The position numbers and the translations under genes are program-made. This document shows positions 1 through 64,000 of a stretch of 64,000 nt of DNA, piece by piece (position 1 is the first letter of the stretch; the number at the start of each line of letters is the position of its first letter). The stretch comes from Cyanophora paradoxa CCMP329 (taxonomy: Eukaryota > Plantae > Glaucophyta): contig QPMI01000533.1 of assembly GCA_004431415.1 (NCBI GenBank), positions 186,001 to 250,000 on the forward strand, read 5' to 3'. The notes below the pieces were generated by a model. It made no database searches. It was given only the letters and a program-made list of their open reading frames with translations, and had not been told where the DNA came from.

Positions 1-103
1 TCTTGAATATAGATCTAGATCTAGATCTTGGCCCCGGGGGCGCTGCCCCTGGTTATGACTGAAGGCCCGGCATTTGCCTCCGGCCCCGGCCCCGACCTCG
101 CAG

Positions 104-700
104 GCGCTGACGGCGAACGTGCTGAGCGCGAGCCGCGAGGAGTGCGCCGCCGCCGGAATGGACGGCTTCCTCGCAAAGTGAGCGCCGCTTGAACATAAAC
201 TTTAACTGTCTCTCCTCCTTCCGAATTCCGTCTATAAGAAGAATATCCTATAGCTAATTATAAGAGAGTGAGAAGTCTACCGAATTGAATCTCAGTTTCA
301 TAGAATCTAGATCTAGAGTTTGACGCCGCCGCTGGCATGCATATGGGACGGCTTCATATCAAAGTGGGCTCCGCCCTAATTTGAATCGTGTTTATTTTCG
401 CCTTCGATCTATAGCTATTCGAATTCGAAACATAGTTTCATAGAATCTAGATCCAGAGTCTGCAGCGGGCCGGGCCGAGGCCGGGGCCGGGATCCGGACT
501 CGACATCACTCGCGTCGCTCAGCGTCGCGGGCGCTGACGCACGCGGCAGGCCCGTGCGGAAGGGGCAGTTGGAGGAGGTCGCGCGGCGCTTCTCCGGAGG
601 GCGCGGGGGCGAGCGCCCGTCCCCAGCGGTCGCGGCCGCGGTCGCAGCCGCGGCCGACGGCCCGGATAGCGACATCAGAAGGGTGTCCCCCGGGCCATGA
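104..700 (+). CDS. 3' exons of a response-regulator receiver-domain protein (probable hybrid histidine kinase); 5' part upstream of the window
   Basis: Splicing exon 104-177 to exon 550-700 (GT..CTGAC..AG intron) gives ALTANVLSASREECAAAGMDGFLAK|PVRKGQLEEVARRF..., the ALTAN...GMDxxLxKP receiver motif. Stop TGA at 698-700. Confidence 0.85.
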
Positions 701-944
701 TTGCAAGGGGGGAAGGGGACCCCCTTGCTTCCCGTTCCCTCGCTTCAGCCAAAAAGTTTTCTATGAGGCCGTTTTCGAGGTCCAGTTTGCAACAAAAATG
801 TGCCGAAATTGGGTTGCGACACGTGTTTGTCGCTGCGGCCGTCCATGCAAAAAGGGGTTTTCGAGGGCGAAGACCAGTACTAGTTGTCTCTCGCCTTGAA
901 GCCTGGAAACCAACTTCTCTGTCATTCCGGTCTTCGAATTCCTT

Positions 945-1100
945 GCGCGGTTCTGCATGGAACCAGTTCTCCCTATAGCTAGCTGTCTCCTCTAGATTTC
1001 GGCTTCCTCACAGTGCGTCGCGTACGCCTTGCTCTTCGTTGCGCGGTTCTGCATGGAACCACTTCTCCCTAGCTGTCTTGCTCGATCTCCTCTAGATTTC
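945..1100. repeat. Imperfect ~56-bp direct repeat (two copies)
   Basis: gcgcggttctgcatggaacca(g/c)ttctccct...ctctagatttc occurs at ~945-1000 and ~1041-1100. Confidence 0.8.
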
Positions 1101-2507
1101 CCCTTAAATTACTCGCACTGCGCCGCGTACGCTGCATGGTACCCGTGCCGCCTGGACTAGTTGTCACTGCATCAAGCTTGCACCGAAGCACCGACGCACG
1201 CGCGCGCAGCCCGTGGGCCGGTGTGGCGCGTACACTGGGGCTTAAGAAAGTCTGGGGGAAACATGCACGTGTTTCCCGGCCAGCCGGGAAACACGCGCCA
1301 GTTTCCCGGGAGGTGGGAAACAGAGCTGCAACCTGCCAGGCTGGTCGTGAGGCGAGTCAGCAGCGCGGGGGCGCAGCGCTGTGCCACTGCGTACGCAGAC
1401 CTTAGCTACATAGCTGATGACGGCGCTGCAAAGAGCCGATGGCCAGATTGACCCGGTTGGCCATGTGCTGCTGTGCCCGGGTTCGTCAAGAAAACGAGCG
1501 CGCGCTACCAAAGCGTGCGGTTCAAAGTTGCTTACAGCTCATTTGGAGACGTTCTAGGTGGTTAAAACATGTGCTTTGGGGTCGGCGTGGTCCACCGATC
1601 AAATGTCGGGCTGAGCCCGGAACGCATCGCTGGCGCGCCATTCTGCTGCAGATGTGCTTTGATGTGATCAATAAAGCAAATTGGAGACCCGCGGCTCACG
1701 CCGGAGAGCGATCGCTGTTACGTGCTGGCCGGGAAACACCAGGTGGGAAACGCGGGCGAGTTGCATGGCTTGGCCAACTACGTCATCTTCGCGATCGAAG
1801 GCCGCGTGCTGCTCCGCGGGGGCCGTGGGTGCAGCCTCTGCTCGCCGTCGACGTCGCACCGCTAGCGCTGCGCCGACCTCGTTGGCGCCCCGGCAGCTGT
1901 CCGACGGTCCCTCGGCGCCGGGCGGCCGAAACCCTCGAGTGTCGCCTCGGACCCGCGCTTGGCCGCCTCCGCCGCTCTTGCGAGCTGACCAGCTCTTGCG
2001 AGCTCGAGCGCATCAGCGGCAAACCGATCGCGAGCCGCCAAAGTGCGGATAACAAAGAGCGGAGCGTGTGCAGCTGCAGCGCCTGAACAGAGAGCAAGCG
2101 AGTTCATTGCTAGATCCCGATTTCCCCCTTGCACTCCCGGCGCGAGAATCGCGGCCGGGCCCCTAGTTAAAAATACATAAGCAGCCGGCGTCTGCGCGCC
2201 AGTTTCAAGATTTGATCCCTGCTCAGCCTCCGCCCGGTCGACATCGCGATCGAGCCCGCGGCGAGCCGGTTACGTGTAACTCGCATGCCCTAGGCCCCTA
2301 CCACTGGCAAGGCTGCGCCGATACCACTCGCCCCGGCCCTCCCCTAGGCCTAGGCCTTGGTCTAAATTAATATTGTCTTGCTCTGCATTCTTCGAATTCA
2401 CCACATTAATATTCCACATTCCACATTCCAGATGGCCACGAGGGCCTGAGATCGGCCCCGGCGACGGCGGTGGGAGGGGGTGGGGGTGGGGTGGAGAGGG
2501 GGGGGGG

Positions 2508-2544
<37 letters not shown>

Positions 2545-3119
2545 ATTGTGTCTCCCATCTCGCTCGAGTGAGCGCCTGGCCATGGGGCCCGGGCGGGCGC
2601 AGCCGGCGAGTGTGCGCGGCGATGCTGGCGCGCGCCTCGCCGAAGCGTTCCCCCCCGTTCCCCCCCGTTCCCCCCCCCCCCCCTCTCCACCCCACCCCGA
2701 GCTCTGGCCATGGCTCTTTAAGCGATTGATATTCGACTCTTTGGCCTCCCGGCCTGCAGTCCTGGTCCTTGGCCTGCTGCGCTAGCGCTTCGAATTAACT
2801 TCGAATTCGGGACCCGCCCGCGGCCGCGGCCGCGGCCCGGCCCCACCCTCCTGCACTCCCGCTCCCAGGGCCAGCCCCGGCCCGGGGCCCGCCCCACGCG
2901 CGCCCCCTCTCGGGACCTGTCGACGTCTCCACTCCTAGCCTAAGCCCCTCTAGATCTCCACCTCGAGCCGACCCGCTCCGCCTTGAGCTATAGCTATAGC
3001 GCTAGCTTTCCACCCCGCTCCCTGCCTCCTTTCTCCCCTCGCAGCCTCGCTCTCTCCTCCCTCCATTCCCCCTTCAGGTCCACCTCTCCCTACATACCCG
3101 ATCTACCGCTACCCCCGCG

Positions 3120-3150
<31 letters not shown>

Positions 3151-5635
3151 ACTGCAACCTCATGATCACGACCGCAACCACCTCCCCCTCCATATCCACC
3201 CACCCGCATCTGTACCTTCGTGGCCCGCACCTACTTGTAGCTACTGCCCCCCCCCCCCCCCCCGCCCGCTCGCCCCCCCCTCCCTCCCCCCCGCCCCCCC
3301 CTTCCCCCCCCCGGCCCATGCATATATATATATGGCCACCCACCCACCCCCCGGCCCACCCCCCGGCCCCCCCCGGCCCCCCCCGGCCCCATCCTTCCGA
3401 AAGTTCCCCCCTCCTTCCTCCAACCCCCTCCCCGGCCCCCCATTTGCATGGGCCACCCCCAATCCCCCGCCCACCTTTCTCAGTCCACCTTCCACTCGCT
3501 TTCATTCAAGCGGTCGCGGAGCTCGAGGTCGCTCAAGTGCACGTGCGCGTGCGCGCGCGCCCGTGGCAGATGCCGCGGCCGGTGATGGGCGGCCTCTCTG
3601 CGCGCCACATGCGTACGTATACACGCGCCATGCGCGCCCTGATCATGATCCGACCCCGACCTGCATCTGGCCCTCTATAGCTATAGCTAGATCCGACTGG
3701 ATCGGGGCCGGCGCGCCGCCGGGCCGGTCGCGAATTGCGAGTTTCGCAATTCTGTTCCTCGCAAGCAGCACCAACAGACTGTGAGCTGTTGCTGCTGTCG
3801 TCTCGTGTCCCTGTGTCTGTTAGCTCTAGTGCGATTAATGCTTCTTCGGCTAGATAGTTGATCGGTCGGAAGGGAACGTCATGTACATGTAGAACATTGA
3901 TGCATGTGCCGTACGTGGTGTATCAATGCGACGTCCGCTTTTGCAAAAAATCTAGTGCGATTAATGCTGTCGTGTCTTTGAACTCTAGATCTGGATCTTC
4001 GACTGTACATGTATACGTATACGTAGTTCCTCGTGCTCGTTCTCCTTATTTACTGCGCGGCGTCCCCGTGCTCCTCGTCTTTAATTTCGACTGTACATGT
4101 GACTCAGTGCACGTGACTGCTGCGTCGACGTCCTTGAGTTCGAATTCTCTTCTACTGCTTCTCTCCTCGTGCTCGTGCCGAATTCGCAAAGTTCTCCTTA
4201 TCCTTTGCGTTCTTAAGCTTACGATCGTAGACCTTATTTCGATCCCTCTTCACTATCTCTCTTGCGATTAATATTGTCTGCTATCTCTTCAATTACGTAT
4301 ACTACCTACGGGGGGGCCCGGGGGGAGGGGGGGCGGGGGGGGGGAGGGGTGGGGGGGGGGGGGCGGGGTTCGCCCCACCGTAGTCTCTAACTAGCTATAT
4401 AGTAAAACAAAACCAGACTGAGAACAGTTAGAAGAAGTTGCGAGAACAGTTAGATAAGACACTGAGTGCACGTGACGTGCCTGATCAATATCCGATGATC
4501 ATGGTCCGATGATCATCGCGATTGGATCATGATCATGAGATCGAAAAGGCTCTAGATCTGAGCCTCGGAGGTTGCATGAGAAAAGGTTGCAATTGGTATC
4601 AACTTACTATCATGATCATGCTATCATGACCACCCATTAATTAAAGCACGCGAAAGACCTCGCAGGCTAGACAGATCCGATCGATCTAGACTCTATAGCT
4701 ATAGTATAGACTCTAGAGTCGCAGCCTCGCAGGCTCGCAGCCGCTGAGCCTCGCCGAGTCGACGCCGACTCGACGCCGAGTCGATCGCGAGGCTCGCCGC
4801 TCGACTCGCGGGAGTCGCGGCTCGAGCCGCTGAGCTCGAGGCTCAGCGGCCCCATATGCATGCGCATGGCCCATATGCATGCCAGGCCCTCGAGCTCGCC
4901 GGCGACTCCGCCGGGCCGAGGGCTCGGCGGCGAGTACTAGTCGCCGACTCGCCGCGAGGCCCGCGAACCCTCGCCGGGCCCTCGGGCGGGAGTCGGGCGG
5001 CTCGGGCCTCAGCGGCTCATGATCAGCCTCGAGCTCGCATTGCCTCGCAAGTGCACGTACGCGTGTGCCACCGTGGCACGTGCCGCAGTCCCTGAGTGCT
5101 TCTGCAGCTGCCGGGCCGGTCCCCGGGCCCGGCAGGGCGGGTCCCCGGGCCGGATCCGGAATCCCGCCCGGGGGCCGCCGGCGCGCCGCCGGGCCGCCGG
5201 CCGGGCCGGGCCGGCGCCGCCCCGCGGGCCCCCCGGGCCCCGGCCCGCCGCGCCGGATCGGAGCTGCGGTCAGAGCGCCGGTCACGGGTCATCGATACTA
5301 GTATCGATCATGATCATGACTCATGATCATGAGTCATGACTCATGAGTCTTGATTTCAATATTCGAACCTCACAATGGTTCACTCCGACATGAGATCGAT
5401 CATGAATCATGATTCATGAAGCTATCATGATGGGTCGCGCCTCTACAAGCCATGATGGGTCGGACCCAGTCGGTTCAGCTCGCGATCGGTTGCAAGTTGG
5501 GGCCAAGCACTTAAGCTTCAAGCTTGCGAATCGTCTCATCAGCGTCGATTCAGCGGTACCCATCGAATAAGTGTGGCCCTAGCTATAGTGAGCAATTGCA
5601 AGTTGCAACCATCGCCGTAGCAGCAAGCGGCAAGA

Positions 5636-6745
5636 TGCCGGGCAACAGGACGGAGGAGAGCCGCCCCAGGGTCAGCCTGGACCACACCAGCAAGCGCCAG
5701 AGGCAGAGCCCGCAGCGTCCGTTCGATTGCTGGCCGGGCGGGCGTGCTCCGTGCTGACCACGCGTCGTGCAGTGCCTGCGGTGGCCCCTATGCAACCCGG
5801 TCCTTCGGCGTTGACGCCCCCGGGAGTCGGCGCCGATCTCCTTCCTCCAGAGCTTCTCGCGCTGATTCTAGACTACCTCACCCCGGAAGAGCGGCGCACC
5901 AACGCTGCGCTGGTGATCTCGCAAGACTAGTACTGTTCACAATGCCAGCCGCTGATCCGGCGCAGGTCTGCCGTTCGTGGGCCATCGTTGCCCTCGACCC
6001 GACTCGGTCCAAGACCAGCGATCCTCTCACGCTCCGCCTCCGCCTCCCGTCACACTGGAGTCGCCGGGATGACCTCGACCAGAGCGATCTCATGTCGGGT
6101 CTGGAGCGCCTCGTTCGCGTCCGATACGGCGGGCGCGTCCGGACCCTGCACATCACCCGCTGGGAGCTCTCCGGCAGTGGCGAGCAGGAGGTTCAGATCT
6201 TCTCTGGGGCCCTCTCGCTCTTTCCGCGGCTGGATCGGCTGTACCTCTACAACAGCTTCGTGCGCAGCCGCCCGCGGCCCGCCGTTCACATGCGTGCCCG
6301 CTGACGCCCGCGCAGAAGGGCTACCCGGTGCGGGGCGCGCGGCGGCCGCTTGAGCGGCGCTGACTTTCGCCGAGCAGAAGCAGGACCACATCCTCCAGCT
6401 CGTCAGCTGCTACTGCCCGGCTCTTCGGTACCTGCAGTGGTCCGTGTTTCTCTCGTTCCCGGAGAGACTCCCGCGCCGCGGGGCGCCGCCCTCACCGCCA
6501 CTGCAGGTCCGTGCTCCTCTACAACCCCAAGAACATGCCCCACGGCGTCGTTCTCCCCACGGTCCGCCCCTGGATTCGACCCCCGCCCCCGAAATCTTAG
6601 GGCCCGGGCCGGATTCGAACCCGCGTCCGGCGCACAGGTGACGGAGGTCCGGGCGAGCCAGGTCCTGTCCCCGGCCGTGGCCCAGGACGTCACTATACAG
6701 CAACTCTTGGAGGTCTTTCCCGGCCTCGCCCTCCTCAAATCCTAG
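5636..6745 (+). CDS. F-box protein (spliced), possible LRR-like C-terminus
   Basis: Spliced translation DLLPPELLALILDYLTPEERRTNAAL|VCRSWAIVALDP is an F-box motif, followed by FPRLDRLYL-type segments. Short introns carry CTGAY branch points. Start is uncertain. Confidence 0.75.
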
Positions 6746-7325
6746 CCGGATTCCTGTACTCCCCCCCCTTCCCCTCCCTCTCCAGTACAGGGCGGTCTAT
6801 CCTCCTCCGCCCCGCCCCCTTCTCGTCCGCTTTCCCGCCCCCGCATCGACCCCCTGCACCTGCATTCGTCGCGCCATCCGCAACTCCGCTTGCGTTTGAT
6901 CACGAGTAGCGGTTTTCTAGTACATTAGCTCGTATCTGTAGCTCCCCGTTGCAATTGTATGCTGCATCGTTTGCATTCACTCATGAGTAGGCCGCCCTGC
7001 TCCATCCTTCACTTTTGCATTCACTCCCTCACTTGAGCTCGGCTCCGATCCGCTGCATTTGCGGCCGGCGCGCGCCCCTCCCGCGTGCACGGGATCCGGA
7101 GCTATATCTCCCCCCCCCCCCCCCCCCCCCCCCCTCCTCATCCTCATGATCACGCGCACGTGAACCGTTCCTTGGGGCTCCTGTCTCAATTTTGATCAAG
7201 CCACCTCGTCCCGCCGCATGCGCAGCCACGTGCACCGGGCGCAGCGGCAGAGAAGGGGAATTCAAATTATGCAAGTTCGGGAAGCTGGCCAGGGAGGGCG
7301 GCCGGCGGCCGGTGGGGGCGCGCCC

Positions 7326-7958
7326 TCATCGGTGCACTACGTTCGCGTTGTCCTCTGCGCGGGCGCCGCGTGGGCGCGGGAAAGGAGAGCGAAGCGGGGC
7401 GGGGCGCACGGTCGAGGGCGGCGGCGAGGCCCGGGTTCTCCTTCTTCTTGTAGGAGGCGCGCAGCTCGTCGCGGGTCATAATCTTCATCGGCCGCGGCGG
7501 CTTCGGCTCCGCCGGCGCCATGCCGGGCAGGCCCGCGATGACATCGAGCGGGACGTCGGCCCTCGGGTTGCCGACCTTCCTCGGGGGCTCCGGCAGGATG
7601 CCCGCGCGCCACAGCAGCCGCGCCACCGTGTCGCTCGGCTGCGCGCCGACCGAGAGCCAGTACTGCGGGCGCCGCCAGGTGAGCGTCGGCTTCGGCGTGC
7701 GGCGGAGCGGCGTCGGGCGCCGGGCGGCGTCGGGCGCGGCGCGCGGCGATCTAGAGGCAATCATTTGCGTCGCACCTTGACCCTGTCCGTCTCCAGCACG
7801 AGCTCCTTCTCGCCTGTCTTCCGGTTCGGCAGCGGGTCGTAGGTGCCTACGTTCTCGATGAACTTCTTCTGCACGAAGCGCCGCGAGTCCGCAACGTGGA
7901 TGCGGTAGAAGGGCCGATCCTTGTGCCCGAAGCGGGCCAGCCTGATCCTGACCACCAT
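7326..7958 (-). CDS. rps16: Nuclear-encoded organellar (probably mitochondrial) ribosomal protein S16, 3 exons
   Basis: [26 protein letters not shown]...IENVGTYDP...ETDRVK|[17 protein letters not shown] is the bS16 signature. Intron 1 is 7775-7663 and intron 2 starts at 7409. Stop at 7326-7328. Confidence 0.93.
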
Positions 7959-8884
7959 TCTGCGAGCTGGCCGCCGCCGGCGCTCTGTCTGTAAAGGATT
8001 CCGAACGGCGAGGATCGTCCGCAGCTCCCGGTGCTCGCGGCGTGCGTCTGGCGGGCTCCCTTCGAAGAAGGCGTGTGTGTGTGTGCTCCGGTACCGGGGT
8101 ACCGGTTTTACGTCGGCCCCCTCGTCCAGAACCCCGGGCTAGCGCTTCCGCCCAGGCCTCTAGATCTACAGCATGAAAGCTGTAGAGGAGGACACTCCCC
8201 AACTATATAGGGAGCAGGGACAGACGGGCCGGGGTGAAGAGCGTCTCACCTATATATAGCTATATATATATGCGGCATGAGCACTGCAGCTGGCATGCAT
8301 ATGCGCAGTACTCCGTACTTCAGCAGGGCTTCCGTCGCGCTGTGAGCGAGTCGAAGAGCAACATCTGCATGCGCAGGCCTAGGGGGGGAAGACCAGCATT
8401 CATGTGCGTTCGGGTTCGGTGCCGGCCGCGGGAGCCGCTGCCAGGCTGATCATGAGCTCGAGTCGCTGCCATGGCCAGCGCTAGCATCGCGATCGCGATC
8501 GGCCGCGGGGGCACCGGGCATGCGTCTTAAGCTTGCGCTGCTCCGAGTCTTCCTCCAGTGCTCTCTTTCTCTTTGTGGTTGGCTTCCGTCGCTGCGCTCG
8601 AGGTGCGCTGAGCTCCTGGTCGACGTCATGGTCATGATCTGGCGGCGGCCCGGGACCGAAGCTCGCGGTCGAAGGAGCAGTATATATATATATATATATT
8701 AATTTCAGCATCGGTATCGGTTGCCTGCGCTTGCCCATGCGCAGCGGCGCCGGCACCGGCGGATCCAGAGCTGGAGCTGGCGAGTGCGTCTACCGAATCG
8801 TCCGACGTGTGCGTCCCTTCGAATTCGATCGAAGAAGGCGAGTCTTAAGCTTAGGCGACGATTTCCTGGGTACAACACACAAAG

Positions 8885-10690
8885 ATGTTGGGCTTCGTGT
8901 CTGCTCCCCTGCGGCCGGTTCGCGGCGTTTTCGCAGCGGAGGCTCTTGAAGTTGCAGCGCACAGGGTGGACGCGTACGGCGGCGGGCCGAATGGCGAAGG
9001 ACGGCCAGCGGGCAGCGCACGCGGGCGGCACGGCGCCAGGAGGCATGGCGCAGCGGTGGGTGCTCGCGGGATTGCATGGGACGGCTGGCGTCACCGCCCC
9101 ACGCGGCCGCAGCCGCGTTCCTTCCACCCCACGGCTAGGATGAATGACAAGCCGGCCGAGCCGCCGCGGCCGGTGGAGGTGCGGGTGCTCGCCGACCAGC
9201 TCCGGCGGACGATCAGCGAGGAGGACGTCGGGGAGCTGCTCAGCAAGACCCCCGCTTCGTACAGCGAGGAGGACGAGGGCGACCTCGCCGCGGCGCACAA
9301 GCTCTACGACCTCGCCGACAGATTGGAGGCGATGGCTTACGACCTTGATCAGTCGCGGGAGTACATCCGCGAGTACAGCCCGACGCAGGTCCGCGCGCGC
9401 TTGGCCGACGGCAATGCATGCATGGCCGACGGCAATGGATTCATGGCCGATCGGCCGCCGCCCCTCGCCGCCGGCCGCCGCCGCCGCCGACGCGCGCGCC
9501 TCAGATCGCGGAGATGCCGGACGAGGTGAAGGAAGACGTGGAGGCCGCCATCGCGGCGACCGAGGAAGCGCGGGACCGGCTCCGGAGCCTCGCCGAGGGT
9601 CCGTTCCCTGGCTCGCTCGGGCCGGGCCGCGCCGGCTTCGCCGCTGACGCCGCGCGGCAGAGCTTCGCACGCGCGCGTCGAATGTGTACGAGCGCGCGCA
9701 CGCGCACGCGCACAGAGACCGCGAGTGGGGGTACGCCGCCCCGCCCCGCCCCGCCCCGCCCGCGGCCCCGCTCCGCCTCCTGAAAGATAGGAACGAGATC
9801 GATAGTCTACCGCCCTCCCTGTCCCCCATCGCCTCCTAACGATCTGCCGGTCGGTCCGGTCGCCTCCGCAGCTGGGAGGACGAGGGGGAACCCGAGGAGG
9901 ACGCGGACGAGGACGAGGACGAGGAGGAGGAGGACGAGGAGGAGGATGTACCCCCCGAGCCGGCGCCCGCGAGGGCCTCCCTTCTCCAGCGCGTCGTCGA
10001 CGCGGAGCAGGAGGCCGAGGCCGAGATCAAGGTACCCCCGCGCTTCTTCCCCCCTCGCTCCATCCCCCCCCCCCCCGATTCGAGCGCCCTTCGTTCGCGC
10101 AGGAGGCGATCCACGACGCCGTTCAGACGGGCGTGGAGATCCTCCACACCCTCGGTACCCTTGCCGTACCCCCTGTACCCCCTGAAGTACCCCTGCACCC
10201 CCTGAAGCTCCCGCACCCCCCAGGGACCACGGCTTTCATCGAGGAGTCGGTGATGGGCGGCCACTCGGACCTAGCGGAGCCCCTTGAGGACGAGGCGCGG
10301 CCCCTGGGAGCTCGTACCCCGGTCCCGATCCTAAAAATAGCACCGCAGGTCGTCGAGAAGTCCCAGCAGCTTGCCGAAGGCTTCCACGTTCCCGTACCCG
10401 GGCCCAGCCGCCGCAGCTCCGTCGTGGAGCGGTGCGGCGTACCCCCTTTCCTCCCGCCCTCCCCCCTCCGTACCCCCCACCCTTTCTGACGTTCGCGCGG
10501 CAGGCGCGCAGCGGGCCGAGGGCTCATCGGCGGTGCTTTTCCCCTGCAGCTGCTTGGCGTCTTTGTGTACCCGGTCTGACGTCGAGGGGGGGGGGGGTAC
10601 CCGCTCACAGAGGACCCGGTCGCGGACGGAGAGGATGCCGCGGAGGAGAACGGCGGGGCCGGGAGGCGGGGGCGGCGCCCGCGGGAGTGA
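8885..10690 (+). CDS. Multi-exon acidic, coiled-coil-like hypothetical protein, possibly with an organelle transit peptide
   Basis: Codon-biased exons (LADRLEAMAYDLDQSREYIREY|IAEMPDEVKEDVEAAIAATEEARDRLRSLAE..., D/E tract ~9880-9947) are separated by GT-AG introns. N-terminus is MLGFVSAPLRP. Confidence 0.55.
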
Positions 10691-11240
10691 GTGGTCGCGG
10701 CGCGCTCCCCCACGGAGCCGCCGAGCCTCTTTGCTCTAGCCTAGACCTGCCGGTGGCGGCGTCTTTTGCGTGCACACGTCCTATCGAGAGCCAGAGAGCG
10801 CCCTCGCAGCGAGGGGCGCGCTCTCCGCGTCGACGGGGCGCATATGCATGTAGCTTTCCCGTATGTTACGCTAGCGCTTATTTCACCCTGCAGGCTGCAG
10901 CTGAGCGGCCCCCCCTCAACGGCTCGCTTAGTGTGTTTTTGAGAACGTAGTGTACAGCGCAGGACTCACGTGCACAATAATATTACTGAAGCTTCTTCAG
11001 TTCGAATTCATGGGGTACATGGGCTTGATGGTGCCGCTCAGGCGAACGCGTGGATCCGGAGCAACATCCACCGCCTGGCCCATTAGTGGGCCATCGCGTT
11101 AGTTGCGTCATCGGCACAGGCCCTGAGGCGCACGCGCGCGAGAGGCCCAGCCTAGTCATTGAATTGAGCCTGCCAGCGGAGCCTCGGAGCAGCGACGGAG
11201 CCTCTTCTGATATCAGCGGAGCAGCGGAGATCTGATATCA

Positions 11241-14200
11241 ATGCCCGACGACGAGGCTCTCGTCGCGTTGCAGCCGGACAGCGAAGACGAGGAGCTCGAG
11301 CCGCAGGACAGCGATGCCAGGCCTGCGGACAACGCTGCTGATGCTTCCGAAGGCTCGGATGCGAACGCGCAAGAGGTGCGCTCGCGCGCGCACGCTGCAG
11401 CTGTAGATTCGAAACTGCACATTCGCAAAGCGCGACTGCAGCTGCCTGCGCAGCTGACCAAAAACCTCGCAGGACGCGTCTGAGCTTGAGGATGGCCATG
11501 GTGAATTCGAAGAACTTAATCATGACGAGCCCTCGCCGTTCGATAGACTCCCTGACGACCTGCTCCTCACGATGCTCCGAGCGATTGCGAATGAGGTTTG
11601 TGCGCCGCATGCGCAGCCGCGCCGGCTCCGTCTTGACCTGACTAGGCGCCTTTCACATGTACAGCTGCCGATGGCTTCTGAGGGCGGGCGGTACCTGCGC
11701 TGCCGCTGGCCGGCGCGGCTGCGCGACGCGCACAGGCTCCGCCGCGTGTGCAGGCGCTTCAAGGAGGCGATCGACGGGGCGGGAGGGCCGCTAGCGCTCT
11801 TCGAATCCGCCGGCTGGGACTGGGGCGTCGAGCAGTGGCTCGAAGGCGCCCCCGGCATCGCGGGCGGCGCCGGCGCGCGCCGCGGTGCCTTCGTGGACTT
11901 TGAGGAGAAGCGCCGCTCCACCCTCCAGTCGTTCCTTCTGAGGCGGGCGCCCCGCCTCACCGGCCTGCGCGAGGTCACCGTCGACTGCTACGCGGAGCGC
12001 GGCGCCCGCTTCCTCTCCGCCCTCCCCTGCTGGCCCGCCCTGCGCTCCCTGCGCCTCCTCAACCTCGTGGGGGGCGCCACCGCCGAGCTCCGCGCCTGCG
12101 CCGCCGCCCTCGCCGCGGCCGGCGCCGCCGCCGCGTCGACGTCCACCGAACTCTCCCTCCTCGAGGTCGCTTTCCCGTACCCCTCCCAGCCCGCGAGCGC
12201 ATCGCAGGGGCCGCGTCGACGCCGCCCTCAGGTGAGCGTGGACGCGGAGCCGAAGCCCCGCGAAGGGGTCCTGGACTCGCTGCGGGAGACCCTGAGCGCC
12301 TGCGCCCGCTCCCTCTCCGCGCTCCGCCTCTGCAACGTCAACGTCGCCGGTGCGCCGATGCGCCGAGCTTCTTGCTTTCCCGGGCCGTCTACCCCCGATC
12401 GAGCTCACCACCTCCCAACCCGCTTTCACCTTACCCCCCTCTCCCTGTGCCTCGCGGCCCGACTCCTTCCTTTCCCATCTCCCTCCCTTCCCCCCCCCTC
12501 CCCCTCACCCCCCCCTCCCCCGCCCCCCCCCCCCCTCCCCCGCCCCCGCCCCCCGCCCCCTCCCCCGCCCCCCCCCCCGCCCCCGCCCCCCCCCCCCCCC
12601 CACCACCACCACCACCCCGGCCCGCTCCGTTCATGATCATCCACCTGCAGCTGATCATGTTGCGGCCGCGCAGGCCGGTGGACGGAGCTTCTGCCGCTCG
12701 AGGCGGGCGCGGCAGAGCCCCTACGCGAGCTCCGCATCGAGAACAGGCCTAGGGCGCGCAAGTCGATGGAGCTGCCGAACCTGTCGCTGGCCGGCCTCGA
12801 GCGCAGCCGCGGCGGCACTGGCCTGCAGGAGCTCATCGTCGTCGGGGCCGACCCGTTCCGCGGGACGGGCGGGCCAGGCTCCGCATCCGCCCTCGCCTCA
12901 TTGCCCGCCCTCCGCGATCTGACGGTGGATACCGCCGGCAACGGGAACTTCGCGAAGACTCCGGCGGAGGCGCGGCCCGCGCTGCCGCCGCCTCCCCCGG
13001 GCGCCTTCTCTGCGCTGCGGATCCTCGCCCTCTGCGGTCCGTCGACGCGCACCGATTGGTGGGCCGCCGTCCTCTCGTCTCCAGTCGGGGCCGCTTTGCA
13101 AGAAGTGCGCATCAAGCGCCCCGAGCGCCGACCTCCGCCGCCTCACTGAAGCGTGCCGCCGCAGCTCTCTTTGGACGACGTCCTCGAGTCAGACGCGCTT
13201 CTTCGGGCGCTGGCGTCGTCCGGGCCGGCCCTTGCGCTTCAGTCCCTGGCCCTCCAGAGCTGCGACCTCGGCAGCACTGGGCTCCTGACCCGCGTCCTGG
13301 CCGCCAGCCCGGCTCTGGCGTCCCTCGCCATCGCGTGCTGCCGCAAGGCGAAGCTGCTGCGCGTCCTGCAGGCCGTCGCGCCCGTCGCGCCCCTGCAGGA
13401 GTTATGCTGGAGCGTTCACCAGGTGCACGCGACTTCAAACTGCCTTCAAGACACTAGTACTGCCTCTTCTGTCATGACCGACCGTCCGGCGGTCCTCGCA
13501 GAACGAAGAGGACTGGTCGGCCTCCAAGCTCGCTCGGTGAGATCGTCTGCTTCCCTGGGCCCGGCGCCCGCCTCTCACTCGAGATCTGCGCTGCTTTTGC
13601 TCGAAGGTTTGTGGGGGACATGGGCGAGGCCGTGCGGCTCCTGAGAGGGCTGGACGCCCGCGGCGTCGAAGTCACGGTGCCGCTGGCGCTCGACCGCCTT
13701 GTCTCCGGTGCCTGGCTGCCCCGCCCGCGGCCGCGCCAGCGCGAGGGCCAGTGCGCCGGGGCGCGCTGATCATGGCTCGCGGCGCGCGCAGGGTACAGGC
13801 AGAGGCGCGAGTTCAGCAGCGAGGACGACGAAAGCAGCGAGAGCTCGGGCGGGGACGACGGCGGCTGCGACGACGACGACGATCATGTGTGTGCTGCTGT
13901 TTCAAAGGTTTTTAATCTAAGCCCTTTAGCTTGAAAATTGACGGCAGCGCAGCCGGCGCCGAGCGCGGCCGCGGGATCGGAACCGAACGCGAATTCACGA
14001 TCGAAAAAGCTCCTGATCAAGAAGAAGCGGCGCCGGCGGAACGTGGTCATCGACAGCGACGAGGAAGAGGAGGTGCAACTCTCTCAGATCCACAGGACCT
14101 GCATCTCGCGGCTGACGGCCGCCGGGCCGGGCCCGGCCTCGGGGCGGCGCGAAGGATCCGGAGTTCGATCGCGAGGGCGGAGGAGGACGGCGCCGCCGCA

Positions 14201-14359
14201 AGGTCATTGTTCACGACGACGAAGAAGACCAAGACGGCGAAAACAAGCGATAGATATCGATCTAGCTATAGCCTAGTATACGTAGATCTTGAGGGACCCC
14301 GCGGCCGGCCCGGCGGCTGCGCCGTCTTCGGCGGCGGCAGCACCTTCCAGATCTACTAA
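11241..14359 (+). CDS. F-box / leucine-rich-repeat-like protein (spliced; ends approximate)
   Basis: FDRLPDDLLLTMLRAI...LRRVCRRF is F-box-like, followed by repeated LxxLxL segments (LREVTV, LRSLRL, LQELIV, LRDLTV, LRILAL, LQSLAL, LASLAI) and an acidic/basic tail. Confidence 0.65.
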
Positions 14360-15492
14360 GTCTACTCGGGGGCGCCTTTTCCGTCGGCTGAGCCTCGCCG
14401 CGGCGCGATTCGAGCCTCGGCCGCGGAGCCCTCGGAGCCGCCCCGGCCCGACACCGCCTGCGTCTTGTCTCTACCGGCGCCAGCTCGCGTGGAACTGGAA
14501 AGAGTTTAAAGAACTGTGTCGAGGTATATCTGTACAGTACATATCCCAGTGCATAAAAAATTATGATATCGATCATGATAACGTTTAACAAAGCGGAATC
14601 GGTTCGGAAAGGGCTGTAAGCGTGCCGTAAGCGTGCTCCATGATCATGAGGCTCAACAACGCCGGCGCCGTCGAGGCTCAAGCGAGTTCTCCGGGATCCA
14701 TACATAGCTAGCAAGCTGAAGGTCGTCGACGCGTACGGCTTAAGGCCGTCAACACCAGCGCTAGCTGCAGCTGCAGGCTGGTCGCGGGCCGGCCCGGCCT
14801 CGGGCCCTGGCCCCTGGCTCGGGGCCTAGGCCTCGTACACGTGGAGCGCAACCGTGTCGTCTGCGTCCTCGAGCTCCAGCTGCAGCTCCGTCTCCAGCGA
14901 ATCCCAGTCTGCGCATTCGCGTGCGGTGACGGTCGTCAGCGGGGCGCATCGAAATCGAAATCGACGCGTACGCCGCGCGTACGCGTCCGCGCGTCGACTA
15001 GGCGAGGGTCTTCGCACCCGTAACGACGAAGTCGTCGATCTCCTCTAGCTCTTGGGTGGCTTCATCGAGCTCCTGCGCAGATCGCGCCATCAGGAGAGTG
15101 ACTTGCATTTTGATTGATCGCGCATATAAACAGACCCAAGGGATTCCGGAACCTTGGGCACCGGATTCCGCGAGTTCCGATCTGCCTGCTAGCCTGCCGC
15201 CAGGCAACCGTGGTCATTAGCACGAGGACCGTAAGACGAGGTTTTGGTGCGGGTCCGCGACTCCGCGTGCTCACGTACGGCCATCTTGGTCTATTTTCCA
15301 CCATCGAGAGCGGTCGGAGACTACGTGGGGTACGACCACCACCAAGCGAAGGGGTACAAAAGAAGCAACAAGTCCCCAAGTCCACCGGTTTCAGCCTCCT
15401 GGCAACCGCACAGCGTGAATACCGGATACAGAAGAGCGTAGTGAGAGCTGCCCCGCGCCCCGCACATGCCCAGCGCGTGAGCTTCTGGCCAC

Positions 15493-18400
15493 ATGGCAAA
15501 GACTGCCCGCGGGACGACGGCGCTGGCGGGCGGGAAGCCCCCAGCGACAGCATTTAGGAAAGATGAGGAGGTCATTGGGCAGTTTCGAAGGGTGCGCCGC
15601 TTGTTTCGTGCCTCCGGATCCCAGCGGGCCGCCGGCCGAGGGCTGCGTGCCGAGGCGGGGCTTCTAGAGCTCCCAATCTTGCCTTCTTCGCTGAGAGCGG
15701 CGCCCCCGCAGCACGACAAGCTCGGCAAGCTCTTTGCGTTCGACGAGGAAGAGGAGCCGCCCCCGATCCAGGAGCGCGTCAAGGCCTATCTGAAGGCGCA
15801 GCTGACGTCCGAGCGGACCAAGCACTGGCTGCAGGCGAGCCCCGCGCGCCGGCGGCCGCCCCGCGCGCCCTGAAGCGGCGGCGCGGCGCAGGTGCTCTTG
15901 TGGGCCATCACCAGCCCGCCCAGCCAGCTCGTCTGCCTCCGCTACGTCGTCGAGAAGGGCCCGAGGAACGGCAACGCGTTCGCCTACCTCATCTGGGTGC
16001 GCCCCGCCGCCCGCCCGCCGGCCCGCCCGCCGCGCCCGCACACGCGCCGACGGCCGCTGCCAGGCGGCGCTCTTCCTGCTCCCCGCCATCCTCGGGTTCT
16101 ACTTCTGGCGGAGCACGACCCCGCGGCAGCGGTGCGGCCCGCGGCCCGCGCCGCAGCAGAGCTCGGGCGCGGGCGCCGCGGCGCTGACGCGCCCGCCCGC
16201 TCCCGACCCCTCGCAGCGCGCGCCTGCTCGGGCGGGGCCGCGACGGAGACGCTGGGGACGTTAGGCGGGACGGGTACGGGCGGCCGTCGAGCAGCGAGCG
16301 GGCGGGCGGCGCCGCCGGCCCCCGCTTCATCATGGTGCAGAGCCAGAAGGCCGGCGGGGGCTTCACTGAGCGCGACGCGCCTCGCAGCAGCGCGCGCCCC
16401 AAATCGTATGCGAGCGCGCGCCCGCCCGCCACTCGCGCCCCGCCGACGACGGCGGCGTCGCAGGGGCGGGGCGGTTCTGGGGGAGACCGGTCGCCTGGCC
16501 GAGTCGCCGGAGTCCCTGGAGGGGTACGAGGAGGAGGAGGAGCCGCGCCCCGCGCTCCTCTCGCGGCGCGCCCTCCTCCTCTGCGGGTCCCTCCACGGCC
16601 TCGAGCTCGCCCTCGCCGTGCGCGCCGTACCCCCCCACCCCATCCCCCCACCTCCCGAGCCCCCCGAGCCCCGGCCCCGGGCGCAGGCGCTGGCGTTCCA
16701 CCGGAAGGAGGCGGGGGCCGGCTCCGCCGCGGCCTCCTTCATCGTCCTCTCGGCCGCCCTCGACGTCGCCTTCTCCGACGCCCTCGCCGCCCTCCTCTTC
16801 CGCCGCAGGCGAGCCAGCCAGAAAGCTCTCTCCTGCTCCCTCTCTCTCTCTTCCCTTTTGATCTCCGAAGGCAGGCTCCCCGTGATCGTGGACCTGGTTG
16901 CGAGCCTCGGGCTTGCCGCCGCCGCCGCCGTCTACCACGCTCTCGTCTACCAGGACCAGCGCTGGAGCCTGCGGTCCCCCGCCGCGGCGGACGTCCTCCC
17001 CCTCGCCGCCTGCGCCCTCTCCCGCCTCGCCCGCTGCCTCCGGGCCGCCCTCCACCGCCGCCTGCTCCTCGCCCGCGCAGACGAGTTCAAGCGACTCGCT
17101 GAGGCGAGCGCCAAGCTGACCAAGCTGCTTTCCCTTTCTCCTTTGGCTCACGTTCTTTCTTCTCCTTGCGCTCCGGCAGGAGGCGGGGACGGCGGAGGAG
17201 CCGCACTTCTTCGAGGGGACGCCGGACTGGCGGGGCCGGCGGCTCAGCGACAAGGCCCAGGGCCGCCTCGACGCCGCCTTCGGTCCGCCCCGCCCGCCCC
17301 CGCCCGCGCCACAGTTCTTAGGGCCCGGCGCCCGCGCCCGCCCGCCCCGCGCCCGGCCGGCCTCACGCCCCCCCTCCCTCCCTCCCCCCCTCTTTCGGCA
17401 CAGCGAACCCGGTCCTGGAGGCCGAGAACTTCAGCATCGAGCGGGTACGGAACCTCGAGGTGCGAAAGAAAAGCGCGGGGGGGGAGGATACGGGATCGTC
17501 CCCGCGGCCGGGCTTGATCCCCCCCCGGCTCGCAGCTGGCCGCCCTCGGGTTCGGCCCCCTCATCGCCGCCGGCCTCTGCGTCGTACCCCTGGCCGTGCG
17601 CCCCCCCCCCTCCCCCCCCCTCCCCCCCCCACCCTTGTCGCTCAGGTGTGGTCCCCCGGTGGCTTCGCCTCCCTCTCCCCCGCGGGCATCGGGCCGGGGG
17701 CGGCGCTGGCGTTCCTCGCGTACGTCGCCTGCGCGGCCGCGAACCCGTTCCTCGCCCACGTCGTCACCCTCGAGTCCTCCGTCGGTCCGCCCGCCCTCGA
17801 ATTTGATCCGCTGGGCCAAGATTTGATCCGCCTGGCGCCCGCCCGCCGTCGGCTCTTCCTCTCTCTCTTCTTTCTCACCCGCCCGCCCGCCCCCCCGCCC
17901 GCCCGGCCTCAGGCGTCTGGACCGGCGTCGTCGTCATCTCCATCGTCGGCAACGTCGGCTTCTCGAGGTACCCCCGGATCCCTCCCGCGCGGCGTACCCC
18001 CTCCCTCTTTCCTAACGGTACCCCCCGCCAGCCTCTTCGTCGACCGGCCCTACTCCGACCTCGGCTCCACCCGCGCCGTGCGTACCCCCCTGCCGTACCC
18101 CACCCGACCCCGAGCGCGTACCCCCTGAGGCTTCCCCCCCCTCTCACAGGCCTCGCTGGGTCTCATTGCGGGGGCGCTGGCGTGGCGTACCCACGCGTAC
18201 CACGGCGAGATCGAGCGCAACCAGCGCAAGCGCGTACCCCCGCCCTATCCAGCTCATTTACCCCCTCTTACGTCCCCCGGGGTACAGGATGGACGTGTCC
18301 GCGGTGTACCGGCGGCTGCCGGAGCTGGCGGAGATCGACGCGGCGGCACTGTGCGCCGTGGGCCGCGACGAGGCGGCGGCGGTCGTCGAGGCGCTCGCCT

Positions 18401-18897
18401 CGCGCGCCGCCCACGAGCCCGTCTTCCCCTTCCGGCCCCGGGCGCGCCCCGGCCCTCTCGCCCCGCCCCGCCCGCTGCCCCGTCTGAGCGGGGGGCGCAG
18501 TTCGCGGGGCGGAGGCTGTGCCGCCTCGACCCGACGGCGCCCCTCTCGGCGGCGGAGCTCGCCGGCGGCTCGCCCGGCACCGCCGCCGACCCCTTCGCCG
18601 GCTCCGCCCCGCCCTCCTCCGGTGCCCCCGCCCGCCCTCCCCGCCCCGCCCCTCGCCTCTTCTCCTAACCGGCGGGGCGCAGGGCTGGCGCGGCCGCGTG
18701 TCTCGCGGCGGCGTTCGACAGTGTGGCCGCAGCTGGCGACGCAGAACTCGCGGGGCTCCATCGCAGCGCGGATGGGCCTCGCGCCCTACACGCCCGCCTC
18801 GCCCCCGCCCCGCGCCTCCAGCACGGGCGGCGCCGGCGAGCCCCGCCGCGCCGCCTCGCTGCCCCCGAGCCGCAGGCAGGCCCCCAACACCTCCTAG
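15493..18897 (+). CDS. Multi-exon, multi-pass membrane hypothetical protein
   Basis: More than 10 short exons encode hydrophobic stretches (AALFLLPAILGFYFW, SFIVLSAALDVAF, LAFLAYVACAAANPF, GVVVISIVGNVGF). GT/GC-AG introns. Start is uncertain. Confidence 0.55.
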
Positions 18898-20139
18898 CCC
18901 CCCGGTCTCGGGCCTGGATATTTATGATTAGTCGTCTTTCTATAGCTTGCTCTTTGTTCAGGCCTGTATGATTAATTAGTACTAGTGCCACGCGTACTTT
19001 TTTGTTGATATCTATATTTTTGTTGAACTCAGTCTGCATGCGCACTGATTCTGCAGGCGGCCAGCGGCCCGGCGGCGGCCCAGGCCGGCGCTGAGGCCGC
19101 CAAGTCGGCCAGCTGCAGATGCAGCTGCAGACTCTGAGAGTGATCGATGAGAATCCAGAAAATTGTAAATTGGCAGAAATTGACCAGAATCCAGCCTGGC
19201 AGATTCCAGGTATATATAGAATCTATAGATCTAGAGATTCTAGAGTAAATCTGTATGAGGCTACTATGAGCTAGATCTAGAGATCATCGGATTTTAGACT
19301 CAGTGAGAAACAGATCATGATGATGAGAGTCTGAGACTCGAATCATTCGATCAGGTCACTCAGACTCACTCTGACTCCCTCAGCCGGGTCAGCCCGGGAC
19401 TCCGGCCGGGACTCGGGAGTCGGGAGTCGGGAGTCAGCCGCTGAGCGTGACTCAGGTTATGTTGATGAATTGCAAATCAGCACGAACCTTCAAGGGCGGG
19501 AGTGACTCGGCGGTGACTCCGCGGTGACTCATGCTGCTTTATAAAAACGCGCTGATCGTGATAAAACAAATCAGTCAAATTATAATATTTGTTACGATTG
19601 TGAGAATTTGTGATTCAGCTTGCGGGGTACAAGCTTGTAAGCCAAGTGCAAGTTGTGAGGCTATATATATAGCTATCCGATGATATCGATCGATATATAT
19701 CGCTTACAAAAGCTTGTACATCACAGTACATGTGACTCAAGTTGTGATTCTAACTTGTGACTCAGTGAGTCGGGAAATGGCCAGTTGTTACTTGATCGTG
19801 ACTCGGGAGTCTTAATTTGATTAATGACATAATTGTGTTGATTTATGTACATGTATAAACATGTCATCTAATTTTCAAAATATGAAAATGTATCCACTGC
19901 AAATGGCAAGATGTCTAATTTATAAATTATAACGTTAACGGCCTCGAACTTCCGCGAAGTTCGAAGCCAATCATAGAGTGCCAGCTGGAAGGTTGGTAAG
20001 TGTAATCATTGGTTGCGGCGCGATCAGATTGGTAAGATACCGCTGCGTCCGAAAACTGATGAATACGAAATGCAAGCTGGCTCAGACGTCTTCGAAATTC
20101 GATATCAGCAAATTGACAGCAATGCCACAGGTACCGGTA

Positions 20140-20400
20140 CCGTGTAACAGGAAAATACTGGACGCTGATAATTAGTGGAGCAGGAAATTAGTGGACTAAA
20201 CTTTTGACTCAGTCCACTAATTTCCGGCTCCAGTATTTCCCTGCTGCTAAGCTGCCCCGTCAAGTACCCCCCCAAATTACCACCCCATACAAGCCTGAAA
20301 AGGTTGTGGTCCACTAATTTCGGGCTCCAGTATTTCGCCAAAGGGAGGGCCGAGTTTTACGATCCACTAATTTCCGATCTGGTATTTTCCTGTTACACGG
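20140..20400. mobile_element. MITE, Tc1/mariner-type (TA target duplication)
   Basis: TA|CCGTGTAACAGGAAAATAC (20138-20158) and GTATTTTCCTGTTACACGG|TA (20382-20402) are perfect reverse complements. Internal AATTAGTGGA/TCCACTAATT repeats; no ORF. Confidence 0.85.
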
Positions 20401-21221
20401 TAGCTAGAGGTGGGGCTTGAGCGCAAATAGGCGGCTCGAGCCGGGCTCGAGCCGGCACCCCTCGAGCCACGGGCCGGCTCGAGCCGGCTTGAGGTGGGGG
20501 TACGCAGTTCTCGGATTATATAATATTCGATATATATATAATAAAAACCTAAATATAATAGCGAGCCGGCTCGCCGGCTCGCCGGCTCGCCCCTCACAAA
20601 TCCCCTCGCGGCTCGAGCCGGCCGCGCCGTTCCCCTCGAGCGGCTCGGCTCGAGCCGGCTCGCGTGGCCAGCAGCCCGGCTCGAGCCGCTCGGCCCCTTG
20701 GACGGTACCTAGTCGGACCTCGGTGTAGGGCACTGTCAGTGTGTCACACAGTGTAGGCTGGCACAGTCGATGCCGCATCATCGGCCCGCATGCCGCACTG
20801 CGGCACCTGTAGGCTGTGGCCCAGGCTGTGGGCCAGGCTGTGGCAGCCTGGCCGCCCGGGCAGCCTGGCAGTGCGCAGTGCCGCAGTGCGCACTGCGAAC
20901 AGTGCGAAGCCGCGGCCGGCGCCAGCCGGCGCCGCTGACTCTCAGTGAGCTACTGTGAGGCAGTGTGAGCATGATGCGCTGTGTCACAGTGTATACCAGG
21001 CGCGTTCGCGGCAACGGCGACAGACCCCACGTTTGTGCGTTTGCCAAAATCAAAGATAGCAATACTGCTATGATACAGCTTGGGCGATCCTCAGGGCTTC
21101 TGCGCCTGTGGCCACGATCGCCTTGATTCGGCCCTTGAGCTTGAAGCGTTCTCATTCACAGAAGCGAACGCTCGGCCGGATGTGCAGCTGCAGCTAGCCG
21201 TGTGGCAGCCTTGAGCTGAAC

Positions 21222-24200
21222 ATGAATGACGGCCGCGGCACCGCGGCCGCGGCCGCGTGTGCAGATCCCGTGGTGGCCGAGCTCGCCGCACTCGGCGCAT
21301 TGATGTCGGATTCTGCACCTGTCGACATCGACGCTGGACTCGCCGAGCAAACGGAGACAGACGCGGCAGCTTGTCCCGATCATGGTGCCTATACATATGC
21401 GGACGCGGATCTATATCTGTCGGCGTTCGACGAGGCGGCCGCGGCGGCCTCCACATATGCACGCGCAAGCGACGAGATGCCGGAGGGCGCCGCGGCCGGC
21501 GCCGGCGCCGGCACCGCCGCGGAAGCGTCGACGAAGCTCCAGTCGTGCGAGGACCCGCTGGTCCGACCGCTCGTCGACGAGGTGGGCGTTTCTTCCCTTC
21601 GTCTTATAATTAGGCCTCGCAGGCCTAGGCCTGGCCATGGGCCCTGCAGCTGGCCATGGGCCTAGCTATATATGCCCTGGGCCCGCGGCTCGGCCTGCTC
21701 TCATCTGGTCTGACCGGAACCTATCCGGCCCGGGCCCCGAGCAGTTCTGGAGCGTGGTTGTGGCCGGAGGGGAGACCGTGGGCCGGGACGCGTACCTCGC
21801 CTACCACGAGTGGTGCTGCCGATTCGAATTTCCATTCGATTTCAACCAAGTTCGGTTCTTCGCTTACGTTTCGGCCTTGGCGCAGCCTGTACCGGGCGCT
21901 GCACGGCGACTTCGACGAGGCGCGGGCGCGGGCGGCGGCGGAGGAGGACTGGGCGCACGACGCCGGGGGCGGGGCGGCCCTGGACTGGCCCCGCTTCCGC
22001 GACTCGCTCCTCCAGCTCGTCGGTTCGCGCCCGCACTTCCGGACACGCACCTGATTATATAAGCCTAAGCCTAAGCCTAAGCCTAAGCCTCGAGCTGGAT
22101 CGCACTATAGCTAATCGACAGCGCGATCCCGGCCCGGCCGCGGCTGATCGTATCTTCATCCTGACTGAAGCGGCCGCGCCGGTACCGCCGGCACCGCAGA
22201 CGTGTGGACTCCAGGCTACGCAGCCTCGGAGTGGGCCCGCTTCCTCCGGTGCGCTGGATCGATTGCAATTGCAAGCTTTTTGAAACCTAGCTCGCCTGTT
22301 ATACACCTTAGATGTGTATTCGTGACCTCGAGAGCTTTGTTCGTTATTCGTGACATCGACATGCGCTCACGTGCACCCACGGGCAGGCGGCTACTGGGGC
22401 GAATCTCGGAGTGGAGTCCGGAGGCAGGCCGCATCGTACTGCGCGACCCCCGCCGTGCGTTCGTTAAAGATTCTGTGTATGCATTTAGATATTAGAATTA
22501 ATCTCTTAAGATTGGGTCATATGCATGCTCTCGTTAGTATGATCATTATCATTAGCCAAGATCATGATTATTAGCTTGAGTATCACAACGACAAGTGTCA
22601 AATAATAATCGATGTCTGTATCGAATCCACAACTTAAAATGAATGTTAACGCTGTGTCGTGCATTCCGCTTTCTACACGTACGATTGTCTTCGTTCGAAT
22701 CCATTCTATCAAGTCGCCCACTCGTTCTATTTTGAACGCTGCGTTTTCTGATTCGAGTTTTAACTCTCGAACTCTATTCAAAGCTTTCCCATGGTTCATC
22801 CAAGTTCAAAAAATAAACAGTGACGAGTTGAAAGAAAGAAGCGTCTCTAGAAAACATTTCCCCACCTGGAGTCCATTCGTGCGCTATTTTTCGACGCCGT
22901 TGTTCTCGACGGATATGGTGCGATCATTCTGATTTAATTCGAATTCGAATTTCTCAAATATCGTCCTTGAACGCGCGTACACAAACAAGTTGTTCATCAC
23001 CGCATTGAAATATTGTCATTGAATTTTAATTTAATACGAAGTCGTGCGAGTTGGATTTATCATGTACTGGAGTTCGCTTTGTCATTTCTAATCAGATTTG
23101 GAATTGCGACCTTGTCCGGATTTGAATTACACTTCTGCGCGCTTTCCTATTTAGATTTGGATTGCATGAAAGTGCGCTCTCGTTCGCAACCTTTTTTTTG
23201 TTGCATTGCATCTGGTGCTCGTTTCCATTTCAATTCGGATTTCAATCGTGTGCGTACTCGTTTAGAATTAATCTAGATTCTGATTGCAATCGTGTTCGCG
23301 CTCTCAGTTTTGTGCTGCATGTCATTGGGTTTGTGTTGCATGTCGTTCGAGTTGCATTTCAGTGCTTGTTATCATCACAATTGTCGCTCTCATTTATTAG
23401 GCCTTCGGATTGCGTTCGCCCCAGCTGCAATCCATTTGCTGCATTTCATTGTCCATATTTCAATCCATTAATTTGATATTTAATTCACCGTCCATTTGTT
23501 TCTGCGCTAGCGTTGGTTGAGTTTGCCGCATTCAATCGTTTCTCTGTTACGCATAAAAACTGGATTGCCCTTGACTTCGTGTTCATTGCCTTCGTGGTTT
23601 CTTTTATCTCATTGCACTTTCAAAGTGTCGCATTGCATTTTCAGGGTTTCGAAGGCGGAACTTCAGCATTCCAGCATTTCCTGCGAGTTTCTATGACGTT
23701 GACGTTGAGTTCGACGTTGACGTTGAGTTCGACGTTGACATTGACAGAGTTTGAGTTCAAATTTGAATATTCTCTGCTATAGCTATAGTTTATATTCTCT
23801 TGCCTACTAGTTTTTTTTCTATATATGTGTGCATCATTTCTACGTCTCTTTCGTCTCTAAGTTCTTTCCGCAGAGGTGACGGCGATCGAGGGCACCGGCG
23901 TGCGGGCCTCGAGGGGCGCGGAGGCGGGCAAGGGGCGGCGATTCTCGGCGGCGCTGGGGCGGCAGGGGAGCCGCCGCGCTTCGGCCGCCTCGTCCTCTTT
24001 CTCGGCAGTGAGCGCCCAGGTCCGTCCGGATCCCAGTGGCGTGCTGGTCCGAATTTGCTTTGCTCGTTTCTGAGCGCGTGGGCAGGGCTCGCGGCGGGGC
24101 GGGAAGGGCGCGGGCGTGCCGGCGGCGATCGACGAGGATGCGTACAGGCGCCTCTGCGGCGGCTGGCGCCTGGTGCGCGAGATCAAGAACATGGGCCCCG

Positions 24201-25832
24201 GTGCGCTTATAATCATGCATATACAAGAGATCAGGATCGCAATCGAAACTATATATATTCTGTTCTTAAACAATTCGCAACATTTTTTAGCTCAGCAGCG
24301 CCTCATCGAATACCTGAAACGTTCTTGGCTTCTAGTCCTCAGACCAGAAAATTAAATAGCGGCGTTCTGAGCTTATGACGGCGCCGGCGGCAGGGTTCGC
24401 GCGGCGGCTGGAGGAGGGGGCCCGGTGGGCGCACGCCGCGCGGGAGCGCGCCGTGGCGCGGCACGTCGCGCGGCTCCGCTCCCACGCGCAGCGCCGCACG
24501 GCGACTGCCTTCGGGCGCACGATCACCGTCCCTGCCCCGTCCCTTCTTCTTCGTCTTCGAACTACTCCTCCTCGGCGGCGGCGGGCGGGAGCTCGAGCCC
24601 GAGCTCGCGGTCGAGCCCGAAGGGCGCCGGCCCGGGCCCGAGCCCGAGCCCGCCGGCGTCGTACCCGGCGCCGGCGCCCAGGCCGCCGCGCCCTCGCGAT
24701 CGGGGTCCTTCATCTCGCCGGCCCGCAGCGCCCCCGTGTCGCTCGCCAGCATACGGGAGGGCCCGCAGGAGCAGCCCGAGCCGCCGCCGGCGCCGCCGGC
24801 CGCGCGCAGCTCTAGCTCCCGATCGCCGGTCGCGGGGGCGGGAGCGCGGGCACGGGCCCTCGGCCGGCCATGGCCGGCGCCGGCGCCGGCGCCGGCGCCG
24901 CGGACCATGGCCAGCTGCCGTCCCCGAGGGAGACGCCGCCCCGGCCCGGGGCGCCACCGGTCGAGCTGCCGAGCCTCCAACGGCCCCGCCTCCGCTCGGC
25001 GTCCGTTGTGCTGGCCGCCCTCCCGCCCCTCTCGCCCACCGGACTCGACGAGCTCGCAGCGGGCCCGGGTACCGACTCGGAGGCGGACCCGGCGCGGCCC
25101 CGCCTCTGGCCGGACCTGCCGCCCGCCGCGGCGTCGGCCGCCCGCCGCCCTTTGGCGTGGCGCCGCCGATTCGTCCCGAACCGCCTCGTGCAGCTCGATG
25201 CCGGGGCCGGGCCCGCTAACCCCCCCCGGCCCCCTCCCGACGCCGCGCCCCGGGGCGTCGGTACCCCCATCGTCCGCAACCGGCCCCTCCTGCCCTTCCC
25301 CGGCCCCCTCGTCCTGGCCTCGCTCCCCTCCCAGCCCCTCAAGCTCGGCGCGGGCCCCCGCCTGGCCCAGCTGCAGGCGCCGGCCCCGGCTGAGGAGGGC
25401 GCGGGGGCGGGGCCCGGATCGCCCCGCTCGGCCCGTGAGGGCGCCGGCCTTCCATCGGCGATAGCGATGTTCGCGATCGGACGCCCGCTAAATCCCGGCC
25501 GCCCCAGCCCGCGCGCCCGCGCCGCCCCGGCCGCGTCAGGCTCAGGCTCAGGCTCGAGCTCCGCGGCCGGATCCCCCATAGCCGCGGCCGCCTCCGCGCC
25601 AGCTTCACTCGTAGGCCAAGGCCAAGGCCTAGTCCTAGGCCTAGGCCTTCAGCACCCAGTTCCGAGGCCGCCGCCGCCGCCGCCCCCGGCCGTCGCAGCG
25701 GCGGCGGCGGCGGCCTCGGACTCCCTCGGCGTACACCCCTCCCTCGGGCCGCTGGCGCCCCACGGCAGCCGCCGCCTCTCCCCAAGCTCCCTCTCGCAGA
25801 TCGCCGAGTCGCCCAGCCCGCTCCTCGTTTGA
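21222..25832 (+). CDS. Multi-exon hypothetical protein with an EF-hand-like helical domain and Pro/Ala-rich tail
   Basis: Spliced FWSVV..RDAYLAYHE|..LYRALHGDFDEARARAAAEEDWAHDAGG..LDWPRFRDSLLQLV|DVWT..EWARFLR|RLL. Contains a ~1.4-kb intron (22455-23873). The domain call is from recalled resemblance only. Confidence 0.55.
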
Positions 25833-26159
25833 TTATTCGCTCGCGTGCACCTTGTATCAGAGCTTTTTAAAATTTCCTATTCTCCAGATCTTAGGCGTGA
25901 TTTGCATTTCCGAAAACGCGAGCTCCTGGCTATGGGCTAGGCCCTTACATATTTTTTGTGATTGCTAATCATGCAAAAGTAGAAAATGCGTTTGCCGTCT
26001 CTGTATTCCTCGGGGCTATAATTAATATATTGTACTTGCTTTTTATATTGCAATTGCTTGTAATTTTGTAATTGCTTTTTATATCTTATGTCTAACTTTT
26101 GACTTGTATCGTGCTCTATTTATTCCGAAAAAGTTACATCTGATTTCGCGGGCGTGAAG

Positions 26160-29100
26160 CTACAGCCCAAAAAGCCCGCGACCGTACGCGAGGCACACAG
26201 CGAACGAGAGCAGGATGGAGGCGATCAGCTGCAGGGACCCGGAGGCGGGGCGGGCGGGCGCCGGCGAAGCGGAGCGGAGGGCAGGGGCGGAGTAGGTGAA
26301 GCTCGCCAGCTGGCCGGCCGTCGCCCAGTTCTCGCCGGTCGCGCTGTCGAACCTGCGGGCGTGGTTCGCGATCAGTACGCGATCAGCATTTCGCGACCTT
26401 CGAATTCCGATGTACCCCGGCGGGATCTGGTCCAGGCCGGAGTAGTTGGGGTCGAGGGCGAAGAGGCCAAGCTCAACGCCGGCAATGGCAAGGTCGTCGA
26501 TCGCCGTGATCGCCTCCGCGATCTCCAGGCGCGACAGGCCTGCCGCAATTCGAACGCGCGAATTAAATTAAAGGACGCATCGACAAGATTTACCAAATGG
26601 ATTAACAGATGGTATTTATGAATTTCATCGACGTTTAAAGGACGCATCGACTGCAGATTTTCAAAGTGCGGACCTTCGGTGTCAACCCCCAGCTGGATGA
26701 CGACGATGGCTGTCGAGGAACTTGCAATTGAGCGGCGCCGCGCGCGCTTCAGTGGCAACTGGAAGCACGGGTGCGCACCTGGCAGCTGCGGGTCCGCAGG
26801 CTCGGGGGACCCCTCCTCACGCCCCTCTGGATCTTCCTGGCGAAGGCGCCGCCTAAGTCGGTTGCGGCGAGCAACGAAGTCGTCCGTGACGTCGGTGTAG
26901 TACTCGCAGGTCGCGTTGATGACGACCACGCGCTCCTCGGGCATGCCAATCGTGTCCGCGAAAGCTGGACGCGCGTCGTCGTCAGAGCGAGCCATGCAAG
27001 CAAACCACCCGCGCGCGCACCCTCTCTGATTTCCTTCAGGTCCGCCTCGGAGGTTGCGACCTCGCAGTCAACGTTCGCGTTCGCGTCGCTCTCCGCACTG
27101 CGGAGGTCGTCGCTCTAGATCTCGGGTGGAGAGACGATGGTGAGCGGGAAACGGACTGGTAGATGATGGAGGTGCTCTTCTTCGCAATCACTTCTGAGCT
27201 GGAAGAGGAGCCTTCGTTGACGGCGGCGAGAAGCGTCGAGCCGGCCTGCTCAGCCTGCCGCAGGGACCGCCTCCGAGCCAGTACTGATTGTGAAGCTGGT
27301 TGAAACGCGTGGATGATGAATCTGATGTTGCCCTGCGGATTCGAAGGGAAGCGTGCGCGTCGATCCGTGCACACTTGGAGCCGCGGCGCCGGGCGAAGCG
27401 CTGGCGTGGGTTACCCAGGTTTCGGGCCAAAGTTTGCGGGGGCCTGCCATCGCGGAACGCGCGGCGCGGTCGGCGGTCAGGACTAACAAGGTCGCCGTCC
27501 GCCGCGCAGCGCAGCGCACCGGGTCCGAACAGCGTCATGTAGGGCCTGTCACAGAGGATCGCGCTGCCGTCCTCGTAGTGGGCCGCCACCTCAATGCGCC
27601 AGTACGCTCCGAACAAGAAAGCCGAGGGCGGGATCGTGGCTTGGAAGGTGTCCTTGTCCACGTCGATCTGCGCATGCAATCGCGGATATCGATAACCTCA
27701 ATACCAGATTTCGCGCATGCAAACCGTCGTCGGCGGCGGGTCGTTCCTGGCTTGCCTGCCCTCTCTGTCGGTGGTTCGAGTCTGCGATGTCGTGATCAGT
27801 CGATCGCGCTTTCCCGAGATTCGACGCCTCGGCTGCACGCGTACGCGTACCGCGATGACCGAATACTTCGTGATGGGCCCCAGGGGGTCCACGGGCGGGT
27901 CCCACTCGACCTTAAGGCCCTCGGGTCCGAGGCCGGACTGGACGCCGCGACCGAGGACCCTGCCGCCGAACGGCCGCGGGCTTCCCGGCGGCCCTCCCGT
28001 CGGCACAGTGACTGATCGCGAGTGTGGGCGGTCAGCGCGGGTGGCTCTCACTTAGTAAACGTCAACGGCGCACTGTCAACGGTGAAGACGTCGGCGCTCG
28101 GACTCTTTCGCCCGTCGAGGTATCCGTTTACAAAGTGCACAGAGCTGGGCAGGGGAAACCGGGCAGGTTAATATTACGGAAGACGAAAGAACATTGAAGA
28201 AATCAGGGCATATATACCAGCCCCCCTTCACGTCCTTCTTGTCCACTGCGACTCCGAGGTCAGCCCACCGCTCGGTATATATCCGTTGATCATGAGCGCG
28301 CTCGCGCTCACGTGGACGCATGCGCACCGGACGCTGCGATCGAGAACGAGGCGGATACTTTCTTCGGCTGATGGCGCGGGGGGGCGTAGTACTCGAGCTT
28401 GTGGACCTGCGAGGGACGGACAGCGAGCCGCCTCATGATCAGCCCCTCCAGCGAATTTGGGGTGTTCGATCGCGAGCAGCTCAGCTCACGTTCGGCGCGC
28501 GCTTAGTCAGGTCGGGCTGCCACGCCTTCGCGGCTGCCTTGGCCTCCGCCTCCGGATAGTTGCGGAAAGAAGGCCGGCTGGGCCGGGGGTTGTCTGTTCG
28601 CCCGCCGTCGGTGTCATATAATTATATATAAACATAACGACTTGCGCGGAAGCTGAATTCAAAAGACGGGAAGCTGAGCGCACCGAACGGAGCGACGACA
28701 TAGACAACCGAGTCGTTCGAGAAGATGACGAGGCGGTTCTTGCAGCTGACCATCGAGTGGCCCCACGTCGGCCGGCCGACGCGACCAAGATCCACGGGGC
28801 GGCTCCGGCCGTTTGTCGTCGGCTCGAGATCCACGACCCTGCCGAGCAATTGCAATCGGCTCTCGATCTAGATCTTGAATCCATGTATTTAAAAGAAAAC
28901 CCAAACAATTGCTAGCGCACAAGAGATTCGCCTCCTGCGGCTCCGTCACCGACTGCAGAGTCGTCGGCGGGTTGTTGATCTTCACAACCGGGCGCGACGG
29001 GATGAATCCGTCACCCCTGCCGGCAGACTGCTGAGCCGGAGCAAACATGGAACAAGTTCATACAACCGCCCCACGTATACGTACCCGTGCATGTACCACT

Positions 29101-30861
29101 TTGACCCAATGCGCTCGCAAGCGGGAGCCTCGACCCGGGCTTCGGCCACGCAAGAGCCAGTGTCCGCGAATTCAGGCTTTTCTTCCCACTTGCCCGTCGT
29201 CACGTCAAAGGCAATCATGCTGTTTAGACGGTATTTGGTGGTTGGGGCTTCGATGTCCGCGTCCTGTGCACCGCAATGAAACTTCGATCAGGTTGTGCGC
29301 AGTTCGCAGGCGCACCTGACCGAAGTACACGCCTTTCACATGCTTGCCCTGGCAAGACTGATCGGCTGCGCGGGGCAGAGCCGATGCTAAGAATTGCGAG
29401 TTCATTGTAACCGGGGCCGCGCGAACCGCTGTCGTACTTGCGACGCCAGTTCTGGCGGCCGCCCCACAGCCAAAGCCTGTTGCCATAGAAGGTCATGCCT
29501 GCGTTCTGTTTAGCGGGCCGAGCTTCGGTACGACGCTCCAATGGGAGATGTAGGGCTCACATCCTAGGCCCCTCTCGAAGCCGGCCGGGATGTCCGGAAG
29601 TCGCACTGGCGCCTCCGTGAAAGTCGTCTTGATGCTTCCGAGACCCTAATTATAGGAGCGAAAATCGGAAGAGTCTGAAGAGGGAAACAGCACGGACCTG
29701 TAGAGCGTCCGCATAGTCGTGGGCGCTCTGGACGCGCTGGGGGGGTCCGTCGTGGTGTAATATGTCGCGCCCGCGCTTGCCCCGGGAAGGGAGTTCACAA
29801 TATCCTTCTCAGCAGCCGGGACCGGTGCCTCCTCGACCCCCCACTTGTCGGGCATGAAATTCTGATTAATTCCACCTGCACCGGTTGCACTGTTACGGGA
29901 AGGATACGATGTCGATGCAGGGCCTAGGGCGCACCGGCGCAATAGATCGTTTCCTTCTCATCCCAAGCGCACTGGGCGAGTCGAAACGGAAGGTCAGCGC
30001 GTAAACAACAGCAAAGAGCGGTCATGGGAGCACCTGCCCGAATACGAAATTCTCGGGGAAGGAAATCGACGGCTGAGTCCACGCACCGCCCGTCTGCGTA
30101 TTGGTGCCCGCCTCTGCGGATTGGAGCGGATCGTGAGCTGGCTGCGGTCTTTAATCGTAAGCTTAAGCTTTAAGCTGCTCACCGACGTCCCAGATGAGTA
30201 ATTTCTTTTGGGGGACGTTACGATCGTTGAAGCCTCCGACAACGAGGACTTTACTTTTCCCTTCGCGAGAAGTATCAGCCCAGCGTGCGCGGCGCTGCAT
30301 GCGCAGCTGGCCATGGTCGCGATCGGGAGATAGCCTAGTATACGTAGCAGGATATTGAAAGCTACAGGCTGAATGAAAGACACGGCAATGAAGGCACGTC
30401 GACGTCCACGGGACGACAAGACACGGAAATGTGACGGCACAGGTTCTGTGGCAAGGCAAGCACACCTTGGGCATCCTTGAAGTGAACTCCCGCTGCGCCC
30501 GCGCGGCCTCCCTCCCTGCGCGACGGATTATGGCAAGTTTGGCGATCGCGAGCAGCCGGAGTCCGCCCGCGGCCGGCCTGGCCATGGCGACCGGGGTCGT
30601 AGCGTAGTCGACGTCCGGCCTGCAGCTGGCGGCCGCGCCGCGGGCCGCGAATTCAAATTCGGACTAGGGAATCGCGGCGAACCCGTGGAACGTTTGCTCG
30701 TAGTCATCTATGATGCCCGGCACTTTGATCGAGAACGACGACAGCCTTGTCGGAGTTTGGGCGAGGACGCCGAGAGCAAGGGCGGAGAGAACGGCGAGCT
30801 CCAGAAGCAGCAGCGACTTGCGATCGGCCCGCCGCGGGCGGCCAGCTAACGTTGTGCGCAT
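26160..30861 (-). CDS. Secreted/cell-surface protein with Kelch-like repeats, an FN3-like domain and a C-terminal hydrophobic (TM or GPI) tail; spliced, possibly two genes
   Basis: Signal peptide LLLLELAVLSALALGVLAQ. Kelch-like KVLVVGGF, AGMTFYGNRLWLWGG and WGHSMVSCKNRLVIF. FN3-like LKVEWDPPVDPLGPITKYSV. Ends LIASILLSFAVCLAYGRGLFGL*. Confidence 0.65.
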
Positions 30862-32796
30862 GGTGCGCCGCTGCTGTGCGCCGATATATATCCGACGAGA
30901 GGTTGAGCTCAGCGGCTGCTGACCTGCCGCACTGCGGCAGTGCGGTAGCACTGCGGTTCAACGCGCGCGTATGGTTGCAATTGCGCGGGCCAGGCGCCGG
31001 CAGCGCGGCGCACCGTCACACACGGCGTGGGCCCGCGTGGCCGAACACTAGCCTAGTAGCCTAGTACTAGTACTACGGTATACGTATTACTACGGTACTG
31101 CCGCCGCGCGCAGTGCGGCCGCGGGCAAGCCTTGACAGTGAACCAGCTGCAGCCTGCAGTGAAGTCGACGTCCGACGTCGACGGTCCGACGGTCACCGGG
31201 TCTGCGGCATGCGCGCGCAGTGCGCCGCGGCCCGGGGCTGCAGCGGCAGTGCCCGACGGTAGTGCAGGCTGCAGCCTGCACTGGCCCTAGGCCTGCAGCC
31301 TGCAGGCTGCCAGTACAGCTCAGCGGCGTACCGTAGTACACTGTTCACAGGGATATGGCCCCATTATAGGCCCCCATATGGGCCATATGGCCAGCCTCCG
31401 AGAACTCCGAAGCCTAGTCAGAGGTTCTTGGAGAACCTCCCGAGATCTTCTAGAGGTTTGAATTCAAAGTTTAAACGTTAACTCGCGATCGCATGCGCAT
31501 CATGATTATTCAAGTTGCATGCAATTGCAAAAGTGATGTTATCATGATAATGATGCTCTATCATGTTGATGATATGATGCATGATATCACCATGATACGG
31601 ACCTCTCCGTCATCATGGACCCCGCCTAGCACCCCTAGGGCAGGCCCGGCCCTTCGAGCGGCGCGCGGGGCGGTGCGTGGGCGCGCCCGAACGGGAGGCA
31701 GGGCTCGCACGCCTCGATCGGATCCTCGCCGATCGCGAGTTCTCCCTCGCCCTGGGCGCCGCCCGCGCCCCGAGGCGGGCGGCATGCGCCGCGGCGCAGG
31801 GCCGGCGGCTGAGGATCCCGGAGGAGGAGCCGTTCACGCCGCGGGACCAGCTGCAGCTGCAGGGGACGGAGCTGCAGGCGGCGATGCCGCAGTGCGCGCG
31901 CGCTCGCCCTTCGAGCTTCGCCGCGCGGGCGCCGACGCTGGCGCCGCACGGCGAGGACGCGTACGTATACGACGGGAGCGGGGGCGCCTAGGCCTGGGAC
32001 GGCGCGGCGCCCCGGGAAGCGTCCCGGACTGGGAGGGAGAGCGGCCCCTGCAGGCCCCGCACCGGCCCCTCCTCGCCCCGCACCGCGCCCCGTATATATG
32101 AGCCCGCCCCGCCCCCCGACGCATCCGGATCCGCCCTTCCCCCCCCCCCCCCCCCCCTCCCCTCCCCCCATCCGCTTCCGCTTCTAGCGACCCCGTCCTC
32201 GGGCCAGCCGTCCGTTTTTGGCGGCCCGCGGCATCTTTTTTTCTTCTTTAAATTTGACCCCGCAATAGCGGTGGTCGAAGAGAATTTTTCCTGAAAGCTT
32301 CGGCTTCGGGACGACGATCCCGAGCACCACATGTAGTCTCCCCCCTCCCCCGACCTCCCCGAATAGAAAGAGAAACGGTCTGACAGCTTCTATAATGCGC
32401 GCGCGAATTTTCATTATTCGAACCTATCTAAAGCTTGATTGTTTGGTCAGACAAAAACGACTCGGCGAGGCTATTCAAGCAGCGCAAATCAAGGCGAGCG
32501 CTAGTGCAGCTGGGAAGGCGGGCACGGTAGAAAACTATACACAGGCGAGCACCCTCACGGCCGTGGGTCGCCCAATCGCGAAGACCTGAAAACGCGTGAA
32601 TGATATCTGAAGATCGAGCTAATTATAATGCTGCACGGATGGAATCGAAGTACAAGTTTGTGCAGGTCTGAAATTCCTCCGAATTTCAGGAAAAGGGCGG
32701 CTAGCTAGCTAATTAATTGCAAAGCAGATCGCGCTATGTATGCGCAGAGTAACTGTACAATCATAATTGCGGGGCGCTGTGCACGGAATTCCAAGC

Positions 32797-35700
32797 TTAA
32801 GCGTCAATGTGAGGGGCGCTGGAGCCCGAGGGGCGGGCGGTCGGGGCCCCGAAGTCCTGCACCTCCGTCGTCTCGCGCATCGTGGCCAGCGCGCCGAGCT
32901 CGGGCCCGGCGACGCAGGAGAAGGAGCGCCCGGCGCGGGCGCGGGCCGCCGCCGCGTTGATCTCGCCGAACGAGCCCGGCTGCATCTGGAACGGCGCGTT
33001 GAGCGGCGCCATCGGCACCTCCGCCGGGCCCACGCGGAATGAGGCCGAGCGCGAGGCCGGCAGCGGCGCGTAGCCGTGCTTGGGGCTGCTGGTGGCGTAG
33101 GCCGCGGCGCGGGCGGCCGAGCGGATGGCGTCGATCTCCGAGGCGGTCATCGCGCCGACGTTGCGGCTCTTGACGATGTAGGCGACCGAAGCGACGGCGA
33201 CGACGGCGATCACAGCGACGCCCGCCGGCACCGCTGGGAAGGCAAATCAGCGTCAGTGTCTACCGTATTACGGCGGCCGGCGCCGCGGCTCACCGATGGC
33301 GACGGCCAGGATGAGGTTGTTGTTCGCGGCGCTGGCGGCGGCGGGCTGCACGTTGGCGGCGGCGTTGGCAGACGCGGGCGTGGACGAGCCGCCCATGATG
33401 AGGGTCCCCTCGGAGCCGGCGCCGGCGATCGAGCGCAGGCCGACGGCCATCTGGCCTCCGGGGTTGACGCCGTTGCAGTAGTCCTTGTTGTAACGCGCGT
33501 TCGCTGCGCGTTCGAATTCGCTCGGAATTAGCTAAAGCTATAGTACATATTTGATCTAGAAGTGGAGGCGAGGTCGCTTGGGCCGAATATTGTCTTGCGT
33601 TCGGGATCGAACGCACATGGCATGAACCAGGTCGCCGAGGCGCCCGTCTGGCAGCACCTGGCCGCCTCGCCAGGCACTTGGGCGCAGCACATCATGGTGT
33701 AGCCGTAGCAGTGCCTGGCACGGCATGGCAGCGATGTCAGCAATCAAGATGAAGCTTGTTTAATGAAGACAAGCATAACGTCCAGCATGAAATCGAAGTC
33801 GACGCACGAGGGGTTCAGGTTGTTGACGAGGGCGGAGTTGACGGTGATGCCGTACTTCGTGGTCGGACCGCGCTGGCGACGGACGGGGGCGCGTCAACCA
33901 CGACTCGCGCAGCGGGGCGCTAGCTGGCGCTGGCAGGGCAGCGCGAGCGCCGGGCCGGGCGGGCGCGCGCACGACGATGGTGTCGTAGGGGGTGGCGGTC
34001 GCGCCGTTCTGGCCCATGATGTAGCGGCGGATGAAAAAGGTCATGTTGCTCCACGCGGCGCCGCCCGAGTACCTGATATATAATTATAAGGCACGTAGAA
34101 ATCAGATCCGAATATATATAGATATACAACGTCAACGTGGCAATTGCGAGCTCTGTTTAGAACGTCAACGTTGACGCCGGCGCACGCGCGCACATGTCAG
34201 TGAAGCTCAGGATGGCGGTCTTGTAGCCGTACTGCTGCCACGCGAACTCGTCCATGACCGTGTCGACGTCGGTGTCGGCGCCGTCCGCCTTGAACGAGAT
34301 GCCGGAGAGGCTCGGCTGCACCAGCGCCCCGCTCAAGACCGACTTGCAGATGGGCGCCACCACTGCGAGGGCGGGCGAGCGAGGGCGCGATATCGATCGC
34401 GTGAGCGTGTGCGCGCGTGGCGCGAGCGAGCGGCTCGAAAGACGTCGTCGACGACGACGTCGACGACGGATCGCGCGCACCGGGCATCGTGGTCGCCACG
34501 GGGCCGTACTCGAGGCCGCTGCCCGAGGCGCACGTCTGCACGCCGCCCTCGAGGTGGCAGGCGTCGAGCCAGACGTTGTACTGGTAGCCTGCCGAGTGCA
34601 AGGCCAGGGGTCAAGTTAAACGAAAAGGAAGATCTAGCTATAGAGAGTTTGAGGGTATATATGAGTACGCTCTGTCTCACCGGGGCAGAGGCTTCCGAGG
34701 CTCAGCTCGTTCCCGGCGGTGATCTCCGTCCACGCTCCGGTGAGTTCGGGAAGGGGGCAGTCCGGTGGGTTGGTCGCCGCGACGAGCGCCACCTTCACAC
34801 GGTACTGCGCAGCGCGGGCCGGGCCGGGGCGGCGATCAGATGCGCTCATGCAAAGGACGAGATCGAGAGGTGCGGTCCATATGCATGCACGGCGGGGCGA
34901 GCTCGGGCGGCGCGCGCGCACCACAGTGATCGCCGAGCCGCCATCCCAGAAGGGCGTGAACTGGTCGATCTTGGCGGGGAAGCCGAACGGGCTCTCGGCG
35001 AAAGTGCCCGGGACGACGGAGAAGTCGCCGCTGTTGATCTGTGCTTCGGCCTCTTCCGGGTCGCGCCGAGGCGGTACCGCTGCGACCGAAAGGTCATGAA
35101 TGGCTTCGATTCGAATAAAAGAAAGCGCAGCGATATATATCGAGAATCTCATGTCCTGGGCCGTGCGCGGACGTACCAGGGACAGTGACGTCGTCGGTCG
35201 CATCGTTATCGGCGCACGAGTCGGGAGTCTTGTAGCACGCAGAGAGAACGTACTCGTACTTCCGGCCTTGCGATCGTGGAAACACAGGTCAGGTCAACAG
35301 AACAACGAAGGGTATATATCACATGTAATTTAGACGCCGCCGCACCGGGGCAAAGGTTCATTCTCACTTCCGTCGTGCTGCTCGCGTATTGCTTCCGCGG
35401 GCTCAGGTTGAGCGCGGGATCGGGCACGATGCTCGACGGGCAGGGCTGGGCGCTAGCGTCGGCCGGCGTCACGGAGCGCAGCTCCAGAGTGTAGTACTGC
35501 GCGTTGGCCAGCGACGGCACGTGTAATTAGCGCGACGGCACGTGTAATTAGAAGCGGCGGCGGCGCACGGCGTTCGAGTCGTCCTTGAAGGCTGTCTTGC
35601 CCGCAGCGACGGAAGGGGGGGCGAACTTGGCGACGGCCTCGACGCCGAGGAGGGTGTCCGGGTCCGTCGCCGTGTCGAAGCTGAGGGCGACGGGGCTCGG

Positions 35701-36772
35701 CGACGGCTGGGCGAGGTCGACGACGAGGCCGGGCGCGCCCAGGCCCGTGGAGCCATCGACAGTGACGTCTTGAGGGCACGTGCAGTCGCTCACGCCGCAC
35801 GGGACGACCGGGTTGGCGAACTCGAAGAGGCTGAAGTCGCTCGGGGCGGGCGCCTCGGCCTCAGTCTTGAAGGAGGCCTGCACGGGAAGGCCGCACGAAC
35901 ATCAATATTTGATGATGAGAATTCTTTGACTTTTTCAAGGTTTTGCTTTCTCGCGCACCCGGAAGAAGACCTTGAGCTTAGCATCGCGGAACAGCTCAGA
36001 GGTAACGGTGATGTCGTACTCCTGCAGGGCCAGGTGTCAATTTGGCAAGGATCCGGCGCCCGGCGCTTCGCTCGTTCGAGATGCGCAGCGGAGACGCACC
36101 GTGGTGTCGTCATCCCCGACAGCGGTGACCTTGAGCTCGTACGTGGCGCCGGTGCCCGCCAGGGCGGTGCCGGCCGCGACGTTGGTGCCAGCGATCGCGG
36201 GGAGGGTCCCGGTGCGGAGGACGATGGGGTCGCTCTTCTTGCACTCCCGCCGGAACTTGAACTCCAGCGTCTTCAGGGCGGCCGGCGTGTTGGGCTATCG
36301 GCAAATAAAGCGTATACGTACAGTCAGAAGACGCGGGGAGGCCGACCAAAAGCCAAGAACGCGGTCGGACCGTGCCGGCGGGGGCCTGGTTCTTGTCGAA
36401 GGGCTCGTACTTCGGGTTCGTCTTGGACCCGTACAACCGGAAGCGGCACCGGACCATGTTCGGCAGCACCTTGCCATCCCCGTCCTTCACGCGCTGGCAT
36501 GTCTTGTCCCCGTCCTGCGGGTGAACATTCTGGGGGGCCATGTTCGCTGCGCACGCCAAGAACGCAGTCAGTCAAGGTCAAGCATAAGATCCGCTTGAAC
36601 TGAACATCTGCATGTGCGCACGGCAGCCAGTTGGAAGGCCGGCGTTGTCCTTGTCGCACAGTGCGCTCGCTGCCTCCTCGCTGCATCCGTTGCCCGTGCA
36701 GCCCGCGGCGGCGACGGAGAGGAGCGCGGCCAGCGCGGCCGCCCAGAGAAGGGCACGAGTCCAGCGCTGCAT
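32797..36772 (-). CDS. Type I single-pass membrane protein with a Cys-containing, FN3-like beta-rich ectodomain (spliced)
   Basis: Signal peptide MQRWTRALLWAAALAALLSVAAAG. Repeated L.PG..Y.Y.V/L segments (LCP|GRKYEYVLSAC, LCP|GYQYNVWLDAC). TM segment LILAVAI|AVPAGVAVIAVVAVASVAYIV, then KSR and a cytoplasmic tail. Confidence 0.7.
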
Positions 36773-37808
36773 CGCGTCGAGTGATCCGGTGATCGGCTGG
36801 CTGATCATGAGAAGGCCGAAGAAGGCTGAGAAGTCGGCGCCTGCAGCTGGGATCGGCCGGGCGGATGAGCCCAGCGAAAAGTGCGGAGCGGCCACCTCTA
36901 GATCTCGCAGCGATCGATCGATACCCTATTTGGCCTAGGCCTAGCCCGGCGAATGTACGTACCGAACGTACGCGCGTATACGTATACGTATGCGAGCAAA
37001 ACGATGATCCGATCAGTGATCGGCCCGGCTGCGATCGGCGATCGCTCGCAGGAGGCTAGCTCTGGGCGGGCGCTGCTGCCAGGCTGCTGCTCAGTGCTGC
37101 CCGCCGCCGAATCGACTCGGCGAAGGCTAAACTTGAAAGCTTGCGGATCGGCCGCCGCCGTGCACGTGCCCCGGTGCCCGGCGTGGCACTGTGGCAGCCG
37201 CCGGGCGGTCAGCATGCATATGCAATGCCGCAGCGCAGCACAGCGCATGCGCAATGCGCATGCACTGCACCGTCGACGTCGCCGAGTCGGCGCGCGCCGC
37301 CGCCGGCGCCGCGCCGATTCCGCTCGCGATCGGATCTGAAGATCGGCGTCGGATCTTTCGAGCCGACCGATAAATCAATCGAGCCGTGACGGACGGTCAC
37401 GAAGGCCCAGTCAAATTGCAGATTTGCCCTATGCGAACAATGCATGAATCACGAGTGGCCGGTTCGGATTCGCGCCCGACCTCCCGGTTCGAATCCCGCC
37501 GTTCCCCTTGCTAAGTTCGCCCCACTGGGCAGCAGTCTGGGGCCTCTGGGCCATATCATGAGTGGCATTAATATTGAGTGCGCCGTGCACGTGCCGCCGC
37601 CGCAGTGCACGTGCGCACTGACGGATCATGAATCATGATGTACAGACGTCGACACTGTCAGACAGTACAGGACTCGGGACCTACAGGTGCAGCGCTAGCT
37701 AGCGCTTTTGATTATACTACTATTATAATTGCCAATTTGTTTTTACATATACTATGATATGCATGTACATATGCATGCCACTTCAAGTTCGAATTCCGAA
37801 AGTTCGTC

Positions 37809-40800
37809 CTAGGTGCGGCGGGCCGTGTAGAGGAAGCGGAGGGCGAGGAAGGCGAGGAGGCGCGTCGCCGCCCCGAACGCGGCGAGCACCGCCAGGTCCT
37901 GCGCGCGCGATCGCAGGGAGCTCGAGGTCAGGTCGTAAGCTTCGAATACCAACGTGGCACGGCAGGGGAAGCTTAAACGCGACGAGGAGGAGCTTAAAAA
38001 TTGGTGCGTCGACGTCAGTACTAGTGTTCAAATATCGCCATCGATAGTCCTATAGCTATAGCTATATATATTTAGCCCCTCCCTCCAATTTAAAGCTTTA
38101 ATTAGAATTATAATAGCGCGGGCGCGCCTTGCCGTACTGGTCGAAGCGGTAGGAGGGCCCGCGGTCCGCGTCCGCGGCGCTCGCCTCGATGTACGCCTCC
38201 ACTGCCGCCAGCGAGTCGGCGTCGAGAAACTCGCGCCGGACCTGCGCGAAATTAAGCGAATTTCAGGTCAGATTCTAAGATCTTATATAATTATAACGCG
38301 CCGCGGCGCGCGCGCGCGCGCCTCTGCATTGAAGAGGGCCTCTCCGACCCAGCGGCCCCAGCAGGCGTTGCCAGCCCCTTCGGGATCCACCCCCAGGCCG
38401 GCGATGAGGGCCGCGGTGGCCGCGAGGAGCGTTGCCCCCTCCCGGTTCACGAGGAGCGACGAGGCGGCGTACCCCACCCCGAACGTCGCGAACTGCGGAT
38501 CAGATCAGATCAGATCGGATCGGATCGGATAAAATCAGAAGGAAGGGCGCCTCGAGCAGGACGACGGCGCCGAGGTAGTCGGCGAAGCGGCCCATGGGGG
38601 CGGCGGTCATAACGAAGACAGCGGTGATCACCAGCGAGCCTGGACCGGAGGCGGCCCGGCCGCGCGCAGGCTCATAATTAGTCGCTCTTATAATTATTCA
38701 AGCGGGCTACGCCTTATAATTGAGAAGAGCTCTAGACTCTCTGAGATAAGAGCCTGAGCTAGCGCTGAAGCCTGCAATTCTAAAGTTTAAATCGCGACTC
38801 ACTCATGGCGATTGTCAGGAGGTCAGCGGCGCAGCGGGCGAGGAAGTAGGCGCCGGAGGAGAGGCCCGAGGCCCCCTCACGCCAGAAGACCGCCCGCTCC
38901 TTGCCTGGGTACCGGTTTAATTTGGGTCAGACTCGTCGGGTTAGATAGATCGAATTAAAAGACGAGGGAAGAGGGGGGTACCGAACGTGCGCTCGGCAGT
39001 GGTGACGGAAACGAGGCCGACGGCCATCGTGAAGAAGCGCGCGAGCTGGGGGGAGGGGCATCAGGGGGGTACAGTGCTGAGGGTGGCGGGTGAAGAGGAG
39101 AGGGGCGTTGCCTGGTCGGAACTGTCGTACTCGGGTATAGTGCAGAAGGGCTGAAGGGGGATCCCGGAAGGGGAGGGGGGGAGGGGGGCGGGGGGTAAGG
39201 GGGCCGCGGAGCACTGGCCGGGGTACCGGCGCGAGCGCGCGCGCCATGAATACGTTCAGGCAGAAGCGTATGTATCGGCTCGGGATTGGGGGTACGTAGA
39301 TCGACTGCGGCTCCAAAGCAATGCCTGCGCGAGCGAGTGGGCGGGGGCGGAAGCGGGGGTACGTGAGCGATCGATATCGCGGGCCGCTGGGGCCGGGGGC
39401 ACCGAGGATGAGTCCAGCAACGGCGGAGGTGGCGAAATCGGTGAGCAAAGTGACGGGGGAGTGCTGAGAGAGGTCAAATTACGATCAGACTTTCTGCTAA
39501 TGAGAATATAATCTCCGGAATTTATAAGATATTGATGTTCGAATTCGAACTCGAGTATCCAGACGTACCTTCATCTGCTCGAGGGCGCGTAGGAAGAAGA
39601 CCGGCAGCTGCCTGAAGAAGCCGGGGGGCGCGCCCTCCGATTCTGGCCATGAATTAGCGACTTCGCCGAAAATTAAACCTAGAGGGAGCTCGAGTGGTCG
39701 CGATCGCGACCGGACCTGGGTCGGGCCGCTCGGCGACGGCCGCGGGTGGCGGCGAATTCGGTGTGGACTTGGAGGCGAGGCGGCGGGCCTCCCAAAGGGC
39801 GGGCAGGTCCACTGCCGCCGGCGCCGCGGCCGCGGCCGTTGGCGCCGCCGCGGCCGGCGCCAGGGGCGACGTGCCCGGTGGCGCCCCCGGGGCCGACAGC
39901 TGCAGGCCCGGGACCGGGCCGGCTATCGATATCCCGAGGTCCGAATTTGAAGCGGGAGCCGAATTCGAATTCGAAGGCGCGGGAAGCTTAAGGGACCCCG
40001 AGAGAAGGTCGACCACGTGGTCCGCTGCGGTCCCGTGCATCAGAAAATAAAAGGTTGGGCTCACATGGTGAGATTAGGCCGCCGTAGATGGTCGGCCGCG
40101 GCAGCCGCACCGGGGTTGACGAGCTTGGGGCAGGGGAGGCCGATGCTCTCGAAGTATGAGACCGCGTCGCGGGGCGGGCCGATGTACGCCAGGCGCCCGC
40201 CTGCGATTTTCAAGCGAAACACAGAGTCAGAAACAGAAGGCGTCCAGTCAGTTGAATTATAAAACTCGCCGTGGCAGGAGGCGGAGGGCCCCAGGAGGGC
40301 GACGCTGTCGAACGCCTCGAAGATCTCGAACCTTCGAATTCCCAGACCCAGATCAGACTCGGATTCAATGAATTATAATTATAATTATGATGATTAGGCG
40401 ACGGAATTCGAATATATAACATAAACGGCCCGTAGGCTATAGCTATCGATTGGGAATAAACACGAACCGCGGCTGGTGGATGACGGTGAGTATGGTGAGG
40501 CCCGAGGCGGCGAGGTCCCTGAACAGCGCGAAGAGGTCCTGCGCCGTCGTGGCGTCCAGCCCGCTTGTCCCCTGCGAGCGCGAAAACGTGAATTCGCCGA
40601 TTCGAACGTTATACTCAACGGAGCAGAGATTCTAGAGCGTAGGGCGTAGGCGGAGCAGCAGGGGGCCCTCGCGATCGCGCGCCTCGTCCACAAAGAGGGC
40701 GTCGCAGCGGGCGACCAGCTCGAGCCCGACCGAGACGCGCTTCCGCTGCCCACCGCTGATGCCCAGGTTCCCCTCCCTGCCGCCCCGCCCCCACCCTTTT

Positions 40801-42442
40801 AATAAATTATATAGCCTTTCTTGCAAGGAAATATTACGCGTGCCGCTCGTCCCCGATGATGCAATGGCGCTGCTCTGAGAGGCCGAGCCGCGAAATGCAC
40901 CACTCGACCTGAGAATTAATGTTAATGGACGGCACCGGAAGCTTAAGATGCCGGTCGCGGATGCAAGGGGTTCCATGGCCAGCTTGCCTGAGCCCGCCGC
41001 TGGTCGTCGCTCCATTCGTGAGGCAGGCGGAGCTTGGCAGCGTACATCAAATTCTGCGAGCCCCCGTCCGTCTGTAAGGAAAAGGGCTTTGACGTTGATC
41101 ATGAGAGGTTCGGGGGTACGCGTGCCTCCATTACGGTGAGGTCGCGGATCATGACGTCATCCTGGGGTACGTATCCGACGCGGCGGGGGTGCTTGGCCAG
41201 GGAGCGCTCGCGCCCGTTGACGAGCAGGCGGCCCGCGGTCGGCTCCAACCGACCCGCGAGGAGGCGGAGGAGAACCGTCTTGCCCGCCCCGCTCGGGCCC
41301 AGCAGGCCATGTACCCCGCCAGCCCCGAATCGGCCTGCGCTCGCCTCATCATGAGCATTTGAAGCTGAAATTAAATTTGAAGTTGCTTGTGCGAAAAATG
41401 TGCACCGTGCAGGCCGGAAAGAATCGGGCGGCCACGCGCCGAGTACCCAAGGTCCTCGAATGCGATGTCGTACCCCCCGCGGCGGCCGGCCGACGGCGAT
41501 TCGTTGTACCCTCCCTCGTCCTGAATCTTGCCAAAGGTGCCGTGGTACCGGAATCGGGCCTCGTAGATACGGAACAGGCGCTGCGCACGTGCACGTGGGG
41601 GCGTCGGATAGAAATGCTTAAACTTCCGCGGGGATCCGGATCCGGATCCGGATCCCGGACCGGAGCGGCGGGAACTTAAAGCTTATGTCATATTGAAGAT
41701 TAGCCAATATAAATGAAATGAAAGGGCCAGCCGCACGTAGAGGACGAAGAGGGCGAGGGCGCCCAGGGCGATCAAGATGACGCCGCCGAAGAAGAAGTAC
41801 CTTCGGGGAGGGCGGGCTAAGTTAATACATATATATATATATAATTTACAAGTAGGGCGCTCGGGAGCGGATGGGCGGGCCTGTGAGACTGAGCCGGGCA
41901 TATGTAGGTCGCTTCGCAGGGGATGGGGCGCGCGTAGCCGCTTCGGCAGTAGTGGCCCGCAGGGCACGGCAGCTCCTGCGTGCCTCCGGGCGGACAGTAG
42001 AAGCCGGGCCTGAAAGCGAAATATTAATGTTGAAGGGGGTGGGGCGTCAGACCTAGCTATAGCTACGTATACGTATATACACAGAGACACTGGGGGGGTA
42101 TACGTAGCAAAAGAGGGCGGGGGCTGGCACGCGCACTGGCAGCGACGCGGGGCGTTGTCCGGGAGGCAGAGGAAGCCCTCGGAGCAAGGAATGCGGTCGA
42201 TTTGCTCGAAACCGCGGCGGTATGTCGTGCAGTCGTACCTGCGCGAGCGTGCGCGCGGGCGGGAGCTCGAGTCAGCGTCAACGTTTTCGAGCTCGGGCGT
42301 TCATGATCAGCATGGACTTCGGAAATTGCAAGTGGCCGCGCGCGGGCATGCACAGCCGGCTCTGATACTCTTTAAAAATTAAGCATAAAAACGCGAACCC
42401 TGGCGGACAGACGTCGGCGGCAGATGTCGAGTTATCGGCCAT
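37809..42442 (-). CDS. ABCG (white/WBC-type) half-transporter with Cys-rich N-terminal region (ABCG24/28-like architecture)
   Basis: Walker A GPSGAGKT, Q-loop GYVPQDD, signature ISGGQRKRVSVG, Walker B LFVDE|GTSGLD, H-loop IHQP, ERAVFWRE, terminal DLAVLAAFGAATRLLAFLALRF, and N-terminal GFYCP..CPAGHYC. Confidence 0.92.
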
Positions 42443-43421
42443 GGCGAAGGCAGCGGCCGCTGGACGCGTACGTACGCGTGTCCGTAGACGCTGGTTGCGC
42501 TAAGCGCGCGCTGAGGAGATCCGATGATCTAGAGCGCTAGCCGCGCCCGGTTCGACGGTCAACGTTGACGTTCAACGGTTGGCGTTCTTCAAGGCTTGCC
42601 TTCTCCGATGGTTTGCCTAATTAAAGGGTCACGCGGCCGGGTGTGCGCTTGCGTGAGCTCGAGCTGGATCGTGCAACGCGTTCGGCGAAGCGAGCCTAAG
42701 GTTGTGCGTATACGTACGTATACCGTAGTACGTGCGGTATTGTCACACAGCTGCAGTGTGCGTGGCGAATTTCGAATCTAAACTTAAAAGATGAAACTGC
42801 GTTTGCAATCGCCCTGGTGCCGACGATGTCTCAGACTCTCAGTGTCTGAGTGCGATCATGGTATCGATATCAATGATGAGGTCGAAATGGAATTATTTGT
42901 CAATTAGCAATGTTTGAGTCGAAGCTTCGAATTCATGATCACGATCAAGGCTTGATCGCGCGCACTAGACTGCCACTATTACTAGTGGCAGACTGAGGCT
43001 CATGATCAGCGGCTGGCAATTCTGGCCATGGCGCCGCCGTGCCGGCACGTGCACGCCCTAGCTACATATACCCCGGTATACCTGTATGCCGCAGCCTATG
43101 CGGCGCTAGAGCTATAGGTAGCTCTACGCCGTAGCTCTACGACTCCACGGTCCTGTGCGGCGGCTGTGCCAAGGCCCTGTGACGGCAGTGTCACGGCACT
43201 GATCATGACGGGCCCGGGGCATGCGCACTGACGGCAGCTGCAGCCTGCAGGGCAGTGCGGGGCACTGCAGTCTGCAGGCTGCGTCGGCAGTGACTCGGCA
43301 CTGACTCGGCAGTACTAGTGAGTCGTAGTAGTGACTCGGCACTGGCACGGTGCCTTCGGGCCTCGGCATTGAGTCGGCAAGTCATTGGCAGCATTGCCAG
43401 TGGTGCAATTGGCAAGGCCGC

Positions 43422-43617
43422 GATGTCGTTAGACGTGGCGTTATTTTTTTCGCATGTCGCCATCTCAGGCATTATCAGCATGCAATGATTTGCTGAAAAC
43501 AGCGAGGTTGATCGTAACTGAGGAAAAAAGAAGGTTTCACGTTGATTTACTTTTGCCTTGACCATGTCGACATCGTTGGAAAACAGGAGAAAAACTAACG
43601 CAACCTCTAACGACATC
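43422..43617. mobile_element. Small MITE-like element
   Basis: GATGTCGTTAGACGTGGCGTTA (43422-43443) matches the reverse complement of 43596-43617 at 20/22 positions. Interior is AT-richer. No TSD recognised. Confidence 0.5.
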
Positions 43618-44063
43618 TATCGGTATCATGATCATGATCTATGATCTATCGTTCTCGACGAGCGGCCCCGCCGGCCCGGGGGCTGGAGCCGCGGCGGAGC
43701 GGGTCGCCGCGTCGAGTCGGCGGACTCCGAGAGCCGCCGAGGCTCGAACCGGCCCCCTGTAGCCTGCAGGCTGCAGCCTGCAGCCCGGCCAGTGTTGTAT
43801 ACGCATGGACCTCACGACCGGGCAATTCCGCTTCGCTCCATTGCCCCCGATTCCATGCGTTTCCAGTGTATACCTCCACCCCATCTTCAGTTAATTCACC
43901 TTGTACGTCTACGAGCCCCTAATTCCCAGGTCTACCAGACTCGGGCCGGAGTCTTAACAAAGAAATATCTAACGACTATTCAGGACAGAGCTGACAACTA
44001 GAATAGGCGAAGAGGAGCGCTGCCCCCCATGCGCGCGGTCTGTAGAGCAACGTAGCAGAATAG

Positions 44064-44244
44064 GCTAGACGATATTAATGTGTGCATTGAGCTAACTGAG
44101 GAAACGCGTTCAGCATTAACTATAGGCGTGAGGGCGAGTACAGAGAAGCTAAACGAGGAAAGAGCGTCAAGGTAAAGCTAGACGAAATAAATGTGTGCAT
44201 CGAGCTAGCTGAGGAAACGCGTTCAGCAAAATCTATAGGCGTGA
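44064..44244. repeat. Two ~68-bp direct repeats in the putative terminal region
   Basis: gctagacga...aatgtgtgcat.gagcta.ctgaggaaacgcgttcagca....ctataggcgtga occurs at 44064-44131 and 44177-44244. Confidence 0.9.
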
Positions 44245-44445
44245 CTTCGGTAAGAAACGGGCCCCTTTTAGCGGTCTGGTGCGGCCTCTGGAGATGTGTC
44301 GATGACTTTACCTTTCTTTTGTTTTAATTGTTTTAATTGTTTTAATTCGGAGGGTCAAGTTCCTAAGAAAACTTTGCGGACGCCGTGACGTGACGCTGTG
44401 ACGTGGCGAGAAAACGGCGAGATACGTGACACACAAAAGAATGGT

Positions 44446-44508
44446 GCTGATAGTGCGCTGATAGTGCGCTGATAGTGCGCTGATAGTGCGCTGATAGTGC
44501 GCTGATAG
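44446..44508. repeat. 11-bp tandem repeat (GCTGATAGTGC) x5.7
   Basis: Read directly. Neighbours are (TTTTAATTG)x3 at ~44322-44348 and 12-bp GCCGGAGACGAA-like units at ~44598-44643. Confidence 0.95.
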
Positions 44509-44762
44509 CTAGCCCGAGAGCGGCCGCCAGGCTTGCACCATTAAGCCGGATACTGAAGACAAGCCAAGCCGGATCCATGCCGGATCCACGCCGGATCCCG
44601 GAGACCGAGCCGGAGACGAAGCCGGAGACGAAGCCGGAGACAAGTCTTGCAGTTAGTTGCATGGCTTAAAGGTTTCTCGCACTCATACTAGCAATCAGAG
44701 ATTGTGCGCGATTAAATCGCAAAAAGTTTTCGGCCAGCCAATATTGTAGAGACCTATTCATA

Positions 44763-47700
44763 ATGGACAGGAACAATCTGAGAGCGGAAATTCGGAGCCT
44801 TGCGCAGGAGCTACACACTCTTAGGTACATTAACGGAACATATTTGAACACACTGTTGCGGCTAGCTGACCCACAGAGGGGAACCCACACACAAAATCTT
44901 CGAGCAAATCTAGCGACATTGCTCAGACTTAGGCAGACGAACCGGCCGCAGCGCCCTTTGTACGAGGCATGGATAACAAGACATTTTGATAGCGAACGCA
45001 ATGCTCGAATTGCAACCACGCGAGAGTTTGATGATATTGTTGAGTATGGGATCTCGAATTTGTTTCGCGAGAGTGGTCGAGGCGATACCGTGTTAAATTA
45101 CGCCCACTATGCATATCCGGGGTTGCTATTTACCAAGGACGTTTTGGATATTGAACCGACTCCAATGCCTGAACGGGTGAAAGAGATCACGATCGTGTTT
45201 CTGATAGAGTTGCGAGTGCCAGAGAGAATTGGATCAAGCGTCCTAATTCGCTTTCATTTCGATAACTTTCGCATGTATCGCACTCAACTTGCAACAATCG
45301 AGGAGGGCACAATGCAGTCGCTGTTGTCAAACCTGGCTGAAAAGATGGAACAATGGATGCTAGCACAGCAGCCATATGAAGACAATGACCTATGGCCAGT
45401 AGTGAAAATAGAGGTGCTAATTGCAGAGAATGCTGCAGGTGCACTGGGAAACGTTCCAAAGCTCCCATTCAATGGCAAAGCCCTGACCATGAATAAGATC
45501 TACTGTCCGATTTCACCAGAGGACAACTGCGTGTTAGAGTGCTTTGAATATGTAAAGCTGAACCCTGGACGAATAAGCCTAGATCGTATTTACAAGCAGC
45601 TTCAGAGATTGGACTATGGAGGAATTAGAACACAGCTAGGACTGCAGCGAGGAATGATATCAGTTGATGTGCCGACAATAAATACGCTGAGCGCTTTTTA
45701 CAGGATAGACACCAGCGTTTTTGAGTTTTCGCAAGGAAAGTTCAAGCCGCTTTTTGCAACCGATCTAGGATTTGAAAAACGTGCTCACCTTTGCATTGTC
45801 GATGCGCACTGCTACCTGATTAAGGATAAAAGAACGACTGAAATGGAGAAGTGCAACGCCTGCGGGAAAATGCAGTTGGAACTGGAAAGGCACAAGGTAA
45901 CCTGTCAGTTTTGTACTAGGTGTCGTTGCGCCTACAATCCAGTTGAAGATCACACAAACAAATGCGTTGCGGCCATCAGAAACAAAGGTGTCATTGGAAG
46001 AAAGATCACCCCTTGCGAGAAGGAGAGTGAATTTACGGCAATGGAGAGCGTGATAGGGGCGGACTTTGAAACATTTCCTTGCGATGGCAAAACCCACGTT
46101 CCTTATGCTGTTGACACAGACATAATTTGCAAGGGCGAAATTGTAGGAACCAAGATGTTCTACGGTCCTGAAACATTAAATCAATTTATGCAATGGCTGG
46201 ATGATTGGGCAGAGAAGACCACAGTAGTATTTTACAACGGTGCGGGTTTTGATCTGATATTCATATACCGATGGCTGATAGAGAATCGGCCAGACAGCCA
46301 GGTGAACGTCATGCGCTCCTCGGGCAAGATTAAGAGTATGAAGTGGAAGACCTCAGCTGGAGGAGAGTTGACAAGTTTTGACCCATGCCTACACATTCAA
46401 GGCTCACTAAAGCAAGCCGGAAAGGACTACGGCTGCACGACAATCAAAGGAGACTTCGACCATCGCAAGATCAAGACGTGGGCAGATGTTGAGACACACA
46501 AGGAGGAATGGGGTGAATATCTTAGAGCCGACGTGCGATCAATGACGGAGCTATACATGAAATATTCGAGAACGTGTTTTGAGCTATTCGGAATTAATGT
46601 GAATTCTAAGCAGACACTTACAGCTTCATCAATGGCATTTCAGATTTACCGGCAGCTAATGAAGACAGAGCTGCACCTTCCGAAGTACAGCGAAGATCAG
46701 GTTTTTCGCAGGGCTATTTACGGAGGTCGCTGTTTACCATTCAAACGCAAGTTTGTCTCGAAAGGGTCTGATGACTATCTGGTAGATCTGGATGTGGTCT
46801 CTCTTTATCCGACCGCAATGTACTTTAACCAGTTTCCGACAGGTAAATTTAAGGTGATCAATGAACCGGAGGCTTTGGAGCGTTTTCGAAAGTTCATGCT
46901 AAGTCGAAAAATGGAGCAACTGTTCATTGCGAGCATAAGTGCGAAAATTCCTCAGGACCTTGTGCTTTCTCCGCTTCCACGCCACGAGTCGAATTTAGGC
47001 TGGTCGAACCTGAAACCGATCGAGCGAGAGATGTATACATCGGTTGATATCTACAGGGCAATAGCACTTGGGGTTGAAATAACAGAGGTGCACGAGGTGT
47101 ATTTATTTGAAGGCAAGGAGCGAATGTTTAAAGATTACATCGAGAAGTTGTACTGTATGAAGGCACGTTCAAGGAAGGGCACAGCTCAGTACGCAACAGC
47201 AAAGATTCAACTAAATGGTCTTTACGGCAAATTTGCCCAGCGGCCAGTGATTGAAGCCACGGAGCTAGTTTCTAATTACCGCCGATTTAAAGAGCTCCAG
47301 CGGACGTCTACGATTACAGACATCGAAATTGAGAGTGAAACACGGATGTATGTGACATACGAAGTACCAGAGAGCAAACGTGATGCTTGTGTGTCAAAGC
47401 CCTGCTTCATTGAAGCATTTATTCTCTCCTACAGTCGCGAGATCATGGACAGGTTCCTAGTAAAGATGAACTCTTACAAAGACATCGAAGCCATGCCGTT
47501 TTACACGGACACCGACTCTCTTGTTGTGCACAGGAAATTTGCAGAGCTTCTCTTAGAATGTATGAAGCAGCCATACTCTTTGGAGGGGATGTCAGAAGAG
47601 GAGGCGAACAGGGCGATATGCGAGAACGAGCTGGGAAAACTAGATTACGACATCCAAGGGCAAATTGTGGAGGCATACTTTGTTGGCCCAAAGGTTTACT

Positions 47701-48089
47701 GCTGTCGTTTTGTGAAGGCGAATGGGGAGTCTGACGTGCATGTGCGTGCGAAAGGAATTCCGAAGAGCTGGATAGAAGAGAACTGGCTTTCGAGTGATCC
47801 GGAGATGAGGAAGGGGCACCTCGAGTCACGGGTCGCTTTGGAAGCGTTCAAGCAGATGCTCGAGAGCCGGTATCAGCCGGAGTGCACAATAGAGTCTAAA
47901 CTAGCTCGAGTCTTCAAACCGAATGGAAAGCAACGCGAGGCAGGGATTGGCTTTAGTTCAATCATCCAGATTCCTTTCAGCAGAGTATTAAATAAGACGG
48001 AATACACAAAGCGAAAGATAATTTCGGATGACTATTACAGCACGGTTCCCCATGAGTACATCAGCCCGAATTCAGGAGGCATACTATGA
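44763..48089 (+). CDS. polB: Protein-primed family B DNA polymerase (pPolB)
   Basis: ExoI ADFET, ExoII YNGAGFD, ExoIII YLRAD, YGGRC, PolA DVVSLYPTAM, PolB KIQLNGLYGKF, PolC YTDTDSL, KVY. 1108 aa, uninterrupted. Confidence 0.97.
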   Translation: MDRNNLRAEIRSLAQELHTLRYINGTYLNTLLRLADPQRGTHTQNLRANLATLLRLRQTNRPQRPLYEAWITRHFDSERNARIATTREFDDIVEYGISNLFRESGRGDTVLNYAHYAYPGLLFTKDVLDIEPTPMPERVKEITIVFLIELRVPERIGSSVLIRFHFDNFRMYRTQLATIEEGTMQSLLSNLAEKMEQWMLAQQPYEDNDLWPVVKIEVLIAENAAGALGNVPKLPFNGKALTMNKIYCPISPEDNCVLECFEYVKLNPGRISLDRIYKQLQRLDYGGIRTQLGLQRGMISVDVPTINTLSAFYRIDTSVFEFSQGKFKPLFATDLGFEKRAHLCIVDAHCYLIKDKRTTEMEKCNACGKMQLELERHKVTCQFCTRCRCAYNPVEDHTNKCVAAIRNKGVIGRKITPCEKESEFTAMESVIGADFETFPCDGKTHVPYAVDTDIICKGEIVGTKMFYGPETLNQFMQWLDDWAEKTTVVFYNGAGFDLIFIYRWLIENRPDSQVNVMRSSGKIKSMKWKTSAGGELTSFDPCLHIQGSLKQAGKDYGCTTIKGDFDHRKIKTWADVETHKEEWGEYLRADVRSMTELYMKYSRTCFELFGINVNSKQTLTASSMAFQIYRQLMKTELHLPKYSEDQVFRRAIYGGRCLPFKRKFVSKGSDDYLVDLDVVSLYPTAMYFNQFPTGKFKVINEPEALERFRKFMLSRKMEQLFIASISAKIPQDLVLSPLPRHESNLGWSNLKPIEREMYTSVDIYRAIALGVEITEVHEVYLFEGKERMFKDYIEKLYCMKARSRKGTAQYATAKIQLNGLYGKFAQRPVIEATELVSNYRRFKELQRTSTITDIEIESETRMYVTYEVPESKRDACVSKPCFIEAFILSYSREIMDRFLVKMNSYKDIEAMPFYTDTDSLVVHRKFAELLLECMKQPYSLEGMSEEEANRAICENELGKLDYDIQGQIVEAYFVGPKVYCCRFVKANGESDVHVRAKGIPKSWIEENWLSSDPEMRKGHLESRVALEAFKQMLESRYQPECTIESKLARVFKPNGKQREAGIGFSSIIQIPFSRVLNKTEYTKRKIISDDYYSTVPHEYISPNSGGIL

Positions 48090-49188
48090 TCCAGAAACAG
48101 GGCTTCAGTCGGCCACACGTATTGCCAAGAAGTTGAAAATACCAGTTGCCAGGGTAAGAGCAGTGCTGGAGAAATTATCGACAGCGCAAAGATTTGCGAG
48201 GCCGCAAAAAGAGAAACCATTCACAAGTATAACATACGACAAAGCAGAGAAATACTACGAGGTGGACCTAATCGACGTGACTCCGTACGCCAGAACAAAC
48301 CGCGGCATTCACTTTATAATGAACGCAGTGGACGTAGTGACTCGGAAAGCCTACAGCATTCCAATGAAGAACAAGAGCGAAGGTACACTCCTTTCAACAC
48401 TACGGAAACTCATAGAGAGTTTTCCAGCCAAGCCGGATATTATTCAGACAGATCAGGAGTTTAAAGCTTCAGCTGCTAGTCTATTAGAAGCTGAGGGAAT
48501 TAAGCACAATGCTGTGGAAGCGCATCGACCCCAAGCAAATGGAAAAGTAGAGCGATTCAATGGAACTTTGAAGCGAATTATTGCACGGTATATGGAGGCA
48601 TATGACACGGATAGGTACATCGACAAGCTGCCCGCATTTGTGCGCAATTATAATTCGTCAGAGCATAGGTCGATTGGTACATCGCCAAACGCTGCAGCAG
48701 AGAATCCGAAGGAGACAATTGCACGCAACGATTATCAGCGAGAGGTCTACGAGCAGCAACACTACCTGAAGGAGGTCGAATTTAAAGTAGGAGACCTAGT
48801 TCGAGTTAAGCTAACCAGGAGAACCTTCGATAAATCGACAAAGCCAACCTTCTCGAAAGAAGTATTTCGAATTGAGTCGATTGGGGGTTTTGGACCCCTT
48901 CTTAGATTTAAACTCGCTGGATTGGATACACCAGTGACCTACCAGCAAATTTTGAAGGTCCCATTAGATTCAGAGGAGCGGCGTGCTGGAGGAGCAGCAC
49001 AGAGAGCAATGCAACGACGAAAGAAGGATCTAAATCTGATGCGAGAGAACTTAGATCGAGCGGACATAGAAAAAAATAAGAAGCTCATTCGCCTTCAAAA
49101 GCAACTTGCGACAGCTGGAACTGTCAAGTTAAATCCTGGTGGAATATTAGAGAGAACAAAGACCAGAAGGGCAGTCAAAGAGCTATAA
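48052..49188 (+). CDS. Retroviral-like (RVE, DDE) integrase, Polinton type
   Basis: YYDP N-terminus, EVDLID / QTDQEF / VERFNGTLK catalytic triad, YNSSEHRSIG and FKVGDLVRV...FSKEVFRI. Overlaps the pPolB stop. Alternative ATG at 48028. Confidence 0.96.
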   Translation: MSTSARIQEAYYDPETGLQSATRIAKKLKIPVARVRAVLEKLSTAQRFARPQKEKPFTSITYDKAEKYYEVDLIDVTPYARTNRGIHFIMNAVDVVTRKAYSIPMKNKSEGTLLSTLRKLIESFPAKPDIIQTDQEFKASAASLLEAEGIKHNAVEAHRPQANGKVERFNGTLKRIIARYMEAYDTDRYIDKLPAFVRNYNSSEHRSIGTSPNAAAENPKETIARNDYQREVYEQQHYLKEVEFKVGDLVRVKLTRRTFDKSTKPTFSKEVFRIESIGGFGPLLRFKLAGLDTPVTYQQILKVPLDSEERRAGGAAQRAMQRRKKDLNLMRENLDRADIEKNKKLIRLQKQLATAGTVKLNPGGILERTKTRRAVKEL

Positions 49189-49450
49189 CAACGCATTGTT
49201 GGAGAGACTCTAGCAGCGCTAACTTTTCGTAAATTCGATTGCGATAGCGGCGATTGGCTTCTAAATGATTCTCGCTGTTGTTCTGCTGGTATTTCGAACT
49301 GGCTTCAATGTGTCGTCGGCGAAATTCCGGATCTTCATTGTAACGACGGCGATGATTTTCAGCACGCTTTGCTTTTCGTGCCGCAGCAATTTCAGGGGTG
49401 ACAACAATTGGTTTGCGACCTCGCTGTTTAGGTGATGATTCAGCATCCAT
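49175..49450 (-). CDS. Small basic helical protein, putative DNA-binding
   Basis: MDAESSPKQRGRKP...RKAKRAENHRRRY...RRYRNRIYEKL; 91 aa from the ATG at 49450. Confidence 0.65.
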   Translation of the reverse strand: MDAESSPKQRGRKPIVVTPEIAAARKAKRAENHRRRYNEDPEFRRRHIEASSKYQQNNSENHLEANRRYRNRIYEKLALLESLQQCVVIAL

Positions 49451-49560
49451 CTTTGCGTGTTTTCTCGTCACAAACAAGGTGCGAAATCTTTTTATGGCAT
49501 AAATCGCAGGTTTGTGTTGCGTTAAATTCCGAACATAAAATCCGAGATATAATTCAAATA

Positions 49561-49839
49561 ATGGACGCAGACAAGCAGCGTCGCTGCGCCGCAGGAACAA
49601 TTCGATTTGGAAAATATAAAGGTGAAACTCATCTTAAAGTAGTTTTTAGCGACCCAAAATATGCTGAATGGTTATTGTCTTTGCCGCATCTGCGAGAGTA
49701 TGACAAACGTGAATTTCAGCGCGCTTTTGAGATATGTCAATTAGAAGAACCAGCGGTAGTTCAGGAAAGGATTGATCGAGCAAAACAGCAAAGAAGACCT
49801 ACTGTGGAGGATCTAACAGATTTGCCTGATTTCGATTAG
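49561..49839 (+). CDS. Small protein with an FGKYKG motif (DUF3820 / exonuclease X C-terminal-like)
   Basis: IRFGKYKGE...DPKYAEWLL matches the recalled FGKYKG...YxxW pattern. Confidence 0.65.
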   Translation: MDADKQRRCAAGTIRFGKYKGETHLKVVFSDPKYAEWLLSLPHLREYDKREFQRAFEICQLEEPAVVQERIDRAKQQRRPTVEDLTDLPDFD

Positions 49840-49898
49840 GCAATGCGTTTGCAAGTCTTAAAGAAATATCAATCCGATATTGTAAAAAGTGAAAGACA

Positions 49899-50510
49899 AT
49901 GGGAGGACACAACTATTTCGGCACACTTGCTCCAAGAGGTCTCTTTAGCACTTCAGATTATAGGGAGGCCACAGAGTCTAGTGATGAGGAAGTTTGTGAG
50001 GTGCGCAGACGTGTTCGCTCTATTCTTTGCAGAGATTGCAATGATGTCTGTGAAAATGAAGCAATGTGGAATCGAAATAACAACAAGTGTCACGAATGTT
50101 TTGAAAAGCAGTTTGACAAGATTATAACCTCATATGCAGGGGAAACGAGAGAGAAGCAGGAATACGGATGCTTTGATAAGATTTCAATTGTCCGAGAAGC
50201 ACGTTTGAAGTGTGCGAAGTGCAATGAATTTACGAGTTGGATACCTCAGCAAGAGCTGATGCAATACAGTGAAAAAGTAGTTTGGAACTGTAACCAGTGC
50301 AATCCATCTACGCCGTGGCTGAAGTTCAGATTTATCGTGTGGTATTGGGTGCCAAATCTAAAGAAAATCATGAAAAATGGAAGGCATGTCTGGGTATTAG
50401 CGAAAATGGATGAAATGAAACACAAATGTGGATGTTCCAAGTGTGTGGATGCAAATACTGTTGATCGATGTGTCACAGACGAATCCGTCTCCCACCCATC
50501 GCTCCCTTAA
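49899..50510 (+). CDS. Cys-rich, putative zinc-binding protein
   Basis: CxxC pairs CRDC, CHEC, CAKC, CNQC and CGCSKC; 203 aa. Confidence 0.7.
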   Translation: MGGHNYFGTLAPRGLFSTSDYREATESSDEEVCEVRRRVRSILCRDCNDVCENEAMWNRNNNKCHECFEKQFDKIITSYAGETREKQEYGCFDKISIVREARLKCAKCNEFTSWIPQQELMQYSEKVVWNCNQCNPSTPWLKFRFIVWYWVPNLKKIMKNGRHVWVLAKMDEMKHKCGCSKCVDANTVDRCVTDESVSHPSLP

Positions 50511-51102
50511 TCTGTGAGCTCGTTGAATTGGCTTCAGAAACATTGGGTGTAGCTGGCTTTACAGCTGCATCATCAAGAGCTTGTGAAGCCTTCTCTTTTT
50601 CGTTTTTGAGATAGCGTAAATCTGGTACGTCCATAGGTCTATGTTTAAACATCTCGCTGCGCAACATCTCGCGGATCTTCGCTCTCTCTTGCTTCTCTTT
50701 TACATACGATTCGATATTAGCCGATCGAGCCTCGAGATCTCGCAATTTAGCTGTTAGTTCCTCGATTTGACTCTTTGATACTGTTGCTGTCTTTATTTTT
50801 GGACCGGAGTATCTAGGCTCAGACGCCATGGCTTGGATAATTCTAGCAGCATCATCATCGATATCAGACTGCATTTCAGTTACAGTTTTGACCTGGCTTT
50901 GTCGGTCGTCAATCGCACTGGCGTTCGCTGCTGCAGAGGCAATTGTTTTAGCGACTGGCGCATTTAGGCGGGGGTCACTAGCTAGTTCACCACTAGGATT
51001 AGCAACAGCTGCGCCTTCAGTCGACCCACTTTCAACTAGTGGTTCAACAACATTGACCTTGCGTCTTTCACGATATCCCTTTTTAGGAATGCCTCTACCC
51101 AT
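50473..51102 (-). CDS. Hypothetical viral protein with basic N-terminus and coiled-coil segment
   Basis: 209-aa ORF in tandem with the ATPase, with an A/T-rich leader. IEELTAKLRDLEARSANIE is coiled-coil-like. Confidence 0.7.
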   Translation of the reverse strand: MGRGIPKKGYRERRKVNVVEPLVESGSTEGAAVANPSGELASDPRLNAPVAKTIASAAANASAIDDRQSQVKTVTEMQSDIDDDAARIIQAMASEPRYSGPKIKTATVSKSQIEELTAKLRDLEARSANIESYVKEKQERAKIREMLRSEMFKHRPMDVPDLRYLKNEKEKASQALDDAAVKPATPNVSEANSTSSQIKGAMGGRRIRL

Positions 51103-51111
51103 CTTATTAAT

Positions 51112-51858
51112 TTAAGATAAGATTTTAAAACGCCTCTTTTTAGAGACAACAGGCGAAGAATCTTCGGTCTTACGTTCTTCTTCATTCTTAAGCCATTTAG
51201 AGAAGCGAAAACTCTTATCTTCAACGGCTTTGTCAACGTACCAGGCCGTATCGTACTTGGTCCCATCCAGGACTAGGCACTGATAATCATGCGCCCAAGT
51301 CTCGAACAAGGCGATGAACTTATCTTTTGGGAGATGACTGAACTCTCTATAGATCGCCTCGAGCTCGGTATGATTAGAATAACTAAAGAAAAAGCAGTAA
51401 TCGCTGTTTGATCTTATAGATTGACTAAGAGCTGTTAGCTTTTGCGTCATAAGAATCGTACTTATATTAAAATGGCGGCCCTGCGTAAAAAGTCGATTTA
51501 CAGCCTTGCTGTTTCGCAGATCAACAGTTTCAGAGGCGGCAACTAGATCGTCCAATACAAGCAATATCTGCGGTGCTTTCTCTTTGTTTTCGATCAACTT
51601 TCGCTGTGAATCAATGATTTCTGCAACTATGGCGGGTTGAAAATCGTCGTAAAGCTCTTTAGTTATTGCAGAGTATTCACCATTGAATTTGGTGGCAGTG
51701 AAAACGACGACTCGGTTGATCTTTGGATACAGCAGTCGAAGCAGATGCTTTGTGCAATAGAACGATTTGCCGCTATTAGACTTTGAAATAAACAGGGCCT
51801 TAAAGGGGACCCTCATATCTCGCGGCTGGAACTTTGCAAGTTCTTGAGACTCATCCAT
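51112..51858 (-). CDS. A32/FtsK-like genome packaging ATPase
   Basis: Walker A-like SKSNSGKS, Walker B ILLVLDD, arginine-finger GRHFNIS, MTQ and IRSN motifs. Confidence 0.93.
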   Translation of the reverse strand: MDESQELAKFQPRDMRVPFKALFISKSNSGKSFYCTKHLLRLLYPKINRVVVFTATKFNGEYSAITKELYDDFQPAIVAEIIDSQRKLIENKEKAPQILLVLDDLVAASETVDLRNSKAVNRLFTQGRHFNISTILMTQKLTALSQSIRSNSDYCFFFSYSNHTELEAIYREFSHLPKDKFIALFETWAHDYQCLVLDGTKYDTAWYVDKAVEDKSFRFSKWLKNEEERKTEDSSPVVSKKRRFKILS

Positions 51859-51909
51859 CAAAAAATTAACTACTGAAACTCGCAGGCGAACACAACCGCG
51901 ACACTTCGA

Positions 51910-53298
51910 CTAGAGGTTCACCTTACGAAGACCCGCAGCATCAACAATTAGGACAGTGTGCAGGAGAGCGCGAATTTGGACGTAAATCTTGTTGTTTGCA
52001 TCGTAAGCAGCAGGGTTCATGATATTCAGGAAGCAGCTACTCGAGTTCGTCAGATCCACGAAACCAGTTTGAGCTGCGTTTCGGATCGATTTATCTCCAC
52101 TAATGCAAAATGGCAATCCAGTTAGCACGTACCTATTCATAGGAGCGTCGAGATTCGAGCACTTGAACACATCAGCAATGAGCTCAGCACCTTGAAGGAG
52201 TGGCACAGGCTCGTTAGAATAAAGTCGCTGGCCATTCAATTCGCAGGAAATAGTTATGTCACGAGCATTGGCCTCAGTTTTAAGGACACTGTGTTTTCCA
52301 TCAGTTTGGTTCATATTTGTCTGCTTGCGAATGCTAACAAATAGGCCATAGCAGAGTCCACTGATCTGTGACAGATTAATCCGGGTGGGTGCACCTGCAC
52401 CTGCATAGGTAATTGAATCAGCATCAACCCAACCAACTTCAGTTGCAGGAATGGCAATCCCCGAAGATTTGACTTTCTCAATCACCTGGGCAAAAGTGGC
52501 CTCATCAACGTTGATGCAGTGAGCTATAATCTTTGGATTCGATAGCTCGGGATTGGCAGGAGTGACAGTGAGGACATTGGGGGTTATATTCTGGCCAATG
52601 TTTGCAGGGGATGCAGCGGCAGCGCCTACGCTCCCGAGTCCATCATCTTTAGAGGCATCACCGTTTGCGGCATATTCTGCTACAAACCTACCACCATAGC
52701 TGGTCTCAACGAAGCCCTGGGCACGGTCACGGAACCAAACCTCCACAGACACCTCGCCCGATAGCGCACCAATTGGAAGCACTGAGCCCTCCCAGGGGCA
52801 GGGGATCTTTACACTGAAAATACCTCCAGCGCGATTGCTCCCCTGAGGTGGTGTTCCATGGAGCCAGCCACCGGATCGGTACTTCTTTTTAAGCTGAGCA
52901 TCATCATTGAAAATCAGAGCGCTGTGAACAAGCCAGTCCTCAGGGACGATGTAGCTGTAGGAAGCATATTTGATTTCAATTCGCTTTACAAGAGCACCAA
53001 CAGACCGCAGATACCCAGTGCGAACCAGGTCAGTGTCACCAGTAAATGCAGTCAGCTCTGGAAGGGTAAACTGGAGTTCGAGCCCCTGAAGGAAATTGTA
53101 GCGGGGCAGGAAATAAGTAACCCTCTTTCCGAAGCAGTCTCCATAGTCATTGCTTGGGTTGACAACAACACGCACAGGCTTTGTTTGGCTGGTTAGACCT
53201 AACATAAGCTCATTGTTCATGAAGAAGTCCTTTGCTTCCTGAGGTGTCGTGAGGAGCTCTTTGAGGCCGAGCCGCTGCAAATTTTGAGTAACATCCAT
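51910..53298 (-). CDS. Major capsid protein (double jelly-roll, putative)
   Basis: 462 aa, beta-rich, located between ATPase and penton. Motifs LELQFTLPEL, LVKRIEIK...EDWL, ELNGQRL and LPFCI...TGFVDL resemble NCLDV/PLV MCP strands. Confidence 0.85.
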   Translation of the reverse strand: MDVTQNLQRLGLKELLTTPQEAKDFFMNNELMLGLTSQTKPVRVVVNPSNDYGDCFGKRVTYFLPRYNFLQGLELQFTLPELTAFTGDTDLVRTGYLRSVGALVKRIEIKYASYSYIVPEDWLVHSALIFNDDAQLKKKYRSGGWLHGTPPQGSNRAGGIFSVKIPCPWEGSVLPIGALSGEVSVEVWFRDRAQGFVETSYGGRFVAEYAANGDASKDDGLGSVGAAAASPANIGQNITPNVLTVTPANPELSNPKIIAHCINVDEATFAQVIEKVKSSGIAIPATEVGWVDADSITYAGAGAPTRINLSQISGLCYGLFVSIRKQTNMNQTDGKHSVLKTEANARDITISCELNGQRLYSNEPVPLLQGAELIADVFKCSNLDAPMNRYVLTGLPFCISGDKSIRNAAQTGFVDLTNSSSCFLNIMNPAAYDANNKIYVQIRALLHTVLIVDAAGLRKVNL

Positions 53299-53368
53299 CG
53301 ATTTATATAATTGCAGTGAAAGAAAATAATTCTAGCGCTTCGCCAAGACTCGCTTGCGTGTCGCAGAC

Positions 53369-54325
53369 TCAGTTTGACGAATTGATCCAAGGATATGTTT
53401 TTGACCTTTTCTGGAGCTGAAGTTTTGCAAGTTCGTAGACAACATCACCATTGGGTTCGTCAGGACCATAACGAATTTCGAGAATAAATGACACAGGAGC
53501 TCCATTTAAATCAGCGATTCGCTGCATAAAATCGTAAATCTCAATAGTCACAGAGTAGAGGTCCAGCTTTGAATAAACATACTTATACAAAGGAGTTGCT
53601 TCAGTTGAATCATAGTAGGCTGTCTCTCCTGGACGGAGGACACTTGGAATGCTAATTTTGGCAAAGAAGCCAGGAATTGAAGTATTGGGCATACTGACAA
53701 GGTCACCAATTTCAGGAATGCGTAGGAGCACATGATCATCGGGAGTGACATCGGGTTCATAAGAGCCCTCTATATATTGAACATCGACAGTTAAATCCTT
53801 AGACCGAATCGGTAGAATTGATCTCAGCCCTAGAAGCTTTGCAGTTCGCTGAGCCCTTGCAACAGCCTGGTAGTTTCTGACTTCCCGCCCACCCTGGTTC
53901 GGTGCCAAAATCAGAGCAATAAAGAACTCGAAGTTAGCTGTGAACCCTATTAATTTAACCGCTGAATTATACGTGCACGTGATACCAGTCCCCGTCAACC
54001 TTTCGTTTATCTTTGTCACAAGCGAGGTGACGTCGTAATTTCCAGGTGGAATTGCAATGTTATTCCACGCTCCAAAGCCTGGCTGAGGTGGGTCGGGTCC
54101 CTCATTTGCAGGATCATATTTGCACCAATATATATAGGTGTCAAACACTAAATCCTCTGCTGGATCGAGTACATCAATTGTGCTCATTGTGTTGGGGATC
54201 TCAGCTGATACCAAGCGCACGGCTTTCACATCCTGATAAACTTTAGGCAGTCTTACTTTAAATTTCGAGGTGGATGTCAGCTCCTCCGCTTGGTGACTTG
54301 CAATGCAGACGTAGTCCGTCGGCAT
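53369..54325 (-). CDS. Minor capsid (penton-like) protein 1
   Basis: FKVRLP..YQDVKAVRLVSAEIPNT, IPPGNY and C-terminal VTIEIYD...DLNGAPVSFILEI, typical of the single-jelly-roll mCP family. Confidence 0.85.
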   Translation of the reverse strand: MPTDYVCIASHQAEELTSTSKFKVRLPKVYQDVKAVRLVSAEIPNTMSTIDVLDPAEDLVFDTYIYWCKYDPANEGPDPPQPGFGAWNNIAIPPGNYDVTSLVTKINERLTGTGITCTYNSAVKLIGFTANFEFFIALILAPNQGGREVRNYQAVARAQRTAKLLGLRSILPIRSKDLTVDVQYIEGSYEPDVTPDDHVLLRIPEIGDLVSMPNTSIPGFFAKISIPSVLRPGETAYYDSTEATPLYKYVYSKLDLYSVTIEIYDFMQRIADLNGAPVSFILEIRYGPDEPNGDVVYELAKLQLQKRSKTYPWINSSN

Positions 54326-54352
54326 CTTTTTTATATCAGTTAGAGAATAAAA

Positions 54353-55248
54353 ATGCGGCTTACCTTTGACAGTAGAGACAGAAGGCCAATCGATTCAGAG
54401 GCAAACTTTGTGCTCGAAATCAATGAACCTATAATCAATCCAGTTGCTGTTCGACTTACCCAGTGTGAGTTCGCAAATAGCCTTTACACGAGCATTAAAG
54501 ATGAGTATCTTTCGATCACCTTTCCTTATATTGGAACAGAAAATGTGGAGGTTTTTGAGCCAGGCATAATTACGACTGCAAATTATGGAGAGACAGATCT
54601 TTTCAACTTCGGCCTCTCGTTTAATATTAGGCTAGAAGGGATCTCAATCGCATATTTCAAATTGTTTCGGGACCCAGAGACACTGAAGATGTCTGCCTAT
54701 TGCAACCGTTCCTGCACACTGACCTGCCAGTTCAAAGCTCTATCGAACCTGCTGGGGCTGAACCGAAATGAGTCCCTCCAGCTGTCTCCTATCGTGCTTG
54801 AAGGGGGCAAAGACCAGCAACTGCAGCTGAGCGGTATCTCGAGGTTGCTGGCATTCCAGTTACACCTGCTCACCCTGAGTATGGCATTGATTTCACCGGA
54901 AGAATGCGGAGTGAGCCACTTGGTTATGCTGTCGAATTTCCAAAGATAATCGACATGAACAGCGACCAGTACCTCTTCCTTGTCTGCGAAGAGCTACGGC
55001 CATTTGCTTCAAAGCTTCGCCGTGGGGCCAAAACAATGTGCAACTACGGGCTTGCTCGAATCCAGATGAGCCAGGATGTTGGCAAGTTCGTTTATATAAA
55101 TCAGGAAAATGAAGAATGGATCCCCATCGAAGAGCGTCTTGTGCTGACTTCCTTGCGACTGCACATTGTAGACAGAGATGGTGATGATGTATCACTGAAC
55201 GGCCTGCCTTGGTCTGGGGAACTGCAGTTCATTACTAGGGAAAGCTGA
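54353..55248 (+). pseudogene. Minor capsid (penton-like) protein 2, split by a 1-nt frameshift (mutation, slippage or sequencing error)
   Basis: N-half FDSRDR...VAVRLTQCEFANSLY and C-half LRLHIVDRDGDDVSLNGLPWSGELQF are in different frames. One extra G in the G5 run at 54803-54807 restores a 298-aa ORF. Confidence 0.75.
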
Positions 55249-55314
55249 TTTGAAAAGTTGCAGACAAGCCAAAGGGCTCCGCCCCGTTTTATTTCTTGGC
55301 ACAATATATAAAAA

Positions 55315-55647
55315 ATGTCGCAGTTGATGCCTTTAGCTCAGATTGAAAAGTACTTGCCGTTGATGCGGGACAAAAAAGTATCACTTGTTGCGATTGGAGA
55401 TAAGCCAAGCACACAAACAAACATAGGTTTTCTGCAAGCTTACCGCCGATTCGGTCCTGACGGAATCAAAAAGGAGCTCGCAACCAAAAACACAACTTGG
55501 TATCAGCGAAGAGAGAATTACATTAAGAGGCGACTGGGAGGGCGTAATGGAGCACCATTTTGGGAGAAAGATAAATCTGGCAGAACTATTCCAACACGTC
55601 TTGGACTCTCTCTGATTTCCTGGGCATTCATGCCGCCGCCTAATTAA
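55315..55647 (+). CDS. Small basic viral hypothetical protein
   Basis: 110 aa preceded by TATATAAAAA. Motifs GFLQAYRR, W..RRENYIKR and PTR..LSLISWAF.P recall a small large-DNA-virus family that I cannot name. Confidence 0.75.
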   Translation: MSQLMPLAQIEKYLPLMRDKKVSLVAIGDKPSTQTNIGFLQAYRRFGPDGIKKELATKNTTWYQRRENYIKRRLGGRNGAPFWEKDKSGRTIPTRLGLSLISWAFMPPPN

Positions 55648-57124
55648 TGTAACGTCCCCGGAAATCAAGCCGGAACGCATTTACATTTATAAATTCGTTT
55701 GTTATAATTTGCACATAGTTATACACCTGTGGGGTGATCAAATGCGAGTCACTATGCATTAGATCGAAGCCTGTCATAGATGGGTTTGCAGCAAGCACAT
55801 TTGCTAGGACCGTATTTTCAAAAAGCCTCCCATCTTGGACATATCCTAAGTTGGTCAGAATGCTGAAATTAAATAGGACTCCGGCAGCAAAGGCTGGCCC
55901 ATACATAATGATTTGATGTAGCTCAAAAGGCTTGGGAAACTCGACTTTGATCCAGGGATTAGGTAAAGTGCCACCCTGAAACCCTGTCGAGTTAGGCCGC
56001 ACGTGAGAAGGTGGGTGCAATTCCTCAAAGTCGTTGCTTGTGATGTTTGCATCTGGAATTATAAACCAGTTGACATCAAATGGAGGCTCAACTGTTAAGG
56101 TAGACGATATGACAAGTCTCTCATCGTTCAGTAGGTCGTAGTTCGCCAATAGAAAGCTGCAGAGTGCATTTATTTTGTTACTGATTTCGGTTTGTTTCAG
56201 CCATAAATCAGTCGTGGAAATCAAATAAGAAATATTCGAAGGCGAGGCATCATCAAGCTTGCTCATGACTGCAGCTGGCAGCGGAACACTTAAACGCCAG
56301 TACCTAGTTAGATTCCTATCTGCATCAACTGGAAGCAGCTCCTGCATTTGAAAGTGCGATTCCAGCTCGCTCCCAGCCATTAGCATAGAAATAATTGGGC
56401 TGCCTGAGAGGGATAGGATCCAGCCCAGGGCGCCCCAGCCTGACGTCTCCGCATTTGAAAAGCCTGCAGTCAGTTGCTCACTGGCTTGGACCTCACCACA
56501 GCTTATGCTCACAAGAACAATTGGATCCTCTGCATCGTATATTTTACTGGCGTGGCTGAGCGCAGCAACTGAGGGATTATTCAAACAGGCGATAGCCCCG
56601 TCAACAAGGTTTTTGTCTCCTAGCATCTTGGGTGGAAAGAATGTGGGCGCTGCAGAAGATGCTCTAACTGCATCACGAATCAGTGTGCTTGAATACGGCC
56701 CATCCTTGGTAAAGACTACGGGCTGCATCCGAACTGTATCAAACGCTGTAATTAATATGTCTTTTGTCGATTCTGCAATTGTGTAGTCCAGGGCAACGTC
56801 TGTGAGCACCGACTCTAGAGGGTTTGCATCATAGCGGCTTCCTGAGAGCAAGCTTGTCAGTGATCTCGGATTTGCGAATATTACTGGCAGGTTCGTTTTA
56901 TATAGACTCAAGATATCACCTGCAGAATATCGGTAAGCGAGAACAGAGCCTGGAGTTGATTGGATAGCCAAACCGGCCGCTATTATTGCCCCTGTCGAGG
57001 TGCCTGCAAAGAAATCAAACAGCTGTGGAATTGCTTTCCCAGTAATCGCCTCGATCCGCTGTAGAATTCGGGCAATGACTATGCCACGAGCACCTCCACC
57101 TGATAGTGAGAGAATGACCTTCAT
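55640..57124 (-). CDS. Patatin-like phospholipase with C-terminal beta-sandwich extension
   Basis: LSGGGARG oxyanion loop, GTSTG nucleophile elbow, ASSAAPTFFP and DGA..NNP. True start is likely MKVILSL at 57124. Confidence 0.93.
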   Translation of the reverse strand: MKVILSLSGGGARGIVIARILQRIEAITGKAIPQLFDFFAGTSTGAIIAAGLAIQSTPGSVLAYRYSAGDILSLYKTNLPVIFANPRSLTSLLSGSRYDANPLESVLTDVALDYTIAESTKDILITAFDTVRMQPVVFTKDGPYSSTLIRDAVRASSAAPTFFPPKMLGDKNLVDGAIACLNNPSVAALSHASKIYDAEDPIVLVSISCGEVQASEQLTAGFSNAETSGWGALGWILSLSGSPIISMLMAGSELESHFQMQELLPVDADRNLTRYWRLSVPLPAAVMSKLDDASPSNISYLISTTDLWLKQTEISNKINALCSFLLANYDLLNDERLVISSTLTVEPPFDVNWFIIPDANITSNDFEELHPPSHVRPNSTGFQGGTLPNPWIKVEFPKPFELHQIIMYGPAFAAGVLFNFSILTNLGYVQDGRLFENTVLANVLAANPSMTGFDLMHSDSHLITPQVYNYVQIITNEFINVNAFRLDFRGRYIN

Positions 57125-57148
57125 TTTTAAAAGGGGGCTTATATAAAA
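57125..57148. promoter_or_regulatory. 24-bp bidirectional AT-rich spacer/promoter between patatin and fibre genes
   Basis: TTTTAAAAGGGGGCTTATATAAAA separates two divergent ATGs. The TATATAAA motif recurs before other structural genes. Confidence 0.5.
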
Positions 57149-60100
57149 ATGTCCTACATCTTGAAGAAGCCAGTGCCACTTCGTAAAGCTCCAGATCTCG
57201 TGGATAATCGGCATATAAATATTCGCGTATTTGGGAGTACTCTGATTGATTACAATGCTGACAAAGATATACACCAGACCGCGTATAATCGCCCAGCTGC
57301 GTTAATTCTGCGCAACTCACATGTTGGCGCCCCGAACATTGCACAGAGATTTTGTCTGGGTCCGGCTGAAAACTATGTTGCTGAAATAATTGGATCCAGG
57401 GCGTTGCCGCGGCACCTGCGCATCGCCTCCTCAGGCACAGTTTCCAGGTATGATTCTGGTAGATTAATATTTAGGCTTCAAAACGATCGAGGGATTCACA
57501 TATCAGCTCTACGTCTAATTGATGAATCCAATGATGTCACAAACAAAACTGCGGCCCAAATTACAGGGAGAATTCTCCTTGGTGAAGACGCAGGAATATC
57601 AGTGCTAGCATCACAAATTCAGCCGTTTCCCTGGGATTTACTATATACTGCTGCAAGAGAGACAAATATTTTGTACGGTTTCGATGTTAATCAAATCGAT
57701 ACCGAGCCAGCCACCAGGTTAGATATTCCTGGATGCACCTTTGGCTCTATCCTGATTGAGGCTGACAGGCACCTGCTTCCAGCGCTGCATGACAGCTACG
57801 ATCTAGGGCTCCGCACCAGGCAGTGGCGAAATATTCATGGAACAAATATTTATCAGGATGGTAAGAAGGTAAGCACTGAAGAGGAGGTGATCAACATTTT
57901 CAACTACTACTTTGGACCTATTGTCCCTATACCACCTATACCACCTCTTCCAGGGCTACCAAAGCCGCCAACCCCGGACGGACCAGGTCGAGAGCGAGTT
58001 GCTGATGAAACAGTTCCTTTCGGGCAAAATATTATTTCGTGGGAGGCTGTCAGGAATCGCCCAGTGATTGAACCCTATAAGCATCCACATGAAGAATACC
58101 TGCCGCCTGATATTGAAGTTTTCCCACTCGAAATGTATACAGAGCCTGAAGAGCAGTTACTTCCTGATGGCTTAGATGTTCAAGAACTTGAGTATGATCA
58201 GCCTGTGATTCCGCATGAGCAGCTGCTTCCAGATGGCTTTGATCCTATTTTCTTCCCCTTGGAGTTCACAGTGGACTGGGAATCTATTAACAACAAACCT
58301 GAGCATTTTCCACCGGAAGATCACAGACATAACTGGGATGAAATCGATAATAAACCGTTGCAATTTCCACCAGAAGATCATAGACACGACTGGGATGATA
58401 TCGATAATAAACCGCTTGAATTTCCACCAGAGGATCATAGACACGACTGGGGTGACCTTGATAATGTTCCGCTTGAATTTCCACCGGAAGATCACAGACA
58501 CATTTGGAGCGAAATAGATGAACAGCCCGAGTTCGCAAAGTCTGAGCTTCCTGTCACGCTGGCTGTCTCTCTCTACAAATCAATTAACACAGCTGAAAGG
58601 CTATATTTGAATGACCACTATGTCCACAGGCAGGGAATTCGTGCCAACACTGACATGTCAGGCTCTTTGTTTGTGAGGATTCCCCGTGGAATGGAGATTG
58701 TTGCTGCAGGTGGAAATATTGGTTTGCAGGACACGTTCCCAAGTATTTATGTCACAAACTACTACGCCTCTGACATCGAAATGACAACTGTTCTACCCCC
58801 TTTGCCTTCACTGCCGTTAGATCCTCTCGCTCATGCTGATTTTCATTCTGCAATCCAGATTAACGTAACAGATGTTAGCGATTTAGATTCATCAAGACCG
58901 AAATTGGTTTTTAGCCGAGAACGTCTTTTACCAGATGCTTTAATTGGCAACCGAGACGATTATAAAAAATGCGAAATAGCATGGATAAAAACGAACTATA
59001 ATGGTGGAGTTGGGGAGGGTGTTTTAGAGATTAATCAGAGGGCAGCAGCTAAAAACATTCACAACGAAAATATTTCAAGAGTTGTCACCGAAGATTACGT
59101 TACGGCTGTAATACTTGTTAATTTCGTTACTCTTGCTATGCTTGTAAATTATGTAACAAAACCGGAACTTGCAGATGAATTAAAAACATATCTACCACTT
59201 GTTGGTGGGACGATCACCGGAAACCTAAAAGTGAATGGAACTCTTACGATTGGCTCAGGTAATGAAAATATATTACAAGAGCAGATACTACAAAGTTTCT
59301 ATGAAATCACAGCAAATGATGACCCAGCATTAAGGATTCCAAATTGTCTTTTTGCTTGGAAAGCATCAGGTGTTCCCGGTTCATCAGCCAATGGTGTATT
59401 TCTATATAATAGATCACCAAACAACTCAATATTTCCATCACTTAGAACAAACTCATTTAATGCCCTTTACACTTTAAATCCGGAGATAAATAACCAAATA
59501 AGTATTACAGCAGCCACAGGAAGATTTTCTAACGCTTTTCAGAGTTGGAATAATAAAACTGTGGATTGGTCAGCAGGTTTTACATATTTTTACATTGGTA
59601 AATATTATTCAGCAAGCGTTTCTGATACTCATTTAACCTTCGAACGAACAGGAGTAAGAAAAACCGATTATGGTAATCTATCGGCTACATCAGTTGGAAT
59701 GGTTTCGTTTAGTATAAATTATGCTCAGCAAACAAAACCATCATTTACCGTTCCATCTTTAATAAATAATTGGTATTACATAGATCATACAATTACTTCG
59801 GACAGCTATACAGTTGGATTAAATGGCATTGATGTTGGAACTGTAACTAACACAAACAATTATTTACCTGATTCTATTGTTAATAGTTTCGGAATTTTAT
59901 CAGTTTATGGGAGTATGTGTGAATTGCTTGTTTTCAACAGAGCATTAACCATAGCAGAAAAACAACAAGTGAGGTATTATATTCAGCAGATGTATGGATT
60001 TCCTATTACTCAACCTCTCACAATTTACAGAGGATTAAAGATAACATCACCAGAAACAATAATCGATAATCTCAGAGTAACAACTAATGCAACTCTACCA

Positions 60101-62941
60101 CATCATCCTACATCGAATGTTGTTTTAAATTGGTTAGCAGACCAAACGCACACAAAAGCAGATATTACGGATTTCGCCCATACTCACACAAAAGATCAAA
60201 TAACAGATTTCGCCCATACTCACACAAAAGATCAAATAACAGATTTCGCACACACTCACACAAAAGATCAAATAACAGATTTTGCCCATACTCATTTATG
60301 GGAGCATATCACAAATCCTCCATTAACCTTTCCACCTGATTCACACACTCATGATTATTCCGAAATCACAAACTCTAACCACAAACACCCATGGAGCGAA
60401 ATAGATGAAAAACCACGTTTTGCATCAACAGGTGATTTAGTAAATGGTGACGGATTTTATGGGGTAAGTTTCTATCAGAGTGACACCATCCCTGAAAGAT
60501 TACAATTAAGTGAATACTATTTGCACCGAAAAGGAATTGAAGCAGGCACCACAATGGATGGCGAATTGTATATTAAACAACCAACAAGAACAACATTAGT
60601 AGCAGCAGGTGGTAATGCATTAATAGATACCAAACCGGGTATTTATCTAACAAGTTACTATAATGAAGACATTCCAGTTACAGGAGGTTTACCACCGCTA
60701 CCATCTGATCCAGCAACTTATGATGACAAAGACGCCATTTTACAAGTGAATGTAACAGATGTAAGCGCTACTGATGGTTCACGTCCAAAAATTATATTTA
60801 GTCGCTCGAAATTCAATTACGCACCGCTTGCGGGACAACCCACAGATGATCACGGGAAATGTGAGATGGCGTGGATTAAAACGACATCAGGTGGCGCCTT
60901 AGAAGTCAATCAGAGAATGGCGGCGAAAAACTTACACAATACAACCCTTTCGGGTGTCGTTACAGATGATTACCTAACCAATAAAGGATATCTTACAACC
61001 GCAGATTTAAGCAGTTATGTAACAGAAACTGAATTAACGACGGCGTTAAATCCTTACGCAACAGATGCAGAATTAACAACGGCTCTTGCGAATTATTTAC
61101 CTCTTACAGGTGGAACCGTCACCGGAACCGTTAACGCTACCACTTTACAAATTGGCGGAACCACAATACCGAAAGGTTACGAATTCGACCAATTAGATAC
61201 TGTTTCGACAGATAGAAGCGCTAATAATTGGACTGTAACATGGGGAGCGAGAACAGGGCAAACAGGGTGTTTTACTACACCAGCAAATGATGAAGATTGC
61301 AGCGGTTGTTTTATGCGTTGGATAGTTCCGACAGGTATGAAATCATTTTATATTCAACATTTACCGTGGAGTAGTGGGAGATATTTTGATATCTACGGTC
61401 AAACTCTAAATGGGTTTCAGCATTTCTTAAAACGAGTTAATAATTATCAAGCAATAGCAACTACCGGAATTCAAGATGGAACACATCCGGCTATTCTCTT
61501 TATTTCAATAAATTGTGAGTTTTACAAATATATTTATGTTCAAGGTCGAAAAGGTCGCATTCATCTTACGGGGGTTTTCGGTTGGAGTAGACAAAGAGCA
61601 ACGGATAATGAGGTTGGTATGATCTCTTGGGATAATATTTTTAGTAAACCATCATTTTATTCAGCCGCAGACCTTCCACAAACAGCGACATGGACAACGA
61701 ATACATGGTTATCATCAACGGACAGTGTTCCGCGAATTTGGTTTGGAAATGGTAATACGACATATATTCGAGGTTATGGAAATAGTGATGGTGTTTCGAT
61801 TGAATTTAGAGACTCAGCAGATGGAGCAATATTAAAGTCTTATAACAATGGTAACTTTTGGGTGAAAAACACTATTACAGCACCTACTATTAATGCTACA
61901 ACAAATCTTCAAATAAATGGTAATGATGTCCCAAAGTTTCACGCAGCAGATAAAACAGTAGGAGGTATTGAATTTAATAGATGTTCTTATGGCGATTGGG
62001 AGTGGGCATGGAGTTCAGCATGGGATCCATATTATAATTATGGTTCTTACGTTTATAGTAAAAACTCTGATGACCAAACTTCTACCGCTTGGATAGACTT
62101 CGATATTCCAGAAGGATATCACAAAGGAACAGCATTTTTAACTTATTTACCTTGGGTTAGCTCACGACTTTTTGAAATTTGGGGAGTGAATCGACAAGGA
62201 AATGAAGTTTTTATTACATCAGTGAATAGTTATCAACCATACGCCACATCGCCTGATGGTAACCACAGTGGTTTAAATAATGTTCCTATACATCTTGGTA
62301 ATCGATTTTTGACTATTCGTATTAGACCAAAGATTGGAAGAGTTCACATTATGGGTATAAGTTACATGAAAATTTGGGTAGGAAATAGTTATGGTGGTCA
62401 CACCGGCTATATTCATTGGAATAATGTTTATAGTAAACCAAATATATTAACAGGAGCATTGGATGTTTGGTTTAACTCTAATGATGGATATAATCGTATT
62501 TATTTCGCGAATAATAACACCACGTATATTAAAGGAAGGGGGGATTATCCAATTAGATTTCGAAATGAATTAGATTCTGATATTTGTTGGATCGATCATA
62601 ACGGGCGGATGTGGATAAACAATTATTTAACACAAGGAAGTGACAGAAGATACAAAACAGACATTAAAAAGATAACCGGCGCTCTTTCAGCAATAGAGAA
62701 ATTAGAAGGAGTGAGTTTTAAACGAATCGGAAGTGAAAAAGACGGAACGAAATTAGGATTAATTGCACAAGATGTTCAACATGTAATACCAGAAGTCGTT
62801 AATGTGAAAAAAGATGATGGCTACTTATCTCTCGAATACACGGGTTTAATTCCAGTTCTCATAGAAGCCGTTAAAGAATTGTCTAAGAAATGCAAGAGTC
62901 TACAAGATCAAATAGATCAATGGCGCAGCCAGGCTGCTTAA
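57149..62941 (+). CDS. 1930-aa virion fibre/receptor-binding protein with phage tail-fibre-like repeats, LamG-like domain and C-terminal peptidase S74 chaperone
   Basis: HxHxWxxIxxKP repeats, YLPLxGGTxTG motifs (x2), MCELLVFNRALT.AE (LamG/ConA-like), and SDRRYKTDI...GLIAQDV...LIEAVKEL (S74). Confidence 0.88.
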   Translation: MSYILKKPVPLRKAPDLVDNRHINIRVFGSTLIDYNADKDIHQTAYNRPAALILRNSHVGAPNIAQRFCLGPAENYVAEIIGSRALPRHLRIASSGTVSRYDSGRLIFRLQNDRGIHISALRLIDESNDVTNKTAAQITGRILLGEDAGISVLASQIQPFPWDLLYTAARETNILYGFDVNQIDTEPATRLDIPGCTFGSILIEADRHLLPALHDSYDLGLRTRQWRNIHGTNIYQDGKKVSTEEEVINIFNYYFGPIVPIPPIPPLPGLPKPPTPDGPGRERVADETVPFGQNIISWEAVRNRPVIEPYKHPHEEYLPPDIEVFPLEMYTEPEEQLLPDGLDVQELEYDQPVIPHEQLLPDGFDPIFFPLEFTVDWESINNKPEHFPPEDHRHNWDEIDNKPLQFPPEDHRHDWDDIDNKPLEFPPEDHRHDWGDLDNVPLEFPPEDHRHIWSEIDEQPEFAKSELPVTLAVSLYKSINTAERLYLNDHYVHRQGIRANTDMSGSLFVRIPRGMEIVAAGGNIGLQDTFPSIYVTNYYASDIEMTTVLPPLPSLPLDPLAHADFHSAIQINVTDVSDLDSSRPKLVFSRERLLPDALIGNRDDYKKCEIAWIKTNYNGGVGEGVLEINQRAAAKNIHNENISRVVTEDYVTAVILVNFVTLAMLVNYVTKPELADELKTYLPLVGGTITGNLKVNGTLTIGSGNENILQEQILQSFYEITANDDPALRIPNCLFAWKASGVPGSSANGVFLYNRSPNNSIFPSLRTNSFNALYTLNPEINNQISITAATGRFSNAFQSWNNKTVDWSAGFTYFYIGKYYSASVSDTHLTFERTGVRKTDYGNLSATSVGMVSFSINYAQQTKPSFTVPSLINNWYYIDHTITSDSYTVGLNGIDVGTVTNTNNYLPDSIVNSFGILSVYGSMCELLVFNRALTIAEKQQVRYYIQQMYGFPITQPLTIYRGLKITSPETIIDNLRVTTNATLPHHPTSNVVLNWLADQTHTKADITDFAHTHTKDQITDFAHTHTKDQITDFAHTHTKDQITDFAHTHLWEHITNPPLTFPPDSHTHDYSEITNSNHKHPWSEIDEKPRFASTGDLVNGDGFYGVSFYQSDTIPERLQLSEYYLHRKGIEAGTTMDGELYIKQPTRTTLVAAGGNALIDTKPGIYLTSYYNEDIPVTGGLPPLPSDPATYDDKDAILQVNVTDVSATDGSRPKIIFSRSKFNYAPLAGQPTDDHGKCEMAWIKTTSGGALEVNQRMAAKNLHNTTLSGVVTDDYLTNKGYLTTADLSSYVTETELTTALNPYATDAELTTALANYLPLTGGTVTGTVNATTLQIGGTTIPKGYEFDQLDTVSTDRSANNWTVTWGARTGQTGCFTTPANDEDCSGCFMRWIVPTGMKSFYIQHLPWSSGRYFDIYGQTLNGFQHFLKRVNNYQAIATTGIQDGTHPAILFISINCEFYKYIYVQGRKGRIHLTGVFGWSRQRATDNEVGMISWDNIFSKPSFYSAADLPQTATWTTNTWLSSTDSVPRIWFGNGNTTYIRGYGNSDGVSIEFRDSADGAILKSYNNGNFWVKNTITAPTINATTNLQINGNDVPKFHAADKTVGGIEFNRCSYGDWEWAWSSAWDPYYNYGSYVYSKNSDDQTSTAWIDFDIPEGYHKGTAFLTYLPWVSSRLFEIWGVNRQGNEVFITSVNSYQPYATSPDGNHSGLNNVPIHLGNRFLTIRIRPKIGRVHIMGISYMKIWVGNSYGGHTGYIHWNNVYSKPNILTGALDVWFNSNDGYNRIYFANNNTTYIKGRGDYPIRFRNELDSDICWIDHNGRMWINNYLTQGSDRRYKTDIKKITGALSAIEKLEGVSFKRIGSEKDGTKLGLIAQDVQHVIPEVVNVKKDDGYLSLEYTGLIPVLIEAVKELSKKCKSLQDQIDQWRSQAA
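58273..58528 (+). repeat. 57-bp (19-aa) coding tandem repeat, DWxxIDNKPLEFPPEDHRH x~4.5
   Basis: Read directly from the DNA and the translation. Confidence 0.95.
60146..60296 (+). repeat. 36-bp (12-aa) coding tandem repeat, HTHTKDQITDFA x~4
   Basis: Read directly from the DNA and the translation. Confidence 0.95.
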
Positions 62942-62972
62942 CTGCCGTAATAAAAATGTCACAGTATAATAA

Positions 62973-63281
62973 ATGGCGACCTATCCACTTGGTGGATCTC
63001 CTTCTACTACTTCTGAGCCTGTCGCTCTTGCTTTTGATACTATCAAACTTGTAGCCGCACTACAAACTGTGGAAAAAACAATCCAGCAAACTAACAAACT
63101 GTCCCCAGTTGTTCATGAATATAAAAACCTCTTGGTTAATGTCCTTGCGCAATCTGCGTATGGAGATCCTGTCAGCAAGTATAATGAGCTTGACTCCAGC
63201 CTGAAAAATATGATGTCGATACTTCAAAACCTGTCAGCTTCTTATCAAGCCCTGGGATCGAATATGATTACTCCGGCCTAA
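62973..63281 (+). CDS. Hypothetical helical viral protein
   Basis: 102-aa ORF with a TATAATAAATG leader, co-oriented with the fibre gene. Confidence 0.7.
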   Translation: MATYPLGGSPSTTSEPVALAFDTIKLVAALQTVEKTIQQTNKLSPVVHEYKNLLVNVLAQSAYGDPVSKYNELDSSLKNMMSILQNLSASYQALGSNMITPA

Positions 63282-63320
63282 TGTTGGCTGCAATCTTTTT
63301 TTTTCTTGCGTTTCTATTAA

Positions 63321-64000
63321 ATGACCGAGTACAATCGGGTCCAGCTACCAATCTACTCGCTGGGCTCCCCAGCCATCCATATGAGACAGCACGAAGTAAG
63401 CGATGCCGTTGCTGGATTTGAGTCCACTGAGCGTCCAAACTCAACTAATGCATTTGATCAGCGATCAGTTATTCGGTGTAAAGAATTGCGTGCAGATAAA
63501 AACTCTGGAGTTGTCAAAACGACTCGATTACTAGTTACAAATGCCAATTTCTCACAGCCCATAACAGGGGGAGTTGATTCATATAGTGTTGACCTTCGAA
63601 GCATAAACTATGATCAAAACACTGCTGCCCTCACTGTGCGCTCCGGAGGAGCAGCTATTACCGGAGCCTGCCGAGTAAGTGGAGGGCTATCATCATCAAT
63701 TTCCATCAATGATGTACCGGACTTTTCAGTAGAAAATGTCGAAAATCGTAAACGAGTTCGAATGTACGTACCTTGCTGTGACCTCCCCTATGCACAAGCA
63801 CTAGTAGAAGTTGAGATAACAATAGCTAATTCAAGTACACCAAATGGTCTTGATGGTGAGAGGTTGCTTTCAAACAGAGAAATCCCCAAGGCACTTCAAT
63901 CGCTCTGTCAAGATCAAAATGATCAAATAGGTCATGTTTACACGTTCTTTGTACAGGGTCTAGGACACGCAGGACGGGGATACGTAGTTCGTAATATCAA
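63321..64000 (+). CDS. Hypothetical viral protein, truncated by window end (absent from the ORF track)
   Basis: ATG at 63321 (CTATTAAATG) and an open frame to the end: MTEYNRVQLPIYSLGSP...ALTVRSGGAAITGACRVSG..., possibly structural. Confidence 0.75.
   Translation, partial: MTEYNRVQLPIYSLGSPAIHMRQHEVSDAVAGFESTERPNSTNAFDQRSVIRCKELRADKNSGVVKTTRLLVTNANFSQPITGGVDSYSVDLRSINYDQNTAALTVRSGGAAITGACRVSGGLSSSISINDVPDFSVENVENRKRVRMYVPCCDLPYAQALVEVEITIANSSTPNGLDGERLLSNREIPKALQSLCQDQNDQIGHVYTFFVQGLGHAGRGYVVRNI

What the first reader, a model, noticed from the sequence alone, without database searches (positions are those of the whole stretch)
43791..64000. Near-intact endogenous Polinton-like virus with an unusually elaborate virion module
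Seen: more than 20 kb of intronless, tightly packed ORFs in an intron-rich, high-GC host, with catalytic motifs of pPolB, integrase, ATPase and patatin present and only one frame disruption. Known: pPolB + RVE integrase + A32 ATPase + DJR MCP + penton defines Polinton/PLV-type elements. Inferred: a young, potentially reactivatable provirus. Two pentons, a patatin and a 1930-aa fibre make it richer than canonical animal Polintons, and it may represent an undescribed lineage.
Basis: partly seen in the sequence, partly recalled or inferred. Interest (0 to 1): 0.85.

Follow-up and report, generated by a model that had tools for sequence, protein, structure and literature searches.

The report
Intact algal endogenous Polinton-like virus
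A nearly intact DNA virus of more than 20 kb sits in what is likely a glaucophyte alga's genome as one of many similar copies; it is real and predicted to build fibre-tipped particles, but this virus family and its lipase and fibre genes were already catalogued in that host.

Summary
From 43,791 to the window's end lies a 44%-GC, 93%-coding block in 63.5%-GC flanks. It encodes pPolB, rve integrase, A32 ATPase, a double-jelly-roll MCP (best match PBCV-1, Z 17.5), two penton-like genes, patatin and a 1,930-aa S74 fibre. Catalytic motifs are present and there is one visible frameshift. DNA runs hold many 90-99% alike siblings; in one of four runs all contig depth at the frameshift carries a one-letter indel, so it may be an assembly error. 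The closest MCP (64% identical) is a Cyanophora paradoxa protein that Bellas 2023 validated as an MCP, counting 366 hits in that genome. Bulzu 2025 lists 156 glaucophyte PLVs: 89 lipases, 37 S74 domains, no protease. Two pentons are reported in Trimcap B PLVs. The 'elaborate virion module' is therefore known for protist PLVs. Still open: this MCP lineage is rare (five credible hits among 1.84 billion representatives), unnamed, and looks Nucleocytoviricota-like. Eight of ten genes from 50.5 kb onward start at TAAA-like motifs (post hoc), hinting at a helper giant virus. The right end, TSD, junction-spanning contigs and activity were not shown.

The parts
43785..43790 (.). Host hexamer CCGGCC, candidate left copy of a 6-bp target-site duplication
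   Evidence: Sequence. It cannot be confirmed without the right end.
43791..44762 (.). Left non-coding end, likely a terminal inverted repeat. It starts AGT and holds a 68-nt direct repeat (44,064 and 44,177) and 9-12-nt tandem arrays.
   Evidence: Depth step and a high-depth contig starting at 43,793; repeats; no inverted partner in the window.
44763..48089 (+). [quoted passage not shown]
   Evidence: PF03175 1.7e-59; Exo and Pol motifs; best database relatives 31-35% identical over residues 400-1100.
48028..49188 (+). rve (retroviral-type) integrase, 386 aa
   Evidence: rve_3 2e-8, rve 2.6e-7; DDE motifs; same pPolB-INT tandem in metagenome loci L007 and L010.
49175..49450 (-). Small basic ORF, 91 aa, function unassigned
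   Evidence: No Pfam, PHROG or NCBIfam hit.
49435..49839 (+). 134-aa ORF with a weak ExoX-like C-terminal motif
   Evidence: PF20600 E 5.6e-4, below the family cut-off.
49899..50510 (+). 203-aa Cys-rich ORF, possibly zinc-binding (inference)
   Evidence: Several CxxC pairs in the sequence; no family hit.
50473..51102 (-). 209-aa coiled-coil-like ORF beside the ATPase
   Evidence: Only sub-threshold coiled-coil hits.
51112..51858 (-). A32-like genome-packaging ATPase, 248 aa
   Evidence: Pox_A32 1.8e-9; Walker A/B and QGRH.
51910..53298 (-). Double jelly-roll major capsid protein, 462 aa
   Evidence: 64% identical to P0001, a C. paradoxa protein validated as an MCP in PMC10120064 Table S2. Model pLDDT 56.8; Foldseek PBCV-1 E 5e-13; VIA Z 17.5, rmsd 4.4, 304 aligned.
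53369..54325 (-). Penton (minor capsid protein) 1, 318 aa, predicted
   Evidence: ESM Atlas feature hits of 0.97-0.98 to DUF5901 and Sputnik V18/19 clusters; families carried by 13-26% of members; recognition 2177, under the 2300 mark. No Pfam or PDB sequence hit.
54353..55248 (+). Penton-like gene 2, about 298 aa, divergent from penton 1, with one frame break near 54,805
   Evidence: Read with X at the break, global score against penton 1 z 4.1 (0 of 1000 shuffles, BLOSUM62) and z 2.6 (10 of 1000, BLOSUM45); 63 of 262 aligned residues identical; 7 collinear motifs. Local score not significant (112 of 1000).
55315..55647 (+). 110-aa accessory ORF, skipped in some sibling copies
   Evidence: Joint 55,226 to 55,649 in contigs of 3 of 4 runs; no family hit.
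55640..57124 (-). Patatin-like phospholipase with a roughly 170-aa C-terminal domain (discoidin-like by analogy, not detected here)
   Evidence: PF01734 7e-25; potato patatin 1oxw E 4.5e-21 over residues 2-312; no Pfam hit for the C-terminal 186 aa.
57149..62941 (+). Modular fibre, 1,930 aa: 19-aa and 12-aa HxH repeats, a duplicated ~300-aa block (44% identical), a weak LamG-like middle, two ~250-aa paralogous blocks (28%) and a C-terminal S74 chaperone
   Evidence: S74 3.6e-15; phage tail-fibre PHROGs; 9d93 tail collar fibre and 6f45; PTR 0.005 and LamG 0.035, both sub-threshold; internal duplications.
62973..63281 (+). 102-aa helical ORF, unassigned
   Evidence: Only sub-threshold hits.
63321..64000 (+). 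ORF of at least 226 aa, cut by the window end, unassigned
   Evidence: No significant hit.

Best explanation
This is one young copy of a multi-copy endogenous Polinton-like virus, likely in the glaucophyte Cyanophora paradoxa, that is predicted to integrate with its rve integrase, copy itself by protein-primed pPolB synthesis and package into a double-jelly-roll capsid carrying fibres. Shown here: the gene set, the intact catalytic motifs, the MCP fold and many near-identical siblings in the organism's DNA runs. Inferred from known PLVs: the A32 ATPase fills the capsid; the two pentons form the vertices; the fibre trimerises with help from its self-cleaving S74 chaperone and binds the host surface; the patatin breaches membranes at entry, as proposed for Gezel-14T, whose virions contain a fibre and a lipase. 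The copy is likely kept silent by CpG methylation. My pick for activation, at about 45%, is that late genes are read by a co-infecting giant virus's transcription machinery, as for virophage-like PLVs; autonomous nuclear replication is about 35%, and a copy now dead in practice about 20%.
For: Gene set and motifs. MCP; all 23 rows printed are viral capsid entries of double jelly-roll type. Multi-copy family: 1,658-2,388 contig pieces laid per run on 44,001-64,000, split about evenly between 99+, 95-99 and 90-95% alike; single high-depth contigs reach about 10-20 times the depth of copy-private contigs (rough). All 20 listed holders carry one organism label, from 2012, 2019 and 2024. Depth steps up at the terminus. 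Family composition in glaucophytes (PMC12220804 Table S6, columns counted by me): of 156 PLVs, 139 A32, 85 rve, 49 PF03175, 89 lipase, 37 S74, 0 protease. C. paradoxa methylates CpG on repeats and virus-derived genes and carries giant-virus endogenous elements (PMC12344493 passages). TAAA within 4 nt of the ATG, or TAA directly before it, occurs in 8 of 10 genes from 50.5 kb onward and TAAA in 0 of 5 genes of the replication arm; shuffles gave a mean of 2.9, P 5e-5 (pattern chosen after seeing the data). Poxvirus TAAAT and ASFV TATATA late initiators sit at the start site (PMC5294985 passages).
Against: No listed contig bridges the host-element junction with 31 or more letters on each side. 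The table was cut to the longest 32 pieces (466 not shown) and the host side had holes, so this test is inconclusive. The right end, TIR pair and TSD lie outside the window. Penton 2 carries a frame break in this sequence. The start-codon motif is post hoc, the spacers are AT-rich anyway, and no glaucophyte giant-virus promoter was available for comparison. No terminator-like hairpins: 8 of 8 intergenic folds had z above -1. The MCP model is only moderate (pLDDT 56.8, pTM 0.56). The host species is inferred from a paralogue's label, not given.
Confidence: 0.8

Rival explanations
1. Autonomous nuclear virus or self-synthesising transposon: the element uses host Pol II, needs no helper, and spreads by transposition or by its own particles, like TsV-N1 or animal Polintons.
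For: It has its own pPolB and integrase. TATAAA-like sequences could be host TATA boxes. No RNA polymerase or helper gene is required for this model.
Against: The TAAA motifs sit 0-4 nt from the ATG, and two divergent gene pairs have only 27 and 24 nt between starts, leaving little room for a TATA box at -25 to -30 plus a leader (PMC5294985). Several tested PLVs depend on giant viruses (10.64898/2026.06.19.733378 introduction).
Confidence: 0.3
2. This copy is a recently inactivated provirus: the penton-2 frameshift is real and the copy cannot make particles on its own.
For: The window shows the break. Logan contigs drop rare variants, so a copy-private change could be hidden (tool note).
Against: In run X2 the two contigs at 54,804-54,805 account for all depth there (1,843.4 + 1,437.9 = 3,281.3) and both carry a one-letter indel. 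X1, X4 and X20 also show it in part of their depth. The other coding indels listed come in frame-preserving sets (20 rows not shown). Assembly frameshifts are common in such elements (PMC10120064).
Confidence: 0.3
3. Contaminant or misassembly: a free or foreign virus joined to host DNA by the assembler.
For: No junction-bridging contig was listed. Nested repeats make mis-joins possible.
Against: Close paralogues lie inside C. paradoxa contigs (PMC10120064 Table S2 places P0001 at 301 kb of its contig). The stretch is held by 20 runs under one organism label across three release years. The boundary is a clean AGT start with an integrase present. No close relative appears in IMG/VR.
Confidence: 0.05

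Closest known systems
Endogenous PLVs of Cyanophora paradoxa (Bellas et al. 2023, PMC10120064; Bulzu et al. 2025, PMC12220804)
   Same: MCP 64% identical to a protein listed in Table S2 with an HHpred MCP hit at 98.47%. Same kit: A32, rve, pPolB, lipase, S74 fibre, no protease (Table S6).
   Different: I could not check whether this exact copy is in their lists. Their clusters are unnamed (272 and 94 hits under 'Iterative HMM searches', by my column count). In the parts I read, neither paper describes paired pentons or start motifs for this host.
Maverick-Polintons, class Polintoviricetes (group 1, adintoviruses)
   Same: pPolB next to rve integrase, A32 ATPase, DJR MCP, penton, AG-starting end.
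   Different: No cysteine protease in the 20.2 kb seen; MCP not in the Maverick-Polinton columns of Table S4; protist host; S74 fibre and patatin.
Gezel-14T (PgVV) and Tetraselmis PLVs, class Aquintoviricetes
   Same: Protease-free capsid module; fibre and lipase or FA58C genes clustered on one arm, replication genes on the other.
   Different: Gezel-14T uses TVpol and a tyrosine recombinase and an AAAATTGA early promoter. That exact motif is absent from this element.
Nucleocytoviricota-related PLVs (Zoravirus VC102, VC218, Zephyrvirus; 10.64898/2026.06.19.733378)
   Same: PLV-sized genomes with NCLDV-like capsid modules, often rve, sometimes pPolB and a lipase. Here the Atlas features point to Capsid_N/Capsid_NCLDV and DUF5901 clusters.
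   Different: No Mriya48, HUH or VLTF3 was recognised here. Zephyrviruses had no endogenous example. Cyanophora is not named in that preprint's main text; its supplements were closed.
Trimcap group B PLVs
   Same: Two minor-capsid genes in several members.
   Different: They carry three MCP genes; one is seen here.

Membership tests
Polinton-like viruses (broad sense) | Double jelly-roll MCP | tested here: met
   PBCV-1 Z 17.5, rmsd 4.4, 304 aligned; paralogue validated in PMC10120064.
Polinton-like viruses (broad sense) | A32-like packaging ATPase | tested here: met
   PF04665 1.8e-9 and motifs.
Polinton-like viruses (broad sense) | Minor capsid protein (penton) | tested here: met
   Atlas feature hits to DUF5901 and V18/19 clusters (moderate strength); paralogous second gene. 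No structure was predicted.
Polinton-like viruses (broad sense) | 15-40 kb element bounded by TIRs, with a TSD if rve-encoding | not testable with these tools
   The right end is outside the window and no genome is held; the left end is defined.
Polintoviricetes (Maverick-Polintons) | pPolB and rve integrase | tested here: met
Polintoviricetes (Maverick-Polintons) | Adenain-like cysteine protease | tested here: inconclusive
   None among 16 ORF pieces scanned, but the element is cut. PMC12220804 Table S6 gives 0 proteases in 156 glaucophyte PLVs.
Polintoviricetes (Maverick-Polintons) | MCP or ATPase groups with Mavpol1/2 or Gossevirus | not tested
   No reference set was available. PMC10120064 Table S4 counts the C. 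paradoxa MCPs outside those named columns (my column count).
Aquintoviricetes | Reduced module: MCP, mCP and ATPase without protease | tested here: inconclusive
   Met within the window only; the right end is missing.
Aquintoviricetes | MCP within the TsV, PgVV or Dino groups | not tested
   No profiles on hand. PMC12220804's PLV MCP models hit 2 of 156 glaucophyte PLVs (my column count).
Virophaviricetes (virophages) | Virophage-type MCP | tested here: inconclusive
   Mavirus Z 9.9 and Sputnik Z 9.5 rank well below NCLDV MCPs at 14-17.5, which argues against; no virophage HMM was run.
Nucleocytoviricota-related PLVs (Zora, Zephyr, Mriya-like) | NCLDV-like MCP and mCP | tested here: inconclusive
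   Atlas and fold hits lean this way, but no PLV MCP appeared among the named rows, so the ranking may reflect library content.
Nucleocytoviricota-related PLVs (Zora, Zephyr, Mriya-like) | Mriya48, HUH endonuclease or VLTF3 | not testable with these tools
   No Mriya48 profile was available. No Pfam hit to such families among the ORFs scanned; six ORFs remain unassigned.

The most novel reading that the evidence does not exclude
An unnamed lineage with a giant-virus-like capsid module (NCLDV-type MCP plus two DUF5901-like pentons forming mixed vertices) has massively colonised a glaucophyte genome. It swaps replication arms and fibre receptor domains between copies, and its pox/asfarvirus-style late starts are wired to an as-yet-unisolated glaucophyte giant virus, making it an inducible antiviral defence and an endogenous, culturable member of the PLV-to-Nucleocytoviricota continuum.
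Probability: 0.2. Interest if true: 0.65.

Novelty: new member of a known kind. Interest (0 to 1): 0.35.

Why it matters
As found, it is a clean example of a known phenomenon: protist genomes full of intact PLVs. Its value is as a handle. The likely host grows axenically and has methylome data (PMC12344493), and the MCP lineage is rare and unplaced. If it belongs with the Nucleocytoviricota-related PLVs, it would give that group an endogenous member in a culturable host. The start motif makes a testable prediction about a helper giant virus of glaucophytes.

Tried and rejected
No whole genome is held, so the right end and copy count could not be read directly. No RNA holder was listed; this says nothing on expression. 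No junction-bridging contig was listed, and host-side bins without cover prove nothing. Word-based protein searches with the MCP found only P0001. The full HMMER search found 6 hits at E<=0.001; I dropped P0048, a 1,206-aa repeat protein, as spurious. IMG/VR scans with MCP, ATPase, pPolB and the MCP alignment found no relative. The 110-aa ORF gave 2 matches but no loci and nothing in phages. The first metagenome scan with the MCP found none. The pPolB-alignment scans gave 5 viral loci and 19 metagenome loci; they share pPolB, integrase (2 of 24) or ATPase (6 of 24 by tblastn), and none had a detectable MCP, penton, patatin or fibre match. PDB sequence searches for MCP and penton gave only repeat or noise hits. 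The first fold with 2 sequences was poor (pLDDT 38.5), though it already ranked NCLDV capsids first. Pairwise BLAST of penton 1 against the penton 2 pieces was not significant. A mimivirus-style hairpin rule was not supported. No tRNA or tmRNA in the window. I built no MCP or pPolB tree because the relatives retrieved carry no lineage labels. Three look-ups in earlier findings returned nothing. CpG observed/expected in the element is 0.87, within the 0.52-1.07 range of eight metagenome loci, so it gives no age or methylation signal.

Full report
Observation. The window changes at 43,790/43,791 from 63.5% to 44.0% GC. After a 972-nt non-coding end that starts AGT come 15 tightly packed intronless genes, covering 98% of the DNA from the first ATG to the window's end. 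Pfam assigns pPolB, rve integrase, A32 ATPase, patatin and a C-terminal S74 chaperone on the 1,930-aa ORF, and the catalytic motifs are present. One frame break is visible, near 54,805. The last ORF runs off the window, and no inverted partner of the left end is present.

The capsid protein. The 462-aa ORF has no Pfam or PHROG hit. Its only hit in the word-based search is P0001, 64% identical, which the collection labels Cyanophora paradoxa. A full HMMER search of 1.84 billion representatives found 6 proteins at E<=0.001; five align as capsid relatives (P0001 included) and one repeat protein was dropped. Folding with 7 sequences gave pLDDT 56.8. Foldseek ranks PBCV-1 and iridovirus MCPs first (E 5e-13), and BFVD gives the same picture. 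VIA-align gives PBCV-1 Z 17.5 (rmsd 4.4, 304 aligned), faustovirus 16.0, vaccinia D13 14.9, mavirus 9.9, Sputnik 9.5 and adenovirus 7.5.

Pentons, lipase and fibre. The 318-aa ORF matches DUF5901 and Sputnik V18/19 clusters by language-model features (0.97-0.98; recognition just under the tool's mark). The divergent gene at 54,353-55,248, read with X at its break, aligns globally with it better than all 1000 shuffles under BLOSUM62 and 990 of 1000 under BLOSUM45, and shares seven collinear motifs that I picked by eye. The local score was not significant. I therefore accept two pentons as likely; neither was folded. The patatin probably starts at Met31, which leaves a 24-nt spacer to the divergent fibre. 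The fibre is built from phage-like HxH repeats, two internal duplications, a weak LamG-like middle and S74.

Copies and junction. Twenty listed runs hold 57-61% of sampled words, all under one organism label. On 44,001-64,000, each of four runs laid 1,658-2,388 contig pieces spread across 90-100% identity, with over 1,100 variant rows. Single shared contigs reach roughly 10-20 times the depth of contigs private to this copy; this is a rough figure, not a copy number. Depth rises sharply in the bin holding 43,791, and a high-depth contig starts at 43,793, as expected for a terminus shared by many insertions. No listed contig bridges the junction, but the table was cut and the host side had holes, so that test is inconclusive. 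At the penton-2 break, all X2 depth carries a one-letter indel and the other three runs show it in part of their depth. An assembly error is more likely than not (about 65%), but contigs drop rare variants.

How it most likely works. Shown: genes, motifs, fold and siblings. Inferred: the integrase inserts the linear genome, likely with a 6-bp duplication (candidate CCGGCC). The host likely silences it by CpG methylation, as reported for repeats and virus-derived genes in C. paradoxa (PMC12344493, passages). On activation, pPolB would copy the genome from its ends and the ATPase would fill a double-jelly-roll shell; fibres matured by S74 would bind the next cell and patatin would aid entry. Gezel-14T virions contain MCP, mCP, a fibre and a putative lipase (10.1101/2022.07.28.501842, passages). 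Eight of ten genes from 50.5 kb onward have TAAA within 4 nt of the ATG or TAA directly before it; the narrower TAAA pattern occurs in 6 of those 10, 0 of 5 replication-arm genes and 22 of 620 other ATGs. This recalls poxvirus TAAAT and ASFV TATATA initiators (PMC5294985, passages) and leaves little room for host TATA boxes. The pattern was chosen after seeing the data, so I give helper dependence about 45%.

Comparison with what is known. PMC10120064 (main text part 2 of 7, passages, and supplement rows) lists P0001 as an MCP (HHpred 98.47%) and counts 366 MCP hits in C. paradoxa in two clusters without a group name. PMC12220804 (abstract, results parts 1-2 of 5, the fibre section part 1, and supplement rows) tabulates 156 glaucophyte PLVs with 85 rve, 49 PF03175, 40 D5-type domains, 89 lipases, 37 S74 and no protease. 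It calls S74 fibres ubiquitous in most host groups and describes discoidin domains in glaucophyte PLVs, some fused to patatin. PMC8502044 (section 3.4) already noted adintovirus-like genes in C. paradoxa contigs. The 2026 framework preprint (10.64898/2026.06.19.733378, parts 1-3 of 5) reports two pentons in Trimcap B and defines Nucleocytoviricota-related PLVs; its main text does not name Cyanophora and its supplements were closed. A second preprint (10.64898/2026.10.13.758929, abstract and parts 1-2 of 5) reports routine swapping of replication and capsid modules. My searches for a paper on this family were made; none returned a dedicated description, but the library lacks most subscription papers.

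Verdict. This is a real, young endogenous Polinton-like virus that works like a protease-free PLV carrying a Polinton-type pPolB and integrase. Membership of Polintoviricetes, Aquintoviricetes or the NCLDV-related group is not settled. The features flagged as unusual have precedent, so interest is modest (0.35). The rare unplaced MCP lineage and the start motif are the parts worth following.

Noticed in passing
window 44,668-50,670 versus 50,671-58,007: Summed contig depth is 3.3-4.2 times higher over the capsid arm than over the replication arm in 4 of 4 DNA runs, with loose ends at 50,819. The tool warns that such depth cannot rank genes, so this is only a hint that siblings share this capsid arm with other replicases; PMC12220804 lists both pPolB and D5-type helicases in glaucophyte PLVs.
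   Followed up: partly
window 59,053-59,915 and 60,009-62,634 (fibre): The LamG-like middle is covered by exact-match, low-depth contigs (likely private to this copy), while the flanking HxH repeats are very deep and many joints skip or loop within the gene. This suggests modular fibre shuffling among copies.
   Followed up: partly
window 55,226-55,649: Contigs in 3 of 4 runs skip the 110-aa ORF, joining the end of penton 2 to the end of the patatin, so this gene is optional in the family.
   Followed up: no
window 54,326-54,352 and 57,125-57,148: Two head-to-head gene pairs (penton 1/penton 2 and patatin/fibre) share AT-rich spacers of only 27 and 24 nt.
   Followed up: partly
window 40,635-41,614 (- strand): Host ABC-transporter gene pieces about 2 kb from the insertion (PF00005 5.6e-14).
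   Followed up: no
window 11,458-13,641 (+ strand): Host gene pieces with a weak F-box hit (E 0.03) followed by leucine-rich segments.
   Followed up: no
L007:5,465-10,214 and L010: Metagenome elements with the same overlapping pPolB-integrase tandem (integrase about 31% identical) but no detectable match to this capsid module.
   Followed up: no
proteins P0047, P0049, P0050, P0052: ENA metagenome proteins 22-26% identical to this MCP, showing that the lineage exists outside this host; their contigs could not be fetched.
   Followed up: partly

What the first reader, a model, noticed from the sequence alone, without database searches (positions are those of the whole stretch)
57149..62941. Giant mosaic fibre built from duplicated modules with a phage-type self-cleaving chaperone
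Seen: the order is N-region, 19-aa His repeats, module A1 (~58504-59250), LamG-like domain (~59330-60000), 12-aa His repeats, module A2 (~60391-61160), modules B1 (~61170-61850) and B2 (~61930-62620), then S74. A1/A2 share WSEIDE, VAAGGN, LPPLPS, NVTDVS..SRPK..FSR, KCE.AWIKT and YLPL.GGT.TG. B1/B2 share LPW.S.R.F.I.G, GR.H..G, I.W.N..SKP and RI.F.N.NTTYI.G. Known: HxH repeats and S74 chaperones build trimeric phage fibres. Inferred: a multivalent receptor-binding fibre on a small eukaryotic virus; A and B may be undescribed glycan-binding domains.
Basis: partly seen in the sequence, partly recalled or inferred. Interest (0 to 1): 0.8.

Follow-up and report, generated by a model that had tools for sequence, protein, structure and literature searches.

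The report
Mix-and-match fibre of an algal provirus
This long gene of a 22-kb virus integrated in an alga's genome likely encodes the fibre by which the particle grips a cell, a protein type already known in such viruses, but sister copies in the same genome carry many different combinations of its modules behind a front end that stays matched to the capsid type, so the family likely varies its binding tips by swapping cassettes.

Summary
Observation confirmed: a 1930-aa ORF with 19- and 12-aa His repeats, duplicated modules A (53% identical) and B (32%), a LamG-like domain and a C-terminal S74 chaperone. It lies in a 22,111-bp integrated Polinton-like virus (pPolB, rve integrase, A32 ATPase, two pentons, TIRs, 6-bp target duplication) of a glaucophyte alga. 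Long S74/LamG/tail-repeat fibres are already described as ubiquitous in PLVs (PMC12220804), so the headline reading is known. New here: (1) B is an unnamed jelly-roll domain family (195 clusters; also in giant-virus collagen proteins and phage-type fibres) with a CBM32/6/35-like fold, tied with Eph/MAM, so glycan binding is unproven; A is unassigned. (2) 70 complete sister genes show 7 layouts and about 29 module combinations, with 0-4 B modules and S74 or H-lectin-like tips. The window gene is a patchwork: best DNA match 91-100% to a different sister in each segment, switching at conserved joints. The N domain tracks capsid class in 62 of 62 copies while distal modules cross classes. The scan noted replicase mosaicism in this genome before, not the fibre.

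The parts
57149..62941 (+). Fibre gene, 1930 aa
57149..57913 (+). N domain (aa1-255), likely capsid/penton anchor; type tracks capsid class
   Evidence: function inferred
57914..58273 (+). Pro/acidic low-complexity linker (aa256-375); first exchange joint at aa~295-305 (W..V...P motif)
58274..58504 (+). Four 19-aa His repeats (phage tail-fibre type)
   Evidence: PHROG tail families E to 1.6e-12; PDB 9d93 tail collar fibre gp4 E 2.7e-6
58505..59242 (+). Module A1 (aa453-650) plus stalk ending YLPL.GGT (to aa698); fold unassigned
59312..59998 (+). LamG/ConA-like domain (aa722-950); optional in sister genes
60146..60391 (+). 12-aa His repeats (PTR-like), copy number 0-22 among sister ORFs
60392..61141 (+). 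Module A2 (aa1082-1275) plus stalk (to aa1331)
61169..61651 (+). Module B1: predicted jelly-roll beta-sandwich, galactose-binding-domain-like fold
61652..61918 (+). Beta-rich tail after B1 (RI.F.N.NTTYI.G), likely shaft segment
   Evidence: role inferred
61946..62440 (+). Module B2 (second allele class of the same domain)
62441..62638 (+). Beta-rich tail before the chaperone
   Evidence: role inferred
62639..62941 (+). Peptidase S74 intramolecular chaperone; Ser1831/Lys1836; C-terminal heptads
43787..43792 (.). 6-bp target-site duplication GGCCAG (partner at L009:2904-2909)
43793..44288 (.). Left terminal inverted repeat, 5'-TGTTG (98.8% to L009 2408-2923); element ends at L009:2903, 22,111 bp in all
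44763..48089 (+). Protein-primed DNA polymerase B
   Evidence: PF03175 E 1.7e-59
48028..49188 (+). Retroviral-like integrase
   Evidence: PF13683 E 2e-8, PF00665 E 2.6e-7
51112..51861 (-). A32-like packaging ATPase
   Evidence: PF04665 E 1.8e-9
51910..53298 (-). Putative major capsid protein (462 aa)
   Evidence: position, size, 92 scored copies in G000; no family or PDB match
53369..54325 (-). Penton paralogue 1
   Evidence: profile of 13 paralogues hits PBCV-1 penton P1, 6ncl E 1.5e-4
54353..55248 (+). Penton paralogue 2, read in two frames in this copy, one ORF in L133
55640..57274 (-). Patatin-like lipase, head-to-head with the fibre gene
   Evidence: PF01734 E 7.8e-25

Best explanation
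The gene encodes what is likely the trimeric vertex fibre of an integrated Polinton-like virus, and sister copies show that its modules are exchanged between proviruses, likely by homologous recombination at short conserved joints. Shown: element anatomy, module order, S74 membership, mosaicism, N-domain/capsid concordance. Inferred steps: (1) three chains fold from the C-terminal S74 domain, which then cleaves itself off at Ser1831 using Lys1836; (2) the N domain docks on a penton, which is why it never crosses capsid classes; (3) His repeats, stalks and probably module A form the shaft (HxH triads likely bind metal, recalled from phage fibres); (4) LamG and the B jelly-rolls are side-mounted binding domains, most likely for glycans, giving 3 x 3 sites per fibre; (5) recombination among the >=92 related copies at W..I..KP, KNIHNE, YLPL.GG and QGSDRR joints adds, removes and swaps A, L, B and tip cassettes, varying receptor specificity as phage tail fibres do.
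For: Element: pPolB, rve, A32, patatin, penton profile to PBCV-1 P1, 516-bp TIR 98.8%, 6-bp TSD. Fibre parts. Ser-x4-Lys spacing equals endoNF S911/K916 and MyRF S587/K592 (PMC8326128 passages). A related PLV fibre-like protein (Ltf) and lipase were found in purified Gezel-14T virions (10.1101/2022.07.28.501842 passages). B: AF2 pLDDT 77.7, pTM 0.76, ten strands; Foldseek top hits CBM32/CBM6, E 2e-4 to 6e-4, TM 0.48-0.58; W1361, W1407, D1414, R1429, G1469, R1470 conserved in 87-100% of 166 outside domains; outside carriers also bear S74, collagen, PAN, ricin, F5/8 or phage fibre repeats (22 of 50 scanned have a Pfam hit). Repertoire: 70 complete genes among 98 stretches examined, 7 layouts, 39 S74-ended and 31 with other tips. 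Window gene DNA identity: N-A1 91-99% to L011, A2 95% to L031, stalk+B1 97-100% to L033 (whose N is 60%, near the 51-60% background), tail+B2 93-95% to L044, L <=68% to all 8 compared. HSP ends pile up at aa~295 (26), 400-439 (9), 620-659 (17), 1280-1319 (15), 1440-1519 (9), 1820-1839 (9). N1 in 49 of 49 class-I capsid copies, N2 in 13 of 13 class-II; S74, T1, a2, a3, b1, b2 occur at >=70% in both classes.
Against: No virion, trimer, cleavage or binding data exist for this element. B's fold does not single out a sugar binder: VIA Z 9.4-10.7 ties reelin, Eph ligand-binding, MAM, gingipain adhesin and CBM35/6. LamG is under Pfam's cut-off. N is the part nearest the capsid block, so linkage alone could give some concordance (though 26 class-I copies switch allele at aa~295, straight after N); a1 and a5 are also class-exclusive. 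Break-point counts are not independent events. AU tests did not reject monophyly of N2-family genes on B trees (p 0.31, 0.25; 17 genes; the identical window/L033 pair was left free) and the S74 tree kept them together. Many copies are frameshifted, so assembly errors in repeats, including some chimeras, cannot be excluded. The putative MCP has no family or PDB match.
Confidence: 0.75

Rival explanations
1. Same fibre, but B (and L) bind proteins or are structural, and the shuffling is neutral gene conversion among many integrated copies with no effect on specificity.
Against: Seven B allele classes at <70% identity are kept in open frames of 1750-2270 aa in many copies; B co-occurs with ricin, PAN, F5/8 and B-lectin domains outside; exposed-type Trp/Arg/His positions are conserved.
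Confidence: 0.3
2. The fibre binds a helper giant virus (or competes for its receptor) rather than the alga, so the repertoire tracks giant-virus surfaces.
For: B occurs in two giant-virus-like IMG/VR contigs (L107: TM + collagen + B + PAN beside XRN, SWIB, RNase III genes; L119: B + ricin beside a cap methyltransferase; gene names read by eye) and in similar proteins of 128-292-kb contigs.
Against: No giant virus of this host was seen; B is also in phage-type fibres and a secreted bacterial-type protein with 11 copies; published PLV work infers independent host entry.
Confidence: 0.12
3. The mosaic pattern is largely an assembly artefact from collapsing and mis-joining ~90% identical repeats.
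For: Frequent frameshifts; no short-read contig spans the gene.
Against: The same layouts recur on separate contigs (12, 7, 4, 4, 3, 3 copies); exchanges join capsid classes whose N regions are only ~60% identical in DNA; an identical 325-343-bp contig across the end of A1, the stalk and the start of the window-specific L is present in 3 of 3 DNA-type runs and a fourth; loose ends in those runs sit at or near module joints.
Confidence: 0.07

Closest known systems
PLV bacteriophage-like fibre proteins (Bulzu et al. 2025, PMC12220804; section 13 part 1, passages and supplement search read)
   Same: Single C-terminal PF13884 on a long modular protein with Laminin_G_3 and phage-tail repeats; proposed penton-attached trimer for host attachment; one PTR-PTR-H_lectin fibre is listed for Cyanophora paradoxa, matching the short T1 layout seen here.
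   Different: That paper inventories Pfam domains; in the parts read it does not define modules A or B, intragenic exchange joints, or N-domain/capsid linkage.
Ltf (PGVV14) of Gezel-14T (10.1101/2022.07.28.501842, passages)
   Same: Longest ORF of a PLV, phage-fibre-like repeats, found in virions together with a lipase.
   Different: gp36-like repeats; 'S74' does not occur in the text; tyrosine-recombinase element, helper-dependent.
Phage tail fibres/spikes with S74 chaperone (endoNF, gp37-type 6f45) and mosaic fibre genes
   Same: Ser-Lys dyad spacing, C-terminal coiled coil, HxH repeats; cassette exchange at conserved joints (mosaicism of phage fibres is recalled, not from a call).
   Different: Icosahedral eukaryotic virus; exchange pool is dozens of proviruses inside one host genome.
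CBM32/CBM6/CBM35 (galactose-binding domain-like jelly roll)
   Same: Predicted fold of B (TM 0.48-0.58; Z ~10, rmsd ~3 A).
   Different: 7-16% identity, no Pfam/NCBIfam/PHROG match on B itself; equally close to Eph/MAM.
Domain-level mosaicism in Polisuviricotina (10.64898/2026.10.13.758929; abstract and term search)
   Same: Sub-genic recombination in the same virus group.
   Different: Concerns replicases; fiber, fibre, spike, receptor and S74 occur 0 times in its main text.

Membership tests
S74/ICD-chaperoned fibre | C-terminal PF13884 domain | tested here: met
   56.4 bits vs cut-off 22; 50 PHROG families
S74/ICD-chaperoned fibre | Ser-x4-Lys catalytic dyad | tested here: met
   S1831/K1836 vs S911/K916 and S587/K592
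S74/ICD-chaperoned fibre | Homotrimer and actual self-cleavage | not testable with these tools
   needs protein work
Phage tail repeats (PTR/HxH) | Profile match | tested here: inconclusive
   PF12789 19.3 bits vs cut-off 27 in the window (over cut-off in L011); PHROG tail E 1.6e-12, PDB 9d93 E 2.7e-6
Laminin_G_3 / ConA-like | Pfam gathering score | tested here: inconclusive
   15.3 vs 27.6 bits; ESM 0.98, 162-172 shared features; not folded
CBM32 / F5-8 type C (module B) | Sequence family match | tested here: not met
   no PF00754/PF22633 hit on B
CBM32 / F5-8 type C (module B) | Jelly-roll galactose-binding-domain-like fold | tested here: met
   (predicted model; fold shared with non-CBMs)
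CBM32 / F5-8 type C (module B) | Carbohydrate binding | not testable with these tools
   needs glycan array
Polinton-like virus / Polinton | pPolB + rve integrase + A32 ATPase | tested here: met
Polinton-like virus / Polinton | TIRs and 6-bp target duplication | tested here: met
Polinton-like virus / Polinton | Single jelly-roll penton | tested here: met
   profile hit to 6ncl P1, E 1.5e-4; two paralogues
Polinton-like virus / Polinton | Double jelly-roll major capsid protein | tested here: inconclusive
   462-aa conserved gene between ATPase and penton; no Pfam/PHROG/NCBIfam/PDB hit; not folded
Virophage (Lavidaviridae) or animal Polinton | Cysteine maturation protease (recalled criterion) | tested here: inconclusive
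   no protease family among 16 ORFs scanned; three ORFs beyond the window only partly scanned

The most novel reading that the evidence does not exclude
The alga's hundreds of integrated Polinton-like viruses form a combinatorial library of receptor-binding fibres: a capsid-locked anchor is joined, by recombination at fixed joints, to any of several A, LamG, B and tip cassettes, and B is a new lectin family shared with giant-virus surface proteins, so the library is tuned to glycans that PLVs and their giant viruses compete for.
Probability: 0.15. Interest if true: 0.75.

Novelty: new variant of a known kind. Interest (0 to 1): 0.45.

Why it matters
How Polinton-like viruses pick their host cell is open. 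This genome offers a natural panel: one anchor per capsid class and about 29 tip combinations built from small (~150-aa) B alleles that can be expressed and put on glycan arrays, making receptor specificity directly testable. B also defines an unnamed domain family (195 clusters) that would annotate many phage-type, giant-virus and PLV fibres. The fibre class itself is not new.

Tried and rejected
Anaerobic-protist host: my first reading from no LHC plus Fe-hydrogenases; dropped after phycobilisome linkers were found; the Wnt search rang in no control. Module A: AF2 monomer pLDDT 33, not used for fold search; three-copy complex job gave no verdict (score 0.00, alignment unused); no relative (weak by the tool's own note); no profile match to the N domain or to an outside S74 fibre, so my idea that A repeats the N-type beta motif is unsupported. 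B not found in 50,697 annotated phage records. N-to-A1 region search gave one weak hit on the His repeats only. MCP relatives: one eukaryote-labelled protein, none in viral contigs. Expression: no RNA holder listed; four guessed-RNA runs gave 0-3 low-depth contigs at 90-95%, none from this copy: no evidence either way. '543-aa B genes' are pieces of frameshifted fibre genes breaking at different places, not a second gene. AU tests uninformative. The wide VIA search could not be run; a second look at Foldseek's hits was. Prokaryote genomes were not scanned for B. Literature: 9 searches found no paper on intragenic fibre shuffling in PLVs or on module B; subscription papers (e.g. Bellas et al. 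2023 on protist endogenous viruses, recalled, not seen), Fig. S6 of PMC12220804 beyond its text rows, and bioRxiv supplements were not visible and may hold such data. Passages of PMC13620141, PMC13659346 and 10.1101/2025.10.09.676808 were read (S74/fibre genes as variable adhesion loci in giant viruses and PLVs); 10.64898/2026.07.28.741278 had 0 hits for fibre terms.

Full report
Observation. The ORF at 57149-62941 is open for 1930 aa. A1/A2 align at 124 of 235 identities (z 93 against 200 shuffles), B1/B2 at 64 of 202 (z 32), and the 19- and 12-aa His blocks are related (z 9.9). Pfam finds only S74 in the whole protein (aa1831-1884, E 3.6e-15). The His repeats match phage tail PHROGs (best E 1.6e-12) and a tail collar fibre in the PDB (9d93, E 2.7e-6), the C-terminus a long-tail-fibre chaperone (6f45, E 7.5e-4). 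The middle domain scores 0.98 to Laminin_G_3 clusters in the ESM Atlas but is under Pfam's cut-off.

Context. GC drops from 57-76% (one 2-kb bin at 47%) to 39-48% at ~44 kb. The low-GC block holds pPolB, an rve integrase, an A32 ATPase and a patatin lipase, two penton paralogues (profile hit to PBCV-1 P1, E 1.5e-4) and a conserved 462-aa gene in the place of the major capsid protein, for which I found no family or structure match. A 516-bp inverted match of 98.8% links window 43776-44288 to the contig's continuation; the ends read TGTTG...CAACA between copies of GGCCAG, giving a 22,111-bp integrated Polinton-like virus. The genome G000 lacks LHC matches but has phycobilisome linkers, as expected of a glaucophyte (own knowledge); earlier notes of this scan name Cyanophora paradoxa, which I did not verify further. 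At least 92 capsid-gene copies were scored of 876 candidates.

Module B. From 29 B sequences of this genome AlphaFold2 gave a ten-strand beta-sandwich, pLDDT 77.7. Foldseek's best PDB matches are CBM32 and CBM6 (E 2e-4 to 6e-4, TM 0.48-0.58), in BFVD phage receptor-binding and tail proteins. The second aligner ranks reelin, Eph, MAM, gingipain adhesin and CBM35 within 1 Z unit of each other (10.7-9.7, rmsd ~3-3.7 A): the fold is clear, the ligand class is not. A profile search of 1.84 billion representatives found 195 clusters at E<=0.001, 152 at <=1e-10. Of the best 150, 26 have an S74 match and none has A; of 50 scanned in Pfam, 22 have hits, to collagen, S74, PAN, ricin, F5/8 or phage fibre repeats, none on B itself. 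Two IMG/VR contigs carrying B look like giant viruses by their neighbouring genes, read by eye.

Module A. Seven allele classes occur in the genome (95 domains). It has no assignment from any search made (listed under tried and rejected). It follows His repeats in every layout with an N domain, also in short fibres without B, and is absent from the 2267-aa ORF L112 of a fourth capsid class that has three LamG-like and three B modules. I read it as a shaft or spacer element rather than a lectin; this is weak inference.

The repertoire. I fetched 37 stretches chosen by DNA similarity to the gene and 60 chosen by capsid-gene position. Of these 97 plus the window, 78 had a module hit and 70 ran from N to a tip. 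They fall into 7 layouts: N-A-tip (28), N-A-A-tip (3, one of them a split A), and S74-ended N-A-L-A-B-B (14), N-A-A-B-B-B (12), N-A-A-B-B-B-B (9), N-A-A-B-B (3), N-A-L-A-B-B-B (1); 34 allele strings as printed, 29 after I merged low-identity flags by hand. The S74-less tips resemble H-type lectin/gp53 C-termini (E 9e-4, 0.01, under cut-off). The sample is biased towards relatives of the window gene and is not a census: 469 B candidates exist. Segment by segment the window gene is 91-99% identical in DNA to L011 over N-A1, 91% to L033/L106 over the 12-mers, 95% to L031 over A2, 97-100% to L033 over stalk and B1, 93-95% to L044 over tail and B2, and <=68% to all eight over L, against a background of 51-60%. 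High-identity segments end repeatedly at aa~295, ~402, 639-650, 1227, 1290-1311, 1490-1505 and 1828, i.e. at the W..[IV]..[KR]P motif, His repeats, the KNIHNE and YLPL.GG motifs and QGSDRR; the 18 ends at aa146-149 reflect a short insertion. Related copies share events, so these are not independent counts. Tree-based AU tests on 17 genes did not reject family monophyly; the pairwise identities carry the case.

The anchor. N is conserved across four capsid classes with identity to the window of 89-96, 60, 33-35 and 23%, in step with capsid identity of ~97, 65, 56 and 32-35%. Among 64 copies with a located capsid gene, N1 went with class I in 49 of 49 and N2 with class II in 13 of 13; of two class-III copies one was N3 and one scored nearer N1; S74, T1, a2, a3, b1 and b2 occur in both main classes. 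Proximity to the capsid block may contribute, but 26 class-I copies change allele right after N. I infer that N docks on a penton.

Assembly. Many copies are frameshifted. For the window gene, short-read contigs cover 30, 28 and 30 of 30 bins at >=98% in three runs with no indels, and an identical contig across the A1 end, stalk and start of L is in all three and a fourth. None spans the gene, so long reads remain the decisive check.

Mechanism. Most likely a trimeric vertex fibre folded from its S74 end and released by Ser1831/Lys1836 autocleavage (spacing as endoNF S911/K916; PMC8326128 passages), anchored by N, with LamG and B as multivalent binding domains and the neighbouring lipase acting in entry, as proposed for Gezel-14T whose fibre-like protein and lipase are virion components. 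Recombination among resident copies likely resets the binding set. Trimer, cleavage, virion location, ligand and selective benefit are all inferred.

Comparison. PMC12220804 (section 13 part 1 read) calls S74 ubiquitous across PLVs, at the end of proteins up to 3.9 k aa with Laminin_G_3, collagen and tail repeats, and lists a PTR-PTR-H_lectin fibre from Cyanophora paradoxa. Sub-genic mosaicism is reported for PLV replicases, without mention of fibres. In nine searches I found no description of module B or of joint-based fibre shuffling with a capsid-locked anchor in PLVs; subscription papers and closed supplements were not visible.

Verdict. Real, well-supported fibre gene of a known class; the added value is an unnamed jelly-roll domain family and a within-genome cassette repertoire that makes PLV receptor specificity testable. 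New variant of a known kind; interest 0.45.

Noticed in passing
window 53369-55248; L120-L135: All four capsid classes carry two divergently oriented penton paralogues (~20% identical to each other); which one takes the fibre is unknown.
   Followed up: partly
window 54353-55248: Second penton gene is read in two frames in this copy but is one 295-aa ORF in L133; sequencing error or decay.
   Followed up: partly
window 63321-64000, L009:321-2031, L011:4412-8975: Two to four paralogous 270-370-aa genes follow the fibre; shared N-terminal motif, weak bactofilin and C1q hits; possibly minor spikes. Their alleles also switch independently of capsid class.
   Followed up: partly
L129:6388-9900 and L112:1997-8797: A fourth capsid class (capsid ~32% identical) has an N-homologous ORF followed, across frame breaks, by a LamG x3, B x3, S74 ORF with different shaft repeats and no A.
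   Followed up: partly
L106:4588-9899: Variant with 22 His 12-mers, two LamG-like domains, a divergent B and a gp53-like tip.
   Followed up: partly
P0001: 5217-aa protein with a signal-peptide-like start and 11 B modules, bacterial-looking by eye; source NCBI, unnamed.
   Followed up: no
L107:8987-10711; L119:4105-7341: Giant-virus-like contigs encode TM+collagen+B+PAN and B+ricin-like proteins.
   Followed up: partly
L079-L085, L088, L089, L091, L092, L094-L097, L100-L102, L105: Many class-II-like capsid copies have no recognisable fibre at the expected distance: truncated, differently ordered, or with another adhesin.
   Followed up: no
G000:C16:839316-851859: Tandem array of about seven Fe-hydrogenase-like genes at ~1.6-kb spacing.
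   Followed up: no
window 44064-44244: Internal 68-bp repeat within the TIR, 113 bp apart.
   Followed up: no
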